This document shows, one piece after another, positions 1-52,570 of a DNA stretch of 52,570 nucleotides (the stretch's first letter is position 1; each line of letters starts with the position of its first letter). The stretch lies in the NCBI GenBank assembly GCA_022545455.1, contig JACZQZ010000003.1, positions 1 through 52,570 of the forward strand, in the 5' to 3' direction. The notes under the pieces are model-generated. The model saw only the letters and a list, made by a program, of their open reading frames with translations, searched no databases and had not been told where the DNA came from. This DNA comes from Pseudomonadota bacterium (lineage in GTDB: Bacteria > Pseudomonadota > Alphaproteobacteria > Rhodospirillales > 2-02-FULL-58-16). The translations under genes were made by a program, and so were the position numbers.

Positions 1-82
1 GCCATCGCCGGCGCCTCCCCTCCTGCCGAGGAAACGGGAAATGCGATCGTATGGGTGCACTTTAGCTGATGCAGGCCACTGT
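1..82 (+). repeat. Partial (right end) copy of the 270-bp four-way-junction intergenic element
   Basis: Nearly identical to 19759-19840 (gccatcgcc..cctcccctcctgccgaggaaacgggaaa.gcgatcgta.gggtgcactttagctgat.caggccact); truncated by the window start. Confidence 0.9.
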
Positions 83-197
83 GCCCCTTCCGCCCCTTAC
101 CGTTGCCTGGCGGCGGCCAAGGGACTAGCCTTTACCGTCCCCAGCCGACGCGGGAACCGGAAGGCGGCGGGAAGCCTTTGAACACGGGAGGTACACC

Positions 198-611
198 ATG
201 GCGAAAGTTTCCTTGAACACCAGGCTCGGCGTTTCCGCCGACGAGGCCTGGAAGCTGATCGGCGGCTTCAACGCGCTGCCCGACTGGCACCCGGCGGTGG
301 AGAAAAGCGAACTGGAGAAGGAAGGCCAGGAGCGCATCCTCACCCTCGTCGGCGGCGCCAAGATCGTCGAACGGCTGGAACGGAGCGACGACGCCGAGCG
401 CGTCTATTCCTATTCCATCCTCAACAGCCCCCTGCCCGTCGCCAACTACAAGGCCACCATCCGCGTCCGGGACGCCGAAGGCGGCGCCTGCGATGTGGAG
501 TGGTCGAGCGAGTTCGATGCCGCCGGCGCCCCCGAAGCGGACGCGGTGAAGGTCATCGAGGGCATCTTCCAGGGCGGCCTGGACAACCTGAAAAAGATGT
601 TCGGCGGCTGA
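198..611 (+). CDS. SRPBCC (polyketide cyclase/MxaD-like) family protein
   Basis: 137 aa ORF, GGAGG RBS, W..IGGFNALPDWHP and YSYSI..SPLPVANY motifs typical of SRPBCC. Confidence 0.85.
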   Translation: MAKVSLNTRLGVSADEAWKLIGGFNALPDWHPAVEKSELEKEGQERILTLVGGAKIVERLERSDDAERVYSYSILNSPLPVANYKATIRVRDAEGGACDVEWSSEFDAAGAPEADAVKVIEGIFQGGLDNLKKMFGG

Positions 612-647
612 GGCCCCCGCGCCGTCGCGGCGGCGGGATGGCGGCGT

Positions 648-908
648 TGGTTTCGGAAATATTCGCGATCGCGCGGAGTATGCTTGCCCCCCTCCGCGTC
701 CATTGCGTTTGAGTTTTTCAACGCGGAGGACGCCGAGGCACGCCGAGGTACGCTGAGAACCCTGAAAGCGAATTTCGAAATTCCGCGCCATGGCAGACGG
801 ATATGCATCTGGCCGCTGGTTTCGGAAATATCCGCGATCGCCCTTAGCACCTTTGCGTCCCTCTGCGTCCTCTGCGTTTAAACTCTATCAACGCCGGGGC
901 ACGCGGGG
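648..908. repeat. REP-like palindromic repeat cluster built from 9-nt ACGC(A/C/G)GAGG units
   Basis: 720-757 aacgcggaggacgccgaggcacgccgaggtacgctgag is an imperfect inverted repeat of 843-878; tggtttcggaaatatycgcgatcgc is directly repeated at 648 and 817. Confidence 0.75.
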
Positions 909-973
909 AATTTTGTCAACGGTGCGCGTTTCATCCCGTCTTCGCCGGTCTCCGCCGTTTCCGTCCTTTCGCC

Positions 974-1366
974 TCACGCGGGTTCGGCGTTGGCCTCGAT
1001 CCACCGGGCGAGGCCGGTCTCCTCGACCTCGCCCGCGGCCAGGCCCAGAATGATCTGGGCTTCGTCGTCCGGCGCGGGGCGGAAACGATACCCGTTGAGT
1101 GCCAGAAACGCCTGTAGACACAGCAATCCGGTCCGCTTGTTGCCATCGGCGAAGGGATGATTGCGGACGATCCCCGTACAATAAGCGGCGGCCAGCCGGA
1201 ATATGCCGGCGTCGCCTTCATATGCATACCGGTCACGGGCCTTGGCGAGGGCGCTTTCCAGCAGCCCCGGATCCCGGAGGCCTTGCGCGCCACCGAACAC
1301 GGCCAACTGTTCGTCGTGAATGGCCAGCACCATCCGCATGGTGAGCCACTTCGGCTCGGCGGTCAC
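974..1366 (-). CDS. doc: Death-on-curing (Doc/Fic) family toxin
   Basis: HPFADGNKRTG Doc-type Fic motif, GLRDPGLLESAL N-terminal motif; overlaps the upstream antitoxin stop. Confidence 0.92.
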   Translation of the reverse strand: MTAEPKWLTMRMVLAIHDEQLAVFGGAQGLRDPGLLESALAKARDRYAYEGDAGIFRLAAAYCTGIVRNHPFADGNKRTGLLCLQAFLALNGYRFRPAPDDEAQIILGLAAGEVEETGLARWIEANAEPA

Positions 1367-1590
1367 TTAGCCAGTTCTTTGAGCGCGTCGCGATGGTCGC
1401 GCATGTATTCCCGCGTCGCCTCCATGACCTTCGCGAAGTCCGGATCATAGGGCGTCAGCCGGAGACCGTCGGGCGTGCGCACGATGAAAAGCTTGTCGCC
1501 CTCCACCACGCCGAGCTTGTCCAGTTCGGCCTTGGGCAGAATCACCCCGTAGGAATTCCCGATCCTGCGGACCGTAACGTTGTCAGCCAA
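1363..1590 (-). CDS. AbrB/MazE-family antitoxin
   Basis: VRRIGNSYGVILPK..L...EGD.L swapped-hairpin motif; probable TTG start at 1590, 5 nt after GGAGG (ORF track starts at 1608). Confidence 0.88.
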   Translation of the reverse strand: MADNVTVRRIGNSYGVILPKAELDKLGVVEGDKLFIVRTPDGLRLTPYDPDFAKVMEATREYMRDHRDALKELAK

Positions 1591-1613
1591 CACGACCTCC
1601 AAAGCCAAAAGAC

Positions 1614-1652
1614 ATTATAACATATATTATAACATTGGCGGGATTTCGTCAA
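1614..1652 (-). promoter_or_regulatory. Sigma70-like promoter with duplicated TGTTATAAT boxes (probable TA operator)
   Basis: Minus strand TTGACG (1652-1647) followed by two TGTTATAAT copies (1634-1626, 1622-1614) in an AT-rich patch. Confidence 0.6.
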
Positions 1653-1711
1653 CGCCTGCGGCGGCCGGGGGCGGCGGTCCTCTCGTCCCTTTCGCCGCCG
1701 GGCGGCGGCCC

Positions 1712-2926
1712 CTACCCCACCGCACGCTTCAGGTTCTCGTCCAGCTTGTCGAGGAACTGCTGGGTGGTCAGCCACGGCTGGTCGGGGCCGATCAGGATCG
1801 CCAGGTCCTTGGTCATGAAGCCCGATTCGACGGTTTCCACGCACACCTTCTCCAGGGTCTCGGCGAAGGCCTGCACGTCGGCCGTGCCGTCGAACTTGCC
1901 CCGGTAGAAGAGCCCCCGCGTCCACGCGAAGATGGAGGCGATGGGGTTGGTCGAGGTCTCCTTGCCCTGCTGATGGAGCCGGTAATGGCGCGTCACCGTG
2001 CCGTGGGCGGCTTCCGCCTCCACCGTGTTCCCGTCCGGCGTCATCAGCACGGACGTCATCAGCCCCAGCGAGCCGAACCCCTGGGCGACGATGTCCGACT
2101 GCACGTCCCCGTCGTAGTTCTTGCACGCCCACACATAGCCGCCGCTCCACTTCATCGCCGCCGCCACCATGTCGTCGATCAGGCGGTGCTCGTAGGTGAT
2201 CTGCTTCTCGGCGAACCTGTCCTTGAAATCGGCCTCGAAGACCTCGGCGAACAGGTCCTTGAAGCGCCCGTCATAGGCCTTCAGGATGGTGTTCTTGGTC
2301 GACAGGTACAGCGGCCAGCCCAGGTCCAGCGCATAATTGAAACACGACCGTGCGAAGCCCCGGATGCTGTCGTCCAGATTGTACATGGCCACGGCGACGC
2401 CGCCGCCGGGAAAGTCGTAGACCTCGCGCTCGACGGGGTCGCCGCCGTCGGCCGGCGTGTAGGTGATCGTCAGCTTGCCCGGGCCCGGAACCACGAAGTC
2501 GGTGGCCCGGTACTGGTCGCCGAAGGCGTGGCGGCCGATGACGATGGGCTTGGTCCATCCCGGCACCAGACGGGGCACGTTCCTGCACACGATGGGCTCG
2601 CGGAAGATGGTGCCGCCGACGATGTTGCGGATGGTGCCGTTGGGCGAGCGCCACATCTGCTTGAGGCCGAATTCCTTCACCCGCGCCTCGTCGGGCGTGA
2701 TGGTGGCGCACTTGACGCCGACGCCGTAGGTCTTGATCGCCTCCGCCGCGTCGATGGTGATCCGGTCCTCGGTCTCGTCCCGCTTTTCGATGCCGAGGTC
2801 GTAGTACTTCAGGTCCACCTCCAGATACGGCACGATCAGCTTGTCCTTGATGAAGGCCCAGATGATTCGCGTCATTTCGTCGCCGTCCAGCTCGACGATG
2901 GGGTTCAGGACCTTGATTTTCGTCAT
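1712..2926 (-). CDS. icd: NADP-dependent isocitrate dehydrogenase
   Basis: [51 protein letters not shown] motifs. Confidence 0.98.
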
Positions 2927-2981
2927 GGGCGGTTCTCCCGGAAAAAATCCAATAAAAACAATAAGTACGCAGGCTCGCCCG

Positions 2982-3566
2982 TCACAGGTGGCTGGTCAGC
3001 ACTACCTCCCGGGGCTCGGGCGCGTCCTCCAGGGCGGTGAACACGTCGTCCACGCCGTCGACCACCGTGAACAGCTCGGCGATGGCCGGATGGGCGAAGC
3101 CGCCGGCGACGATGCCCTGCATCAGCGCCTTGAACGGCCCCCAGTAGCCGCCCACGTCGACCATCACGATGGGCTTGGCGTGCAGTTGAAGCTGCTTCCA
3201 GGTGGTGATCTCGAGGGTCTCGTCCAGGGTGCCCAGGCCGCCGGGCAGAACCACGAAGCCGTCGGACATCTCGAACATGCGGCGTTTGCGCTCATGCATG
3301 CTGCCGACGACGATCAGCTCGGTCACGTCCGGGTTCTCCACCTCGTATTGCATGAGAAAGTCGGGGATGACGCCGATCACTTCTCCGCCACCCTCGAGCA
3401 CGGCTTCGGCGAGGATCCCCATCAGGCCGATACGCCCGCCGCCGTAGACCAGGCGCACGCCGCGCCCGACCATGAGGACCCCCAGCCTTCGCGCCGCCTC
3501 CGTGTACGCCGGGTCGTCGCCCACCTTGGAGCCGCAAAAGACGCAGATGGAGGTGATGGTGGTCAT
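2982..3566 (-). CDS. LOG family nucleotide monophosphate phosphoribohydrolase (TIGR00730)
   Basis: [31 protein letters not shown] motifs; ATG at 3566 preferred. Confidence 0.93.
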
Positions 3567-3611
3567 GGTGCTCTTTCCGCCGCTCCGGGCCCGGGGACCA
3601 TCCCGGGGACC

Positions 3612-3848
3612 ATAATACCAAGGAGCGCTGATCATGATGCATAGAGATCGCGTAGGCGGCTCGTCGGGCAGGAGGAAAGGTGCAGGCGATGCGGCGCATC
3701 GTCAAAACTTTTCGACGCCCTCCGACGGGCCGCATACGCGACCGGAACGGCGGCTTACCAAGGTTTTCGGACGGCGTCGCGCACGCTCCTAGCCGAAAAC
3801 CTTGGTAAGCAGTCTCTATGGGTCATGATCAGCGTTCCTTGGTATTGG
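3612..3848 (-). repeat. Four-way-junction element, 237-bp copy with shortened arm 1
   Basis: 36-bp imperfect TIRs ataataccaaggagcgctgatcatgatgcatagaga / tctctatgggtcatgatcagcgttccttggtattgg; internal gggcagg and ctcctagccg motifs as in other copies. Confidence 0.88.
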
Positions 3849-4042
3849 AGTATCCGCTCCTGCGGTTGCGTTCACCGAATTGTTACCGTGCGCGGGGCGT
3901 TGGAGTTGCTTTTCCCGACGCCGGCCCTTTTAATTCATGGCAACGGCGCCCTGCCATTGCGAGAGCAAGGAATTAGGACCGGCCCGGCGGTTTTCCGATC
4001 TGGGCGGTTCGCCAACCAACCGATGAACACGGGGAGAGTACC

Positions 4043-4513
4043 ATGCGAATCACATCCATAGTGGCCGTCGTGTTGACCCTGGGATTGATCTCGACGGCCA
4101 TGGCCGCGGGCTCGACCAGTTCTTCGAGCCGGCCCGCCGCCAAGCCAAGCACGTATCAGCAAGGGGTGTCGGCCGTGAAGGCCGGCGACTACGGGCGCGC
4201 CCTCGGCCTGTTGCAGAAGGTGGTCCGGGCCAACCCGCGCAACGCCGACGCCTGGAACTACATCGGCTTCAGCCACCGTAACCTGAAGCAGTTGGACCAG
4301 GCCCTGGCCGCCTACACCAAGGCGCTGGCCATCGATCCCGAGCATCGCGGCGCCAACGAGTATCTGGGCGAGCTTTACCTGCAGACGGGCGACCTGGAAA
4401 AGGCCCGGGCACGCCTGAAAACCCTGGACTCCGCGTGCATCTTCGGCTGCGAGGAGTACGACGACCTCAAGCAGGCGATCAAGAAGTACGAGGCGGCTCG
4501 CAAGAGCGGTTGA
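4043..4513 (+). CDS. Exported tetratricopeptide-repeat protein
   Basis: Signal peptide, ADAWNYIG..A...Y.KAL.IDP.H.GANEYLGELY TPR pattern, C-terminal C..GCEEY. Confidence 0.85.
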   Translation: MRITSIVAVVLTLGLISTAMAAGSTSSSSRPAAKPSTYQQGVSAVKAGDYGRALGLLQKVVRANPRNADAWNYIGFSHRNLKQLDQALAAYTKALAIDPEHRGANEYLGELYLQTGDLEKARARLKTLDSACIFGCEEYDDLKQAIKKYEAARKSG

Positions 4514-4631
4514 GCGACCCCCGCCGCCCCTGCCCGTGGTGCCCGCGTTTGATCGGCCGGGATGGGATGGCCGGCGGCGCCGTCGCCTGTTTGCCGCGGC
4601 GGCGCCATCGTCGGCGGTTTGAGTCATCGCC

Positions 4632-5312
4632 ATGATGCTTCCTATGTCCCTGCTTGGCGATTACTGGGCGTCCGTGGCGGCGTTCGCCGTGTTCGGTCTG
4701 CTCCACTCCGTCGGCGCCCAGGAGCCATGCAAGAACGCGCTGGCCCGCTGGACCAGTCCGTTCCTTGTCGAACACTTCTGGCGCGTGCTCTATTGCGGCC
4801 TCAGTTACGCCGCCCTGTACTGGGCCGTCGCCGCCCTGCACTGGGCCCGAAACCTGGACAACGACGTCTGGCTCGTCGTCTATCCGGAATGGCTGTGGCA
4901 GATCGTCACCGCCGTGCACCTGGGTTCCATAGCCTTGCTGTATGCGGCCTTCCTGCAAAGCGATTACCTGGAGTTCCTCGGCCTCACCCAGGCGAAGCGG
5001 GGGATCCTCAAGCTGCTCGGCAGGCCGGTCCGCCAAGCGGACCTCCGGTTGTTCGGAACCCATCGCCTGGTGACGGGCGGCCTGTACGGATGGGTGCGCC
5101 ACCCGATGCTGGCCGCCGGGCTCCTGTTTCTGCTGACCAGCGGGCCGTCGCTCAACAACCTCGTCTATACCGCCATGTATGCGGCCTACATGGTGATCGG
5201 CGGCTATTACGAGGAACGGCGCATGATCAGGATATTCGGACAGGAATACCTCCGCTACCGGCGCCGGGTGGGGGCGTTTTTCCCGCGGTTTCGCCTGGCG
5301 ACGGCGAGGTGA
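4632..5312 (+). CDS. Membrane methyltransferase, ICMT/nurim/MddA-like family
   Basis: Multiple TM segments, F...HS, FLGL.Q, GLY.WVRHPM, EERR....FG..Y..YR..V motifs. Confidence 0.75.
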   Translation: MMLPMSLLGDYWASVAAFAVFGLLHSVGAQEPCKNALARWTSPFLVEHFWRVLYCGLSYAALYWAVAALHWARNLDNDVWLVVYPEWLWQIVTAVHLGSIALLYAAFLQSDYLEFLGLTQAKRGILKLLGRPVRQADLRLFGTHRLVTGGLYGWVRHPMLAAGLLFLLTSGPSLNNLVYTAMYAAYMVIGGYYEERRMIRIFGQEYLRYRRRVGAFFPRFRLATAR

Positions 5313-5315
5313 CCG

Positions 5316-5438
5316 ATGTTGGAAAGGCTGTCGGAATTCTTTTACGATCCCGTGGTGTTCTGGAGTGTCCCCTTGGCGCTGGTTGCGCTCAGGGCCGGCA
5401 TCCGCCGGGTGCGGGCATGGGTTCGCCGGGGCCGCTGA
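5316..5438 (+). CDS. Putative 40-aa single-TM small protein (not in ORF track)
   Basis: ATG 5316 after GAGGTG overlapping the upstream stop; MLERLSEFFYDPVVFWSVPLALVALRAGIRRVRAWVRRGR*. Confidence 0.5.
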   Translation: MLERLSEFFYDPVVFWSVPLALVALRAGIRRVRAWVRRGR

Positions 5439-5534
5439 GGGCGGTGCGGCGCGTCGGCGTTGCGCCGCCCCGTTGGCCGTATTAATGTCGTCCGAAGCAC
5501 GTTTTGGCAAATTCGTTGCACGGTGCATTCCAAG

Positions 5535-6674
5535 GTGAACAGGTCGCTGCTGTTAATCACCGTTGGCGTCGGCGTCGTCGTTCTCGCCATCGGACTGAAC
5601 TACGTTCTTTGGCAGGAGGAGGTGACGGAGGTCGCCCCCCCGGCCGAACAGGTGGTGGCTGGGGACACCGGGCGGACGACGCCCCCCGTTGCGGGCAAGC
5701 CGAAAAAAGAGGTGTCGGACTCCCTCAGGTTCGACGTGGTGCGCGTCACCCCGGAGGGGGAAGCCGTCATGGCGGGACGGGCCAAACCGGGCAGCACCGT
5801 CACCATTCTCGATAAAGACAAGTCCCTCGGCGAGGTCACCGCCGATGAGCGCGGCGAATGGGTGTTCGTGCCGGAGAAACCGCTGGCGTCCGGCAGCCGC
5901 CAGTTGGGCCTGGAGATACGCAAGAAGAGCGGCGAAACCGTGCAATCGGAATCGGTGGTCGTGCTGGTGGTGCCGGAAAAGGGCAAGGACATCGCCGGAC
6001 GTCCCACGGAGAAGCCGTCTCAGCCGCTGGCCCTGATGGTTCCCCGCAAGGGGACGGGTCCCAGCACGGTCCTGCAGAAACCGGCGATCGGGGCGCCGGA
6101 ACCGGCGGCCGGACCGACCAGGTTCGCGGCCGTGGCGCCGACCCCCGGGGGCGTGCCGCCCGCGCCCGGGGCCGCGCCGGGGGGATCCGTGGCCGCGCCG
6201 CCGAAACCCTCGGGCGGGGGCATGGGTTTCAGGCTCAGCGTCGATACGGTGGATTACGACGACGCCGGGCGTTTAAGCCTCAGCGGCCGCGCCCCGCCCG
6301 GCGCCCTGGTGCAGCTTTATCTGAACAACCGTTTCATCGGGCGCACCAGGGCCGGCAGCGACGGTATCTGGCGCTTAAGCCCCGACAGAACCGTCGTGCC
6401 CGGGCTTTATACCCTGCGTGTCGATCACGTGGACGCGAACGGCAAGGTCCTGGCGCGCCTGGCCTTTCCGTTCGCCCGCGCCGAGCCATTGACGGGGATT
6501 CGCCCGGGTACGGTGGTCGTCGTCCAGCCGGGCAACAGTCTGTGGCGTCTGGCGCGGCGCGCATACGGCGCCGGCATGCAGTACACGATGATCTTCGAGG
6601 CCAACAGGGACCAGATCCGCGATCCGGATTTGATCTATCCCGGACAGGTCTTCACCCTGCCCGTCACCAACTGA
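5535..6674 (+). CDS. Membrane-anchored LysM peptidoglycan-binding protein with two Ig-like domains
   Basis: N-terminal TM, FDVVRV...G..V.AGRA.PG repeat domain, C-terminal VQPGNSLWRLA...YG.G..Y..IFEANRDQIRDPDLIYPGQ. Confidence 0.9.
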   Translation: MNRSLLLITVGVGVVVLAIGLNYVLWQEEVTEVAPPAEQVVAGDTGRTTPPVAGKPKKEVSDSLRFDVVRVTPEGEAVMAGRAKPGSTVTILDKDKSLGEVTADERGEWVFVPEKPLASGSRQLGLEIRKKSGETVQSESVVVLVVPEKGKDIAGRPTEKPSQPLALMVPRKGTGPSTVLQKPAIGAPEPAAGPTRFAAVAPTPGGVPPAPGAAPGGSVAAPPKPSGGGMGFRLSVDTVDYDDAGRLSLSGRAPPGALVQLYLNNRFIGRTRAGSDGIWRLSPDRTVVPGLYTLRVDHVDANGKVLARLAFPFARAEPLTGIRPGTVVVVQPGNSLWRLARRAYGAGMQYTMIFEANRDQIRDPDLIYPGQVFTLPVTN

Positions 6675-6676
6675 TA

Positions 6677-7189
6677 TCAAATTTCCTGTACATCGGCATG
6701 ACCGGCCGCCACGGGCGGTTCGACGACCTGGGCCAGCAGCTCGAGGAACGGTTGCGCCTCCAGGAGCAGGCGCGCGGTGCTCGACATCAGGACCACCGGC
6801 GTCAGGGGTTCCTCGAAACGCATTTCCTCGAACAGCAGGATCCGCTGCTCGCGCGTCGTCTGAACCCGCCCGCCGAGGGCCCGGCCGGCGGCGGCGACAA
6901 TGGCCAGCGCGTCGGCCCTCTTGCCCAACGATTCGGCGGAATAGGGCAGATTCCCCAGATGGGCGTGGAATCGCATGCGCCCGCTGTGGTCACTGGATTC
7001 CGTGCGCACGGCGAACAAAAAGCCCCGGTATTCGAAGGTGAACTCCAGCCGCGTGCTGTCCGACTTGCGCGTCAGACGGCCCTGGCCGTCCACGGCCAGG
7101 GAGCGCACCCCGATGCGGGGGCGGCGCCCGTCGACGAATCTTACCAAGTCCGTCGCCGGGCGGGCCGGGCTGTTATCCTCCATCGCCAT
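6677..7189 (-). CDS. Hypothetical protein
   Basis: 170 aa ORF with plausible codon usage filling the gap between LysM and psd; no family recognised. Confidence 0.6.
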   Translation of the reverse strand: MAMEDNSPARPATDLVRFVDGRRPRIGVRSLAVDGQGRLTRKSDSTRLEFTFEYRGFLFAVRTESSDHSGRMRFHAHLGNLPYSAESLGKRADALAIVAAAGRALGGRVQTTREQRILLFEEMRFEEPLTPVVLMSSTARLLLEAQPFLELLAQVVEPPVAAGHADVQEI

Positions 7190-7446
7190 GCAGTTTCCCT
7201 CGAAACCAACCGCTTCGCGTCCCTAAGGAACATGGGGCCTGCGCAGGGCCGCCGGCAAGGCCCCCGAAGGGATAGTCCGGCCGGGCCACCCGAACCGGCG
7301 CCGCCGGCCGCAGGGGGACAAATACCGGATAGGCGCACGCAAGGCTTAACGTCGCCCCCCGCCGATAGTAGAATGGCCCCGTCGGGCATTTCGAATTACC
7401 GTTTACATATCCTCGATCGTGATAAGGGCCGCATAAAGGCTGCATC

Positions 7447-8133
7447 TTGCTGAAAATCGTCTTCGTACGCATCAACCGTGCCGGCTGGCCGTTCATCGGA
7501 CTCTTCGCCGCCGCTTCCGTGGGCCTGGCGTACGTTGCCCCGGCGGCGGGGTGGATCGGCGCCCTCCTGACCGCCTGGTGCATATATTTCTTCCGCGATC
7601 CCGACCGGGTGACGCCGACCCGCCAGGGGCTGATCGTCAGCCCCGCCGATGGCGTCGTGCAACTGATCGACCAGGCGCCGCCGCCCTCGGAGCTGGGGAT
7701 GGGAGATCAGCCCCGCACGCGGATCGCCATCTTCATGAGCGCGTTCGACGTCCATGTGAACCGCATCCCGTGTGACGGCGTCATCACCGGCCTGGCGTAC
7801 AGGCCGGGAAAGTTCTTCAACGCCTCGCTCGATAAATCCAGCGAGTTCAACGAGCGCCAAGCCGTGCGCCTGACGACCCCGGACGGCCACGACATCGCCT
7901 TCGTCCAGATTGCCGGCCTGATCGCCCGGCGCATCCAGTGCGAGCTCGCCAAAGGCCAGGAAGTGCGCGCCGGCATGCGTTTCGGCCTCATACGCTTTGG
8001 CAGCCGCGTCGACGTGTACCTGCCGGACGGCGTGGCGCCACTGGTCGCCCTCGGGCACAAAACGGTGAGCGGGGAAACCGTCATCGCCGATGTCCGCGCC
8101 CAGGAGCCGGCACGCGACGGCGAAGTCCGCTAA
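7447..8133 (+). CDS. psd: Phosphatidylserine decarboxylase
   Basis: YFFRDPDR, SPADG, IFMS.FDVHVNR, FGLIRFGSRVD self-cleavage motif. Confidence 0.96.
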   Translation: MLKIVFVRINRAGWPFIGLFAAASVGLAYVAPAAGWIGALLTAWCIYFFRDPDRVTPTRQGLIVSPADGVVQLIDQAPPPSELGMGDQPRTRIAIFMSAFDVHVNRIPCDGVITGLAYRPGKFFNASLDKSSEFNERQAVRLTTPDGHDIAFVQIAGLIARRIQCELAKGQEVRAGMRFGLIRFGSRVDVYLPDGVAPLVALGHKTVSGETVIADVRAQEPARDGEVR

Positions 8134-8399
8134 TGGTAAGAATCCAACATATGGTGCCCATAGGACGGCTTTCCGAGTTCGTCCGGCTAGGCGCGGGACG
8201 CGCGGTGATGCTGGCGCATCACACGCGTCGCGCAACGACGCCGGCGGGCTCGGAAAGCCGCCCTATGGGTCGCCTATCCCGCTTCCTCGGGGCGTCAAGC
8301 GCGCTTACCGATGCGACAGCATCGCCGCCGCACGCTTTCCTGCCGAGGAAACGGGATAGGCGATCCTATGGGTACCATATGTTGGATTCTTACCACTAG
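8130..8399 (+). repeat. 270-bp four-way-junction element between psd and pssA
   Basis: 36-bp TIRs ctaatggtaagaatccaacatatggtgcccatagga / tcctatgggtaccatatgttggattcttaccactag; arm 1, ccctatggg hairpin, arm 2. Confidence 0.92.
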
Positions 8400-8410
8400 G
8401 AGGCCGCCCC

Positions 8411-9235
8411 ATGCGCCGCCCGCGCCGCCCGCGCCGCCCGCGCCTTAAGGGGCTGCCGTTCAACCGGATGATCCCCAACATCCTCACCCTGCTGGCGTTG
8501 TGCGCCGGCATGAGCGCCATCCTGTTCGGTCTCCAGAACCGGTGGGAGCAAGCGGTGCTCGCCCTCCTCGTCGCCGCCATCCTCGACGGACTGGACGGAC
8601 GCGTCGCCCGCATCCTCAAGGGCACCAGCAAGTTCGGCGCCGAGCTGGACTCGCTCTCCGACTTCATTTGTTTCGGGGTGGCGCCGGCGCTGCTGCTGTA
8701 CATGTGGACCATGCAGGACCTGGGCCGGTTGGGCTGGGTGCTGGTGTTGTTGTTCAGCGTCTGCTGCGCCCTCAGGCTGGCCCGCTTCAACACCAACCTG
8801 GACGAGCCCGATTTGCCGCCCTGGGCCTACAACTTCTTCAGCGGCGTGCCGTCGCCGGCGGGGGCGGGGCTGGTCATCCTGCCGGTAATCCTGTCCTTGC
8901 AGTTCGGCGATGGGTTCCTTAGACGGCCACAGGTGGTGGCGGTTTTCCTGGTCGTCGTGTCGGCGCTGCTGGTCAGCCGCATCCCCACCTTCGCGCTCAA
9001 GAAGTTCAAGGTCCCCCACCCCTGGGTCCTGCCGACCATGTTGTTCGTCGGGCTGTTCGCCGCCATGCTGGTGGCCGCGCCGTGGCTGACCATGGCGGCC
9101 GCCATGATCGCCTATATGGTCTCCATCCCGTTCAGCGTGCGCGCCTTCCGCAGCCTCAGGCGCAAGGCGGAGGCCCTGCGACGCGGCGCCGAAGGCGACG
9201 CCACGGGCGCCGCCGACGGCCCGCCCGCCGACTGA
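8411..9235 (+). CDS. pssA: CDP-diacylglycerol--serine O-phosphatidyltransferase
   Basis: PNILT, DGLDGRVAR...SKFGAELDSLSD..FGVAP CDP-alcohol motif, LRLARFN; follows psd. Confidence 0.95.
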   Translation: MRRPRRPRRPRLKGLPFNRMIPNILTLLALCAGMSAILFGLQNRWEQAVLALLVAAILDGLDGRVARILKGTSKFGAELDSLSDFICFGVAPALLLYMWTMQDLGRLGWVLVLLFSVCCALRLARFNTNLDEPDLPPWAYNFFSGVPSPAGAGLVILPVILSLQFGDGFLRRPQVVAVFLVVVSALLVSRIPTFALKKFKVPHPWVLPTMLFVGLFAAMLVAAPWLTMAAAMIAYMVSIPFSVRAFRSLRRKAEALRRGAEGDATGAADGPPAD

Positions 9236-10150
9236 TCAGCCCAGCCGGGTGCCCTTGGCGATGCCGGCGGCGGCGGCGAACTCGGACGCCGCGATCTTGC
9301 CTTCACCCTCGGCGCGCACCCGCTTGACGACAATCCCTCCGCCCCCGGCGGCGACCGTGAACCCGTCGCCGGCAACCTCCGTCACCTCGCCGGGGGAGCC
9401 GCCGCCACCGGCCACCTTCGCCGCGTCGTACAATTGCACCGTCCTGCCCGCGTGGGTGGTCCACGCCCCCGGCTGCGGGTCGGCGCCGCGGATCAGGTTA
9501 TGGACGTCGGCGACCGGCTTCTCCCAATCGATCCCGACGTCGTCCTTCCGGCACCAGCTTTCATAGGTGGCTGCGGAGTCGTCCTGGGCAACCTTCGGCG
9601 CGCCGCCGTCGCGGACCAGATCGACGGCTTCCAGCATGGCCTCCACCCCAAGCGGAAACAGCTTGTCGAAATAGATGCTGCCGAGGGTGTCGTCGCCGGC
9701 TATCTCCACCTCCTTCTGCAGCAGGATCGGGCCGGTGTCCAACCCGTCGTCGGGCCAGAAAATACTGAGGCCCGTCCTGGTCTCGCCGAAGATGATCGGC
9801 CAGTTGATGGAGCTCGGGCCCCGGTGGCGGGGCAGCAGCGACGGGTGGTACTGGATGGTGCCGTGGGTGGGGGCGTCGAGGACCGCTTCGGGGACCAGCA
9901 GGGTGACGAAGGCCATGACCGCGAGATCGGGGTTGAGGGCCTGGATCTGCTCGCGCACCTCGGGCGCCTTGAAGGACGGCGGCTGATGGACCGGCAGGTT
10001 GCGCGCCAGGGCGAACTCCTTCAACGGGTCGGGCTTGCGCCCCGGCTTGTCCGGCGCCGAGAACACGGCGACCACCTCTTCGCCCTTGTCCAGCAATGCC
10101 TCGAGGACGGCCTTTCCGAAGGCCTGTTGTCCGTTGACGATGATCCGCAT
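9236..10150 (-). CDS. Formyltransferase-family protein (Fmt-like; resembles the 10-formyl-THF dehydrogenase N-terminal domain)
   Basis: HPSLLPRHRG.SSINW, SIFWPDDGLDTGPILLQ, IRG.DP.PGAW. Confidence 0.85.
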   Translation of the reverse strand: MRIIVNGQQAFGKAVLEALLDKGEEVVAVFSAPDKPGRKPDPLKEFALARNLPVHQPPSFKAPEVREQIQALNPDLAVMAFVTLLVPEAVLDAPTHGTIQYHPSLLPRHRGPSSINWPIIFGETRTGLSIFWPDDGLDTGPILLQKEVEIAGDDTLGSIYFDKLFPLGVEAMLEAVDLVRDGGAPKVAQDDSAATYESWCRKDDVGIDWEKPVADVHNLIRGADPQPGAWTTHAGRTVQLYDAAKVAGGGGSPGEVTEVAGDGFTVAAGGGGIVVKRVRAEGEGKIAASEFAAAAGIAKGTRLG

Positions 10151-10237
10151 GATCCTCCCCTGCCCACAATCCTTCCTGAAAAAAACGTCTGAGCACCTTA
10201 ACAGAAATTTCGCGGCGCCGGACTCTTGAAACGCGGA

Positions 10238-12313
10238 TTACGACGCGCCCTTGATCACCGGTTCTACGGCCGCGAGGTCCTCGAGCGGGATATGGCAGGC
10301 GATGACGTGGCCCGCACCGGCGATCCGCTCGGGCGGGGTCTCGGTCTCGCAGACGGCGCCCAGCTTGCGTGGACACCGGGTGTGGAACGGGCACCCGGAC
10401 GGCGGGTCCAGGGCGCTGGGCACGGCGCCCTTGAGGACCACGCGCCTGTGGACGACACCCTTGTCGGCGATGGGCACCGCCCCCAGCAGCGCTTCGGTAT
10501 AGGGGTGGTAGGGGGGCGCGAAGACCTCGTCCGTCGAGCCCTGCTCCATGATCCGGCCCAGGTACATGACGACCACCCGGTGGGCGATGTAGCGCACGAC
10601 GCCGAGATCGTGGGTGACAAACAGCAGGGTCGTGCCGCGGGTGCGCTGGATGTCCGTCAACAGCTCCAGGATCGCCGCCTGGACCGAGACATCGAGGGCC
10701 GACAACGCCTCGTCGGCGACCACCATCGCCGGGTTGCCGGCGAAGGCGCGGGCGATGGCGACGCGCTGCTTCTCGCCTCCGGAAAGCTGGCGCGGCTTGA
10801 AGGCGGCCATTTCGCTTGGCAGCTTGACCAGGTCGAGAAGCCGCAACACGCGCCGGCGGATTCCCGCCTTGTCCGTCTCGACGCCGAGGGTCTTGACCGC
10901 CCGGCCGATCTGGGCGCCGACGCTGAGGCTCGGATTGAGGGTGCCGTCGGGGTCCTGGAAGACCATCTGCAGGGCGCGAAGCTGCCGCCGGGTGCGCTTG
11001 TCCACGGCCACGCGGCCGACGTCCGCGCCGTCGAAGCGCACCCGGCCGCTGGTCGCCGCTTCCAGGCCCATCAACACCTTGGCGAAGGTCGACTTGCCGC
11101 ACCCCGTTTCGCCGACGATGGCCACGGTCTCGCCGCGCCGCGCCGAAAACGTGAGGCCGTCGTTGGCCCTCAGCCGGCGCCCGCCGGCGCCCGGCACGAG
11201 CGCCCCGAGGGCGCGGTCATGGACGACGTAGTCCTTGCCCATCCCCTCCACCCGCAGGATCTCTTCGCCCGGCGTGGCCAGGGGCGCCGCCTGCCGGGCC
11301 CGTTCGCCGGCGCCCGCATCGCGCCATCGCAGACAGCGGACATGGTGTCCGGGGCCGGCGTCGGGCACCTTCTCCATGGGCACCTCGGCCCGGTTGCACA
11401 GCCCGTCCACGAAGTGGCCGCAGCGGGGCGCGAAGGTGCACCCCCTGGGCCGCTGGCGGGGCGGCGGAGGCTGGCCGGGGATGGGGATCGGGGGCCTGGC
11501 GGCGCGGCCGGCGGTGGGCAGGGTCATGCAGCCGAAAAGGCCACGGGTGTACGGGTGGCGCGGCGCGGCGAAGACCTGGGCGACGCCGCCGTCTTCCACC
11601 GCCTGGCCGGCGTACATGATCACGACGCGGTCGCAGACCTGGCGGATCAGTCCCAGGTTGTGGGAAATGAAGAGCAGCGCCGTTCCGTATGTCCGGCGTA
11701 TCTCCGCGATCAGCTCGACGATGCCCGCCTCGATGGTGGCGTCGAGCGCCGTGGTCGGCTCGTCCAGCAGAAGAAGCGACGGATTCGACAGAAGCGCCAT
11801 GGAGATCACCACCCGCTGCTGCTGGCCGCCGGAAAGTTGATGGGGATACGCGGCCATGATCCGTTCCGGGTCGGCCAGGTGCACGTCGGCGAGCATGCGC
11901 ACCGCCCGTTCCCGGGCCTCGGGCCCGGTGACGCGCCCGTGGATCATCGGCACCTCCATGAGCTGGGCGCCGACGGTGAGGCTGGGATTGAGGGCGGACG
12001 AGGGCTCCTGGTAGACCATGGCGATTTCCGAGCCGCGGATGCGGCGCAACTCTTCGGCGCCGAGGGCGCCCATGTCCCGACCCTGGAACCTGACGGCGCC
12101 GCCGGTGCGCCTGCAATCGCGGCCCAGATACCCCATGACGCCCAGGGCCAGGGTCGTTTTGCCGCACCCCGATTCGCCGGCAAGGCCGACGGCTTCCCCC
12201 GCCCGCACGGTGAGGGATACGCCGCGCACGGCCGGGTTCTCGCCGGCCCGCGTGACGTAGGTCAGGCTGAGGCCGTCGATCTCGAGCAGGGGCGGGTCCT
12301 TCGCGTCCACCAC
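10238..12313 (-). CDS. Peptide/nickel ABC transporter, fused double ATP-binding protein
   Basis: Two Walker A motifs ([16 protein letters not shown]), two LSGG signatures, HPYT and Cys-rich C-terminal tails. Confidence 0.95.
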   Translation of the reverse strand: MVDAKDPPLLEIDGLSLTYVTRAGENPAVRGVSLTVRAGEAVGLAGESGCGKTTLALGVMGYLGRDCRRTGGAVRFQGRDMGALGAEELRRIRGSEIAMVYQEPSSALNPSLTVGAQLMEVPMIHGRVTGPEARERAVRMLADVHLADPERIMAAYPHQLSGGQQQRVVISMALLSNPSLLLLDEPTTALDATIEAGIVELIAEIRRTYGTALLFISHNLGLIRQVCDRVVIMYAGQAVEDGGVAQVFAAPRHPYTRGLFGCMTLPTAGRAARPPIPIPGQPPPPRQRPRGCTFAPRCGHFVDGLCNRAEVPMEKVPDAGPGHHVRCLRWRDAGAGERARQAAPLATPGEEILRVEGMGKDYVVHDRALGALVPGAGGRRLRANDGLTFSARRGETVAIVGETGCGKSTFAKVLMGLEAATSGRVRFDGADVGRVAVDKRTRRQLRALQMVFQDPDGTLNPSLSVGAQIGRAVKTLGVETDKAGIRRRVLRLLDLVKLPSEMAAFKPRQLSGGEKQRVAIARAFAGNPAMVVADEALSALDVSVQAAILELLTDIQRTRGTTLLFVTHDLGVVRYIAHRVVVMYLGRIMEQGSTDEVFAPPYHPYTEALLGAVPIADKGVVHRRVVLKGAVPSALDPPSGCPFHTRCPRKLGAVCETETPPERIAGAGHVIACHIPLEDLAAVEPVIKGAS

Positions 12314-12316
12314 CGG

Positions 12317-13201
12317 TCAGTCCCGGAGCGAGATTTCGCGCAGCCCGTCGGCGAGCAGGTTGAAGCCCAGGACCAGCGACGAAATGGCGATGCACGGGAA
12401 TACGGTCATGTGGGGAAAGGCCATGGCAACCCCGCGCGCCTGGTTGATCATGCTTCCCCAATCCGCATCCGGCGGCGGCAGGCCGAGGCCGAGAAAGCCG
12501 AGCACCCCGATGGTGATGGTCACGTAGCCGAGACGCAGGCAGGCATCGACGATCAGGGGTCCGCGGGCATTGGGCAGAATCTCCACGGCCATGATGTACC
12601 ACGCCGGCTCGCCGCGAAGCCGCGCCGCGGCGACGAAGTCCCGGCTGCCGATCTCGAGGGTCAGGCCGCGCACGATGCGCATCACGCCCGGGGCGCCGGC
12701 AACCGTGATGGCGATGACGATATTGACCCCCGAGGCGCCGACGGTGGCGATCACGATGATGTAGAGCACGAGGACCGGAAACGAGAGCAACACGTCGCCG
12801 AGGCGCGACAGCACCTCGTCCACCCAGCCGCGCTTGTACCCCGCCGCCAGGCCCATGAGGATTCCCAGGACATAGGCCGAGAAGGTGGCCAGCGGCGCGT
12901 AGACGAGGACCGTGCGCGTGCCCCAGATGATGCGCGAAAGGATGTCGCGCCCGATCATGTCGGCGCCCAGCCAGAAGGTGCCGCCGCCGACGTGGCCGGC
13001 GCCCGGCCTGGCGTAGGGATGATAGGTGGCGTTGGGCTCGAACGGCGCGATCAGCGGCGCCAGCACCGCGACCAGCACCCAAAAGAGGACGATGCCGGCG
13101 CCGATCATGCCGACCGGGCTTTCCCGCAAAAGGGCGACGCGGCGAACGGCGCGCCTGAAGGCGCTGTCGCGGGCGGGCGCGGACGGCAGGCGCTGGTTCA
13201 T
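12317..13201 (-). CDS. Peptide ABC transporter permease (DppC-like)
   Basis: LGAD..GRDILSR, LPNARGP, LGFLGLG.PP..DWG, FNLLADGLR. Confidence 0.93.
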   Translation of the reverse strand: MNQRLPSAPARDSAFRRAVRRVALLRESPVGMIGAGIVLFWVLVAVLAPLIAPFEPNATYHPYARPGAGHVGGGTFWLGADMIGRDILSRIIWGTRTVLVYAPLATFSAYVLGILMGLAAGYKRGWVDEVLSRLGDVLLSFPVLVLYIIVIATVGASGVNIVIAITVAGAPGVMRIVRGLTLEIGSRDFVAAARLRGEPAWYIMAVEILPNARGPLIVDACLRLGYVTITIGVLGFLGLGLPPPDADWGSMINQARGVAMAFPHMTVFPCIAISSLVLGFNLLADGLREISLRD

Positions 13202-13213
13202 CGCCGGCGTCCC

Positions 13214-14146
13214 TCAGCCGAACCGGATCTTGGGATTGAGAAAGGCATACCCCACATCGGCGATGGTCTGGGTGGCCACGGCGACGAACACGGCGACCAT
13301 GGCGCAGGCCTCGATGACGAAGATATCCTGATTGAGCGACGCCTCCAGCAACAGCGCGCCGAAGCCCTTGTAAGCGAAAAAGAACTCGACGACGATGACG
13401 CCCGAAAGCAGCCAGTTGATCTGCAGCATGATCACCGTGAACGGCGCGATCAGGGCGTTGCGCAAGGCGTGGCGCACGATCACCCGGCCATAGGGCAGAC
13501 CCTTGAGGACGGCGGTGCGGATATAGGGCGTGGTCATCACGTCGGCCATGGAGGCGCGCGTCATGCGCGCCACGTAGCCCATGTCGTAGATCACCAGCAC
13601 CAGCACCGGCAGGATCAGCTCCTTGAACGAAAAGCCTTCCGCCATGCCGCTGGTCCCGGGCAGCCATTTAAGCCAGAAGACGAAGACGGCGGACAGAAAC
13701 ACGGCGCTGGCGAATTCGGGCACCGAGGTGGTGACGATGCTGGTCACCGAGATGGCCCGGTCCAGCCGCGAGCCCTCGCGCATGCCGGCCGCCACCCCGA
13801 GGACCAGGGAAACGGGGATCATGACGGCGAAGGTGACCAGGCCCAGGATGGCGGTGTTGGCGAGCCTTGGCCACAGGATCTCCGATACCGGCACCTTGAA
13901 GCGCAGGGAATCGCCGAAATCGCCGTTGACGAAGTTCCACAGCCAGTTTCCGTACCGCACCCAAAGGGGCTGGAAATAGCCGTGGGCTTCCAGCCACAGG
14001 GTGCGCTGCTCGTCGGTGGAATAGGGCCCCAGCACCTTGGTGGCGACGCTGCCCGGGGAAATCTCGAGAAGCAGGAACACCAGCACCGACACGGCGAACA
14101 TGGTGATCGCCATGGTGCCGAGCCGTCTTAATACGAATACTGCCAT
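13214..14146 (-). CDS. Peptide ABC transporter permease (DppB-like)
   Basis: GDFG.S, RMTRASM..V....YIRTA.LKGL....VI.RHALRNA, LNPKIR. Confidence 0.93.
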   Translation of the reverse strand: MAVFVLRRLGTMAITMFAVSVLVFLLLEISPGSVATKVLGPYSTDEQRTLWLEAHGYFQPLWVRYGNWLWNFVNGDFGDSLRFKVPVSEILWPRLANTAILGLVTFAVMIPVSLVLGVAAGMREGSRLDRAISVTSIVTTSVPEFASAVFLSAVFVFWLKWLPGTSGMAEGFSFKELILPVLVLVIYDMGYVARMTRASMADVMTTPYIRTAVLKGLPYGRVIVRHALRNALIAPFTVIMLQINWLLSGVIVVEFFFAYKGFGALLLEASLNQDIFVIEACAMVAVFVAVATQTIADVGYAFLNPKIRFG

Positions 14147-14266
14147 TCGCCGCTCGCTCCACCCCGCCGGCCCGGGAACGCACCGGCCCCGTTGCCGGGC
14201 CCCGTCCGCGCCGGTGCTAGGGAAACACCGCCACGGCGTGCCGTCGGCCGCCGTCCGCAGAAGCCG

Positions 14267-15970
14267 TCACGCGATCCACACGGCGTTCAACTGGTGATAG
14301 ATGGTCGGGTGCAACGTGTACCCCTGCACCTTCCTGTGGCCGGCGGCGAAGACCGACCGCCACAGCGGCTGGGCGATCACCGCGTCGTCCTGCAAAATCT
14401 TTTGCAACCTGGCCATGGTGGTGCGGCGCTCGTTCACGTCCAGCATCCCGCTGGCGCTGTCGAGCAGCCGGTCGAACTCCGGGTTGCTGTAATGGGTCTC
14501 GTTCCACGGCACGCCCGAGCGGTAGGCCAGGTTCAACACCATGACGCCAAGCGGGCGGTGGGTCCAGGCGGTGAAGCCGAACACCGTCTTGTCCCAGATG
14601 TCCTGGTACTGGGCGTTGGGCATGACGTTGATGCGGAGGCGAATGCCGGCCGGCTTGCACATCTCGGCCATCGCCTGGGCGACCGCCAACTCCCACGGGG
14701 GGTCCTTCCGGCAATCGATGCTGAGGTCCAGGCCCTGCCCATGGCCCGCCTGGGCGAGCAGGTGCCGGGCCCGCGCATAGTCCTGTTTCGGCAACGGCAT
14801 CGGCGCGTATTCGGGATGGACGGGCGCCACGTGGTGGTCCTGGGCGGGTGCCCCCCTGCCCCGGTGGGCGAGATCGAGAAGCCGCTGATGATCCTGGCAC
14901 AGGCGCACGGCCGTGCGCACGCGCACGTCATCGAAGGGTTTCTTGTCCACCTGCATGCGGGCGACGCCGGTCTGCGCGGTGACCGCCTCGAACAGCCGGG
15001 CATGGGGGATGGCCTCGACCACGTCGATCTGCCCGACGGCCGTCTCGTGCACCAGGTCCACCTGGCCCGAAGCCAGCGCCGCCAGTCCGGTGGCCGCTTC
15101 GTCGCCGTGGTCGATATAGGTGACGGAATCCAGATGGGCCTCGTCCCCCCAGTAGTCCCTGCGCCGCGCCAGCACCGCCTTTTCGCCGACCGCGAACCCC
15201 TTCAACAGGAACGGACCGGTCCCCACGGGGTTCCTGGCCAGGTCGCCGCCGTCGTCTTCGAAGCGGCGATGCACGATGGCGGTCGGATAGTTATAGAGGT
15301 TCTCCGGAATCGCCAGCTCCGGACGGTTCAGGTGCAAACGCACCGTGTACTGGTCGATCTTCTCGACGGCGCCCGCGGTCATGGTTCTGGAGAGGATCGG
15401 CGTGCCGTCCCTGGTCCTCTTGCCGGTGTCCGTCCCGGTGACCATGGAGGCGAACAGGCCCTGGTTGGAGGAGCCGGTCCGGGGATCGAGCCAGCGGGTG
15501 AAATTGTAGACCACGTCGTCGGCGTTGAACTCATCCCCGTTGGACCACTTCACGCCGCGGCGCAGCCCGAGCGTCCAGGTCCTGAGGTCATCGGACGCGC
15601 TCCAGCGCCAGCACAGATGGGGCCGGGTGATGTTGTCGGGCCCGGTGACGAACAGGTATTCCACCATCTGCCGGGCGACGTTGGACTTCTCCGTCCAATC
15701 GAAGGTCGCCGGGTCGGTCATTTCCTGCACGCGCATGGAGATGCGCAGGTTCCCGCCCTTCTTCGGGGCCGGGGCCGGGGCCTGGGCCTGGGCCGTGGAG
15801 ACCAGGGACTCGCCGGTGATCCTGGCCGCCGCGGCATAGGCCGCCGCCGCCGACATCCCGAGCAGGGTCACGGTGCGCAGGAACCCGCGCCTGTCGACGA
15901 CACCCGTGCGCAACTGCTCTTCCAGCTCCGGAACATATGGGTGCGCCGGCCGTGGACGCTCGCGTGCCAT
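14267..15970 (-). CDS. Peptide ABC transporter substrate-binding protein (family 5), Tat-exported
   Basis: RRGFL twin-arginine motif, [30 protein letters not shown]. Confidence 0.92.
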
Positions 15971-16160
15971 GGGGGGTTCCTCCCTGCGCGCGTGGTTTTG
16001 GCGCGTCCAGTCTATTGGAAAAAGGCCGTCGGCGGTATCCCGACCGCGATTCTCCGTCCGGCGGCGGCCCCGGAATCGGCGTGGGCGTTGGCGAAATTCT
16101 ATGCCATGGTGCGCCGGCGGTCATCCCCGCGGCAATGGAAAGACACAGGACTTAACGGCA

Positions 16161-17480
16161 ATGGCGGCGGAAAACTGGAACCGCCGGGTGTGGCGGCTGG
16201 CCGGACCCATCATCCTGGCCAACGTTTCGGTGCCCCTGCTGGGCGCCGTCGATACGGCCGTCGTCGGCCACCTGCCGGGTCCCCAGTCCATCGGCGCCGT
16301 CGCCGTGGCGGCGCTGATCTTCAATTTCATTTACTTCGGCTTCAACTTCCTGCGCATGGGAACGACGGGCCTGACCGCCCAGGCGCTGGGCGCGGGCGAC
16401 GCCGAAGAGGTGCGCGCGTCGCTTGCCCGGGCGCTGCTCGTGGCGGCGGCGCTGGGCGCCGGGCTGGTGGCGTTGCAGGGACCCGTGGCGTGGGCCGCGT
16501 TCGGGCTGATCGACGCCAGCGCCGGCGTCTCGCCCCTGGCCGAATCCTATTTTTCCATCCGCATCTGGTCGGCGCCCGCGGTGCTCGCCAACTTCGCCAT
16601 TCTCGGCTGGTTCATCGGCGTCCAGAACACCCGCGCCGCGCTGTTCCTTCAGGTGGCCATGAACGGCGCCAACATGGCGCTCGATCTGTGGTTCGTATTC
16701 GGCCTGGGCCTCGGGGTCGCCGGCGTGGCGTGGGCGACCCTGATATCCGAGGTGGGGGCATTGGCCCTCGGCCTGGTGCTGGTGCGGCGCACCGTGCGCA
16801 CCGTGGGAGGCCGCTGGCGTCTGGACCGCGCCGTCGACGGCGCGCGGCTGAAGCGCATGGTGGCGGTCAACCGGGACATTTTCATCCGGTCCCTGTGCCT
16901 GCAGGCGGCCTTTTTCCTGTTTACCGCCATGGCCGCGCGCATGGGAGACGTGGTGCTGGCCGCCAATGCGGTGCTGCTCATCTTCCAGAGCCTGCTGTCC
17001 TACGGACTCGACGGCTTCGCCCACGCGGCCGAGGCCCTCACCGGGGGCGCCGTCGGGGCCGGGGACCGCGCGCGGTTCCGGGGCGCGGTCAGGGCCACGA
17101 GCCGGTGGGCGCTGGTCTTTGCCGGGGGCTATGCGGTGCTGTATGGGGCCCTCGGCCCGGTGCTGATCGACGTCATCACCGACGTGTCCGAGGTGCGCGT
17201 CACCGCCCGCGCCTATCTTCCCTGGGTCGTCCTGTCCCCCCTCGTTTCCGTGTGGAGCTTCCAGTTGGACGGCATCTTCATCGGCGCCACGCGGACGGCC
17301 GAGATGCGCAATGCCATGGCCGTTTCCCTGGCCCTCTACGTCGCCGCCGTCTGGGCGTTGATGCCGGTGATGGGAAACCACGGCCTGTGGCTGGCGTTCA
17401 TGGTGCTGATGGCAGCGCGGGCGGCGACCCTGGCGCTCCTTTATCCGCGGCTGGAGCGCGCCGTCGGCGGCGCCCCCTGA
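16161..17480 (+). CDS. dinF: MATE efflux transporter, DinF-like
   Basis: LAGPIILANVSVPLLGAVDTAVVGHL, FLRMGTTGLTAQ, LDGFAHAAE, LDGIFIGAT; ATG at 16161. Confidence 0.9.
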   Translation: MAAENWNRRVWRLAGPIILANVSVPLLGAVDTAVVGHLPGPQSIGAVAVAALIFNFIYFGFNFLRMGTTGLTAQALGAGDAEEVRASLARALLVAAALGAGLVALQGPVAWAAFGLIDASAGVSPLAESYFSIRIWSAPAVLANFAILGWFIGVQNTRAALFLQVAMNGANMALDLWFVFGLGLGVAGVAWATLISEVGALALGLVLVRRTVRTVGGRWRLDRAVDGARLKRMVAVNRDIFIRSLCLQAAFFLFTAMAARMGDVVLAANAVLLIFQSLLSYGLDGFAHAAEALTGGAVGAGDRARFRGAVRATSRWALVFAGGYAVLYGALGPVLIDVITDVSEVRVTARAYLPWVVLSPLVSVWSFQLDGIFIGATRTAEMRNAMAVSLALYVAAVWALMPVMGNHGLWLAFMVLMAARAATLALLYPRLERAVGGAP

Positions 17481-17489
17481 GGCGGACGC

Positions 17490-17759
17490 CCAGTACCCTC
17501 TATCACAATAGGATGGTACGTGTGATCGTCTTTTCGCGTCTTTTGGGCAGGAAGCGTCGCGCTGGCGATGCGAGGCATCGTCAAGCGGCGCTGACGTCCC
17601 CAAAAGGCGCGAAAAGCGACCCTTCGGGCGGCCATGGGCGGCCATCGGACGTCGTCACGCGGCTCTCGTGATGCGCCGCATCACTTCGAACCACGCTCCT
17701 AGCCGAATGGCCGCCCATGGCCGTCACACGTGTCATCCTATTGTGATAGAGGGTACAAG
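17490..17759 (-). repeat. 270-bp four-way-junction element (reverse orientation)
   Basis: 36-bp TIRs ccagtaccctctatcacaataggatggtacgtgtga / tcacacgtgtcatcctattgtgatagagggtacaag; central cccttcggg; gggcagg and ctcctagccg motifs. Confidence 0.92.
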
Positions 17760-17799
17760 GGGGTTTTCCTTCCGCCGCGATGGCGTTTATGGTTACCCC

Positions 17800-18396
17800 A
17801 TGTCACGGCGAAGGAACGCCCTTGTATCCGCGTGCGCCGCGACCGTTATCGCCGTCTTCACGGCGACCGCGGTCGTGCCCCCCGCCTTCGCCGACCCGCC
17901 GCCCTGGGCTCCGGCCCACGGCTACCGGGCCAAGAAGGGCAAGAAGTTCAAGAAATACAAGCACGCTCTCCCACCCAGCACCTTCGGCATCGACCTTGGC
18001 CAGTGCAACCGGGACCTGCTGGGCGGGGCGCTCGGCGCCGCCGCCGGCGCCGCCCTCGGGACCCAGGTTGGAAAAGGGAGCGGCAAGACGGCGGCGATCG
18101 TCGGCGGCGCCATCCTTGGCGCGCTTGTCGGCGGCAGCCTGGGCCGGGCCATGGACCAGGTCGACCAGAACTGCGTCGGCCAGGCCCTGGAGCGCGCCGA
18201 AGACGGACAAACCATCGTCTGGAACAATCCCCAAACGGGCACCCGCTACCAACTGACGCCGACAAAAATCTACAAGGACAGGCAAAACCGCTACTGCCGC
18301 GAATACATCACCAGGGGCACCATCGACGGCAAGGAGCAACAGCTCTACGGCAAGGCGTGCCGGCAGCCCGACGGCAGTTGGGAGCTCGTCCAATAA
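17800..18396 (+). CDS. 17-kDa surface antigen (RT0821/Lpp0805 family) with glycine zipper
   Basis: Signal peptide, DPPPWAPAHGYR, glycine zipper, WNNP.TG, YCREY...IDG.....YG.ACRQPDGSW. Confidence 0.88.
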   Translation: MSRRRNALVSACAATVIAVFTATAVVPPAFADPPPWAPAHGYRAKKGKKFKKYKHALPPSTFGIDLGQCNRDLLGGALGAAAGAALGTQVGKGSGKTAAIVGGAILGALVGGSLGRAMDQVDQNCVGQALERAEDGQTIVWNNPQTGTRYQLTPTKIYKDRQNRYCREYITRGTIDGKEQQLYGKACRQPDGSWELVQ

Positions 18397-18663
18397 CGCC
18401 CGCATAGACCCCGGCAAGCGGGGCGGCGCCGGCTTGGCCGGTCCCGGGAGGCGCCGCCCTCAGGCGACCGCCAAGCGGACGCGGCCCGCGGATCCGGGCA
18501 TTACCCACCGAATATCCACCGAAATCTATCCGTTCGTATAGGTGTCCTATGCCAGTGGATAATTTTCCTGCCGTGCCGAACGGCGTGACAATACGGAAAA
18601 TTGCGGACACCCGCCGGGTGATCCGTATTTCGGAATTCCGTCGTTCGAAGAGGAAGATCCCCC

Positions 18664-19548
18664 ATGACCGCGTCATTCCATGGTTTGTCCGTCCCACCCG
18701 AGCAAAGCCTGTCCCATTACCTTAAGGAAATCCGCAAATTCCCCATGCTGCACGCCGACGAGGAGTTGAGACTCGCCCGGCGCTGGACCAGGTACGAAGA
18801 CACCAAGTCGGCCAACAAGCTGGTGAACAGCCACCTGCGCCTGGTGGCCAAGATCGCCATGGGGTACCGGGGATACGGCCTGCCCTTGGGGGAGCTCATA
18901 TCGGAAGGCAACGTGGGCCTGATGCAGGCGGTCAAGCGGTTCGATCCCGAACGCGGGTTCCGCTTTTCCACCTACGCCATGTGGTGGATCCGCGCCGCCA
19001 TCCAGGAATATATCCTGCACTCGTGGTCGCTGGTGAAGATGGGGACGACGGCGGCGCAGAAGAAGTTGTTTTTCAACCTGCGCAAGCTCAAGAACCGAAT
19101 CCAGATCATCGAGGACGGCGAACTGGCTCCCGAGCACGTGACCAGTTTCGCCAAGCACCTGAAGGTGTCGGAAGACGAGGTGATCAGCATGAACCGCCGC
19201 CTGTTGAAACCCGATCACTCCCTCAACACCCCCGTGTACGATGACGGCGAACGGGAATGGCTGGAGGAGCTGGTGGACGAATGCGACGACCACGAAACCG
19301 TGCTCGCCGAACGTCAGGAGCTTGGCGACCGGCGCCGGCTTCTGGCGCGGGCGATGAAAACCCTGAACGACCGCGAGCGCAATATCCTCACCGAGCGCCG
19401 CCTCAAGGAAAAACGCACCACGCTGGAAGGCTTGAGCCGGACGCACAGCATCTCGCGCGAACGGGTGCGCCAGATCGAGATGCGCGCCTTCGACAAGGTG
19501 CAGAAGTCCGTGCGCAACGCCTCCCTCCAGCAACGGCTGCCCGCGTGA
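18664..19548 (+). CDS. rpoH: RNA polymerase sigma-32 factor
   Basis: HLRLVAKIAMGYRGYGLP, YAMWWIRA.IQEYIL.SWSLVK, RpoH box QKKLFFNLR, ISRERVRQIE. Confidence 0.95.
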   Translation: MTASFHGLSVPPEQSLSHYLKEIRKFPMLHADEELRLARRWTRYEDTKSANKLVNSHLRLVAKIAMGYRGYGLPLGELISEGNVGLMQAVKRFDPERGFRFSTYAMWWIRAAIQEYILHSWSLVKMGTTAAQKKLFFNLRKLKNRIQIIEDGELAPEHVTSFAKHLKVSEDEVISMNRRLLKPDHSLNTPVYDDGEREWLEELVDECDDHETVLAERQELGDRRRLLARAMKTLNDRERNILTERRLKEKRTTLEGLSRTHSISRERVRQIEMRAFDKVQKSVRNASLQQRLPA

Positions 19549-19570
19549 GCGCACCGGCCGGCCCCACACC

Positions 19571-19840
19571 CTAGTGGCCTTTATCAGCTAAATTGCGCCC
19601 CTACGACGGCGTTGCGAGGTTTCCGGCTAGGAGCGCGTCGCGCCTTGGTGTGCGTGCACCACAAGCGGCGCGCGACGACGTCCGGAAGCCTCGCAACGCC
19701 GCCCTTCGGGTCGCTTTTCCCGTCCCCTCGGGGCGTCGGGAAGGCTTGCCGATGGGCCGCCATCGCCCGCGCCTCCCCTCCTGCCGAGGAAACGGGAAAA
19801 GCGATCGTAGGGGTGCACTTTAGCTGATACAGGCCACTAG
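19571..19840 (+). repeat. 270-bp four-way-junction element downstream of rpoH
   Basis: 36-bp TIRs ctagtggcctttatcagctaaattgcgcccctacga / tcgtaggggtgcactttagctgatacaggccactag; arm 1, cccttcggg, arm 2. Confidence 0.93.
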
Positions 19841-19844
19841 CCAC

Positions 19845-19885
19845 TTGACTCAGGTCAAGGACTCCAGCCGCCAATTCGATAAGAT
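19845..19885 (+). promoter_or_regulatory. FNR/FixK-type box with class II promoter geometry
   Basis: Palindrome TTGAC-TCAG-GTCAA (19845-19858); TAAGAT -10-like hexamer at 19880-19885. Confidence 0.65.
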
Positions 19886-19891
19886 TCGAGC

Positions 19892-19994
19892 CACTCGGGG
19901 GTCAATCCCAAATACCCGGTTCTCCGGGTTCATTACCCTCTAAACGTCATGTTTCCCTGTAAATCTCGCGGGGCCTTAGGCCCCGCTTTTTTTT
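19892..19994 (+). ncRNA. Candidate small regulatory RNA (~100 nt)
   Basis: ORF-free stretch between the FNR-type promoter and an intrinsic terminator; hairpin cccgg-tttct-ccggg; C/U-rich single-stranded segments. Confidence 0.55.
19968..19994 (+). terminator. Rho-independent terminator
   Basis: gcggggcc-tta-ggccccgc followed by T8. Confidence 0.85.
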
Positions 19995-20018
19995 GTCATG
20001 ACGGGTCGTGAAAAGCCG

Positions 20019-20190
20019 TCACAGGTAGCTCTCGGGCTCGATTTCCCGGAGCAGGCGCTTGACATCCGGCACCTGCACGGAACGGCCGGAAAAATAGGCG
20101 ACGCCGTCCTCTTCCAGTTGCTTGATGGCACGGGACATGGTTTCCGGGCGGATGCCGATCATGGCCGCCAAATCCTGCCGCGCCAGGCAA
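20019..20190 (-). pseudogene. C-terminal HTH remnant of a Crp/Fnr-family regulator
   Basis: LARQDLAAMIGIRPETMSRAIKQLEEDG Crp-type HTH; no room for the sensory domain upstream. Confidence 0.75.
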
Positions 20191-20393
20191 CGATCCGCGC
20201 GAATGAGCTGCGTGCCGCCGGTCACGTCGAGGAATATGACCTATGGATGTCCAAATTCAGCGAGGTGAAATCCCTGCTGGATGAGGGGCCGAAAAAGCGG
20301 TAAAGCGCCCGGCGTGCACATCACGGCTGGACGAACGGCCGGTATTGGGGTTTATTCGGGTTCTCTTTGAACCTGCAAGGGGGGGGAACCACC

Positions 20394-20669
20394 ATGAACA
20401 AACAGGATGTCGTCGCGGCCGTGGCCAGAAGTTCCGGCATCAGCAAGGCCAGCGCCGACGATGCGGTCGACGCGATTTTCAGCGCCATCACCGACGCTCT
20501 TAAAAACGGCGAGGATGTTCGGCTGGTAGGGTTCGGTACCTTTTCCACCCGCCAGCGAGCGGCCCGTCAGGGCCGAAATCCCCGCACCGGTGAAACGATC
20601 CAGATTCCGGCCTCCATACAGCCCAAGTTCAAGGCCGGTCGGCCCCTCAAGGATGCGGTGAACGGGTAG
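20394..20669 (+). CDS. hup: DNA-binding protein HU
   Basis: MNKQDVV, V.LVGFGTF, R.AR.GRNPRTGE.I.IPAS..PKFKAG..LKDAVN. Confidence 0.96.
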   Translation: MNKQDVVAAVARSSGISKASADDAVDAIFSAITDALKNGEDVRLVGFGTFSTRQRAARQGRNPRTGETIQIPASIQPKFKAGRPLKDAVNG

Positions 20670-20769
20670 GGCCGTTCGTCGATTCCCGTGAAGGCGCTGC
20701 GGCCGTCCGTTGGGGCGGTTGCAGGGCCTGGTGCCGCAACGGTGTAAGTCCTGTGGGGGAAATCCCCGC

Positions 20770-22032
20770 GTGAAACGAGCGGTTCTGGTCGTCTGCGACG
20801 GCCTGCGCGCCGACATGGTGACGCCCGGGTTGACTCCCAACTTGGCGCGTCTGGCCGGCCGGTCGCGGGTCTTCGCCAGCCACCGCAGCGTGTTCCCGTC
20901 GACGACGCGGACCACGTCGGCCTCGATTGCCACCGGATGCCTGCCGGGCCGGCACGGACTCGAAGGCAACTGCGTGGCCCTGGACGAAGGGGACGGCCTG
21001 TTCGCCATCTCGGCCGGGCGGCCGGATTTCCGTGACCGCCTGCGCGCCGCCACGGGCCGCACGCTGCTGGTCCCGACCCTGGCGGAACGTCTGCGGGACC
21101 ACGGCGGCGCCGTCATTTTTTCCAACGTGTCGGCCGGCGCCGCCTATTTCCAGGACCCGGACGGATACGGCGTCGTCTATCACCGGCAGGGCTCGTTCGG
21201 ACCCGGTCTCGAACGTTTGCCCGGGGACCTACACCTGGACGTCACCCATGACGCCGCCGGCGATACGGCGATGACCGGGCGCTTCTGCGACGACGCCCTC
21301 GGCCGCCGCCCCGCCCTCGCGGTGCTGTGGCAATGCGAGCCGGACCACACCCAGCATGCCCGGCCGCTGGGGTCGCCCGAGCATCTGGACGCCGTCGCCG
21401 CGGCCGACGCCAACGCGGCCACGGTGGCCCGCACGGTCGCCGAGCTGGAGGCGCAAGGCGACGATGTCCTGCTCCTGGTCGCGTCCGATCACGGCCATGA
21501 AACCGTGGACGGGATCGTTCCCCTGGAGACCCTGCTTATCGACGCCGGGCTGAAGGATGGCGACGGATCGTCCGACGTGGTCGTCGCCTCCAACGGCATG
21601 AGCGCCGCCATCTATCTTTCGGACGCGGCACGGACGCGCGGCGGCGCCATCGTGCGGTTCCTCGAGGGGCAGGACTGGATCGGCGAGGTCTTCGCCGGCC
21701 CCGCCCTGGCCGAGGTCGGTCACCGCACGGACACGCCGCTCGCCATCGCCCTGACGACGCGCAAGTCCGATGCGCCCAACGCCCACGGCGTGTCCGGCCT
21801 GAGCCATGCCATCGCCGATCCCCTGTCCGACGAGACCCACATGGGCTGCGGCCAGCACGGCGGCCTCGGGCCGTACGAGCAGCACCCGTTCCTGTTCATC
21901 GGCGGCGGCGGCTTCGCGGCGGGGACGCGGTGCGAATCGCCAAGCTCTGCGGTGGACATCGCGCCCACGATACTCCGCCATCTCGGCCTGCCGTTCGACG
22001 GCATGGACGGCGCGCCCCTGTCCCGGGGATGA
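20770..22032 (+). CDS. Alkaline phosphatase superfamily (nucleotide pyrophosphatase/phosphodiesterase-type) protein
   Basis: VCDGLRAD, VFPSTT...ASIATG..PGRHG, EPDHTQH, SDHGH, GQHGG, VDIAPTIL. Confidence 0.88.
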   Translation: MKRAVLVVCDGLRADMVTPGLTPNLARLAGRSRVFASHRSVFPSTTRTTSASIATGCLPGRHGLEGNCVALDEGDGLFAISAGRPDFRDRLRAATGRTLLVPTLAERLRDHGGAVIFSNVSAGAAYFQDPDGYGVVYHRQGSFGPGLERLPGDLHLDVTHDAAGDTAMTGRFCDDALGRRPALAVLWQCEPDHTQHARPLGSPEHLDAVAAADANAATVARTVAELEAQGDDVLLLVASDHGHETVDGIVPLETLLIDAGLKDGDGSSDVVVASNGMSAAIYLSDAARTRGGAIVRFLEGQDWIGEVFAGPALAEVGHRTDTPLAIALTTRKSDAPNAHGVSGLSHAIADPLSDETHMGCGQHGGLGPYEQHPFLFIGGGGFAAGTRCESPSSAVDIAPTILRHLGLPFDGMDGAPLSRG

Positions 22033-22276
22033 ACGCCGGCGCCACTTGGCAAACACGACGAAGCACGAATGCCAACCGCCGGGCCAGCCTCTTGGGCGCA
22101 CCCCGCGGCCCTCCATCCGGCGGGACCGGCCCGCCGAGCCGTGACCGTCGGACCGGGACCCGGAAATTCAAAATTTCCGCAGTTCCAGCGGCGCCTTTTG
22201 CCGCCCCTTCGTGCTACTGTGGTGAAAACCGGCCCGCCGCCGGGGGAAAAGCCCGTCGCCCACAGGAGGAATCGCC

Positions 22277-23164
22277 GTGGCCCAGATCAACATCATGTTC
22301 ACCCGCTTCTCGGCCTTCTATAGCCCGCTGATCGTTGCCATCGCCGGGGGTTTCCTGAAGGCCGAAGGGTTGGAGCCGACCCACGCGGTGGCCCCCCCCG
22401 GGACCTCGGCGATCAAGGGCCTCGCCGACGGATCGGCCCACGTGGTCCAGTCGGCGCCGTCCAACAGTTTCGCCGCCCTGGAAAAAGGCGAGACACCGCC
22501 GGCCGTCCACTTCGCCCAGATCAACGAACGGGATGGGTTCTTTTTAACCGCCCGCGAGGCGGACCCCAACTTCACCTGGGACAAGCTGGCCGGCAAAAAG
22601 GTCCTCGTCGACCACGGCGGCCAGCCCCTGGCCATGTTCAAGTACGCCCTGCACCGGAGGGGCGTGGCGTACGACAGCATCGAGGCGATCGACGCCGGCA
22701 CCGTGGACGCCATCGACAAGGCCTTCCGTTCGGGCCAGGGGGACTACGTTCACCAGCAGGGCCCGGCGCCCCAACAGTTGCAACGCGACGGTTCCGGCCA
22801 TGTGGTCGCCTCCATCGGCGAGGCCATCGGCCCCGTCGCCTTCAGCAGCCTGGCCGCGTCCCCGGAATGGCTGCGGACCGACATGGCGAAGGCCTTCGTG
22901 CGCGCCTATGCCAAGGCCCGGCACTACGTCAACGACACGCCCGCGACCGAGATCGCCCGCGCCGAGGCGGCCTACTTCCCCGACGTCGACCAGGACGTTC
23001 TCGCCGCCACCATCACGGCGTACCAGGGCCTCGGCTGCTGGAACCCGGCGCTGCCCATAACCGCGGACGCTTTCGAGGTGACCCTGGACGTCTTCCAGCA
23101 CTGCGGCCTGATTACCAAGCGCCACGCCCACGAGGACGTCGTCGCGCCGCCCCCGGAGGCCTAG
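22277..23164 (+). CDS. NMT1/THI5/SsuA-like substrate-binding protein
   Basis: FYSPL.VA...GF...EGLE, RDGFFL..R....F.W..L.GK; AGGAG RBS; no signal peptide evident. Confidence 0.75.
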   Translation: MAQINIMFTRFSAFYSPLIVAIAGGFLKAEGLEPTHAVAPPGTSAIKGLADGSAHVVQSAPSNSFAALEKGETPPAVHFAQINERDGFFLTAREADPNFTWDKLAGKKVLVDHGGQPLAMFKYALHRRGVAYDSIEAIDAGTVDAIDKAFRSGQGDYVHQQGPAPQQLQRDGSGHVVASIGEAIGPVAFSSLAASPEWLRTDMAKAFVRAYAKARHYVNDTPATEIARAEAAYFPDVDQDVLAATITAYQGLGCWNPALPITADAFEVTLDVFQHCGLITKRHAHEDVVAPPPEA

Positions 23165-23197
23165 TAAGGCGGGGACCTCACAGGGGCGGCCAGCGCC

Positions 23198-24406
23198 ATG
23201 ACGTCCGACACCCCCCGGCACGGCGTGGGGCGCGGAAGCGCGTGGAAGCTGAGCATCATCACCCTCGCCCATGTGGTGGGCACGGCGAACATCGTCTCGG
23301 TGCTCGCCATGGCGCCGGTGATCCAGCGCGACCTCGACCTCAGCGTGACCCAGTTCGGCCTGCTGGTGACCGCGTATAACGGCGCCCAGGCCGCGGGCGC
23401 CCTTCCGGCCGGCGGCCTGGTCGACCGCCTGGGCGTCGGGTGGGTCCTTGTGATGGCCCTTGTCATCGTCGCGGCGGCGACGGCCATGCTCGGCCAGGCG
23501 ACGGATTTCACGTTCGCCCTGGGCTCGGTGGCGGTCATGGGGCTTGGCTATTCCCTGGTCAATCCGGCCACCGCCAGGGGGGTGCTGGAGTGGTTCCCGC
23601 CCGAGCGGCGGGCGACGGCCATGGGAGTCAAGCAGACCGGCGTCCCCCTGGGCGGCATTCTGGCCGCCGGGAACGGCGCCCTGGCCGCGTTCGTGGGCTG
23701 GCAGAGCATCCTCGGGATGGTCGCCGGGGCGACGGCCCTCGGCGCCGTGCTGTGTCTGTGGCTGGCCGAGCGCCCCCAACGCCAGGCCGCCGGAAGCACC
23801 CCCGGCGCCCTGGCCGGCCTGCGCCGGGTCATGGGGGACTGGAACCTCGGCCGCTTCGTCGCCATGAACGGGCTGTACAACATGGGCCAGGCCAATTTCT
23901 TCGCCTACCTGACCCTGTTCATGCGCCAGGCGGCCCAGGCCAGCCAGCCCGTCGCCGGCCTGTGCCTGGGCATCGCCCAGGCCTCCAGCGCCGTGGCGCG
24001 TATCGGCTGGGGCGTCGTCAGCGACACCTTCTTCCGCGGCCGCCGCAAGGTCCTGGTGGTCGTCCTCGGCGCCCTGGCGACGGTCTTCCTGGCGGCGATG
24101 GCGGCCGTGGGGCCGGGCTGGGGCGTGGTGCTCGGCGCCGCCCTCGCCCTGGCACTCGGCGCAACCATCGGCTCGTACGCCGGGCTGTCGCAGACCATGG
24201 CGGTGGAAGCCACCGAGCCGCGCCTGGCCGGCTCGGCCATGGGCTACACCATGATCGGCACCTCCCTCGGCGGCATGATCGGCCCGCCGGTGTTCGGCGC
24301 CATCGTCGATTTGAGCGGCGATTACGCCAACGGCTGGCTGTTTTCCGCCGCCGTGCTGGCGGCCGGGACGCTCCTCCTTGGCCTCGGCTTCAAGGAACGG
24401 CGGTGA
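23198..24406 (+). CDS. MFS transporter
   Basis: About 12 TM segments, G.LVDRLG motif A, WFP..RRATAMG, ARIGWG.VSD. Confidence 0.9.
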   Translation: MTSDTPRHGVGRGSAWKLSIITLAHVVGTANIVSVLAMAPVIQRDLDLSVTQFGLLVTAYNGAQAAGALPAGGLVDRLGVGWVLVMALVIVAAATAMLGQATDFTFALGSVAVMGLGYSLVNPATARGVLEWFPPERRATAMGVKQTGVPLGGILAAGNGALAAFVGWQSILGMVAGATALGAVLCLWLAERPQRQAAGSTPGALAGLRRVMGDWNLGRFVAMNGLYNMGQANFFAYLTLFMRQAAQASQPVAGLCLGIAQASSAVARIGWGVVSDTFFRGRRKVLVVVLGALATVFLAAMAAVGPGWGVVLGAALALALGATIGSYAGLSQTMAVEATEPRLAGSAMGYTMIGTSLGGMIGPPVFGAIVDLSGDYANGWLFSAAVLAAGTLLLGLGFKERR

Positions 24407-24469
24407 CGCCGCCGGCCGCCCCAGGTCGTGTCCCTCATAAACGAGAGTTGGGTCAGCGGCGGGGCGCCG

Positions 24470-24555
24470 ATGTCGGCTTTAGAGCCAACACCGGACGTTC
24501 AGTAGACCCGTGCTGGATGTCCGCTCATAGCCACAAGCGGACATATAGCCACAAG
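24470..24555. repeat. Pair of ATGTC(C/G)GCT..(A/C)(G/C)CGGAC REP-like hairpins
   Basis: atgtcggct-ttagagccaac-accggacgt and atgtccgct-catagccaca-agcggacat; the segment atagccacaag is repeated at 24545. Confidence 0.65.
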
Positions 24556-24616
24556 GGTTAGAAGTCCGAAATTTTCCGAAATCGGCTTACCAAAATCCCC
24601 CTAGATTCGGGTCGAT

Positions 24617-24855
24617 TCATCTTAAGGGACATCGCCGGCGCCCTGTTTTCGGGTTATCCGTGTCGTTACCCGAAGGCTTCAAGGGCGCCTATCCTTCCCG
24701 ACAGGGCGGCACTATCCCGATGCGCCGTTGTCATGTCATCTTAAGGGACATCACCGGCGCCCTTTTTTTCGGGTTATCCGTGGTGTTTCCCGAAGGCGTC
24801 AGGGGCGCCTATCCTTCCGGATAGGGGGGCACTATCCCGATGCGCCATTGCCTTG
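24617..24855. repeat. Tandem ~119-bp structured direct repeat (2 copies)
   Basis: tcatcttaagggacatc.ccggcgccct..ttcgggttatccgtg...cccgaaggc.tca.gggcgcctatccttcc.ga.aggg.ggcactatcccgatgcgcc starting at 24617 and 24736. Confidence 0.9.
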
Positions 24856-25041
24856 GTGCCCGCCGTAGTTGATATTTCCCGTAACAGATTCTATTGCAAA
24901 TCAGGGGAATTCCGGGCGCCCGTCGGACGGCATGCATTGTCAGCCGACCGGCGAGTCCATCGGGGAAACGTCGGCTGAAGTGCCGTTGATCCGATCGTGG
25001 GTGATCGGATTCTTGTAAAATTGATGAAAAGGAGCACGCAC

Positions 25042-26028
25042 ATGCGTGGCAAAACAAAGGCCGTCGTGGTGGCGTCTTTCGGGGCGGTTCTCGTGGCATC
25101 TCTCGTGACCATTGGACATGCACAAGAGCTTCGCGTCGCGGCCGCATCCGGGATGACGTTTGAGCACGTGATGAACATCGGGACCAAGGGCACCGGCCCG
25201 GGACAGTTCAAGTATGTCGAGGATTTCGCCCTCTCCGCGGACGGCCACCTACTGGCGACGGATGCCGCCCACGCCTACGTTCAGGTGTTCGACAAGACCA
25301 CCGGCAAGTATATTAGCCGTTTTGGCGGCAAGGGCGACGACGACCATAATCTCGACAAGCCCGAGGGCATCGCCGTGGCCCCGAACGGCCACATCTACGT
25401 CGCCGATTACAACACCGGCTACGTGAAGGTCTATGACAAGAACTACAAATGGGTCAAGACGTTCAGCGATTACGGCACAGAGCCGGGCGAGAACATCAAG
25501 TCCGAGTTCATGGACATCTACAAGGGCCGGCTCTATATGCCCGAGGCCGGCAACCATCGTGTCAACATCTTCGATCTCGACGGCAAATTCGTCGCGCTCT
25601 TCGGCGACGGTGGCAACACCGGCCCGGACGACGCCGAGGGCCTGCTGAACAACCCGGAAGCGGCCAAGGTCAGCAGCGAAGGCAAAATCTACGTCAGCGA
25701 CCTGAAGAACGACCGGGTTCAGGTCTTCGACTTAAATGGCAAGTTCCTGTTCGGTTGGGGCAAGACCGGCTCTGGCCCGGGTGAGTTCAAGGCGCCGGCC
25801 GGATTGGCGATCGACAAGAACGACAACATCTACATCGCCGAGATCGGCAACAATCGAGTCCAAGTCTTCGACAAGAAGGGCAACTTCATCACCATGTGGG
25901 GCACCAAGGGCGCCGGCGACGGCCAGTTTGGCAACGCCCACGGGATCTTCGTCGACAAGGACAGCGGTTGGGTCTACGTGGCCGACACCGCGAACAACCG
26001 CATCCAGGTGTTCAAGCCGGTCAGCTAA
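25042..26028 (+). CDS. Exported NHL-repeat beta-propeller protein
   Basis: AAGGAG RBS, signal peptide, six repeats of G.G.GQF..P.G.A.D....YVAD..N.RVQVFD. Confidence 0.9.
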   Translation: MRGKTKAVVVASFGAVLVASLVTIGHAQELRVAAASGMTFEHVMNIGTKGTGPGQFKYVEDFALSADGHLLATDAAHAYVQVFDKTTGKYISRFGGKGDDDHNLDKPEGIAVAPNGHIYVADYNTGYVKVYDKNYKWVKTFSDYGTEPGENIKSEFMDIYKGRLYMPEAGNHRVNIFDLDGKFVALFGDGGNTGPDDAEGLLNNPEAAKVSSEGKIYVSDLKNDRVQVFDLNGKFLFGWGKTGSGPGEFKAPAGLAIDKNDNIYIAEIGNNRVQVFDKKGNFITMWGTKGAGDGQFGNAHGIFVDKDSGWVYVADTANNRIQVFKPVS

Positions 26029-26103
26029 AAAAACCGGCCCATCCAACGCGATGGCGGCCGGTCGGGCGCAGACCTCCGGCCGGCCCCATCACGGGGCCTC
26101 GCA

Positions 26104-28344
26104 ATGAGCGTTTCGGAGATAAGGACGATGGCGCGCGTCAAATTGAGCCTAGGCACATTCGGCCGCGGACGGTTTCGCGACATGAAGCTGCAGATGAAAC
26201 TGGTCTTGAGCTTCGTCTTCCTGTCCGCCTTGATCGGCGCCTCGGGCGGCTCGGGCCTGTTATTTGTCAACAGGATCGCGGACACCGTCGCCATTTACTC
26301 GGACGTGTCCTCGCCCCTGGTGGAGGAGACCATGGCCCTGGTCGGCGGCATGCAGAACATGCATGTCGCCTTGCTCGATGCCTTGGGCCGCCAGGACGAG
26401 GACCGAATTCAGGCCACCGAGGCCGAAATAACCCAACTCGAGGGCGCCGCCCAGAAGGGGTTCGAACGGCTGCGCCAGCTCTTGGCCGCGGGCGGGATCG
26501 ATCTTGATATCGACGGCGCGATGTCGAGGCAGGGCGAGTTTGTCGAGCAGGCCCATGACATGCTCAAGGCCCACCGGATCAAGGTGTCGAAAGAGGCGGC
26601 GGCCCAACAACAACTTCGCGAGTTTGAGAAACAACGCCAGGCACTCGAAAAGCTCCTCGGCGCTTTCGCCCGCGAGGCCGAGGCCACCATGGGCGAAACC
26701 GAGGACGGAACCAAAACCTTGCTCCAATCCGGCGACGCCAGCATGGCGGGCCTGGAGGACATGCTCTCGAAAACCTTCGACCAAGCCTATCCCCAGGTCC
26801 AGGGGAGTTACAAGGTCCAGGCCTATCTCATGCGGTTGCAGGACATCGCCCGGGCCTACGTCGCCGAGCGCAACGCGGACCAGCTTGGCAAAATTGAAAC
26901 GCGGTTCAAGAAGACCGTAAAAAAATCCGCGTCCTGGCTCAAAAGGCTCAGGTCCCGGGCCAAGACCGAGCAGGCCAGGAAGGACGTCAAAACCATCACC
27001 GACGGTTTTGATGAACTGGAATTCAGCGCATTGTTCGATAACGGGTTGTTCGCCGTCTACCGGGAATCCGTGGAGGCAAATGCGCGCGCCGAGGCGCTGA
27101 AAGTCTCCCTTGCCGAGACCGGCAGGGCTTACGAATCGACCCTGGACGCGATCGTCGGCTCGGCCAGGGACCTGAACAAGAGCGTGAAGGAAAGTACCAA
27201 CAAAGGGGTCGGCGAGGCGCTCCTGAGCATCGGCGTCATCGTCGCCCTGGGCGTCGTGGTTTGCCTCCTGTTCGGGATCTTCCTCGCCCGCGGCATCAGC
27301 CGACCGCTCAGTCGCATCACGGCGGCGATGCAACGGCTGGCCGAGGGCGACAAGACCATCGCCGTCGAAAACGCCGAGCAAAAGAATGAAATCGGCGACC
27401 TGGCGCGCGCCCTGGCCGTGTTCAAGGAAAGCGCCATCGAGAAGGACCGCCTCGAGGGCGAACAGGAAGCCGCCAAACAGCGGGCCGAGGAGGAAAAACT
27501 GGCCCTGATGACCAAGATGGCCGACGAATTTGAGTCCAGTGTCGGCGGAGTCGTCGAGGCGGTGGCGTCCGCGTCGACCGAGATGCAGTCGACGGCGCAG
27601 TCCATGTCGGCGACGGCCGAGGAAACCAGCAAGCAGGCCACCGCGGTGGCCGCGGCCGCGGAACAGGCGTCGGCCAACGTTCAAACCGTTTCCAGTGCGT
27701 CCGAGGAGCTGTCCGCGTCCATTGCCGAGATCGGTAAACGGGTCGCTCAATCCTCGGATATCGCCAAAAAGGCGGTTTCGGCCGCGGAGAATACCAACCA
27801 TGATGTCCGGGGCCTCTCCGATGCGGCCCAGAAGATTGGAGCGGTGGTGGAATTGATCACCGACATCGCCTCACAAACCAATCTGCTGGCCCTCAACGCC
27901 ACGATCGAGGCGGCCCGCGCCGGCGACGCCGGCAAGGGCTTCGCCGTGGTCGCCTCGGAGGTCAAGAACCTGGCCAATCAAACCGGCAAGGCGACCCAGG
28001 ATATTGCCGAGCACATCGGCTCCATCCAGTCGGCGACCGAAAATGCGGTGCAAGCCATCGGGTCGATCACGGAGGTCATCAACGAGATGGACGAAATTTC
28101 GACCACCATCGCGGCGGCCGTCGAGGAGCAAGGCGCGGCGACACAGGAAATCGCTCGCAACGTTCAGCAAGCGGCTACCGGCACGCAAGAGGTGACGGAC
28201 AATATCACCGGCGTGACGCAGGCAACGGGCGAGGCCAGTGCGGCGGCGGGCCAGGTCCTGACCGCATCCCAGGGAATCTCCGAGCAAGGGGAGACCCTGC
28301 GCGAGGAAGTGGCGAAATTCCTCAAGCAGATCCGCGCCGCGTAG
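26104..28344 (+). CDS. Methyl-accepting chemotaxis protein (large periplasmic domain, HAMP)
   Basis: Two TM segments, HAMP (PL.RI...M.RLAEGD...EIGDLARA), IASQTNLLALNATIEAARAGDAGKGFAVVASEVK; exact start uncertain. Confidence 0.95.
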   Translation: MSVSEIRTMARVKLSLGTFGRGRFRDMKLQMKLVLSFVFLSALIGASGGSGLLFVNRIADTVAIYSDVSSPLVEETMALVGGMQNMHVALLDALGRQDEDRIQATEAEITQLEGAAQKGFERLRQLLAAGGIDLDIDGAMSRQGEFVEQAHDMLKAHRIKVSKEAAAQQQLREFEKQRQALEKLLGAFAREAEATMGETEDGTKTLLQSGDASMAGLEDMLSKTFDQAYPQVQGSYKVQAYLMRLQDIARAYVAERNADQLGKIETRFKKTVKKSASWLKRLRSRAKTEQARKDVKTITDGFDELEFSALFDNGLFAVYRESVEANARAEALKVSLAETGRAYESTLDAIVGSARDLNKSVKESTNKGVGEALLSIGVIVALGVVVCLLFGIFLARGISRPLSRITAAMQRLAEGDKTIAVENAEQKNEIGDLARALAVFKESAIEKDRLEGEQEAAKQRAEEEKLALMTKMADEFESSVGGVVEAVASASTEMQSTAQSMSATAEETSKQATAVAAAAEQASANVQTVSSASEELSASIAEIGKRVAQSSDIAKKAVSAAENTNHDVRGLSDAAQKIGAVVELITDIASQTNLLALNATIEAARAGDAGKGFAVVASEVKNLANQTGKATQDIAEHIGSIQSATENAVQAIGSITEVINEMDEISTTIAAAVEEQGAATQEIARNVQQAATGTQEVTDNITGVTQATGEASAAAGQVLTASQGISEQGETLREEVAKFLKQIRAA

Positions 28345-28389
28345 ATTTTAGCCTCCTCCAAATCACCGCTCCCGTAAGGAGCACAGTGA

Positions 28390-28430
28390 CCGGCCGCCCG
28401 CGGTTCCCCCGTCGGCGGCCGGATTTTTTC
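28390..28430 (+). terminator. Probable intrinsic terminator after the MCP gene
   Basis: ccggccgcc...ggcggccgg followed by attttttc. Confidence 0.6.
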
Positions 28431-28633
28431 CGCCGCCGCATCACCCGGGGACCGCAGGCACGGTGTTTTCAGGGTAGCCGCGTGTAACCCGCCACATCGG
28501 CGGCCAAAACCGCAGCGAGCCTCCGGGCGACGCCGTCCTCGGCCATTCGCTCCCTCCGATGAGGGCAGATCAAGTTTAGCGAAGATGACCAAGAAACGGT
28601 ATCAGAACCGCGCCACCTGGCCCGCGAGCAAAC

Positions 28634-28706
28634 GTCTGCTTTGGGTCATTAGCGGACCTTAGCGCCTGCCGTAAGAATGGTCTGCTTTGCGGGGTAGAGC
28701 GGACAT
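28634..28706. repeat. Pair of GTCTGCT..AGCGGAC REP-like hairpins
   Basis: gtctgct-ttgggtcatt-agcggac and gtctgct-ttgcggggtag-agcggac; same family as 24470-24544. Confidence 0.7.
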
Positions 28707-28740
28707 TGTCGCTCGCAACACCAGTTAATGAGTCCATGAC

Positions 28741-29037
28741 CTAGCCGCTGAGCACCGAACAGCGCTGGATGGAGCGCTCGGCGACCATGTGGTCGGTGGC
28801 GTCGCGGAACTTCTTGTAATGGGGGGTTTCGCGGTGGGCGTCGAGGGAGGCCGCCTCGGTGTATTCCTCGTAGAAGAACAGCGTATCCGCGTCGTCCTCG
28901 GAGACCAGAACGTCGAAACGGTGGCAATCGGGCTCGTCGCGCCGCGCCGCCCGGGCGTTCTCCAGGACGTGCGCCCGGAAATCGTCGGCGGTCCCGGGTT
29001 TCAGCTTGACGGTCACGATGATGGCGAAGTGGTTCAC
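28741..29037 (-). CDS. Antibiotic biosynthesis monooxygenase (LsrG/YgiN-like) protein
   Basis: NA.A.RRDEPDC.RFDVL, YE.Y......L.AHR.TPHY; GGAGG RBS. Confidence 0.87.
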   Translation of the reverse strand: MNHFAIIVTVKLKPGTADDFRAHVLENARAARRDEPDCHRFDVLVSEDDADTLFFYEEYTEAASLDAHRETPHYKKFRDATDHMVAERSIQRCSVLSG

Positions 29038-29170
29038 GATGTCCTCCCATGGCGGCGGCCCGGCGGGCCTAAGGGCCGGCGGACCGGAGATGTTCAGAGA
29101 TGTATGGACAACCTTACCCCGATTTTTAAGTATGCGGACCCTGACATTTCATTGGGGAGGAACGAATATC

Positions 29171-29668
29171 ATGGGGACGGACACGAAGATCCTGCGCACG
29201 GCGGACATCTGCGACGACCACGGGGACGCCGTTTCCGTGTGCGAGCTTTCCTTCAATGATTACGCCGCCCGCAACCATTTCCACGGAGAAATCGTGACCT
29301 TCAACACGTTCGAGGACAACAAGGGGGTGCGCGACGTGCTCGACAGGGGCGGCCGGGGCAAGGTGCTGGTCATCGACGGCCGCGGCTCTCCGCGCCGGGC
29401 GCTGTGCGGCGGCAACATCGCCGCGCAGGCCCAGAAGAGCGGCTGGGAGGGGATCGTGATCAACGGCCGCATCCGGGACGCACACGAATTCGCCGACCTG
29501 GATTTCGGCGTCAAGGCGACGGGCACGACGCCCAGGCGCCCCAACCACGGCACCATCGGCAAGGCCGACGTTCCGGTGACCTTCGGCGGCGTCACCTTCC
29601 GCCCCGGTGAATACCTGTATGCCGACGGCGACGGCGTCATCGTCTCCGGGGCCCCCGTCCATGACTGA
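29171..29668 (+). CDS. rraA: RraA-family protein (HMG aldolase/oxaloacetate decarboxylase-like)
   Basis: TADICD, FEDN..V..L...G.GKVLVIDG.GS.RRAL.GGNIA, GW.GIVING.IRD, YADGDGV. Confidence 0.88.
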   Translation: MGTDTKILRTADICDDHGDAVSVCELSFNDYAARNHFHGEIVTFNTFEDNKGVRDVLDRGGRGKVLVIDGRGSPRRALCGGNIAAQAQKSGWEGIVINGRIRDAHEFADLDFGVKATGTTPRRPNHGTIGKADVPVTFGGVTFRPGEYLYADGDGVIVSGAPVHD

Positions 29669-30740
29669 GGCGGCGGACGAATTCCAGACGCTGCACGAGA
29701 TCATCCAGCAGGCCCGCAAAAATCTTTCCCGCGACGTATGGGACTACGTGGTCGGCGGCGCGGAGACCGAGACCACCCTGAAGCGCAACAGAACGGCGCT
29801 GGATTCCATCGCCTTCCGGCCCCGTGTGCTGCGGGACATGTCCGCCGTCGACTGCTCGTCCACCTTCCTGGGCGACAGGCTGCGCATTCCGGTCGTGCTG
29901 GCGCCCATCGGCTCGCTCGAGGCCGTGGAACCGGGCGGTGGCATGACGGTGGCCAAGGCGGCCGGGGAATTCGGCGTCGCCTCCATGCTCAGTTCCGTGT
30001 GCAAGCCCGGCCTGGAGGAGGTCGCCGCCGCCTCCGACGGTCCGCTGATCTACAACCTGTATGTGCGCGGGGACGCGGACTGGGTCGCCGATCACGTACG
30101 CCGTGCCGTGGACGCCGGCTGCCAGGCCTTTTCGGTGACCGTGGACTCGGCCATCTACAGCCGCCGCGAACGGGACATCGCCAAACGCTACAAGAGCCCC
30201 TCGGTCCGCCGCGCCACCGGCATGGAATTTCAGGCCGGGTTCACCTGGGACGACGTGAAACGGATCCGGGACGCCATCGATATCCCCATGATCCTGAAAG
30301 GCATCGCCACCGCCGAGGACGCGGCGATCGCGTGCGAGCATGGCATCGACGTGATCTACGTGTCCAACCACGGCGGCCGGCAGTTGGATCATGGCCTGGG
30401 CGCGATCGAGATCCTGCCCGAGGTGGTCCGCGAGGCGGGCGCCAAGGCCGCGGTCGTGGTGGACGGCGGTTTCATGCGCGGCACCGACATCGTCAAGGCG
30501 ATTGTCCTGGGCGCCGATGCGGTGGGCATCGGCAGGCTGCAGTGCTTCGGCGTGGCGGCGGCGGGCCAGGCCGGGCTGGTGCGCGTCCTCGAACTCCTGG
30601 AGACCGAGATCAGGGCCTGCCTCGCACTCCTTGGCGCCGACACCTTCGACGCCCTCGACGACTCCTGCCTGCGCCCGGCGCAACCGGTGGACAAGGCCCA
30701 TGGCCTGAGCGCGTTTCCCCTGCTCGACGAGGGATACTGA
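29661..30740 (+). CDS. FMN-dependent alpha-hydroxy acid oxidase/dehydrogenase
   Basis: GGAETETT.KRN, FRPRVLRD, ILKGI...EDA, VSNHGGRQLD, DGG.MRG.D. Confidence 0.93.
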   Translation: MTEAADEFQTLHEIIQQARKNLSRDVWDYVVGGAETETTLKRNRTALDSIAFRPRVLRDMSAVDCSSTFLGDRLRIPVVLAPIGSLEAVEPGGGMTVAKAAGEFGVASMLSSVCKPGLEEVAAASDGPLIYNLYVRGDADWVADHVRRAVDAGCQAFSVTVDSAIYSRRERDIAKRYKSPSVRRATGMEFQAGFTWDDVKRIRDAIDIPMILKGIATAEDAAIACEHGIDVIYVSNHGGRQLDHGLGAIEILPEVVREAGAKAAVVVDGGFMRGTDIVKAIVLGADAVGIGRLQCFGVAAAGQAGLVRVLELLETEIRACLALLGADTFDALDDSCLRPAQPVDKAHGLSAFPLLDEGY

Positions 30741-30753
30741 CGCGGCCTCCCCC

Positions 30754-31626
30754 TCACGTCTTGGCGCCGCCGCGCACGAAATCGTAAATCCGGGTGAAGT
30801 CGCTTCCCGGCATGGCCGCATCGGCCCGCCGCCACAGCTCGGTGACCGCCGCGCCGACGGCGGCCGGCGTGTCCTGGGCGCGGACGGTCTCCAGGTAGAG
30901 GCGCAGGTCCTTGGCCATGAGCGCCATCTGGAAGCCCGCGTCATAGGTGCCGGTCTGGATGCGGTTGGGGAACTTGTCGCTGGTCGCGGTGTTGCGCCCG
31001 GTGGAAACGTTGACCACGTCGAGCATGGTCTGCAACCGGAGGCCCTGGGCGAGCCCGAAGGCCATCGCCTCGGACGTCGCCGCCATCGCGGTGGCGGACA
31101 GGAAGTTGTTGATCAGCTTCATGGCCTGCCCCTGGCCGGCCCTGTCCCCCACATGGAGCGGGTTCCCGGCTATCGCCTCGAGGACGGCGCGGTGGCTTTC
31201 CAGCAGCGCCGCGGGACCCGCCCACATCACCGTCACCGTGCCCGCCCGCGCCCCGGCCTGGCCGCCGCTGACGGGCGCGTCCACGTAGGCGACGCCGGTC
31301 CCGGCGAGCACGGCGTGAGCCTGCTCCGCGGCGGCGATGCCGATGGTCGAGAGGTCGACCACCGCGGACACGGCGCGCCCGGCCAGCGCCGCCAGCTCCC
31401 CGGCCACGGCCAGGGTGGCGGCGCCGTCCGGCAGGCTCAGGAACACCGTCTCCGCCGCCCCGCCGACGTCGGCGAGGGACGCCGCGGCCCTGGCGCCGTC
31501 GGGCGTCCGGGCCTCGGTGCCGGCCTTGTCGTAGACGATGAGGTCGAACCCGGCGGCGGCGATGTTGGCGGCCATGGGACCGCCCATGGCGCCGAGCCCG
31601 ACGAAGCCGAAACGGGCCGGGCTCAT
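30754..31626 (-). CDS. NAD(P)-dependent 3-hydroxyisobutyrate dehydrogenase-family oxidoreductase
   Basis: GFVGLGAMGGPMA.N, DAPVSGG, G.GQAMKL.NN, LM.KDL; ATG at 31626. Confidence 0.9.
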   Translation of the reverse strand: MSPARFGFVGLGAMGGPMAANIAAAGFDLIVYDKAGTEARTPDGARAAASLADVGGAAETVFLSLPDGAATLAVAGELAALAGRAVSAVVDLSTIGIAAAEQAHAVLAGTGVAYVDAPVSGGQAGARAGTVTVMWAGPAALLESHRAVLEAIAGNPLHVGDRAGQGQAMKLINNFLSATAMAATSEAMAFGLAQGLRLQTMLDVVNVSTGRNTATSDKFPNRIQTGTYDAGFQMALMAKDLRLYLETVRAQDTPAAVGAAVTELWRRADAAMPGSDFTRIYDFVRGGAKT

Positions 31627-32018
31627 GCACCGCCGCCCGGGTCTATGCCGTCTTCGTCGAGGACTTCGCGGGCCAGCCGGAACGCCCCGACGCCGGCGGG
31701 GACGCCGCAATAGACGGCGATCTGCAGCAGGGTGTCCTTGAGTTCGTCCAGGGTGCAGCCGTTGCCCAGCGCGGCGCGGAAATGCAGCTTGAATTCAGCG
31801 GGCCGGTTGAGCGCCGAAAGCATGCACAGGTTGTTGAGGCTGCGCTGTTTCCTGCTCAGCACGCCGCGGCCCCAGGAGGCGCCCCAGCAGTATTCGGTGA
31901 CCAGCTCCTGGAATTCCCGGTCGAAGTCATCGGCGCGCGCCAGCGCCCGCTCCACGTGTTTCTCTCCCAGGACTTCCTTGCGAACCCTGAGGCCGGTCTC
32001 GTAGCGTTCCGATGCCAT
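31623..32018 (-). CDS. Carboxymuconolactone decarboxylase-family protein
   Basis: GL.VR.EVLG..HV, FQELVTEYCWG..W.R..L, LLQ.AVYCGVPA. Confidence 0.9.
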   Translation of the reverse strand: MASERYETGLRVRKEVLGEKHVERALARADDFDREFQELVTEYCWGASWGRGVLSRKQRSLNNLCMLSALNRPAEFKLHFRAALGNGCTLDELKDTLLQIAVYCGVPAGVGAFRLAREVLDEDGIDPGGGA

Positions 32019-32161
32019 GGTGATGCCCCTCCTGTCATTGAACAAAGCGATTGCCCGTGCGGACGCCGGCAAAGGAAGGCTCGCGCCCCGCCCGGCTTGT
32101 CGCCCGGCGGTTCGCCCAAACCGGTCGTCGGAGATCGGTTGGAGCCTTTACGGCGGGTCCG

Positions 32162-32962
32162 TCAACTGCCCACGTTGGCGTTCCAGTAATCGATGCTCAG
32201 GTCCCGCATGAGCCGGTCGTGACGCAATTCCAGGCAGTGCCGGAGACTGTCAAAGCGGAACCCACTGATGGATTCCCTGCACCAGTCGTATTCCGCTTTG
32301 GCGCGGGAGAGCGCCGGGCTCTCCGTCGCGTCGATCCCCTCTTCGCCGGTCACCTCCTCCCACAGGCCGGCCCGGCGCTGGGCGCCGACGCGGCCTTCCC
32401 GGGGAAGCGCGTTGACCATGCGCCCGAGCACGCCGGCGGCTTTCGCGTCGGCGCTGCCGTCGACGACGCGGGAGCCGAGGGTCCGCAACGGCCCGACGGC
32501 GCGGGCGATCTCGCCGGCCGTCAGCGGATCGGGATCGCCTTTGCGGGGCACCGGCACCAGCGATGCGTTGGCCCCCACCTCGATCCTCGCGCCGACCGCG
32601 CCAAGCGCGGCGAGGACGTCCTCGCGAAGGCGGGCGGAAACGGCCGTGAACCCGCGACGCTCCACGAACACCACGTGGGGCTCGGCGGGCAGCCGGCGCT
32701 CGGCGCCGTCGGCGTCCGTCACCACCAGGGTGAAGGCGCCCGGCGCCGCCGGCGCGTACGCGGCGCCGATATCCGGCGGCGGCCGGTTGCGCTGCAGGCA
32801 AAAGGTGCTGATGTCGGCCTCGCAAACGCCGTCGGCGCAGGTCAACGGGATGCCGCCGTCGGTGGCCAGGGCGGCGAGAACCTGGGGCGCGGCCCAGGCC
32901 CCGTGATGGGCCGCGGCCAGGACCAGACCGGCGGCAAACGAGAAAACAAACCCGGTGCGCAT
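32162..32962 (-). CDS. Exported hypothetical protein with Cys motifs
   Basis: GGAGGG RBS, signal peptide, C....C.......FCLQ..R motif and a C-terminal Cys pair. Confidence 0.7.
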   Translation of the reverse strand: MRTGFVFSFAAGLVLAAAHHGAWAAPQVLAALATDGGIPLTCADGVCEADISTFCLQRNRPPPDIGAAYAPAAPGAFTLVVTDADGAERRLPAEPHVVFVERRGFTAVSARLREDVLAALGAVGARIEVGANASLVPVPRKGDPDPLTAGEIARAVGPLRTLGSRVVDGSADAKAAGVLGRMVNALPREGRVGAQRRAGLWEEVTGEEGIDATESPALSRAKAEYDWCRESISGFRFDSLRHCLELRHDRLMRDLSIDYWNANVGS

Positions 32963-33187
32963 CGAACCCTCCCCTGGCGGCCAAGGACGATAAGGCCCGG
33001 AAACGGGCGGGAGCCGGGCCGATTGTGCCGCGATCCGCGGGCGGCCGCAACCACTGTATGACGGTGATGATGGTGCGCCAAGCCGACGGGATACCGGACC
33101 CCCGGGTTTCGGACCCGGCGACGCCGGTGGGGAAACGTACGCCCTGACGCGCAAATTCGGCCCTGGGACGAATATTCAAGGGGATAT

Positions 33188-33216
33188 TTGACATCAAGGC
33201 CGTGTAACTCTACGTT
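33188..33216 (+). promoter_or_regulatory. Sigma70-like promoter of the second peptide ABC operon
   Basis: TTGACA-N17-TACGTT, 41 nt upstream of the GTG start. Confidence 0.55.
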
Positions 33217-33257
33217 TTTCGCGCCGGACGCGGGCCACAAAAAAATTGGGAGGAATC

Positions 33258-34256
33258 GTGCCGCCGCTGCTCGAAATCGACAACCTGTACACTCAGTTCT
33301 TCACGTCCGCCGGCACGGTGAGGGCGGTGGACGGGATTTCCTACGTCGTGGAGGAGGGCGAGACGGTTGCCATCGTCGGCGAATCGGGGTGCGGCAAGTC
33401 GGTCAGCGCCCTTTCCATCCTCAGGCTCATTCCCGACCCTCCGGGGCGCATCGTGGAGGGCAGCATCCGTTTCATGGGCAGGGAGCTGCTCCAGTTGAGC
33501 GACGAAGAGATCCGCCACGTGCGGGGCCGCGAGATCGCGATGGTGTTCCAGGAGCCCATGACCTCGCTCAATCCCGTGCTGACCATCGGGCGGCAGCTTA
33601 CCGAGACGTTGACCCACCACCTGGACATGGACGACGACGCGGCGCGGGCGCGGGCGCTGGAGCTGCTGGACCTGGTCGGGATTTCGGACCCCGACCGGCG
33701 GCTGGGCCAGTATCCCCACCATTTGAGCGGCGGCATGCGCCAGCGGGTGATGATCGCCATGGCCCTGTGCTGCGAGCCCAAACTGATCATCGCCGACGAG
33801 CCCACCACGGCGCTGGACGTGACCATCCAGGCGCAGATCCTGGAACTGATGAAGGAGTTGACCCGGAACATGGGCGTCGCCCTGATCATCATCACCCATA
33901 ACCTGGGCGTGGTGGCCCGGTATGCCGACCGGGTAAACGTCATGTACGCCGGCAAGATCATCGAGCGCGGCACCGCCCTCGACATCTACCACAGCCCGGC
34001 CCATCCCTATACCCTCGCCCTTCTGCGCTCGGTTCCGCGCATGGACCAGCCGCGCAAGGAAAAGCTGGACCCGGTGGAGGGCCAGCCGCCCGACCTGACG
34101 ACCCTCGACGAGGGGTGCCCGTTTCGGCCCCGCTGCCGCTATGTGGTGGACCGGTGCGCGGAAGAGAATCCCCTGCTCGAGCCGGTCAGCGAGGGGCATC
34201 TTTCGGCGTGCTGGGAGAAGGACCGCCTCCGCGGGCCCCTGAAGGAAGCCTCATGA
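33258..34256 (+). CDS. Peptide ABC transporter ATP-binding protein (DppD/OppD-like)
   Basis: [38 protein letters not shown]. Confidence 0.95.
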
Positions 34257-35284
34257 GCGATCAAACCACGGTCACCGAGAGCCCGGAAGCGGTCCCCGAC
34301 CGGGTATCGGGAGAGGTCCTGGTCCAGGTGAGGAACCTCAAGATGCATTTCCCCATCACCTCGGGGGTCCTGATCCAACGGGAAGTCGCCCATGTGAGGG
34401 CCGTGGATGGGGTGAGCTTCGATATTCGCAGAGGCGAAACCCTTGGCCTGGTGGGCGAATCGGGGTGCGGGAAAACCACGACCGGCCGCTGCATCCTTCG
34501 ACTCGAACGCCCCACCGCGGGGGAGATTTATTTCGACGGGGTCAACGTGGCCAACCTGGGCAAGCGCGAATTGATCGCCCTGCGCCAGAAGATCCAGGTC
34601 ATATTCCAGGACCCCTACAGTTCGCTCAATCCGCGGATGAAGATCGGCGACATCATCGGCGAGCCCATGCACGTCCACAAGATCGAGCCCGACCGGAAGG
34701 CGCGGGACGAACGGGTGCGGGAACTTCTCAATCTCTGCGGCCTCGACCCCAGGTTCGCCGACCGCTATCCCCACGAGATGAGCGGCGGACAGCGCCAGCG
34801 GGTGGGCATCGCGCGGGCCCTGGCCATGAAGGCGGAGTTCATCATCTGCGACGAGCCGGTCTCGGCGCTCGACGTCTCCATCCAGGCCCAGGTCATCAAC
34901 CTGCTGGAGGATCTGCGCGAGGAATTCCACCTCACCTACCTGTTTATCGCCCACGATCTCAGCGTCGTGCGGCATCTCTGCCACCGGGTGGCGGTGATGT
35001 ACCTGGGCAAGATCGTGGAATTGGCCGACTGCGACGAGCTTTACGACAACCCCCTGCACCCTTACACTCAGTTATTGCTCTCGGCGGTCCCCATCCCGGA
35101 CCCCGAGGTGGAGGCGAAGCGCGAGCATCGGATTGTCAAGGGGGAGGTTCCGAGTCCGATCAATCCGCCCAGCGGGTGCGTGTTCCATCCCAGGTGCCCA
35201 ATGGCGGTCGACGGATGCAGCAAGAACGTTCCCGAATTCCGGGAAGTGAAGCCGGGCCACTGGGTGGCCTGCACCGAGGTTTGA
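34253..35284 (+). CDS. Peptide ABC transporter ATP-binding protein (DppF/OppF-like)
   Basis: [37 protein letters not shown]; ATGA overlap with the upstream gene. Confidence 0.95.
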
Positions 35285-35361
35285 ACGCCCCCGTTTAAGA
35301 AAGGGTGATGCATATCAAGGGAACGGAAAGGTTCCCATTAATCAGGGAAGGAGAAAAGACT

Positions 35362-36978
35362 ATGAGACGTCTGTATTCGAAAATCGCCATTTCCGCGGTG
35401 GTGGGGGCCGTCCTCGCCATCGGTGGGCTCGGCGCGGCACAGGCCCAGAAGGTCAAGAGGGGCGGAGTCCTCAACCTGGTGGTCGGCTCGAAGATCCCGT
35501 CCTATGACGGCCACGTCGAATCGACATTCGGGATGATCCATCCCATCCGGCCCTTCTACAGCCTGCTGATCCGGATCAATCCCGACAACCCGCAGTCGCC
35601 GACCGACTTCGTCTGCGACCTGTGCAAAGGCAAGGTGCCGACGGGCACGGACGGAGGCAAGACGTACACCTTCAAGATCCGCAGTGGCGTGCAGTTCCAC
35701 GACGGCACGCCGCTGACGGCGCAGGACATCGTCGCCACCTACAAGAAGATCATGTTCCCGCCGAAGGGAATCGCCAGCAGCCGCAAGGCGTTCTTCATGA
35801 TGGTGGACTCGGTGAGCGCGCCGGATGACTTCACCGTCGTCTTCAAGCTGAAATTCCCGTCGGGGGCCTTCATCCCGTCCGTGGCGACGCCGTTCAACTT
35901 TGTCTATTCGAAGAAGGACCTGGATACCCACGGCTACACCTGGCACAAGAAGAACATCAACGGCACCGGCGCCTTCCGCTTCGTGCAGCACCAGCCGGGA
36001 TCGTTCGTCGAGGGCAAGGCGTACGATCGCTATCACCACATCGGCAAGCCCTATCTGGACGGCTACAAGGCGATCTCCGCGCCCAAGATGGCGCTCCGGC
36101 TCCAGGCCATCCGCGGCGACCGGGCGTCCATCGAGTTCCGCGGCTTCCCGCCGAAGGCCCGTGACGACCTGGTGAAGGCCCTGGGCGACAAGATCACGGT
36201 GCAGGAGAGCGACTGGAACTGCGTGCTCCTGTTCACGCCGAACCAGAAGCGCAAGCCCTTCGACGACGTCCGCGTGCGCAAGGCGCTCAACCTGGCGGTC
36301 GACCGCTGGGGCGGCTCCAAGTATCTTTCGAAAATCGCCATCGTGAAGACGGTGGGCGGGGTGGTGTTCCCCGGTCACCCGCTGGCGGCGACCAAGGCCG
36401 AACTGGTCAAGCTCACGGGCTTCGGCACGGACCTCAAGAAGAACAGGGCCGAGGCCAGGCGGCTGCTCAAGGAAGCGGGCGTCAAGGAGGGATTTACCTT
36501 CGACTTCTCCAACCGCGGCGTCGACCAGCCCTACAAGGTGGTGGGGACCTGGCTCGTCGGCCAGTGGAAGAAGATCGGCCTCGTGGCCAAGCAGCGGGTA
36601 CAACCGTCGGGGCCCTTCTATAATACGCTTCGCAAGACCGGTGACTTCGATGTGTCGATCGACTTCAACTGCCAGTCCGTGATCAACCCGATTGCCGACG
36701 TCACCAAATTCCTGGGCAGCTCCGGCAGCAATTACGGCCATTACGATGACCCGGTGCTCGAGAAAATCTACGACAGGCTGCTGCGTGCCGAAACGGCATC
36801 GGACCAGCGCAAAATTATGCGCGAGTATGAGAATCGGGCCATCAACGAGATGGCCCACCTGGGTATTACGCTCTGGTGGTACAAGATCAACCCGCACCGC
36901 TCCTATGTGAAGGGGTGGAAGATCGCGCCCAGCCATTACCTGAACCAGTCTCTCGACCAGATCTGGCTGGACAAGTAG
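35362..36978 (+). CDS. Peptide ABC transporter substrate-binding protein (family 5)
   Basis: Signal peptide, [34 protein letters not shown]. Confidence 0.93.
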   Translation: MRRLYSKIAISAVVGAVLAIGGLGAAQAQKVKRGGVLNLVVGSKIPSYDGHVESTFGMIHPIRPFYSLLIRINPDNPQSPTDFVCDLCKGKVPTGTDGGKTYTFKIRSGVQFHDGTPLTAQDIVATYKKIMFPPKGIASSRKAFFMMVDSVSAPDDFTVVFKLKFPSGAFIPSVATPFNFVYSKKDLDTHGYTWHKKNINGTGAFRFVQHQPGSFVEGKAYDRYHHIGKPYLDGYKAISAPKMALRLQAIRGDRASIEFRGFPPKARDDLVKALGDKITVQESDWNCVLLFTPNQKRKPFDDVRVRKALNLAVDRWGGSKYLSKIAIVKTVGGVVFPGHPLAATKAELVKLTGFGTDLKKNRAEARRLLKEAGVKEGFTFDFSNRGVDQPYKVVGTWLVGQWKKIGLVAKQRVQPSGPFYNTLRKTGDFDVSIDFNCQSVINPIADVTKFLGSSGSNYGHYDDPVLEKIYDRLLRAETASDQRKIMREYENRAINEMAHLGITLWWYKINPHRSYVKGWKIAPSHYLNQSLDQIWLDK

Positions 36979-37059
36979 CGGCGGCCAAATAAACCGAACC
37001 GGCCCCCCGCCCGCCGCCTTTCCGGTGGCGGGCGGGACTGCCGGCGCGGCGAACAGGCG

Positions 37060-38031
37060 ATGTATAAATACATAGTCAAGCGCGTGCTGCTGATGATCCC
37101 GACCCTGATCGGGGCGGCCGTGCTCGTTTTTTTCATTTTGCGCCTGATTCCCGGCGACGTTTGCGAGTTGCGTCTCGCCGGTTCCGGCTTATACGCCGAC
37201 CCGGCGGAAATCGAACTGTGCCGGACCAATCTGGGCCTCAACGACCCCATTCCCGTTCAGTTCGCCGATTTCGTCTGGGGGTTCTTCATTCTCGATCTCG
37301 GCGATTCCATGTGGACGGGCAAGCCCATCACTTTCGAGATCGGACTCCGTTTCCAGCTGTCGCTGCAAGTCGCGTTCATGGCCACCTTCGTCGCCGTGCT
37401 CATATCGATCCCCCTGGGCACGATCTCGGCCATCAAGCAGGATACCTGGATCGATTACGTGGTCCGGGTATTCAGCATCGCCGGAATCGCCATACCGTCC
37501 TTCTGGCTCGGCATCATGATCATTTTGGGACTGTTGATCGCCACGCAGAAGTTTTTAGGCACGCCCTGGATGCCGCCCATCGAATACGTGTCGCCCCTCG
37601 AGGACCCGCTGGGCAACATGGCCCAGCTGATATGGCCGTCGGTGGCCACCGGGTACCGGTATTCGGCGGTCGCCACCCGCATGACCCGTTCGGCGCTCCT
37701 GGAAGTGCTGCGCGAGGATTACATCCGCACGGCGCGGGCCAAGGGTTTGCTGGAGAAGGTCATCATCAACCGCCATGCGCTGAAGAACTCGCTCCTGCCG
37801 GTGGTTACCGTCATCGGCATCGAGTTCGCGTTTCTCATGGGCGGGCTTGTCGTCACCGAACAGGTGTTCAACCTGAACGGCCTGGGCAAGCTGTTCGTCG
37901 AATCGGTGCTTAACAACGATTATACCATGACCCAGGCGCTGGTTATGATCGTGGTCGCGGTGTTCGTGTTCACCAATTTCGTGGTCGACCTGTTCTATGC
38001 CTGGCTCGACCCGCGCATCCGCTACGGCTGA
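37060..38031 (+). CDS. Peptide ABC transporter permease (DppB-like)
   Basis: RMTRS.LLEVLREDYIRTARAKGL...RHALKN, LDPRIR. Confidence 0.94.
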   Translation: MYKYIVKRVLLMIPTLIGAAVLVFFILRLIPGDVCELRLAGSGLYADPAEIELCRTNLGLNDPIPVQFADFVWGFFILDLGDSMWTGKPITFEIGLRFQLSLQVAFMATFVAVLISIPLGTISAIKQDTWIDYVVRVFSIAGIAIPSFWLGIMIILGLLIATQKFLGTPWMPPIEYVSPLEDPLGNMAQLIWPSVATGYRYSAVATRMTRSALLEVLREDYIRTARAKGLLEKVIINRHALKNSLLPVVTVIGIEFAFLMGGLVVTEQVFNLNGLGKLFVESVLNNDYTMTQALVMIVVAVFVFTNFVVDLFYAWLDPRIRYG

Positions 38032-38043
38032 GAGGAACACTCG

Positions 38044-38946
38044 ATGGCAGTCGTGTCAGGAGTCCCGGTCGAAGCCGGATTGGAGCAAATTGCCCCGGCA
38101 AAGCCCTGGCACGCGGTCGCCATCGACCTGACCCGCAGATATCCGTTAGGCACGGGCGGGGCGGTTATCGTGGTGGTCATGATCGTGCTGGCGGTCTTCG
38201 CCGATGTGCTGTCGCCCTACGATCCGGAAGAGAACGCCTTCGAGTTCATGTTGACGCCGCCCGGGTACCAATTCTGGATGGGGACGGACCAGTTCGGACG
38301 CGACATCCTGACCCGACTCGTGTACGGCGCCCGTACCGCCCTCTTCGTCGGCTTCTCATGCGCGTTCATCGGCGCCTTCACCGGACTCGTCCTGGGCGTC
38401 GCCAGCGCCTATTTCGGCGGCCGCTTCGACCTCATCTTCCAGCGCGTCATGGACGTCTTCATGGCCTTTCCGTTGATCATCATGGCCCTGGCCGTGGTTT
38501 CCATCTTCGGCACCGGCACCCAGAACGTGATCATCGCCATCACCATTCCGTTCATCCCGCGCTGCGCCCGCGTGGTCCGTTCCAGCGCCCTCGCCATTCG
38601 CGAGATCCCTTACGTGGACGCCGCCCGGGCTTGCGGTTTCAGCGACGCCCGGATCATTCTCCGCCACATGGTGCCCAATGTGATGGCGCCCTTCCTGATC
38701 ATGATCAGCGCTTTCGTCGGGCAGGCGATCCTGCTCGAGGCGTCGCTGTCGTACCTCGGACTGGGCGTCCAGGAGCCGACGCCGGCATGGGGCCTGATGC
38801 TCCAGGGCGGCGCCGAGGAATACGCGGAAAGCGCGCCGTGGGTGGCGATCTGGCCGGGCATCGCCATCAGCCTCGCGGTTTTCGGATTCAACCTGTTCGG
38901 CGACGCCCTGCGCGACGCCCTCGATCCCAAACTGCGCTCGCAATAG
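38044..38946 (+). CDS. Peptide ABC transporter permease (DppC-like)
   Basis: GTDQFGRDIL.R, RH..PNV..P, EASLSYLGLG, FNLFGDALRDALDP. Confidence 0.94.
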   Translation: MAVVSGVPVEAGLEQIAPAKPWHAVAIDLTRRYPLGTGGAVIVVVMIVLAVFADVLSPYDPEENAFEFMLTPPGYQFWMGTDQFGRDILTRLVYGARTALFVGFSCAFIGAFTGLVLGVASAYFGGRFDLIFQRVMDVFMAFPLIIMALAVVSIFGTGTQNVIIAITIPFIPRCARVVRSSALAIREIPYVDAARACGFSDARIILRHMVPNVMAPFLIMISAFVGQAILLEASLSYLGLGVQEPTPAWGLMLQGGAEEYAESAPWVAIWPGIAISLAVFGFNLFGDALRDALDPKLRSQ

Positions 38947-39012
38947 GGTTTTTTCCGAAAAGCTCCGCCACGTGCATGGCGCCCGCCGGCGAAATCGGGT
39001 AGATCGGCGGTG

Positions 39013-40110
39013 ATGGCGAGCATCGTCGTACACTTGGTCGGCGCGGCGCGGCCCAACTTCATGAAGGTGGCGCCGCTTTTCCACGTGCTTGGGCGCGAGG
39101 CATGGTGCCGGCCCGTCCTCATCCACACGGGCCAGCATTACGACGCCAACATGTCGGGCGACCTGTTCCGGGATCTTGGGCTGCCCGAGCCCGAGGTCTA
39201 CCTTGGCGTCGGCAGCGGGAGCCACGGCGAGCAGACGGCCGCCGTCATGGCCGCCTACGAACGTATTTGCCTTGAGAACCGGCCCGACTGGGTGGTCGTC
39301 GTCGGCGACGTCAACTCGACCATGGCCGCCGCCCTGGTCGCCGCCAAGCTGTGCATTCCCGTCGCCCATCTGGAAGCCGGCCTGCGCAGCCGGGACCGCA
39401 CCATGCCCGAAGAGATCAACCGCATCGTCACCGACGCGGTCGCGGACCTTCTGTGGACTCCGTCCGCGGACGCCGATGACAACCTTCTGGCCGAGGGCGT
39501 GGACGAGGACCGGATCGAGCGCGTCGGCAACATCATGATCGATTCCTACGAGCTGTTGCGCCCCGAGATCGAGCGCCGGGACACGCCGCGGCGGTTCGGC
39601 TTGTCGCCCGGCACATACGGGGTCGTCACCCTGCACCGGCCGTCCAACGTCGATGACGAACAGGCGCTCGGCACCCTGGTCGATCAGCTCCGGGGCGCGG
39701 CGGAACGCCTGCCCCTGGTCTTTTCGGTCCACCCGCGCACCCGGCACAGCCTTGACAAACACGGCCTGATGGAGCGGCTGTCCTCGGCCGATGGCCTGCG
39801 GCTGACGCCGCCGATGGGCTACATCGACTTCATGAGCCTGGTGCGCGAAGCCCGGCTCGTGATCACCGATTCCGGCGGCATCCAGGAGGAAACGACCTAT
39901 CTGGGCATCCCGTGCCTGACCCTGCGCGACACCACCGAGCGCCCGATCACCATCACCCAGGGGACCAACCGGCTGGTCCGCCCGGAGGACCTGCTGGACG
40001 CCACCGCCCGCGTCATGGCCGGCGACAGGCCAACATCCCGCTGCCCGGAGCTGTGGGACGGACAGACCGCGGGCCGGGTCGCCGCCAGCCTGAAGTCCCG
40101 CATAGCGTAA
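39013..40110 (+). CDS. wecB: UDP-N-acetylglucosamine 2-epimerase (non-hydrolysing)
   Basis: ARPNFMK, HTGQHYD, GDVNST, HLEAGLRS...MPEEINR, TDSGGIQEE. Confidence 0.93.
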   Translation: MASIVVHLVGAARPNFMKVAPLFHVLGREAWCRPVLIHTGQHYDANMSGDLFRDLGLPEPEVYLGVGSGSHGEQTAAVMAAYERICLENRPDWVVVVGDVNSTMAAALVAAKLCIPVAHLEAGLRSRDRTMPEEINRIVTDAVADLLWTPSADADDNLLAEGVDEDRIERVGNIMIDSYELLRPEIERRDTPRRFGLSPGTYGVVTLHRPSNVDDEQALGTLVDQLRGAAERLPLVFSVHPRTRHSLDKHGLMERLSSADGLRLTPPMGYIDFMSLVREARLVITDSGGIQEETTYLGIPCLTLRDTTERPITITQGTNRLVRPEDLLDATARVMAGDRPTSRCPELWDGQTAGRVAASLKSRIA

Positions 40111-40151
40111 TACCGAACGTCAGGACGACGGGGTCGTATCGACCTTCGGGA

Positions 40152-41060
40152 TCATTCCCCGGCCTTGGGCAGGACGCTTTTGGCGATTCCGGCGTCCAGC
40201 GCCTCATAGGCGTGGTAGTCGATGATCTCGTACAACTGTTCGCGGGTCTGCATGCGCCCGACCATCCCCTCGGTGCCGCCTTCGGCCTTGATGTGGGCGT
40301 AGAGATCCTCGACGGCGCGGGCGGCGACCCTGAGCGAGGACGCCGGCCAGATGACGATGCGAAAGCCGAAGTCCTGGAACTGCCGCGCCGTGAAGTGGGG
40401 GGTGCGGCCGAACTCCGTCATGTTGGCCAGCAGCGGCGCGTCCACGGCGCGCACGAAGGCGCGGAAGTCGTCTTCCGAGGCCAGGGCCTCGGGGAACACG
40501 ATGTCCGCCCCGGCCTCCAGGTACAGCCGTCCCCTGGCGATGGCACCCTCCAGGCCGTCGGCGGCCGCGTCCGTGCGCGCGATGATGCGCAAGTGGCTGC
40601 GCGCCCGCCGCGCCGCCTGCACCTTCGCCGCCATGTCCTCGGGCGGGATCAGCCGCTTGTCGCTGAGGTGGCCGCACTTCTTGGGCAGCATCTGGTCCTC
40701 GATCTGCACGGCGGCCGCCCCCGCCGCCTCCAATTCACGCACCGTGCGCATGACGTTGATCACCTCGCCATAGCCCGTATCGCCGTCCACGATCAGGGGC
40801 AGATCTGTGGCGCGGAAGATGGCGCGGACAAAGAAGCACAGCTCCTCCAACGTCATCACGCCGAGGTCCGGCAGGGCCAGGCTGGCCGTCAGCGCGCCGC
40901 CGGAAACATAGAGGGCCTGGAACCCCGCCCGCTTGGCGAGGAGGCCGGCAAGCGGGTTGTGGGCGCCCGGCACCTGCAGGATCTCCGGCCTTTCCATCAG
41001 CGCCGCCAGCCGCTCGCCGGGCGGGCGCGACTCCCTGCCTTGTCCCTCCAACCAGGTCAT
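40152..41060 (-). CDS. prpB: 2-methylisocitrate lyase
   Basis: DGDTGYG, IEDQ..PKKCGH, ARTDA, LANMTEFGRTP, RMQTR..LY. Confidence 0.9.
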   Translation of the reverse strand: MTWLEGQGRESRPPGERLAALMERPEILQVPGAHNPLAGLLAKRAGFQALYVSGGALTASLALPDLGVMTLEELCFFVRAIFRATDLPLIVDGDTGYGEVINVMRTVRELEAAGAAAVQIEDQMLPKKCGHLSDKRLIPPEDMAAKVQAARRARSHLRIIARTDAAADGLEGAIARGRLYLEAGADIVFPEALASEDDFRAFVRAVDAPLLANMTEFGRTPHFTARQFQDFGFRIVIWPASSLRVAARAVEDLYAHIKAEGGTEGMVGRMQTREQLYEIIDYHAYEALDAGIAKSVLPKAGE

Positions 41061-41116
41061 GGTCTCAAACTCCTGCGCCGGCCGCCGCCGTGCCGGCCCT
41101 TTGCCAATGTTCAGTA

Positions 41117-42052
41117 TTAATCGGGCGGCACCGCGCCCGTGCGCTCGGCGATCAGGCGGTAATGCTCGGTTCGCCTGTGGGCGGCGAAATTGAACACGGT
41201 CTCCTTGATGAAGGCGCAATCGTCGAGATCGCATTCGGCCGTGATCAGCTCGTCGTCCAGGGTTTCGCAGCGGGCCACGATCTCGCCGGTGGGCGCGATG
41301 ATGACGCTGCCGCCCAACATGGGATGGCCGTCCTCGGTGCCGGCCTTGGCCACGCCGACCACCCAGGTACCGTTCTGGTACGCCCCGGCCTGCATGGACA
41401 GGTCACTGTGGAACATGCGCAGGTTTTCGGGCTCGTCGGAGAGCGCGTTCTCGGTCGGGGTGTTGTAGCCGAGGAGGACCATCTCGACGCCCTGCAACCC
41501 CATGACGCGGTAGGTCTCGGGCCAGCGGCGGTCGTTGCAGATGCACATGCCGAAGACGCCGCCCAGGGTGCGCCACACCGGAAAGCCCAGATCGCCGACC
41601 TCGAAATAGCGTTTTTCCAGGTGTTGGAATTTCCTCTCGGGGTCGTATTCGGCGTGCCCGGGAAGGTGCACCTTGCGGTACTTGCCGACGATCGTCCCCG
41701 TCTTGTCGACCAGGATCGCGGTGTTGTAGCGGCGCACCCCGCCCGCCTCTTCGGCCAGCTCGGCATAGCCGAGGCTGAACCCCAGCCCCATGGCGCGGGC
41801 CGCATCGAACAAGGGCTGGGTTTCCGGGCCCGGCATTTCCCGTTCGAACCAGGAATCGATCTCCGCCTGGTCCTCCATGTACCACCGCGCAAAGAAGGTG
41901 GTCAGCGTGAGCTCGGGAAAGACGACCACGTCACAGCCCCGGGCGTGGGCCCGGGCCATGAGATCGAGCATGCGCCCGACGGCGACGGCCCGGCCGTCGC
42001 CGCGCTGAATGGGGCCCAGCTGCGCCGCCCCGACGGTGAGGACCCTCGACAT
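41117..42052 (-). CDS. N-carbamoyl-D-amino acid amidohydrolase (nitrilase superfamily)
   Basis: FPEL.LTTFF.RW, YRKVHLPGH, FQHLEKRYF, ICNDRRWPE.YRVMGLQG. Confidence 0.92.
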   Translation of the reverse strand: MSRVLTVGAAQLGPIQRGDGRAVAVGRMLDLMARAHARGCDVVVFPELTLTTFFARWYMEDQAEIDSWFEREMPGPETQPLFDAARAMGLGFSLGYAELAEEAGGVRRYNTAILVDKTGTIVGKYRKVHLPGHAEYDPERKFQHLEKRYFEVGDLGFPVWRTLGGVFGMCICNDRRWPETYRVMGLQGVEMVLLGYNTPTENALSDEPENLRMFHSDLSMQAGAYQNGTWVVGVAKAGTEDGHPMLGGSVIIAPTGEIVARCETLDDELITAECDLDDCAFIKETVFNFAAHRRTEHYRLIAERTGAVPPD

Positions 42053-42228
42053 CTCCTCCCCATCCCCGCCTCGAAATCCGGCCCGTGCCGACCCGGCGGA
42101 GTCTGGCAGCAACGGCCCGACCCTGTCGATGCATTTCTGCCGGGCGGCGGGGACCGGTCCTATGATTGGCGCGCGAGATCGATGCACCATTAATATTTCT
42201 TAACCTCCGCGGTGGTAGAACGGACACC

Positions 42229-43605
42229 ATGGAAGCCGTTGCCGTGCAATCGAATCTGACCGGCATCGCCATCGTCGTGCTGGCGGCGCTGCTGTGCGGC
42301 CTCGCCATGGAGCGGCTGCGCCAGCCCGCCATCGTCGGCTACATCCTGGCCGGGGTGCTTTTGGGACCCTCCGCCCTGGCCCTGGTGGAAAACCGCGACC
42401 AGGTCAACGTGCTGGCGGAACTGGGCGTGCTGATGCTGCTCTTCGTCGTCGGCATGGAGTTGTCCTTGCGCGTCTTCCGGCGGCTGTGGCGCCTGGCGGT
42501 GACCGCCACCCTTTTCCAGATCGGCGCCTCCACCGCGGTCATGCTGGTGTTGTCCAGGTTTTTCGGCTGGCCCCTCGGGCTGTCGCTCCTGTTCGGCTTC
42601 GTGGTGGCGCTGTCCAGCACCGCCGTCGCCATCAAGGTGCTGGACAACGTGGGCGAGCTGCGCACCCGGGCCGGGCGCATCACCATCGGCGTGCTGGTCG
42701 CCCAGGACCTGGCCGTGGTGCCCATGATGCTGGTCCTCGCCGCGGTGGCCGAGGGCCGCTTCGACTGGGTGGCGATGACCAAGATCGCGGCGTCGGTGGC
42801 GTTCCTCGCCGCCCTGATCTGGTTTTTGAGCAGCGGCCGCAAGGTGCGCCTGCCGTTGGCGGGCATGGTCGCCGGCCATATGGACCTGAGGCCGCTGGCG
42901 GCGGTGGCATTCTGCTTCGGAACGTCGGCGTTGTCGGGCCTGCTCGGGCTGTCGGCGGCCTATGGGGCGTTTCTCGCCGGGCTCATCATCGGCAACAGCA
43001 CCGAACGCCGTGTGATGGTCGAGGCCACCCGGCCCATACAAAGCATCCTGATGATGATCTTCTTCCTGTCCATCGGGCTGCTCATCGACCTTCCCTACAT
43101 CTGGGCCAACCTGGGCACCGTGCTGATGCTGTTCTTCCTGGTCACGGTGTTCAAGACGGCCCTGAACGTCGGCATCCTCAGGGCGTTGGGCCAGTCCTGG
43201 CAGCACGCCTTTCTGGCCGGCATCATGCTGGCCCAGATCGGCGAGTTCTCCTTCCTGCTGTCCATCGTCGGGGTCGAGCATGGGATCATCAGCCGCGCCG
43301 ACAGCCGCATCGTGGTGGCGGTGACGGCCATGAGCCTCGCCTTGAGCCCGCTGTGGGTGATCACCGCGCGGCGCCTGCGCGACCTGGCGGCGGCCGGCAT
43401 CACCTCCCTGGGCGAGATCCTGCGGCTGGTCTACAGGCCGGAAGTGGACATGGTCGCCGATACCCTGGACGAAACGCGCCTGTGGACGACGGTGACGACG
43501 CGCCGCGTCGGCGCGTTCTTCCGCCGGCGGCAGGAACGGTTGCGGGCCAGGGCGGCGGCCGCCAAGGGAAAGGCCGCCGTGCCCGCCAAAAGGTCCCATG
43601 CCTGA
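42229..43605 (+). CDS. Cation:proton antiporter (CPA2/KefB-like, no TrkA domain)
   Basis: GYILAG.LLGP, AELGV..LLF.VG.E, LSSTA, QDLAVVP, GAFLAG, QIGEFSF. Confidence 0.9.
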   Translation: MEAVAVQSNLTGIAIVVLAALLCGLAMERLRQPAIVGYILAGVLLGPSALALVENRDQVNVLAELGVLMLLFVVGMELSLRVFRRLWRLAVTATLFQIGASTAVMLVLSRFFGWPLGLSLLFGFVVALSSTAVAIKVLDNVGELRTRAGRITIGVLVAQDLAVVPMMLVLAAVAEGRFDWVAMTKIAASVAFLAALIWFLSSGRKVRLPLAGMVAGHMDLRPLAAVAFCFGTSALSGLLGLSAAYGAFLAGLIIGNSTERRVMVEATRPIQSILMMIFFLSIGLLIDLPYIWANLGTVLMLFFLVTVFKTALNVGILRALGQSWQHAFLAGIMLAQIGEFSFLLSIVGVEHGIISRADSRIVVAVTAMSLALSPLWVITARRLRDLAAAGITSLGEILRLVYRPEVDMVADTLDETRLWTTVTTRRVGAFFRRRQERLRARAAAAKGKAAVPAKRSHA

Positions 43606-44212
43606 CTTCACCCTGGAAGAGGCGGCCGGCGGCACAATCGCAGGGATCGACGAGGCGGGACGCGGCCCGTGGGCCGGCCCGGTGGTGGCGGGGGCCGTGA
43701 TCCTGGATCGTCGGACCTTGTGCGCGGACCTGCGCGACGGCCTCGACGATTCCAAGTTGCTGTCGCGGCCGAGGCGCGCCGGCCTGTACGAAATCCTGTG
43801 CCGGACGGCGCGCATCGGCATCGGCCGGGCCGAGGTGAGCGAGATCGACTCCGTCAACATCCTGGGCGCCACCATGCTGGCCATGGCGCGGTCCGTCAGC
43901 GCCCTCGGCGTCATCCCCGACCTGGCGCTGGTCGACGGCAACCGGAAGCCGGAGCTGCCCTGTCCGGTACAGTGCGTGGTCAAGGGGGACCGGCGCAGCC
44001 TTTCCATTGCCGCCGCCTCCATCGTCGCCAAGGTGAGCCGGGACGGCATCATGGCCGAGCTGGCCCAGGCCTTCCCGGGCTACGGCTGGGAACGCAACGC
44101 CGGCTATGGGACGCCCGAGCACCGCGCCGCCCTGGAGCGCCTGGGCGTGACCCCGCACCACCGCCGGAGCTTCGCGCCAATACACAAGATATTGCGCCGC
44201 GAGGCCGGCTGA
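43598..44212 (+). CDS. rnhB: Ribonuclease HII
   Basis: GIDEAGRGP.AGPVVA, DDSK.L, KGD.....IAAASI.AKV.RD, GY.T..H, HRRSF.P. Confidence 0.96.
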   Translation: MPDFTLEEAAGGTIAGIDEAGRGPWAGPVVAGAVILDRRTLCADLRDGLDDSKLLSRPRRAGLYEILCRTARIGIGRAEVSEIDSVNILGATMLAMARSVSALGVIPDLALVDGNRKPELPCPVQCVVKGDRRSLSIAAASIVAKVSRDGIMAELAQAFPGYGWERNAGYGTPEHRAALERLGVTPHHRRSFAPIHKILRREAG

Positions 44213-44228
44213 CTCCAAGATATTGATG
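44182..44228. promoter_or_regulatory. Tandem NrdR-box-like sites upstream of ccrM
   Basis: acaCAAGATATTGcgc (44182-44197) and ctcCAAGATATTGatg (44213-44228), 31 bp apart. Confidence 0.6.
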
Positions 44229-44262
44229 TACCGGTGGTTCGTAACCCATTGAATCCATTTAA

Positions 44263-45387
<1,125 letters not shown>

Positions 45388-45603
45388 GAACCCGCCGCGG
45401 CCCCGCGGCCCGGCTTCTTTCTCCTGATTCGCAGTAGGTGGCCGGCCCCCTCGGGCAATGTGTTCGCCTACGCGGCGGCGTCACCGGGTGGCCTGGGGCG
45501 CGGCGTCGGCCTCATGCGCGGCCAAGGCCTCTGGCCCACCGGGTTCGAAGGTGCAGAGCCCCTCGCCTATCGTCTGTCGGCGTGTCGTGCGTCCCTTTGG
45601 CCG

Positions 45604-46485
45604 CTAGCGCGTCGGCACCGGCTCGTCGCCCGTGTAGTCGTAGAAACCGCGGCCCGTCTTGCGGCCCAGCCAGCCGGCCTCGACGTACTTGACCAGCAGC
45701 GGACACGGCCGGTACTTGGTGTCGGCGAGGCCCTCGTGGAGCACGTTCATGACGGCAAGGCAGACGTCGAGTCCGATGAAATCGGCCAGCTCCAGCGGCC
45801 CCATGGGGTGGCGGGTCCCGAGCCGCATGGCGGTGTCGATGGCCTGCACCGAGCCGACGCCTTCATAGAGGGTGTAGACCGCCTCGTTGATCATCGGCAG
45901 CAGGAGCCGGTTGACGATGAAGGCGGGGAAGTCCTCGGCGTTGATCGGCTTCTTGCCCAGCTTCTTGACCACGTCGCGGATCACCTCGTAGGTGTCCGCG
46001 TCGGTGGTGATGCCGCGGATCAGCTCCACCAGTTCCATGACCGGCACCGGGTTCATGAAGTGCATGCCGACGAACTTGCCCGGCCTGTCCGTCCCGGCGG
46101 CGAGCCGCGTGATCGAAATGGACGACGTGTTGGAGGCAATGATCGTGTCGGGCCCGAGCACCGGGCAAAGCTTTTTCAGGATGTCCCTCTTGACCTGCTC
46201 GTCCTCGGTGGCGGCCTCGATGACCAGGTCGCAGGTCTTGAAGCCGTCGTACGCGATACCGGTCTCGATGCGGCTCAGCGCCGTATCTTTCTCCGATTCC
46301 GAGATCGTCCCCCTGCCCACCTGGCGCGACATGTTCTTCTCGATCGCCGCCATGGCCTTGTCCAGCTGTTCCGTGCCGAGGTCCGCCAGGTACACGTCGT
46401 AGCCGGCCAGCGCGCACACGTGGGCGATGCCGTTGCCCATCTGTCCGGCGCCGACGATGCCGATTTTTTTCAGTTCCGCAGGCAT
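45604..46485 (-). CDS. hbd: 3-hydroxybutyryl-CoA dehydrogenase
   Basis: [40 protein letters not shown]. Confidence 0.93.
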
Positions 46486-46521
46486 TCCAACCCCCCCTTG
46501 GTGTTGCCGTCCAGCCGGATG

Positions 46522-47460
46522 CTAGAGCTGCTTGTCCAGTTCCGCCGACAGCTCGGGCAGGGCCTTGAACAGGTCCGCCACCAGGCCGTAATCGGCGATT
46601 TGAAAGATCGGCGCGTCCTCGTCCTTGTTGATGGCGACGATGACCTTGCTGTCCTTCATCCCGGCCAGGTGCTGGATGGCGCCCGAGATGCCGACGGCGA
46701 CATAGAGGTCCGGCGCCACCACCTTGCCGGTCTGGCCCACCTGGTAGTCGTTGGGGACGAAGCCGGCGTCCACCGCCGCCCTGGAGGCGCCCACCGCGCC
46801 CCCGAGCTTGTCCGCGATCTCTTCGAGAAGCGCAAACTTCTCGCCGCTCTGCATGCCCCGCCCGCCCGAGATGACGACCCGCGCGCTGGTCAGTTCGGGC
46901 CGCTCGGACTTGGTGAGCTCGTGGCCGACGAAGCGGGAAAGTCCCGGGGCCTCGGCCGCCGGGATGTCCTCGATGGCCGCGTTGCCGCCGTCGGGCGCTA
47001 CCGCGTCGAAGGCGGTCCCGCGCACGGTGAGCACCTTGATGGCGTCGGCGCTTTGCACCGTGGCCAGGGCGTTGCCGGCGTAGATCGGGCGGACGAAGGT
47101 GTCCGCCCCCTCGATGCCGCTGACGTCCGAGATTTGCGCCACGTCGAGCAACGCCGCCACCCGCGGCATGAGGTTCTTGCCGAACGTGGTGGCGGGCGCC
47201 AGCAGGTGGCTGTAGGCGGACGCCAGTCCGGCGACCAGGGGCGCCAGGCTCTCGGCCAGGGGGTGGGCGTAGATTTCCGCGTCGGCGAGCAGCACGTTCG
47301 CGACCCCGGCCACCCCGGCCGCGGCCTCGGCGACGGCGCGGCATTCCGCGCCGGCCACCAGGACGCTCACCTCGCCCAGTTCGCCGCCCGCCGCCACGGT
47401 GTTCAGGGTGGCCGGCTTCAAGGCGTCGTTATCGTGTTCGGCGACGACCAGGATGCCCAT
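46522..47460 (-). CDS. etfA: Electron transfer flavoprotein alpha subunit
   Basis: [44 protein letters not shown]; ATG 47460 overlaps the etfB stop. Confidence 0.97.
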
Positions 47461-48209
47461 CAGATCACCTTGGCCTCGTTCCTGAGCTTGTCCACCAGTT
47501 CGGCGACGCTGCCCACCATGACGCCGGCCTGGCGTTTGGACGGCTCCTCCACCTTCAGGGTGGTCAGCCGGGGCGTGACGTCGACCCCGAGGTCGTCCGG
47601 GCTCAACACGTCGATGGCCTTTTTCTTCGCCTTCATGATGTTGGGCAGGGAGGCGTAACGCGGCGTGTTCAGCCTGAGGTCCGTGGTGATCACCGCCGGC
47701 AATTTCAGCGACACCGTCTCCAGCCCGCCGTCGATCTCGCGGGTCACCTCGGCCGCGCCGTCGGCGAGGACGAGTTTGGAGGCGAAGGTTCCCTGCGGCC
47801 AGCCCAGCAACGCCGCCAGCATCTGGCCGGTCTGGTTGGAATCGTCGTCGATGGCCTGCTTGCCGAGGATGACCAGGTCCGGGCTTTCCCGCTCGACCAG
47901 GACCTTCAGCAGCTTGGCGACGGCAAGGGGCTGGAGATCGACGTCGCTCTCGACCAGGATCCCGCGGTCGCAGCCCATGGCCAGCGCCGTGCGGATCGTT
48001 TCCTGGCACGCCGGCGGGCCCATGGAGACGGCGATAAGTTCGGTGACGGTGCCGGCTTCGCGCAGCCGCACCCCCTCCTCGACGGCGATCTCGTCGAAGG
48101 GATTCATGGACATCTTGACGTTGGCCGTCTCGACGCCCGTGTTATCCGACTTGACCCGGATCTTGACATTGAAGTCGATGACCCGTTTGACGGTGACGAG
48201 GACTTTCAT
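47460..48209 (-). CDS. etfB: Electron transfer flavoprotein beta subunit
   Basis: [49 protein letters not shown]. Confidence 0.97.
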
Positions 48210-48499
48210 GGACGGCCCGCGGATGAACTTGGAAAAGGGTCTTTCCAGGATGGAGAAACCGCTCGCAGGAACGTGCTAACAGGCGGAGTTTGCTGGCAAA
48301 TCCACCGCCGCGCCTTCTCTTCGCACCTGCACACTAAGGGCAAAAAGCCCCCCCTGTCAACGGCGGCCCGGGCGGTGGCGGGGCGATCCCGGACGGGGCC
48401 ACGGAGAAGCGGAAATTCCCAAAATACGTGGTCCGGGAGCCTTTGTCGCGACACGCCGTCCACGGTGTCGCGCCGAACCGGCACACCGCGCACCGGCCA

Positions 48500-49063
48500 C
48501 TAGCGGTTGGCGCCGGGTATCCACAGCACGTCCTTCCTGCCGCGTCCGTTCAGGTGGCGGGCGAGGACGAACAGATGATCGGACAGGCGGTTCGCATAGC
48601 GGATGGCCACCGGGTTCACCGGCTCCTGTCCGGCCAGTTCGGTGATCAGGCGCTCGGCCCGGCGCACCACGGTGCGGCCCAGGTGCAAATGGGCGGCGGG
48701 CGCGCTGCCGCCGGGCAGCACGAAAGAGGCGAGCGGCTCCAGGTCCGCGTTCAAGGCGTCGATTTCCCGCTCCAGCCGCTCCACCTGGGCGTCGACGATG
48801 CGCAACGCGCCGTCGGTCTTGCCGCCTTCTTCGGGCGTGCACAGGTCGGCGCCCAGATCGAACAGGTCGTTCTGGATGCGGCCCAGCATCTCGTCCGCCG
48901 CGCCCGAGGTGTGCAGGCGCGCCATGCCGATGACGCCGTTGGCTTCGTCCACGGTGCCGTAGGCGGCGACCCGGAGCGCGTGCTTGGGAACCCGCTTGCC
49001 GCCGCCGAGCGAGGTCTCGCCCTTGTCCCCGCCCCGCGTGTAAATGCGCGTCAACCGTACCAT
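48500..49063 (-). CDS. PduO-type cob(I)alamin adenosyltransferase
   Basis: IYTRGGDKG.T.L, YGTVDE.N, QNDLFD.GADL, F.LPGG, RTV.RRAER, NRLSD.LF.LAR. Confidence 0.94.
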   Translation of the reverse strand: MVRLTRIYTRGGDKGETSLGGGKRVPKHALRVAAYGTVDEANGVIGMARLHTSGAADEMLGRIQNDLFDLGADLCTPEEGGKTDGALRIVDAQVERLEREIDALNADLEPLASFVLPGGSAPAAHLHLGRTVVRRAERLITELAGQEPVNPVAIRYANRLSDHLFVLARHLNGRGRKDVLWIPGANR

Positions 49064-49074
49064 GGGTCAATTGC

Positions 49075-49281
49075 TCAGCTGTACATCACCGCCGCGAGGA
49101 CGGCGAGCAACGCCACCGCCGCGCCCTGCGCGACGATGCGCAGGCGCATCAGCTTGTTGCCCCAACGGGCGTCGAAGCTGCCGCCCCGGGCCATGGCGAC
49201 GACGCCCGCGACCAACGCCCCCACGGTGACCGCCAGGGCGATGCCGACCAGGACCTTGAGCAATACGGAAAGCAACTCCAT
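49075..49281 (-). CDS. HIG1-domain twin-transmembrane small protein
   Basis: TM-G..GG......NKLMR.R...Q-TM pattern; directly upstream of the pduO-type gene. Confidence 0.85.
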   Translation of the reverse strand: MELLSVLLKVLVGIALAVTVGALVAGVVAMARGGSFDARWGNKLMRLRIVAQGAAVALLAVLAAVMYS

Positions 49282-49400
49282 GGCCCCGAATATACAGCCA
49301 ATCGCCCGGCGCCGGCAATTTCCATGGAAGGCCGGTCGAATCGGGCCCCGCGCCTTGCCGCCGTCACCGGCGGGATCGGCGATACCGGGCGTGGAGGAGG

Positions 49401-49835
49401 TTAGCCCCCCGCGGATTCGCGGCGCGGCGCGATGACGGGAACGGGCGCGACGTCCGTGCCGGCAACCGCGACGTTGTCGACCAGCGGTTTCAGGGTGTCA
49501 TGCAGGTGGCGCACGACGCCGTCGCGGTATTCCTCCCGGATCAGGCACCAGCTCACGTACAGCCCGCCGTTGATTTCGTAGCCCATGATGTCGCCGTTGC
49601 GGCCGACGTGGTGGAAGGTGTCCGCCAGGTCTTCGGTGTGGCCCACGAACACCCACGCCGGCCGCACGCCGGCGTGCCAGACCACGTAGACCCCGCCGAG
49701 CCCGGACAACCCCTCCGCTTCGGGGTCGAGTCTGATCAGGCGGTGGAAGCGACCGTGCGCGGATATGGCCCAGTTGGGATCCATCGGCCCGTCGGACACG
49801 ATGGGCTTGACCTTACTTCTGCCAAACAACGGCAT
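49401..49835 (-). CDS. Hypothetical protein, possibly a degenerate GIY-YIG fold
   Basis: AGGAG RBS; GVYVVW...FVGHTEDL and LKP...N pattern. Confidence 0.6.
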   Translation of the reverse strand: MPLFGRSKVKPIVSDGPMDPNWAISAHGRFHRLIRLDPEAEGLSGLGGVYVVWHAGVRPAWVFVGHTEDLADTFHHVGRNGDIMGYEINGGLYVSWCLIREEYRDGVVRHLHDTLKPLVDNVAVAGTDVAPVPVIAPRRESAGG

Positions 49836-50098
49836 CTCCTCAGATACCCGGGCCCCGCCGGGGCGGCGTCACGGCTCCCGGTGTTGGCGCGGCGGCGGCT
49901 CCCCGCGGGGGAAACCGGCGGCGCGGGCCGCGGTCCCACCGGCCTCCGTCCGCGGCATCGGACGGAAACCGCCTTGCATGGCAGTGTTATGCATCCGTGG
50001 TTGCAAAATGGTTAATTTCCGCGTTTCCGCGGGTTCTTCGTTCGATGCGGAGCCCCGGACGTTGGCCGCCTTTATACCAATGTTCGATGATATCGGTA

Positions 50099-51960
50099 TT
50101 ACCCCAGGGGCCGGGTCGCGGTCTCGAGCCAGCGTGCGGTGTCGGCGTCCACCAGCGGGGTCAGCGCCTCGCGGACGCCGGCGTGGTAGGCGTCCAGCCA
50201 CGCCCTTTCGCCGCCGGTCACCAGGGAGGGCTCGACCAGGGTTACGTCGATGGGGGCGAGGGTCAGGGTCTCGAAGCCGAGCAGGTCCTTTTCCGCCCCC
50301 TCCGGCGCCTCGGCCGGCGTCACCGTGACCAGGTTCTCGATGCGGATTCCATAGGCCCCGGTCTTGTAGTAGCCCGGTTCGTTGGAGACCACCATGCCGG
50401 GCTCCAGGGCGACCCGGTTGGGCCGCTTGGCGACCCGTTGCGGCCCCTCGTGCACGCACAGGTAAGCCCCGACTCCGTGGCCGGTGCCGTGGTCGTAGTC
50501 CAGCCCCGCCTCCCACAGCGCCCGCCGGGCCAGGGTGTCGAGCTGGGAACCGGTGGTGCCCTTGGGAAACCGCGCCGTGGCGATGGCGATGTGGCCCTTG
50601 AGCACGCGGGTGAAGCGGTCGCGCATCTCGTCCGTCGGTTCCCCGATGGCCACCGTGCGGGTGACGTCGGTGGTCCCGTCCAGGTACTGGGCGCCCGAAT
50701 CGACCAGGTAAAGCGACCCCGGCTCCAGGACCCGGTTGGTCTTTTCGGTGACCCGGTAGTGGACGATGGCGCCGTTGGCGCCGGCGCCGGAAATGGTGGG
50801 AAAACTGAGGCCCCGGAAGTGCTTGCCTTGGCGCCGCAGGCCTTCCAGCCGCTCGGCGGCCGCCATCTCGGTGACGCCGCCGGCCGGCGCCGTCGCCGCC
50901 AGCCAAGCCAGGAAACGGCTGAGCGCCGCGCCGTCGCGCCGGTGGGCGGCGCGTATGCCCTTCAGCTCGACGGGGGTCTTGCGCGCCTTGGGCAGGGCGC
51001 AGGGGTCGGGCCCCCGGGACAGCCTGGCGCCCGCCTTCTTCAGGCGGTCGAACACCCAGGCCGGCGCGCCGGCCGGGTCGACGCGCACCGTCTTGCGGGC
51101 GCCGCCCAGCCGGTCCAGGGCCGGGCCGAAGGCGCCGGGCCCGCGGACCGTGACGTCTTTGTCCAGGTGCCGTTCCACGCCCTTGGTCAGCTTGCGGCGG
51201 TCGACGAACAGGTCCACGGTCCCGTCGGCGTCCAATACGGCGAAAGCGAGGGCGAGGGGGGTAAAGGGCACGTCGCCGCCGCGCAGGTTGAGCAGCCAGG
51301 CGATGGAATCCGGGGCCGTCAGCACGGCCGCGTCCACCTTGTCATCGGCCAGGGTTGCGGCCACCCGGCGGCGTTTCTCGTCCGAGGTCACGCCGGTGAA
51401 GGTGGTGCTCTGCGCCACCACGGGCGCAATGGGCGGCGGCGGCTGGTTGCGCCACACCGCGTCCACGGGGTTGTCGGCGGCGGCCACCAGCCTGGCCCCG
51501 GCCTTTTCGCAGGCGGCGCCCAGGTGCGCCACCTGGTCCGGCGTGTGCAGCCAGGGATCGTAGGCCAGCCGCGCCTTGGTCGGCAGGTGGGCGGCGATCC
51601 ACTCGCCGGGCGGGCCGTCGGCCGGCGGCGGAAACTCGTACAGGGCGGCGTCCACTTCGGCGCGCGCCTGCAAGGTGTAGCGTCCGTCGACGAACACGGC
51701 GGCGCGGTCCCTGAGCACCACCGCCGTGCCCGCCGAGCCGGTGAACCCGGTCAGCCAGGCCAGGCGCTCGGCCCGCCTCGGCACGTATTCCCCCTGATGC
51801 TCGTCGGCCCGGGGCACGATGAAGCCGTGCAGCCGGCGCCGCTTCAGCTCGCCCAGCAGGGCCGCCAGCCGGGCCGGCGCCTCGTTTCCCGGGCCGTCCA
51901 GGCCGTCGTCGGCCGAGGCCGCCAGCCGCGCCCTGAGGGCGGCCAGCTGGCCGGCAAGCT
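50099..51960 (-). CDS. Aminopeptidase P (Xaa-Pro aminopeptidase); 5' end lost at a chimeric junction
   Basis: PRADEHQGEY, WLTGFTGSAG, DSGAQYLDGTTD.TRT, HGTGHGVG..L.VHEGP, SNEPGYY...GIRIENL; the frame stays open upstream of 51817 to a stop at 51983-51985 with no start codon. Confidence 0.9.
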
Positions 51961-52570
51961 CGGCGCGCTGGGGGCGACGATCTCAGGCGCCGGACCGGCC
52001 GTGCTCGTTTGGTGCTCCTCGCAGAGCTCGGGCGATATCGCTGAGAAGCTGCGCTCGCATGTGGGCGACTCGGCCGAGGTGCGGCCGGTGCCGTTCTCGT
52101 CGCGCGCCGTGTAGAAGACGTGCCAGTTGTTGCCGTCGTACACCATCTCCGGGTCTTCGACCCCAAGGGCTTCGTGCGGGTAGCTGGGGCTCAGCGCCGC
52201 AATGGTGCTGATCAGCTGGACCGATCCGACATCGCTGGCCGTTCCCCAGAAAATCTCGCCGTCGATGCCGTAGGCGATGGCTTTTTGTGCGATCGTGCGC
52301 GATGCGGTCTGTTTCTCGCGCGGGATCGAGATGGCCCACTGATTGTTCTGCACGATCATGATCATCGGGACGTTGAAGACCGCGGCGAAATTCATGGCCT
52401 CGTGAAAATTGATTATTTTTCTCCTGCCAATGCTAGCTTGTAATTCTGATTCGGTAAGTTTACTCGGATTATTATCATCCAGATTTTCATTCGCTTCCCG
52501 CATCCGCTCTTCCGTAATATTAGCCCTTCTTGCCGTCTGGACTAACCTGGTAGTTGTCCATCCAAACCTT
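51960..52570. other. Concatenated unrelated gene fragments (probable assembly chimera)
   Basis: thrB-like GALGATISGAGP (+), glycosidase-like GVEDP...WHVFYTA (-), PDH/BCKDH E1-alpha FHEAMNFAAVF...QNNQWAIS (-), then an abruptly low-GC tail. Confidence 0.75.

Follow-up and report, generated by a model that had tools for sequence, protein, structure and literature searches.

What keeps one folded shape constant in an intergenic element whose stem sequences differ between copies, and what moves such an element? The window (the whole 52,570-nt stretch of alphaproteobacterial DNA that we analyzed) had been reported in a preliminary description to hold five copies in both orientations, three of them complete and exactly 270 bp long. 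All five were located where they had been placed. The 270 bp held for the three complete copies as first delimited and corresponds to an element of 264 nt bordered by C-TA at its left end and by TA-G at its right end. Named by the type of their terminal inverted repeats (TIRs), the copies are the following:

19574 to 19837 (+), D-type copy, 264 nt, 3' of a sigma-70-family gene, with perfect CTA...TAG flanks (TA at 19572 to 19573 and 19838 to 19839)
1 to 79 (+) (or 1 to 80), D-type contig-end fragment, the right-hand 79 nt, cut by the contig start
8133 to 8396 (+), B-type copy, 264 nt, between psd and pssA, with TA flanks at 8131 to 8132 and 8397 to 8398
17493 to 17756 (-), C-type copy, 264 nt, 3' of a MatE gene, with degenerate flanks CA / AA
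3615 to 3845 (-), E-type copy, 231 nt, tips ATACC...GGTAT, with flanks TA (3613 to 3614) and TG (3846 to 3847)

The fragment at the contig start comprises part of arm 2 and the right TIR, followed by TG, and is 95% identical to 19759 to 19838; elements lie within 60 nt of 89 of the 382 contig ends in the window's genome. The shorter E-type copy has lost 33 nt from the arm 1 tip. The B-type copy, the only one with its TIR type in this genome, is flanked by genes with Pfam matches to PS_Dcarbxylase and CDP-OH_P_transf, and the TAA stop codon of psd is made up of the left TA flank and the first A of the copy.

The family is a very abundant, noncoding MITE (miniature inverted-repeat transposable element). 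In the window's genome, nhmmer returned 236 nonoverlapping hits that cover 1.43% of the 2.76-Mb draft, 57 of them full length. TIR ends were counted as 54+60 for type E, 43+43 for D, 26+35 for C, 20+19 for G, 17+15 for F, 2+2 for H, and 1+1 for B. The fixed length that had been proposed is a strong mode but not a rule: of the 56 full-length copies examined, which come from many genomes, 49 have 263 to 265 nt. The window's genome has a class of ~185 nt lacking most of arm 1, and classes of ~326 to 341 and ~384 to 395 nt in which one arm or both contain a 62-nt repeat that is nested. Two nested composites (507 and 589 nt) are also found in this genome, and deletion derivatives and tiny remnants occur in the family. 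Matches were present in 24 of 41 related genomes, including 13 of 14 of the same taxonomic family; sister families gave matches in 10 of 26 searched, and other families of the class in only 2 of 120. The range of the element covers an order of Alphaproteobacteria that are uncultured and come from marine sediment. A search of Rfam gave no match, in line with its not having been recognized as a named family in the preliminary description, and a literature search returned no description of it.

Insertion occurs at TA within CTAG-like targets, with duplication of the TA. Empty orthologous sites, which the preliminary description had suggested looking for at psd-pssA and elsewhere, were found. The window's genome (G000) and G001 have a filled B site; in G002, G003, G004, and G012, the site is empty, and the net gain of the filled allele is 266 nt (264 + TA). 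At the E site, two same-genus genomes carry empty alleles with the sequence GACC-ATAG-AGTA, giving a net insertion of 233 (231 + 2). Both nested insertions targeted the CTAG in the arm 1 internal loop of another copy, and CTAG stood on both sides of all six copies examined in long-read genome G041. In the flank profile, C-T-A precedes GT or AT, which is invariant. The CTAGT-like tip noted earlier is therefore composed of a TA duplication, target context, and the GT or AT tip of the element. Among D, C, F, and G copies, only a minority had identical TA flanks on the two sides (D, 8 of 19; C, 6 of 17; F, 1 of 7; G, 5 of 11). At the C site, sister genomes and metatranscriptome contigs have 5 to 31 nt of other filler and no clean empty site, and the "empty" alleles of the D site are likewise not clean. 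The ATACCA-tipped E type possibly duplicates a 3-bp TWA (TAA or TTA) instead: a 3-bp direct repeat accompanies 17 of 32 E copies and two insertion sequence (IS) copies, whereas the window's E copy fits 2 bp.

Folding recovered the four-way junction that had been proposed, with the same order in each complete copy: terminal stem P1, arm 1, a 9-nt mini-hairpin, and arm 2. Minimum free energies were -192.6, -193.7, and -179.8 kcal/mol (z-scores of -18.8, -15.5, and -16.8), and none of 200 shuffles folded as well. In the D-type copy, with columns referring to A2, an alignment of 43 copies from several genomes, the parts are as follows:

19574 to 19605 (+), 5' strand of P1 (left TIR, 32 nt), A2 columns 1 to 33, followed by a lone junction A at 19606
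19607 to 19701 (+), arm 1, A2 columns 34 to 130, helices 2 to 4
19702 to 19710 (+), 9-nt mini-hairpin CCCNNNGGG, A2 columns 131 to 139
19711 to 19804 (+), arm 2, A2 columns 140 to 238, helices 6 to 9, followed by a junction T at 19805
19806 to 19837 (+), 3' strand of P1 (right TIR, 32 nt), A2 columns 239 to 270

In arm 1, a basal helix is followed by an internal loop bearing the conserved motifs CGGCTAGGAGCG / GCGACGACGTCCG, then by a middle helix and a hairpin at the tip. Arm 2, its relative through the two-fold pseudo-symmetry of the element, has the conserved blocks GGGCGTC, CTTGACGATG...CATCGCC, and TCCTGCC. The junction letters described from the window hold across the 43 copies: the columns of the consensus GA / CGG...CCG / CCCNNNGGG / TCGC...(G/A)CGA / TC are invariant or at least 90% conserved. 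Within the mini-hairpin, 30 copies have CG at pair 133/137 and 12 have GC.

The distinctive trait of the family is that subfamilies with different ends all retain one cross-shaped folded core of ~200 nt, in which two hairpin arms of roughly 95 nt each and the 9-nt mini-hairpin join P1 at a four-way junction. Subfamily consensuses agree at 120 to 187 of about 200 core positions (61 to 94%), whereas TIR columns 3 to 32 agree at 8 to 23 of 30 (8 to 18 once the pair of G and the G041 type is set aside). The TIRs are thus highly divergent, in keeping with the first description. Types F and G illustrate the contrast, with 187/200 identical core positions and 14/30 in the TIRs. Both sides have changed in 62 of 93 consensus pairs, and in P1 in 28 of 31. 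Paired cells amounted to 96.8%, a level reached by 0 of 500 shuffles, versus 73.6% after shuffling and 31 to 42% after sliding; the covariation score was 0.601 versus 0.181. The best-conserved columns are unpaired loop and junction letters, and the middles of the stems vary. The early observation that stems change on both strands together around fixed junction and loop letters was thus borne out. Near-constant length, conserved loops and junction, and covarying stems together argue that the core is maintained by selection on a folded single strand (RNA or DNA), and we infer that it functions in this form.

The TIR types appear, from end comparisons, to track different IS630-family insertion sequences, types E, F, and G by looser resemblance. 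In the same-genus genome G001, L204:1254-2479 is a 1,226-bp IS (flanks cTA|GTGGCCTG...); the first 23 positions of its right end include 20 that agree with the D-type MITE end. The two overlapping open reading frames of this IS match DDE_3, HTH_32, and NCBIfam NF033545 ("IS630 family transposase"), and DDE_3 was found in 3 of 3 same-genus genomes. The match is close for the D type only. Types E, F, and G resemble, in other genomes, the ends of three IS630-family elements of a related long-read genome: E agrees with IS630-family ends of G041 and G023 at 20/30 and 17/27 positions (counted by eye), G with such an end (G041/G023) at 17/27, and F has its first 8 nt in common with one (G041/G023). 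No partner IS was found for types B, C, and H. The preliminary description had raised the possibility that each TIR type matches the ends of a different IS with merely coincidental internal similarity. TIR types do match different IS ends, but the internal similarity is not coincidental, because the common core, at 61 to 94% consensus identity, covaries. It had also called the element nonautonomous, with an enzyme encoded elsewhere; indeed, none was found in the window or in the assembled genome, where neither an IS630-family gene nor a copy of the G001 IS was detected; at 92.6% completeness in 191 contigs, this draft may lack such sequences.

The family is probably a superfamily of 264-nt MITEs moved in trans by IS630/Tc1-mariner-type DDE transposases, with the folded core under selection. 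Such transposases would mobilize the MITEs by cut-and-paste into TA, usually within CTAG, and the TIRs of each subfamily would fit a different IS630-family IS of this lineage. The terminal stem would seem "interchangeable" because both ends must match the same transposase. Our best guess for the core is either a cis action, while transposition takes place or afterwards, or an action as RNA upon read-through transcription. In the in vitro IS630/Tc1 transposition described in PMC2170065, TIRs suffice and no hairpin is required, so a cis role for the core would lack precedent in that account.

A less convincing reading, which we consider rather unlikely, takes the element for an ordinary selfish MITE whose structure is not under selection. 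Covariation of P1 would then stem solely from the need of both TIRs to fit one transposase, the arms would keep their pairing through DNA processes in palindromes (templated quasi-palindrome correction, known from the literature, or repeated capture of one abundant filler in gap repair), and the conserved blocks would reflect recent common ancestry. The two-fold pseudo-symmetry suits this reading, as do the about equal mean folds of the two strands of the whole element (-178.9 versus -180.5 kcal/mol) and the existence of deletion derivatives and tiny remnants. The F, G, and D cores are 88 to 94% identical and therefore young relative to each other. Also compatible are the lack of a promoter- or terminator-like site in copies C and D (the two that were scanned) and the lack of a clear orientation bias toward neighboring genes in tandem spacers (16 same versus 9 opposite; P = 0.23; crude gene caller). 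However, the top strand of arm 1 has 120 G:T versus 11 A:C, and the bottom strand of arm 2 mirrors this with 116 versus 12. Because elements lie in both orientations, a strand-symmetric DNA process should not yield this ~10-fold, strand-specific excess. The conserved loop and junction letters beside variable stem middles, and the 263 to 265 nt kept across many genomes, also speak against unselected structure. Finally, private substitutions are ~3-fold less frequent in the conserved columns of the core than in TIRs: 20/4634 versus 45/3072 in G000 (59/4950 in variable core columns) and 17/1754 versus 39/1214 in 20 copies from four other genomes (68/2174 in variable core), although this test partly remeasures between-lineage conservation, notably in the small groups among those 20 copies.

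Alternatively, in line with the repeated structured RNA that the preliminary description also allowed, the core could be a functional structured RNA spread by the MITE and acting in the transcripts of neighboring genes, for example, as a processing, stability, or insulation element; this too we find doubtful. Transcription of either strand would yield an identically shaped RNA whose 5' arm is well formed. Covariation around conserved loops and the scarcity of private substitutions in the conserved core fit this idea. Only the strand of each arm that reads inward tolerates G:U; consequently, in 43 of 43 copies, either transcript has its better arm on the 5' side (in arm 2, the bottom strand folds better in all 43). 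The B copy lies within the psd-pssA pair along the direction of transcription, and elements are present in contigs of four metatranscriptome runs, but these RNA data are contigs whose depth sums over many copies and may include DNA carry-over. The lack of a promoter-like site in the C and D copies, the orientation counts in tandem spacers, and the lack of an Rfam family also weigh against an RNA role. Enrichment is in divergent (promoter-side) spacers (15/45 versus a 16% background with the crude gene caller), not 3' of genes.

The first reading, recognition of folded single-stranded DNA by a tyrosine recombinase (attC-like) or, in the manner of REP/REPIN or IS200/IS605 ends, by an HUH/Y1 transposase, irrespective of TIR sequence, would suit the extreme stability as DNA (-111.6 kcal/mol; z-score of -14.4), the very different TIRs, and the strand-specific arm asymmetry, but it is very improbable given the TA duplications at CTAG-like sites (which neither attC recombination nor HUH transposition is known to produce), the match of TIR types to IS630-family ends, the conserved tips (GT or AT after TA), and the search of the window's genome for Y1_Tnp, which found no match and no Y1/HUH transposase.

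Several known repeats can be compared with the element. Stowaway-type MITEs, eukaryotic and Tc1/mariner dependent, combine TA target duplication, TIRs matching the transposase, high copy number, and strong fold-back potential, as the present family does. Stowaway families have TIRs and target duplication in common and are not known to share internal sequence; here, the pattern is reversed, with the core in common and differing TIRs. The bcr1 element of the Bacillus cereus group (~155 bp, 5-bp direct repeats, demonstrated transcription) differs from our 264-nt element with TA duplication and, by end similarity, IS630-family partners. As described in PMC2229807, the alphaproteobacterial CIR (Caulobacter, Brucella) is likewise intergenic with terminal TA and 5' and 3' sections that each form a long stem-loop, but it differs in being tabulated without TIRs and with a methylation-site motif. 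Correia/NEMIS elements (Neisseria) are similar in terminal TA, ~24-bp TIRs, the existence of several end variants, transcripts with long stem-loops, and size classes differing by an internal block (PMC2229807); they differ in being 107 to 155 bp, A+T rich, and a single long hairpin rather than a four-way junction. As far as that account goes, no partner IS is named for Correia, and the pneumococcal repeat unit (RUP) is the sole exception mentioned for the repeats it treats. RUP has a length of 107 bp, 9-bp TIRs, one partner IS (IS630-Spn1), and ~100 copies per genome, and its mobilization in trans by an IS630-family transposase was proposed from TIR similarity and TA insertion (PMC2229807). 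The present bacterial MITE resembles RUP in this proposed mobilization and differs from it in its 264 nt, its 32-nt TIRs, and at least seven TIR types on one four-way-junction core.

All five stretches that the preliminary description had singled out as copies of one repeat were present as placed, and they could be oriented and aligned almost without gaps. By its delimitation, three of them measure 270 bp. The one at 3612-3848 is shortened by a 33-nt deletion in the tip of arm 1; at 1-80, only the right end of an element is left, the rest having been cut off by the start of the contig. Named by subfamily (types B to H, according to the terminal inverted repeat [TIR]), the copies in the window are as follows.

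1..79, fragment of a type D copy
3615..3845, reverse strand, type E copy
8133..8396, forward strand, type B copy
17493..17756, reverse strand, type C copy
19574..19837, forward strand, type D copy

The complete copies folded into a terminal stem made by the two TIRs (P1) and two long arms (arm 1 and arm 2) with a 9-nt mini-hairpin between them. Their minimum free energies were -180 to -194 kcal/mol (z = -15.5 to -18.8; none of 200 shuffles was as good), and folding with DNA parameters gave the same shape (-111.6 kcal/mol, z = -14.4). The element had earlier been left without a named family, and the whole window indeed contained no Rfam match at the gathering score. With E values up to 1, the region 17400-19900 yielded a single sub-threshold match, which lay outside the elements, and none within them. 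A plasmid collection likewise gave no match to the element, and we found no description of the family in the full-text literature within a limited collection of papers. The family appears to be undescribed.

We then counted copies in the 2.76-Mb draft genome (191 contigs) by nhmmer, with a profile built from the copies in the window. There were 236 nonoverlapping matches covering 39,538 bases (1.43% of the genome): 57 full length, 68 cut by contig ends and 111 internal partial matches. Roughly a quarter of the contig ends (89 of 382) lay within 60 nt of a copy, indicating that the repeat fragments the assembly. By their ends, the elements fell into at least seven types, with counts on the two strands of 54+60 (E), 43+43 (D), 26+35 (C) and 20+19 (G); the rarer types were F (17+15), H (2+2) and B (1+1). 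Of 56 full-length copies, drawn from our genome and others, 49 measured 263 to 265 nt from tip to tip. A class of about 185 nt lacks most of arm 1, classes of about 326 to 341 and 384 to 395 nt have an additional G+C-rich repeat of 62 nt in one arm or in both, at corresponding positions, and two composite copies measured 507 and 589 nt.

The 62-nt repeat, which is absent from the copies in the window, has a very high G+C content; its two short hairpins are bordered by CCCCGGGG-like sequence. It had 34 matches in the draft genome (e.g., C28:9390-9520 and C82:18311-18700). Of these, 26 were inside 264-nt elements or at most 120 nt from them, in both arms and sometimes in tandem, and the other 8 were elsewhere in the genome. 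Its presence in the arms accounts for the size classes near 326 and 390 nt.

Comparison with related genomes revealed how copies arrive. The psd-pssA spacer, which had been proposed as a place to look for an empty site, is filled by copy B in our genome and in one same-genus genome and is empty in two other same-genus and two same-family genomes. The empty allele reads ...GTCCG-GTAG-GAGG... and the filled allele reads ...GTCCG-CTA[ATGG...CCAC]TAG-GAGG..., a net gain of 266 nt (264 + 2) that defines a TA target duplication. Two same-genus genomes lack copy E and read GACC-ATAG-AGTA at its site, a net difference of 233 nt (231 + 2). The empty alleles of the C and D sites were unclean: sister genomes and environmental contigs have unrelated filler of 5 to 31 nt there. 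The fillers at 17485-17760 and 19572-19829 were AAAGC, GCCCGGGG and stretches of 14, 16 and 31 nt, and their differences indicate that these intergenic spots vary among strains. The insertion of copy B also exchanged the stop codon of psd, from ...CGG TAG in the empty allele to ...CGC TAA in the filled one (window 8130-8135 and 8397-8399); the TA of the new stop codon is the duplicated target, and its last A is the first base of the element. In the empty alleles, only a few nucleotides separate psd from pssA; in the filled ones, the 264-nt element lies between them.

The flanks of other copies agreed with this target. Two nested insertions (F-type in C-type and C-type in G-type) both lay in the CTAG of the conserved arm-1 motif CGGCTAGGAGCG, and CTAG was present on both sides of all six copies in a related long-read genome (G041). 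The flank profile was C, T, A; the next two letters were always GT in types D, C, F, and G and always AT in types E and B. The CTAGT-like tip of the preliminary description was therefore correctly seen but combines the target context, the duplicated TA and the two letters at the tip of the element. In type E, a 3-bp direct repeat (TAA, TTA, or TGA) fit 17 of 32 copies and also both examined copies of an E-like insertion sequence (IS), whereas the type E copy in the window fit a 2-bp duplication, so that the duplication of this type is either TA or TWA. At two loci of the long-read genome (L170 and L171; contig C1 at about 705 kb and contig C14 at about 50 kb), an IS630-family IS abuts the TA beside a MITE copy, the junction reading ...GAAAGTGGGTAC, then TA, then GTGCTTAG.... 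The CTAG at the borders of the elements is thus itself a target for further IS630-type insertion.

These features are those of a MITE: a length of 264 nt with 32-nt TIRs (95.3% of P1 cells were paired across 43 copies), many dispersed copies, and a target duplication with filled and empty alleles at the B and E sites. Duplication of TA, often within CTAG, is characteristic of IS630/Tc1-mariner elements. Elements of the IS630 family duplicate TA and require only the transposase and the TIRs, according to the available text of PMC2170065. We did not detect an IS630/Tc1-mariner transposase in the draft genome (92.6% complete), where DDE_3, a domain of IS630-family transposases, and DDE_Tnp_4 had no matches and DDE_Tnp_1 matched one 60-residue fragment. 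All three other same-genus genomes have DDE_3 matches, as do 14 of 41 related genomes. A search of the draft genome for autonomous copies, as pairs of TIR ends more than 450 nt apart, gave four candidates; the two inspected, on contigs C121 and C178, were remnants or unrelated neighbors. One of them is a tiny solo hairpin remnant (C121:9880-9930), where some 28 nt from the left TIR of type F run directly into about 12 nt of the right tip.

The closest partner came from a same-genus genome (G001), at a locus that we call L204.

L204:1254-2479, 1,226 bp, same-genus IS, both flanks reading cTA followed by GTGGCCTG...

This IS was not found in our assembly by blastn. When the printed ends were counted by hand, the first 23 positions of its right end included 20 that agreed with the end of D-type MITEs; an offset-limited comparison gave 18 to 19 of 27. 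Beyond the matching end, the two elements were unrelated. Two overlapping open reading frames of the IS matched DDE_3 and HTH_32, as well as the NCBIfam model NF033545 (IS630 family transposase; profile positions 105-298 and 5-112). The transposase is split between these frames (154 and 270 amino acids; L204:1268-2403, reverse strand), so that the gene is either broken or read with a programmed frameshift.

A close autonomous relative was found for type D only, with looser ones for types E, F, and G. The long-read genome has 67 DDE_3 matches and several IS630-family groups with ends resembling MITE types. One IS end (ATACCA(T/A)CG(G/A)GCATT...) matched type E at 20 of 30 positions by hand count, another (GTGCTTAGTTTCG...) matched type G at 17 of 27 positions, and a third (CTA and then GTGTCCTGATC...) has its first 8 nt in common with type F. 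In another genome, the IS end ATACCAACCAGCATG... matched type E at 17 of 27 positions. We found no partner IS with matching ends for types B, C, and H. From these comparisons of sequence, we infer that the repeats form a MITE superfamily probably mobilized by IS630-family transposases. The same type of evidence underlies the assignment of an IS630-family partner to the textbook bacterial MITE RUP of pneumococcus, in the available text of PMC2229807. The "interchangeable" terminal stem of the preliminary description is explained by the two ends of each subfamily fitting one transposase.

Two other readings of the ends fell away. An integron attC-like site recognized as a folded single strand, to which the elements had been likened, is very unlikely given the TA duplication, the conserved GT/AT tips and TIRs that match IS ends. 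A link to REP/REPIN elements with RAYT, or to IS200/IS605-type ends, found no support, as Y1_Tnp (PF01797; Y1, HUH) had no match in the draft genome. The mobility mechanism of the elements is ordinary.

The interior of the elements is not. MITE families are usually defined by their ends, with arbitrary interiors; here, this pattern is reversed, with a conserved and covarying interior and ends that seem to have been exchanged to fit different IS630-family transposases. We aligned 43 full-length copies in 270 almost gap-free columns; 19 came from our genome and represent six TIR types, and the remaining 24 belong to other genomes. RNAalifold predicted 93 pairs, 62 of which had changed on both sides with pairing kept. 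Standard pairs occupied 96.8% of cells versus 73.6% with the 3' letters shuffled (none of 500 shuffles reached 96.8%), and 31 to 42% of cells paired when partners were slid by 1 to 3 columns; the covariation score was 0.601 versus 0.181. Both-side changes were seen in 28 of 31 pairs of P1. In arm 1, they affected 12 of 20 pairs of the base helix and, higher up, 6 of 9 and 3 of 7. In arm 2, three of the four helices together had 12 such pairs out of 18, and the five-pair tip helix had none. The arm stems and P1 thus covary, as the preliminary description had anticipated. Invariant or nearly invariant columns comprised the junction nucleotides (GA, CGG/CCG, TCGC/GCGA, and TC), the mini-hairpin stem, the internal loops and the hairpin tips, and the variable columns were the stem middles. 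By eye, a loop-loop pairing between UAGGAG of arm 1 and CUCCU of arm 2 was rejected because variants on the two sides were unmatched, and a reading of AGGAG as a Shine-Dalgarno sequence with a start codon was dropped.

Subfamily consensus sequences agreed far better in the core, the approximately 200 nt inside P1, than in the TIRs: 187/200 versus 14/30 positions for F and G, 181/200 versus 16/30 for D and F, and 132/198 versus 10/30 for D and E. The ends have therefore been replaced on a kept core or have evolved very fast. Of the selected geometry proposed earlier, the interior part stands, and the part concerning the ends does not, as the TIRs fit IS630-family ends. A covarying four-way-junction core under exchangeable TIRs is unexplained by what is known of such transposons.

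To look at constraint on individual copies, we counted private substitutions (present in no more than two copies of their subfamily) in 48 copies from our genome (6 D, 13 C, and 29 E); the 24 aligned copies outside our genome served to define which columns are conserved. There were 20 in 4,634 site-copies of the conserved core, 59 in 4,950 of the variable core and 45 in 3,072 of the TIRs, a deficit in the conserved core (Fisher P = 3.6e-5 and 2.4e-6) that persisted against the TIRs within G/C and within A/T positions. Singletons in 20 copies from four other genomes behaved similarly (conserved core, 17/1,754; variable core, 68/2,174; TIRs, 39/1,214; P = 2.3e-6 and 1.4e-5), the conserved core being lower than the variable core in all four genomes and lower than the TIRs in three. 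Purifying selection on the core after insertion, with the TIRs decaying, would give such a deficit, although rare variants, above all in small groups, are partly source-lineage differences that re-measure family-wide conservation.

The arms also differed between strands. On the aligned strand, mismatched cells were symmetric in P1 (22 G:T versus 33 A:C), strongly skewed in arm 1 (120 G:T versus 11 A:C, over 19 versus 7 columns) and about seven of each kind in arm 2; since related copies share changes, column counts (19 versus 7 and 16 versus 7) are safer than cell counts. The reverse complement was the mirror image, with 116 G:U versus 12 A:C in arm 2 and 9 versus 23 in arm 1. In all 43 copies, fold energy favored the top strand for arm 1 (mean, -68.1 versus -58.6 kcal/mol) and the bottom strand for arm 2 (-64.0 versus -54.6 kcal/mol); the whole element had no net strand preference in fold energy. 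Hence, the better hairpin at either end is formed by the strand that runs inward from the tip. The elements occur in both orientations, which excludes a genome-wide mutational strand bias as the source of this asymmetry. It points to constraint on the single-stranded form of each arm, either in DNA at the transposon ends or in RNA, where it would be the 5' arm whichever strand is transcribed. The mirror-image bias is a concrete finding outside the predictions of current Tc1/IS630 transposition models.

Genomic context argues against a simple RNA role. Copies C and D, the two scanned, contained no promoter-like or terminator-like sites. Among 45 copies placed with a crude home-made gene caller, 25 were in tandem, 15 in divergent and 5 in convergent spacers, compared to a background of 67%, 16%, and 17% (chi-square P = 0.006), and those in tandem spacers showed no orientation bias (16 along the genes and 9 against; P = 0.23). 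The divergent excess indicates enrichment in promoter-side spacers rather than downstream of genes, and a terminator role was rejected, with 5 of 45 scorable copies in convergent spacers by the same gene caller. Contigs of four metatranscriptome runs covered elements at a high summed depth, which adds up many copies and may include DNA carry-over.

One further reading we hold only tentatively, as rather doubtful: the 200-nt core may be a functional folded module, of RNA or single-stranded DNA, that reads alike from both strands and is selected on the inward strand of each arm, with TIRs repeatedly changed between IS630-family transposases. If so, inserted copies would be under purifying selection for the work of the core as their TIRs decay, and the family would be a mobile structured element serving itself or its host, beyond transposon debris. 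The family also offers a natural system for asking how nonautonomous elements switch partners and whether a MITE interior can be selected as a synapsis-aiding cruciform, a folded single strand, or an RNA.

The elements are concentrated in one order. A D-type query matched 24 of 41 related genomes (13 of 14 in the same family and 10 of 26 in other families of the order). Of 120 genomes representing further families in the class, only 2 matched at an E value of 1e-8 or lower. In a motif scan with one genome per species, which gave at least 116 stretches, at least 31 of the 116 listed were true copies; the remaining 85 had no nhmmer match and were chance matches in G+C-rich genomes. All true copies among the matches listed came from metagenome-assembled genomes, labeled Rhodospirillales, Rhodospirillaceae, Kiloniellales/Kiloniellaceae, Thalassospiraceae, MarineAlpha3, Alphaproteobacteria, or Proteobacteria. 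Sequencing runs containing the region were marine-sediment or marine metagenomes from several studies. A repeat model would improve the assembly and annotation of these widespread marine-sediment Alphaproteobacteria, which are known only from metagenomes. The window also contains two local direct repeats unrelated to the element, at 645-879 (66-nt unit, 169 nt apart, 79% identity) and 24641-24855 (95-nt unit, 120 nt apart, 86% identity).

What the first reader, a model, noticed from the sequence alone, without database searches (positions are those of the whole stretch)
19607..19804. The element's two arms carry a related internal-loop motif on opposite strands, pointing to DNA-level function
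Seen: arm 1 reads stem(20-21 bp)-CTAGG...GACG(T/C)C-stem on the top strand. Arm 2, read on the bottom strand, gives stem(21-22 bp)-CAGGA...GACG(C/T)C-stem (top strand gcgtc...tcctgcc). This holds in all four complete copies, and each intact arm ends in a short distal hairpin (cgatg..catcg, gtgatg..catcac). Inference: each DNA strand displays one correctly oriented motif arm about two helical turns from the junction. This pseudo-dyad suits a cruciform or ssDNA substrate bound by a dimeric protein better than a strand-specific RNA.
Basis: partly seen in the sequence, partly recalled or inferred. Interest (0 to 1): 0.72.

Follow-up and report, generated by a model that had tools for sequence, protein, structure and literature searches.

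The report
Mirror-image hairpin arms of a mini-transposon
The two hairpin arms are the mirror-image halves of a 264-base non-coding jumping element (a MITE moved by an IS630-type transposase) that litters this marine bacterium's genome, and each arm folds best on its own DNA strand, an unusual detail in an otherwise ordinary genomic parasite.

Summary
Window 19574-19837 is a 264-bp MITE flanked by a duplicated TA. It has 33-bp terminal inverted repeats, two about 95-nt hairpin arms and a small central hairpin.

There are 196 related loci in the 2.76-Mb assembly. The family was found in 24 of 41 related genomes, in subfamilies with unrelated terminal repeats but a conserved core. Congeners have empty sites. 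One congener carries an intact IS630-family insertion sequence with nearly the same terminal repeats.

Arm 2 read on the bottom strand is collinear with arm 1 read on the top strand. The shared loop motif is therefore one sign of whole-half homology.

G-T versus A-C mismatches are mirrored: arm 1 is 116:11 on the top strand, arm 2 is 17:134, and the terminal repeats are 32:41. A single-strand RNA spanning both arms is thus not the selected form.

Still open is whether the arms act as DNA hairpins during mobilisation (my choice, about 0.45), as RNA hairpins on transcripts reading in from either side, or not at all.

This is a new variant of a known kind. The scan has met this 264-bp family before on other DNA.

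The parts
19572..19573 (.). left copy of the duplicated target TA (within CTAG 19571-19574)
   Evidence: sequence. A clean empty site for a sister copy in the window shows TA duplication. TA lies on both sides in 29 of 48 copies, on one side in 15 and on neither in 4.
19574..19606 (+). left terminal inverted repeat (subfamily A)
   Evidence: Pairs with 19805-19837. About 22-23 of the first 25 bases match the ends of an IS630-family IS in a congener (alignment A2).
19607..19701 (+). arm 1: 21-bp proximal stem, asymmetric internal loop, distal stem and apical hairpin; folds best on the top strand
   Evidence: Compensatory changes in 14 of 21 proximal and 9 of 10 distal pairs. Top strand more stable in 17 of 21 representatives. 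G-T 116 versus A-C 11.
19627..19633 (+). arm 1 5' loop motif CTAGGAG; its CTAG is itself an IS630-type target
   Evidence: Profile CGGC-T-AGGAG, with AGG invariant in 48 of 48. In a congener an IS630-family IS sits in exactly this CTAG.
19674..19682 (+). arm 1 3' loop motif GACGACGTC
19702..19710 (.). central mini-hairpin CCC-TTC-GGG at the dyad centre
   Evidence: Helix 5: 3 pairs, 99.3% paired, loop variable.
19711..19804 (-). arm 2: same architecture as arm 1 when read on the bottom strand; folds best on the bottom strand
   Evidence: Bottom strand more stable in 20 of 21 representatives. Top-strand G-T 17 versus A-C 134. Compensatory changes in 9 of 12, 4 of 6 and 5 of 5 pairs of its helices.
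19732..19737 (-). arm 2 motif GGCGTC on the top strand, GACGCC on the bottom strand (3' side of the loop)
19779..19783 (-). arm 2 motif TCCTG on the top strand, CAGGA on the bottom strand (5' side of the loop)
19805..19837 (-). right terminal inverted repeat
19838..19839 (.). right copy of the duplicated TA (within CTAG 19837-19840)
18664..19548 (+). upstream gene, an RpoH-like sigma-70-family factor; the element starts 23 nt after its stop codon
   Evidence: Pfam Sigma70_r2, r4 and r1_2. ORF list.
19968..19996 (+). terminator-like hairpin plus T run downstream, which would place this copy inside the sigma-factor gene's 3' untranslated region
   Evidence: This is a consensus match only, and one such site is about what shuffles give.
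17490..17759 (-). sister copy, subfamily C (different terminal repeats and stems, same core)
   Evidence: Absent at the orthologous site in two congeners.
8130..8399 (+). sister copy, subfamily E
   Evidence: Clean empty site in two congeners: CCGG-TA-GGAGG versus CCGC-TA-[element]-TA-GGAGG.
3612..3848 (-). sister copy, subfamily D with a shortened arm 1
   Evidence: Absent in two congeners.
1..80 (+). right end of a further subfamily A copy, cut by the contig start

Best explanation
The stretch is the interior of a 264-bp non-autonomous transposon. It is a MITE that duplicates TA, prefers CTAG targets, and is mobilised in trans by an IS630/Tc1-mariner-type transposase.

The element is built from two inverted, homologous half-units. 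Each half is a 33-bp terminal repeat followed by an imperfect hairpin of about 95 nt. Each hairpin has the same asymmetric internal loop (CGGC(T)AGGAG ... CGACGYC) and the same kind of apical hairpin. The 'same motif on opposite strands' is therefore the element's two-fold end symmetry extending about 130 nt inwards. It is not a separate device.

Shown:
- mobility and TA duplication
- an IS630-family partner for the terminal repeats of this subfamily
- conservation of the core across subfamilies whose terminal repeats differ
- heavy compensatory change in the stems
- a mirrored strand preference, with each arm pairing best on the strand that runs 5'->3' inwards from its own end

Inferred, and my committed reading: the arms matter at the DNA level for the element's spread. 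They would act as single-stranded hairpins on the 5'-ended, non-transferred strand of each end, or otherwise while the DNA is transiently single-stranded. There they could present the conserved loop and/or bring the two terminal repeats together for the transposase. They would not be a strand-specific RNA gene.

The confidence given (0.45) is for the whole statement including this inferred step. The identity as an IS630-type MITE with inverted homologous halves I put at about 0.9.
For: Copy number and spread:
- 196 merged loci on 123 of 191 contigs, 1.46% of the assembly. A family hit lies within 300 nt of 102 of 382 contig ends.
- Found in 24 of 41 related genomes, including 13 of 14 from the same family.

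Mobility:
- Orthologous empty sites in congeners for three window copies, one of them clean: single TA versus TA-element-TA.
- The site after the sigma-factor gene is empty in one congener and holds a different subfamily in another.

Target:
- TA on both sides in 29 of 48 copies, on one side in 15, on neither in 4.
- C before the left TA in 40 of 48 and G after the right TA in 34 of 48.

Partner:
- An intact 1232-bp IS in a congener, with ORFs matching NCBIfam 'IS630 family transposase' (150 bits, cut-off 100), DDE_3 and HTH_32. Its ends match the subfamily A terminal repeats.
- ISY100 abstract (PMC2170065): this family duplicates TA, cuts exactly at the 3' ends and cuts 2 nt inside the 5' ends.

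Structure:
- 96.2% of cells paired against 81.0% in shuffles (0 of 500 shuffles reach it).
- 75 of 100 pairs show compensatory change.
- Slid controls give 36-43% paired.

Half-unit homology. The family profile also matches the same loci in both orientations.

Core more conserved than terminal repeats: 66-95% against 43-70% identity between subfamily consensuses. B1 versus B2 is 95% against 63%.

Mirrored strand preference:
- Pair list taken symmetrically from both strands: arm 1 G-T 116, A-C 11; arm 2 G-T 17, A-C 134; terminal repeats 32 and 41.
- On 21 representatives: 55:6, 6:68 and 21:20.
- Columns with any G-T versus any A-C: 21 versus 9 in arm 1, 7 versus 21 in arm 2 (Fisher p = 0.0008).
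- Folding energies: arm 1 is better on the top strand in 17 of 21, arm 2 on the bottom strand in 20 of 21, with RNA or DNA parameters.

Other:
- No orientation bias towards neighbouring genes: 18 same and 12 opposite in tandem contexts, on crude gene calls.
- No Rfam family.
- No reading frame stays open.
Against: - The autonomous IS has no arms. Only about 15 and 57 nt separate its ORFs from its ends. The transposase therefore does not need the arms.
- A 40-bp arm-less palindrome of the terminal repeats exists in a congener.
- IS630/Tc1-mariner transposition has no known single-stranded stage. This rests on established knowledge and on the ISY100 abstract only.
- The strand bias is carried mostly by variants shared among copies. 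Counting each private variant once in the own genome gives arm 1 G-T 10, A-C 9 and arm 2 G-T 4, A-C 10. This is the same direction but not significant, so a mutational or historical origin is not excluded.
- Sequences in the alignment are related, so the p-values overstate.
- A partner IS was found for subfamily A only.
- This particular copy lies in a probable 3' untranslated region, and RNA-library contigs cover the family. An RNA role therefore remains possible.
Confidence: 0.45

Rival explanations
1. Bidirectional RNA module. The arms act as RNA hairpins on transcripts that read into the element from the flanking genes, as 3'-end stabilisers, processing sites, terminators or insulators. 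The element cannot choose its orientation, so each half carries the well-folding version on the strand that an incoming polymerase copies first. That would give the mirrored G-U tolerance.
For: - The mirrored bias fits inward-reading RNA as well as DNA.
- The difference between strands is larger with RNA parameters: -7.0 and +11.4 kcal/mol, against -1.8 and +3.2 with DNA parameters.
- This copy lies between the sigma-factor gene's stop codon and a terminator-like site.
- Many copies abut the ends of ORFs.
- Contigs from four RNA libraries of three studies cover the element.
- A conserved unpaired AGG(A/C)G sits in each loop.
- Bacterial MITEs and REPs are often proposed to act as RNA: abstract and section 14 of PMC3733652, and the listing of PMC2229807.
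Against: - Each arm is about -50 to -60 kcal/mol on either strand, so one wobble more or less should hardly matter for an RNA hairpin.
- 13 copies lie between divergent genes, where nothing reads in, against 7 between convergent genes (crude calls).
- Private mutations show little bias, so individual copies do not seem to be held by selection.
- The RNA libraries were available as contigs only: no strand and no ends, DNA carry-over is possible, and depth is summed over hundreds of copies.
- Closeness to stop codons is expected anyway, because TA is rare in a 66.7% G+C genome.
Confidence: 0.27
2. No present function. The arms are a relic of how the element arose, by inverted duplication of one end carrying a hairpin. 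They would be kept paired by DNA-level processes that need no selection, such as template switching within quasi-palindromes and gene conversion among hundreds of copies. The strand bias would be inherited from the ancestor or produced by an element-intrinsic mutational asymmetry.
For: - The mirrored features are homologous between the halves. An example is the T-G at half-unit position 50 in six of seven subfamilies and its mirror C-A in arm 2 in all seven.
- Unique private events are nearly unbiased.
- There is a hint of excess C>T on the inward strand in the terminal repeats too: 16 against 6 unique events.
- Cores and terminal repeats are reshuffled between subfamilies, as gene conversion would do.
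- The IS needs no arms.
Against: - Loop motifs and total length (268-271 nt in the profile frame) are more conserved than the stems and the terminal repeats, across several bacterial families. Unselected processes do not predict this.
- G-T and A-C columns are spread over 21 and 21 different pair columns, not a few inherited sites.
- Paired positions differ from their subfamily consensus less often than unpaired ones: 3.0% against 7.3%.
Confidence: 0.23
3. REP/REPIN-like unit. The two arms are a head-to-head dimer of REP-type palindromes, with CGTC tags as in Alphaproteobacteria, moved or used by a tyrosine (RAYT/HUH) enzyme on single-stranded DNA. The outer inverted repeat would merely be the palindrome the dimer sits in.
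For: - A CGTC tetranucleotide borders the distal palindrome of each arm, on opposite strands.
- CGTC-tagged REPs are mainly alphaproteobacterial, mostly head-to-head dimers, and sometimes embedded in longer palindromes (PMC3733652, sections 6, 7 and 14).
- HUH enzymes act on folded single strands, which would explain a strand bias.
Against: - The defining features given in that paper are not met: 8-9-bp stem starting with A-T pairs, 4-5-nt loop, CCA tail, 20-40 bp overall.
- No Y1_Tnp match in the own genome, which is 92.6% complete.
- The element has terminal inverted repeats, a TA duplication and a matching IS630-family IS.
Confidence: 0.05

Closest known systems
IS630/Tc1-mariner-family insertion sequences and their bacterial MITEs (ISY100 is the biochemical reference; RUP of Streptococcus pneumoniae is recalled from memory)
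   Same: Short non-coding element with terminal inverted repeats that resemble those of an IS630-family IS. TA duplication with CTAG preference, many copies, and presence/absence differences between close relatives (PMC2170065 abstract).
   Different: - It has a constant-length, conserved three-way-junction core: two sub-terminal hairpin arms plus a central mini-hairpin. This core is absent from the IS and shared by subfamilies with unrelated terminal repeats.
- The arms show a mirrored strand preference. I did not find this described in the three literature searches I ran.
Correia elements (CREE/NEMIS) of Neisseria (recalled from memory, not read here)
   Same: TA-flanked MITE with inverted ends that forms a strong hairpin, sits next to genes and is co-transcribed.
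   Different: - Correia elements fold through their terminal repeats into one hairpin and are about 100-155 bp. Here the interior folds into two independent arms.
- No RNase III or IHF evidence was obtained here.
REP / BIME / REPIN repeats, including CGTC-tagged REP dimers of Alphaproteobacteria (Di Nocera et al. 2013, PMC3733652; abstract and sections 6, 7 and 14 read)
   Same: Imperfect palindromes paired in opposite orientation, so that each strand shows one unit the 'right way round'. A CGTC next to a palindrome. Alphaproteobacterial host. Intergenic location.
   Different: - The arms are about 95 nt with a 21-bp stem and a large internal loop, not 20-40 bp with an 8-9-bp stem, 4-5-nt loop and CCA tail.
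- The element has terminal inverted repeats and a TA duplication.
- No RAYT was found.
IR/DR-type ends of Tc1-like transposons such as Sleeping Beauty (recalled from memory)
   Same: Conserved sequence blocks lie well inside each end, in inverted orientation, in addition to the terminal binding site.
   Different: - There the inner blocks are second transposase-binding sites that resemble the outer ones.
- Here the inner motifs do not resemble the terminal repeat, lie in hairpin loops and are missing from the autonomous IS.
Earlier reports of this scan on 264-265-bp MITEs of uncultured Alphaproteobacteria (e1-2399483, e1-2485051, e1-2082788)
   Same: Same length once the TA copies are excluded (264 bp), the same CTAG/TA target and the same IS630-type assignment. 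They share short words with this copy.
   Different: Those reports dealt with single insertions and their effects on neighbouring genes. The half-unit homology and the strand test are new here. I did not compare those sequences directly.

Membership tests
MITE of the IS630/Tc1-mariner type | short, non-coding, no transposase gene | tested here: met
   264 bp. No frame is open in more than 7 of 55 sequences. Nothing but the repeat lies between the ends.
MITE of the IS630/Tc1-mariner type | terminal inverted repeats | tested here: met
   33-bp repeats. 32 pair columns, 94.9% of cells complementary.
MITE of the IS630/Tc1-mariner type | duplication of a TA target | tested here: met
   Clean empty versus filled site for the window copy at 8130-8399. 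TA on both sides in 29 of 48 copies, on one side in 15, on neither in 4. Subfamily D departs from this: its flanks look like a 3-bp TWA duplication, with identical 3-mers in 16 of 31.
MITE of the IS630/Tc1-mariner type | many copies, with insertion polymorphism between close relatives | tested here: met
   196 loci. Three window copies are missing at orthologous sites in congeners.
MITE of the IS630/Tc1-mariner type | an autonomous IS of the family with matching terminal repeats | tested here: met
   Met for subfamily A only: the IS at L152:1251-2482 in a congener. None was found in the own assembly. None was found for the other subfamilies among the loci examined.
MITE of the IS630/Tc1-mariner type | actual mobilisation by that transposase | not testable with these tools
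   Needs a transposition assay.
REP / REPIN (RAYT-associated), CGTC-tagged type | 20-40-bp palindrome with an unpaired CGTC head, 8-9-bp stem, 4-5-nt loop and CCA tail | tested here: not met
   The arm anatomy does not match the description in PMC3733652 section 6.
REP / REPIN (RAYT-associated), CGTC-tagged type | associated tyrosine (Y1/RAYT) transposase | tested here: not met
   No PF01797 match in the own genome, which is 92.6% complete, so absence is not proven. The paper itself says CGTC REPs lack a known transposase.
Described structured RNA family (Rfam 15) | match to a covariance model at its gathering score | tested here: not met
   0 matches in the window. With the relaxed search only chance-level microRNA and IRES hits appeared, E 2-10.
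Strand-specific structured RNA spanning both arms | G-U tolerated and A-C avoided on one and the same strand in both arms | tested here: not met
   The bias is opposite in the two arms.

The most novel reading that the evidence does not exclude
The conserved two-arm core would be a portable, strand-specific hairpin cassette that has been fitted repeatedly with the terminal repeats of different transposases. These include several IS630 lineages and, in subfamily D, perhaps an enzyme that makes 3-bp TWA duplications. The cassette would itself raise mobilisation: each end's non-transferred (5'-ended) strand folds into a hairpin that shows a conserved loop to the transposase or to a host factor. 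This would be a single-strand step not known for Tc1-mariner/IS630 transposition.
Probability: 0.15. Interest if true: 0.72.

Novelty: new variant of a known kind. Interest (0 to 1): 0.42.

Why it matters
MITEs are usually treated as terminal repeats plus filler. In this family the 'filler' is the most conserved part. It keeps its length, its three-way-junction shape and its loop motifs across several bacterial families, while stems and terminal repeats turn over. Its two hairpins each prefer a different DNA strand.

If that preference reflects selection, it points to a single-stranded step, DNA or read-in RNA, in the life of an IS630-type element. That step could be tested with simple transposition and reporter assays.

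On the practical side, the family explains much of the fragmentation of this and related marine-sediment assemblies: a hit lies within 300 nt of 102 of 382 contig ends. It also marks many intergenic 'structured RNA' candidates in this group as transposon copies.

Tried and rejected
- **Rfam.** The gathering-threshold search of the whole window and the relaxed search of 19450-19950 gave nothing meaningful.
- **Pairwise alignment of the arms.** Global alignment of arm 1 with arm 2 of this copy, in either orientation, was not significant: z = -0.83 direct, 0.89 inverted. The homology shows only in register and at profile level.
- **Coding potential.** No frame is consistently open.
- **Partner in the own genome.** There is no DDE_3 and no DDE_Tnp_4 match, and only a 60-position fragment of DDE_Tnp_1. 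No pairs of terminal repeats lie at IS-like spacing.
- **RAYT.** None found in the own genome.
- **Partner for subfamily D.** Among 27 DDE_Tnp_1 loci of relatives, the only matches to D's terminal repeat were MITE copies lying nearby.
- **Orientation against neighbouring genes.** There was no significant bias (18 versus 12). Gene calls were crude stop-to-stop ORFs filtered by third-position G+C.
- **RNA evidence.** The four RNA libraries were available only as assembled contigs. They cover the element at high summed depth, but they give no strand, ends or level, and they may hold DNA. This does not show transcription of this copy.
- **Private-variant test.** The first count looked strongly biased. 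Most of that signal came from variants shared by descent. Counted once each, it is weak.
- **CGTC-REP lead.** The defining anatomy is not met.
- **Ideas set aside without a test.**
  - Outward promoters from the CTTGAC in the arms: no -10 element, and 0 promoter-like sites.
  - Short ORFs starting at the ATG/GTG of the apical stem: that position co-varies with its pairing partner, A-U 25 and G-C 22.
- **Not attempted.** No protein complex or structure prediction was run, because no protein claim is made.
Full report
**What is there.**

- The element proper runs from 19574 to 19837 (264 bp). It is flanked by TA on each side (19572-19573 and 19838-19839), each within a CTAG.
- Its outer 33 bp are terminal inverted repeats.
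- Inside lie arm 1 (19607-19701), a 9-nt central hairpin CCC-TTC-GGG (19702-19710) and arm 2 (19711-19804).
- Either strand folds into the same Y shape at about -193 kcal/mol, against -120 to -127 for shuffles (z about -13.6).
- It starts 23 nt after the stop codon of an RpoH-like sigma-factor gene at 18664-19548. It lies upstream of a terminator-like hairpin with a T run at 19968-19996. That is a consensus match only.

Arm 1 on the top strand reads 21-bp stem, CTAGGAG, distal stem and apical hairpin, GACGACGTC, stem. Arm 2 on the bottom strand reads stem, CAGGAGG, distal part with CGATGG..CCATCG, GACGCC, stem.

- The four complete window copies (3612-3848, 8130-8399, 17490-17759 and 19571-19840 in profile coordinates) belong to four subfamilies with quite different stems and terminal repeats. 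All show the motif pair.
- The 5' motif GGY(N)AGG is on the arm 1 top strand in 47 of 48 copies from at least 11 genomes, and on the arm 2 bottom strand in 45 of 48. It is on the opposite strands in 0 of 48.
- Among 58 full copies in the own genome the figures are 37, 57 and 0. The arm 1 misses are mostly subfamily D, which reads GGCCCTAAG.
- The likeness is not confined to the loops. The left halves (top strand) and right halves (bottom strand) of seven subfamily consensuses align collinearly over about 135 nt.
- A profile made from arm 1 alone finds arm 2 on the minus strand in 36 of 48 copies, best E = 0.0011 over nearly the full length. On the plus strand it finds 3 of 48, best E = 1.5.
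- A simple global alignment of the two arms of this one copy is not significant.

**It is a mobile element.**

- A profile of six subfamilies gives 309 hits, many loci being hit in both orientations. They merge into 196 loci on 123 of 191 contigs, 1.46% of the assembly. A hit lies within 300 nt of 102 of 382 contig ends.
- A DNA search found the family in 24 of 41 related genomes, 13 of 14 in the same family and patchily across the order.
- Comparison with three congeners gave orthologous sites without the element for three window copies.
- For the copy at 8130-8399 the pair is clean: CCGG-TA-GGAGG when empty, and CCGC-TA-[element]-TA-GGAGG when filled.
- The site after the sigma-factor gene is unoccupied in one congener. 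In another, and in a related public MAG, it holds a different subfamily plus a remnant of a third, so it is a hot spot.
- Over 48 copies, TA lies on both sides in 29, on one side in 15 and on neither in 4. C precedes in 40 and G follows in 34, which makes the preferred target CTAG.

**Partner.**

- The own assembly (92.6% complete) has no DDE_3 or DDE_Tnp_4 match.
- A congener has an intact 1232-bp insertion sequence (L152:1251-2482). Its two overlapping ORFs match NCBIfam 'IS630 family transposase' (150 bits against a cut-off of 100, plus the N-terminal part), DDE_3 and HTH_32.
- Its ends share about 22-23 of the first 25 bases with the subfamily A terminal repeats.
- The IS has no room for arms, so the arms are specific to the MITE.
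- No partner was found for the other subfamilies among the loci I looked at.

**A conserved core with changing ends.**

- Seven subfamily consensuses from the own genome are all 269-271 nt in the profile frame and fold alike.
- Between subfamilies the core is 66-95% identical and the terminal repeats 43-70%. B1 versus B2 is 95% against 63%.
- I aligned 48 full copies: 3 from the window and 45 distinct ones out of 50 retrieved from relatives. Five duplicates were dropped. The window copy with the shortened arm was left out, and subfamily D is under-represented.
- In that alignment, 96.2% of cells form standard pairs against 81.0% in shuffles (0 of 500 shuffles reach it). 75 of 100 pairs show compensatory change. 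Sliding the partners by 1-3 columns gives 36-43% paired.
- The loop motifs, the apical stems and the junctions GACGG and CGATC are invariant or nearly so.

I took the pair list symmetrically from the consensus structures of both strands and counted mismatches on the top strand.

| Region | G-T : A-C, all 48 | G-T : A-C, 21 representatives at 85% identity | Columns with any G-T versus any A-C |
|---|---|---|---|
| Arm 1 | 116 : 11 | 55 : 6 | 21 versus 9 of 36 |
| Arm 2 | 17 : 134 | 6 : 68 | 7 versus 21 of 36 |
| Terminal repeats | 32 : 41 | 21 : 20 | 16 versus 16 of 32 |

- Fisher's test on the columns, arm 1 against arm 2, gives p = 0.0008.
- Pairs predicted only on the top strand lie in arm 1 (11 of 12). 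Pairs predicted only on the bottom strand lie in arm 2 (7 of 8).
- Folding each arm separately on both strands agrees. Arm 1 is more stable on the top strand in 17 of 21 representatives, by a mean of -7.0 kcal/mol with RNA parameters and -1.8 with DNA parameters.
- Arm 2 is more stable on the bottom strand in 20 of 21, by +11.4 and +3.2. The whole element is about balanced.
- Each arm therefore pairs best on the strand that runs 5'->3' inwards from its own end.

**Limits of that test.**

- The sequences are related, so the p-values overstate.
- Within the own genome, deviations from the subfamily consensus looked biased when every copy was counted: arm 1 31:11, arm 2 6:20, terminal repeats 37:42, over 53 copies of five subfamilies.
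- Counting each variant once leaves 10:9, 4:10 and 15:23. The bias therefore lives mainly in variants that spread with lineages, or it is inherited. Recent single mutations are close to unbiased.
- That pattern is what selection on spreading lineages would give. A column-level contrast is not significant, so a historical or mutational origin stays open.
- A cruciform with both strands extruded cannot explain a strand bias. G-T is the best-tolerated mismatch in DNA as well as in RNA, so the test does not separate ssDNA from RNA.

**What it most likely does.** The identity is firm, about 0.9 in my judgement: an IS630-type MITE whose two halves are inverted homologues. This explains the 'motif on opposite strands' without any extra assumption. 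For the arms there are three readings.

- *DNA-level aid to mobilisation (my choice, about 0.45).* The favoured strand at each end is the 5'-ended, non-transferred strand. The bias is carried by lineages that spread. Orientation towards genes is random: 18 same and 12 opposite, with 13 divergent and 7 convergent contexts, on crude gene calls. Against it, the IS needs no arms, and no single-stranded stage is known for this transposase family.
- *RNA hairpins on transcripts reading in from either side (about 0.27).* This also fits the mirrored bias and suits this copy, which lies in a probable 3' untranslated region. Contigs from four RNA libraries cover the family, but without strand, ends or proof of transcription.
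- *No present function (about 0.23).* The arms would be a relic kept paired by template switching and gene conversion. The greater conservation of loops and length argues against this.
- A REP/RAYT-type reading is disfavoured (about 0.05). The anatomy described for CGTC-tagged REPs in PMC3733652 (abstract and sections 6, 7 and 14 read) is not met, and no Y1 transposase was found.

**Known or new.** The kind is known: bacterial MITEs of IS630 type.

- Three full-text searches turned up no description of this family or of a mirrored strand preference. That is a limited search and not proof of absence.
- I saw the MITE review PMC2229807 and a bioRxiv MITE survey only as listings.
- The scan itself has met 264-265-bp CTAG/TA MITEs of uncultured Alphaproteobacteria before, as well as related 'constant core, changing paired arms' elements.
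- I rate this a new variant of a known kind, of moderate interest.

Noticed in passing
G000 contig C28:9417-9560 and many others; partly seen in window-family copies (e.g. C122:23600-23777): A second repeat: G+C-rich units of about 51-59 nt (GGGGGGACACCCCCC hairpins) in tandem. They often replace the stretch between arm 1's 3' GACGYC and arm 2's 5' GGCGTC, which gives 330-400-nt multi-arm variants. There are 69 BLAST hits, 42 within 120 nt of a MITE hit and 30 within 150 nt of a contig end.
   Followed up: partly
L111:1-242 (congener G001, contig C171): An IS630-family IS has inserted into the CTAG of the arm 1 loop of the element downstream of the sigma-factor gene. Several copies in the own genome also break at that position (profile hits starting at position 58-59). 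The conserved loop CTAG is thus a recurrent landing site.
   Followed up: partly
window 19560-19575 / 19838-19860; L093, L094, L011: The spot after the sigma-factor gene is an insertion hot spot. It holds subfamily A here, and subfamily D plus a remnant of a B1 terminal repeat in another congener and in a public MAG. It is empty in a third genome. One RNA-library contig joins 19572 to 19829 with 8 other letters between, an empty-site allele in the environment.
   Followed up: partly
subfamily D copies, e.g. window 3612-3848 and 30 others in G000: The flanks of subfamily D look like a 3-bp TWA duplication: TAA/TAA 11 times, TTA/TTA 4 times, TGA/TGA once, 16 of 31 identical. The window copy and its empty site, however, fit a 2-bp TA. 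A different transposase family may move this subfamily. No partner was found.
   Followed up: partly
L220:792-831 and 696-794 (congener G001): There is a 40-bp perfect palindrome made only of two subfamily-A-like terminal repeat ends, with no core. Next to it is a 99-bp CTAG-bounded mini-element.
   Followed up: no
window 19841-19996: About 150 nt lie between the element and the terminator-like hairpin. They are conserved in congeners and contain small hairpins (TTGACTCAGGTCAA and others). This could be the native 3' untranslated region or a small RNA. There was no Rfam match.
   Followed up: no
window 24641-24735 and 24761-24855; 645-710 and 814-879: Two further pairs of nearby direct repeats (95 nt at 86% identity and 66 nt at 79%) that are unrelated to the MITE.
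   Followed up: no
whole assembly: The organism is an uncultured Rhodospirillales-like alphaproteobacterium with 66.7% G+C. Its sigma-factor locus is held at 0.89 or more of sampled words by 14 DNA or unclassified runs labelled marine or marine-sediment metagenomes from several studies.
   Followed up: no
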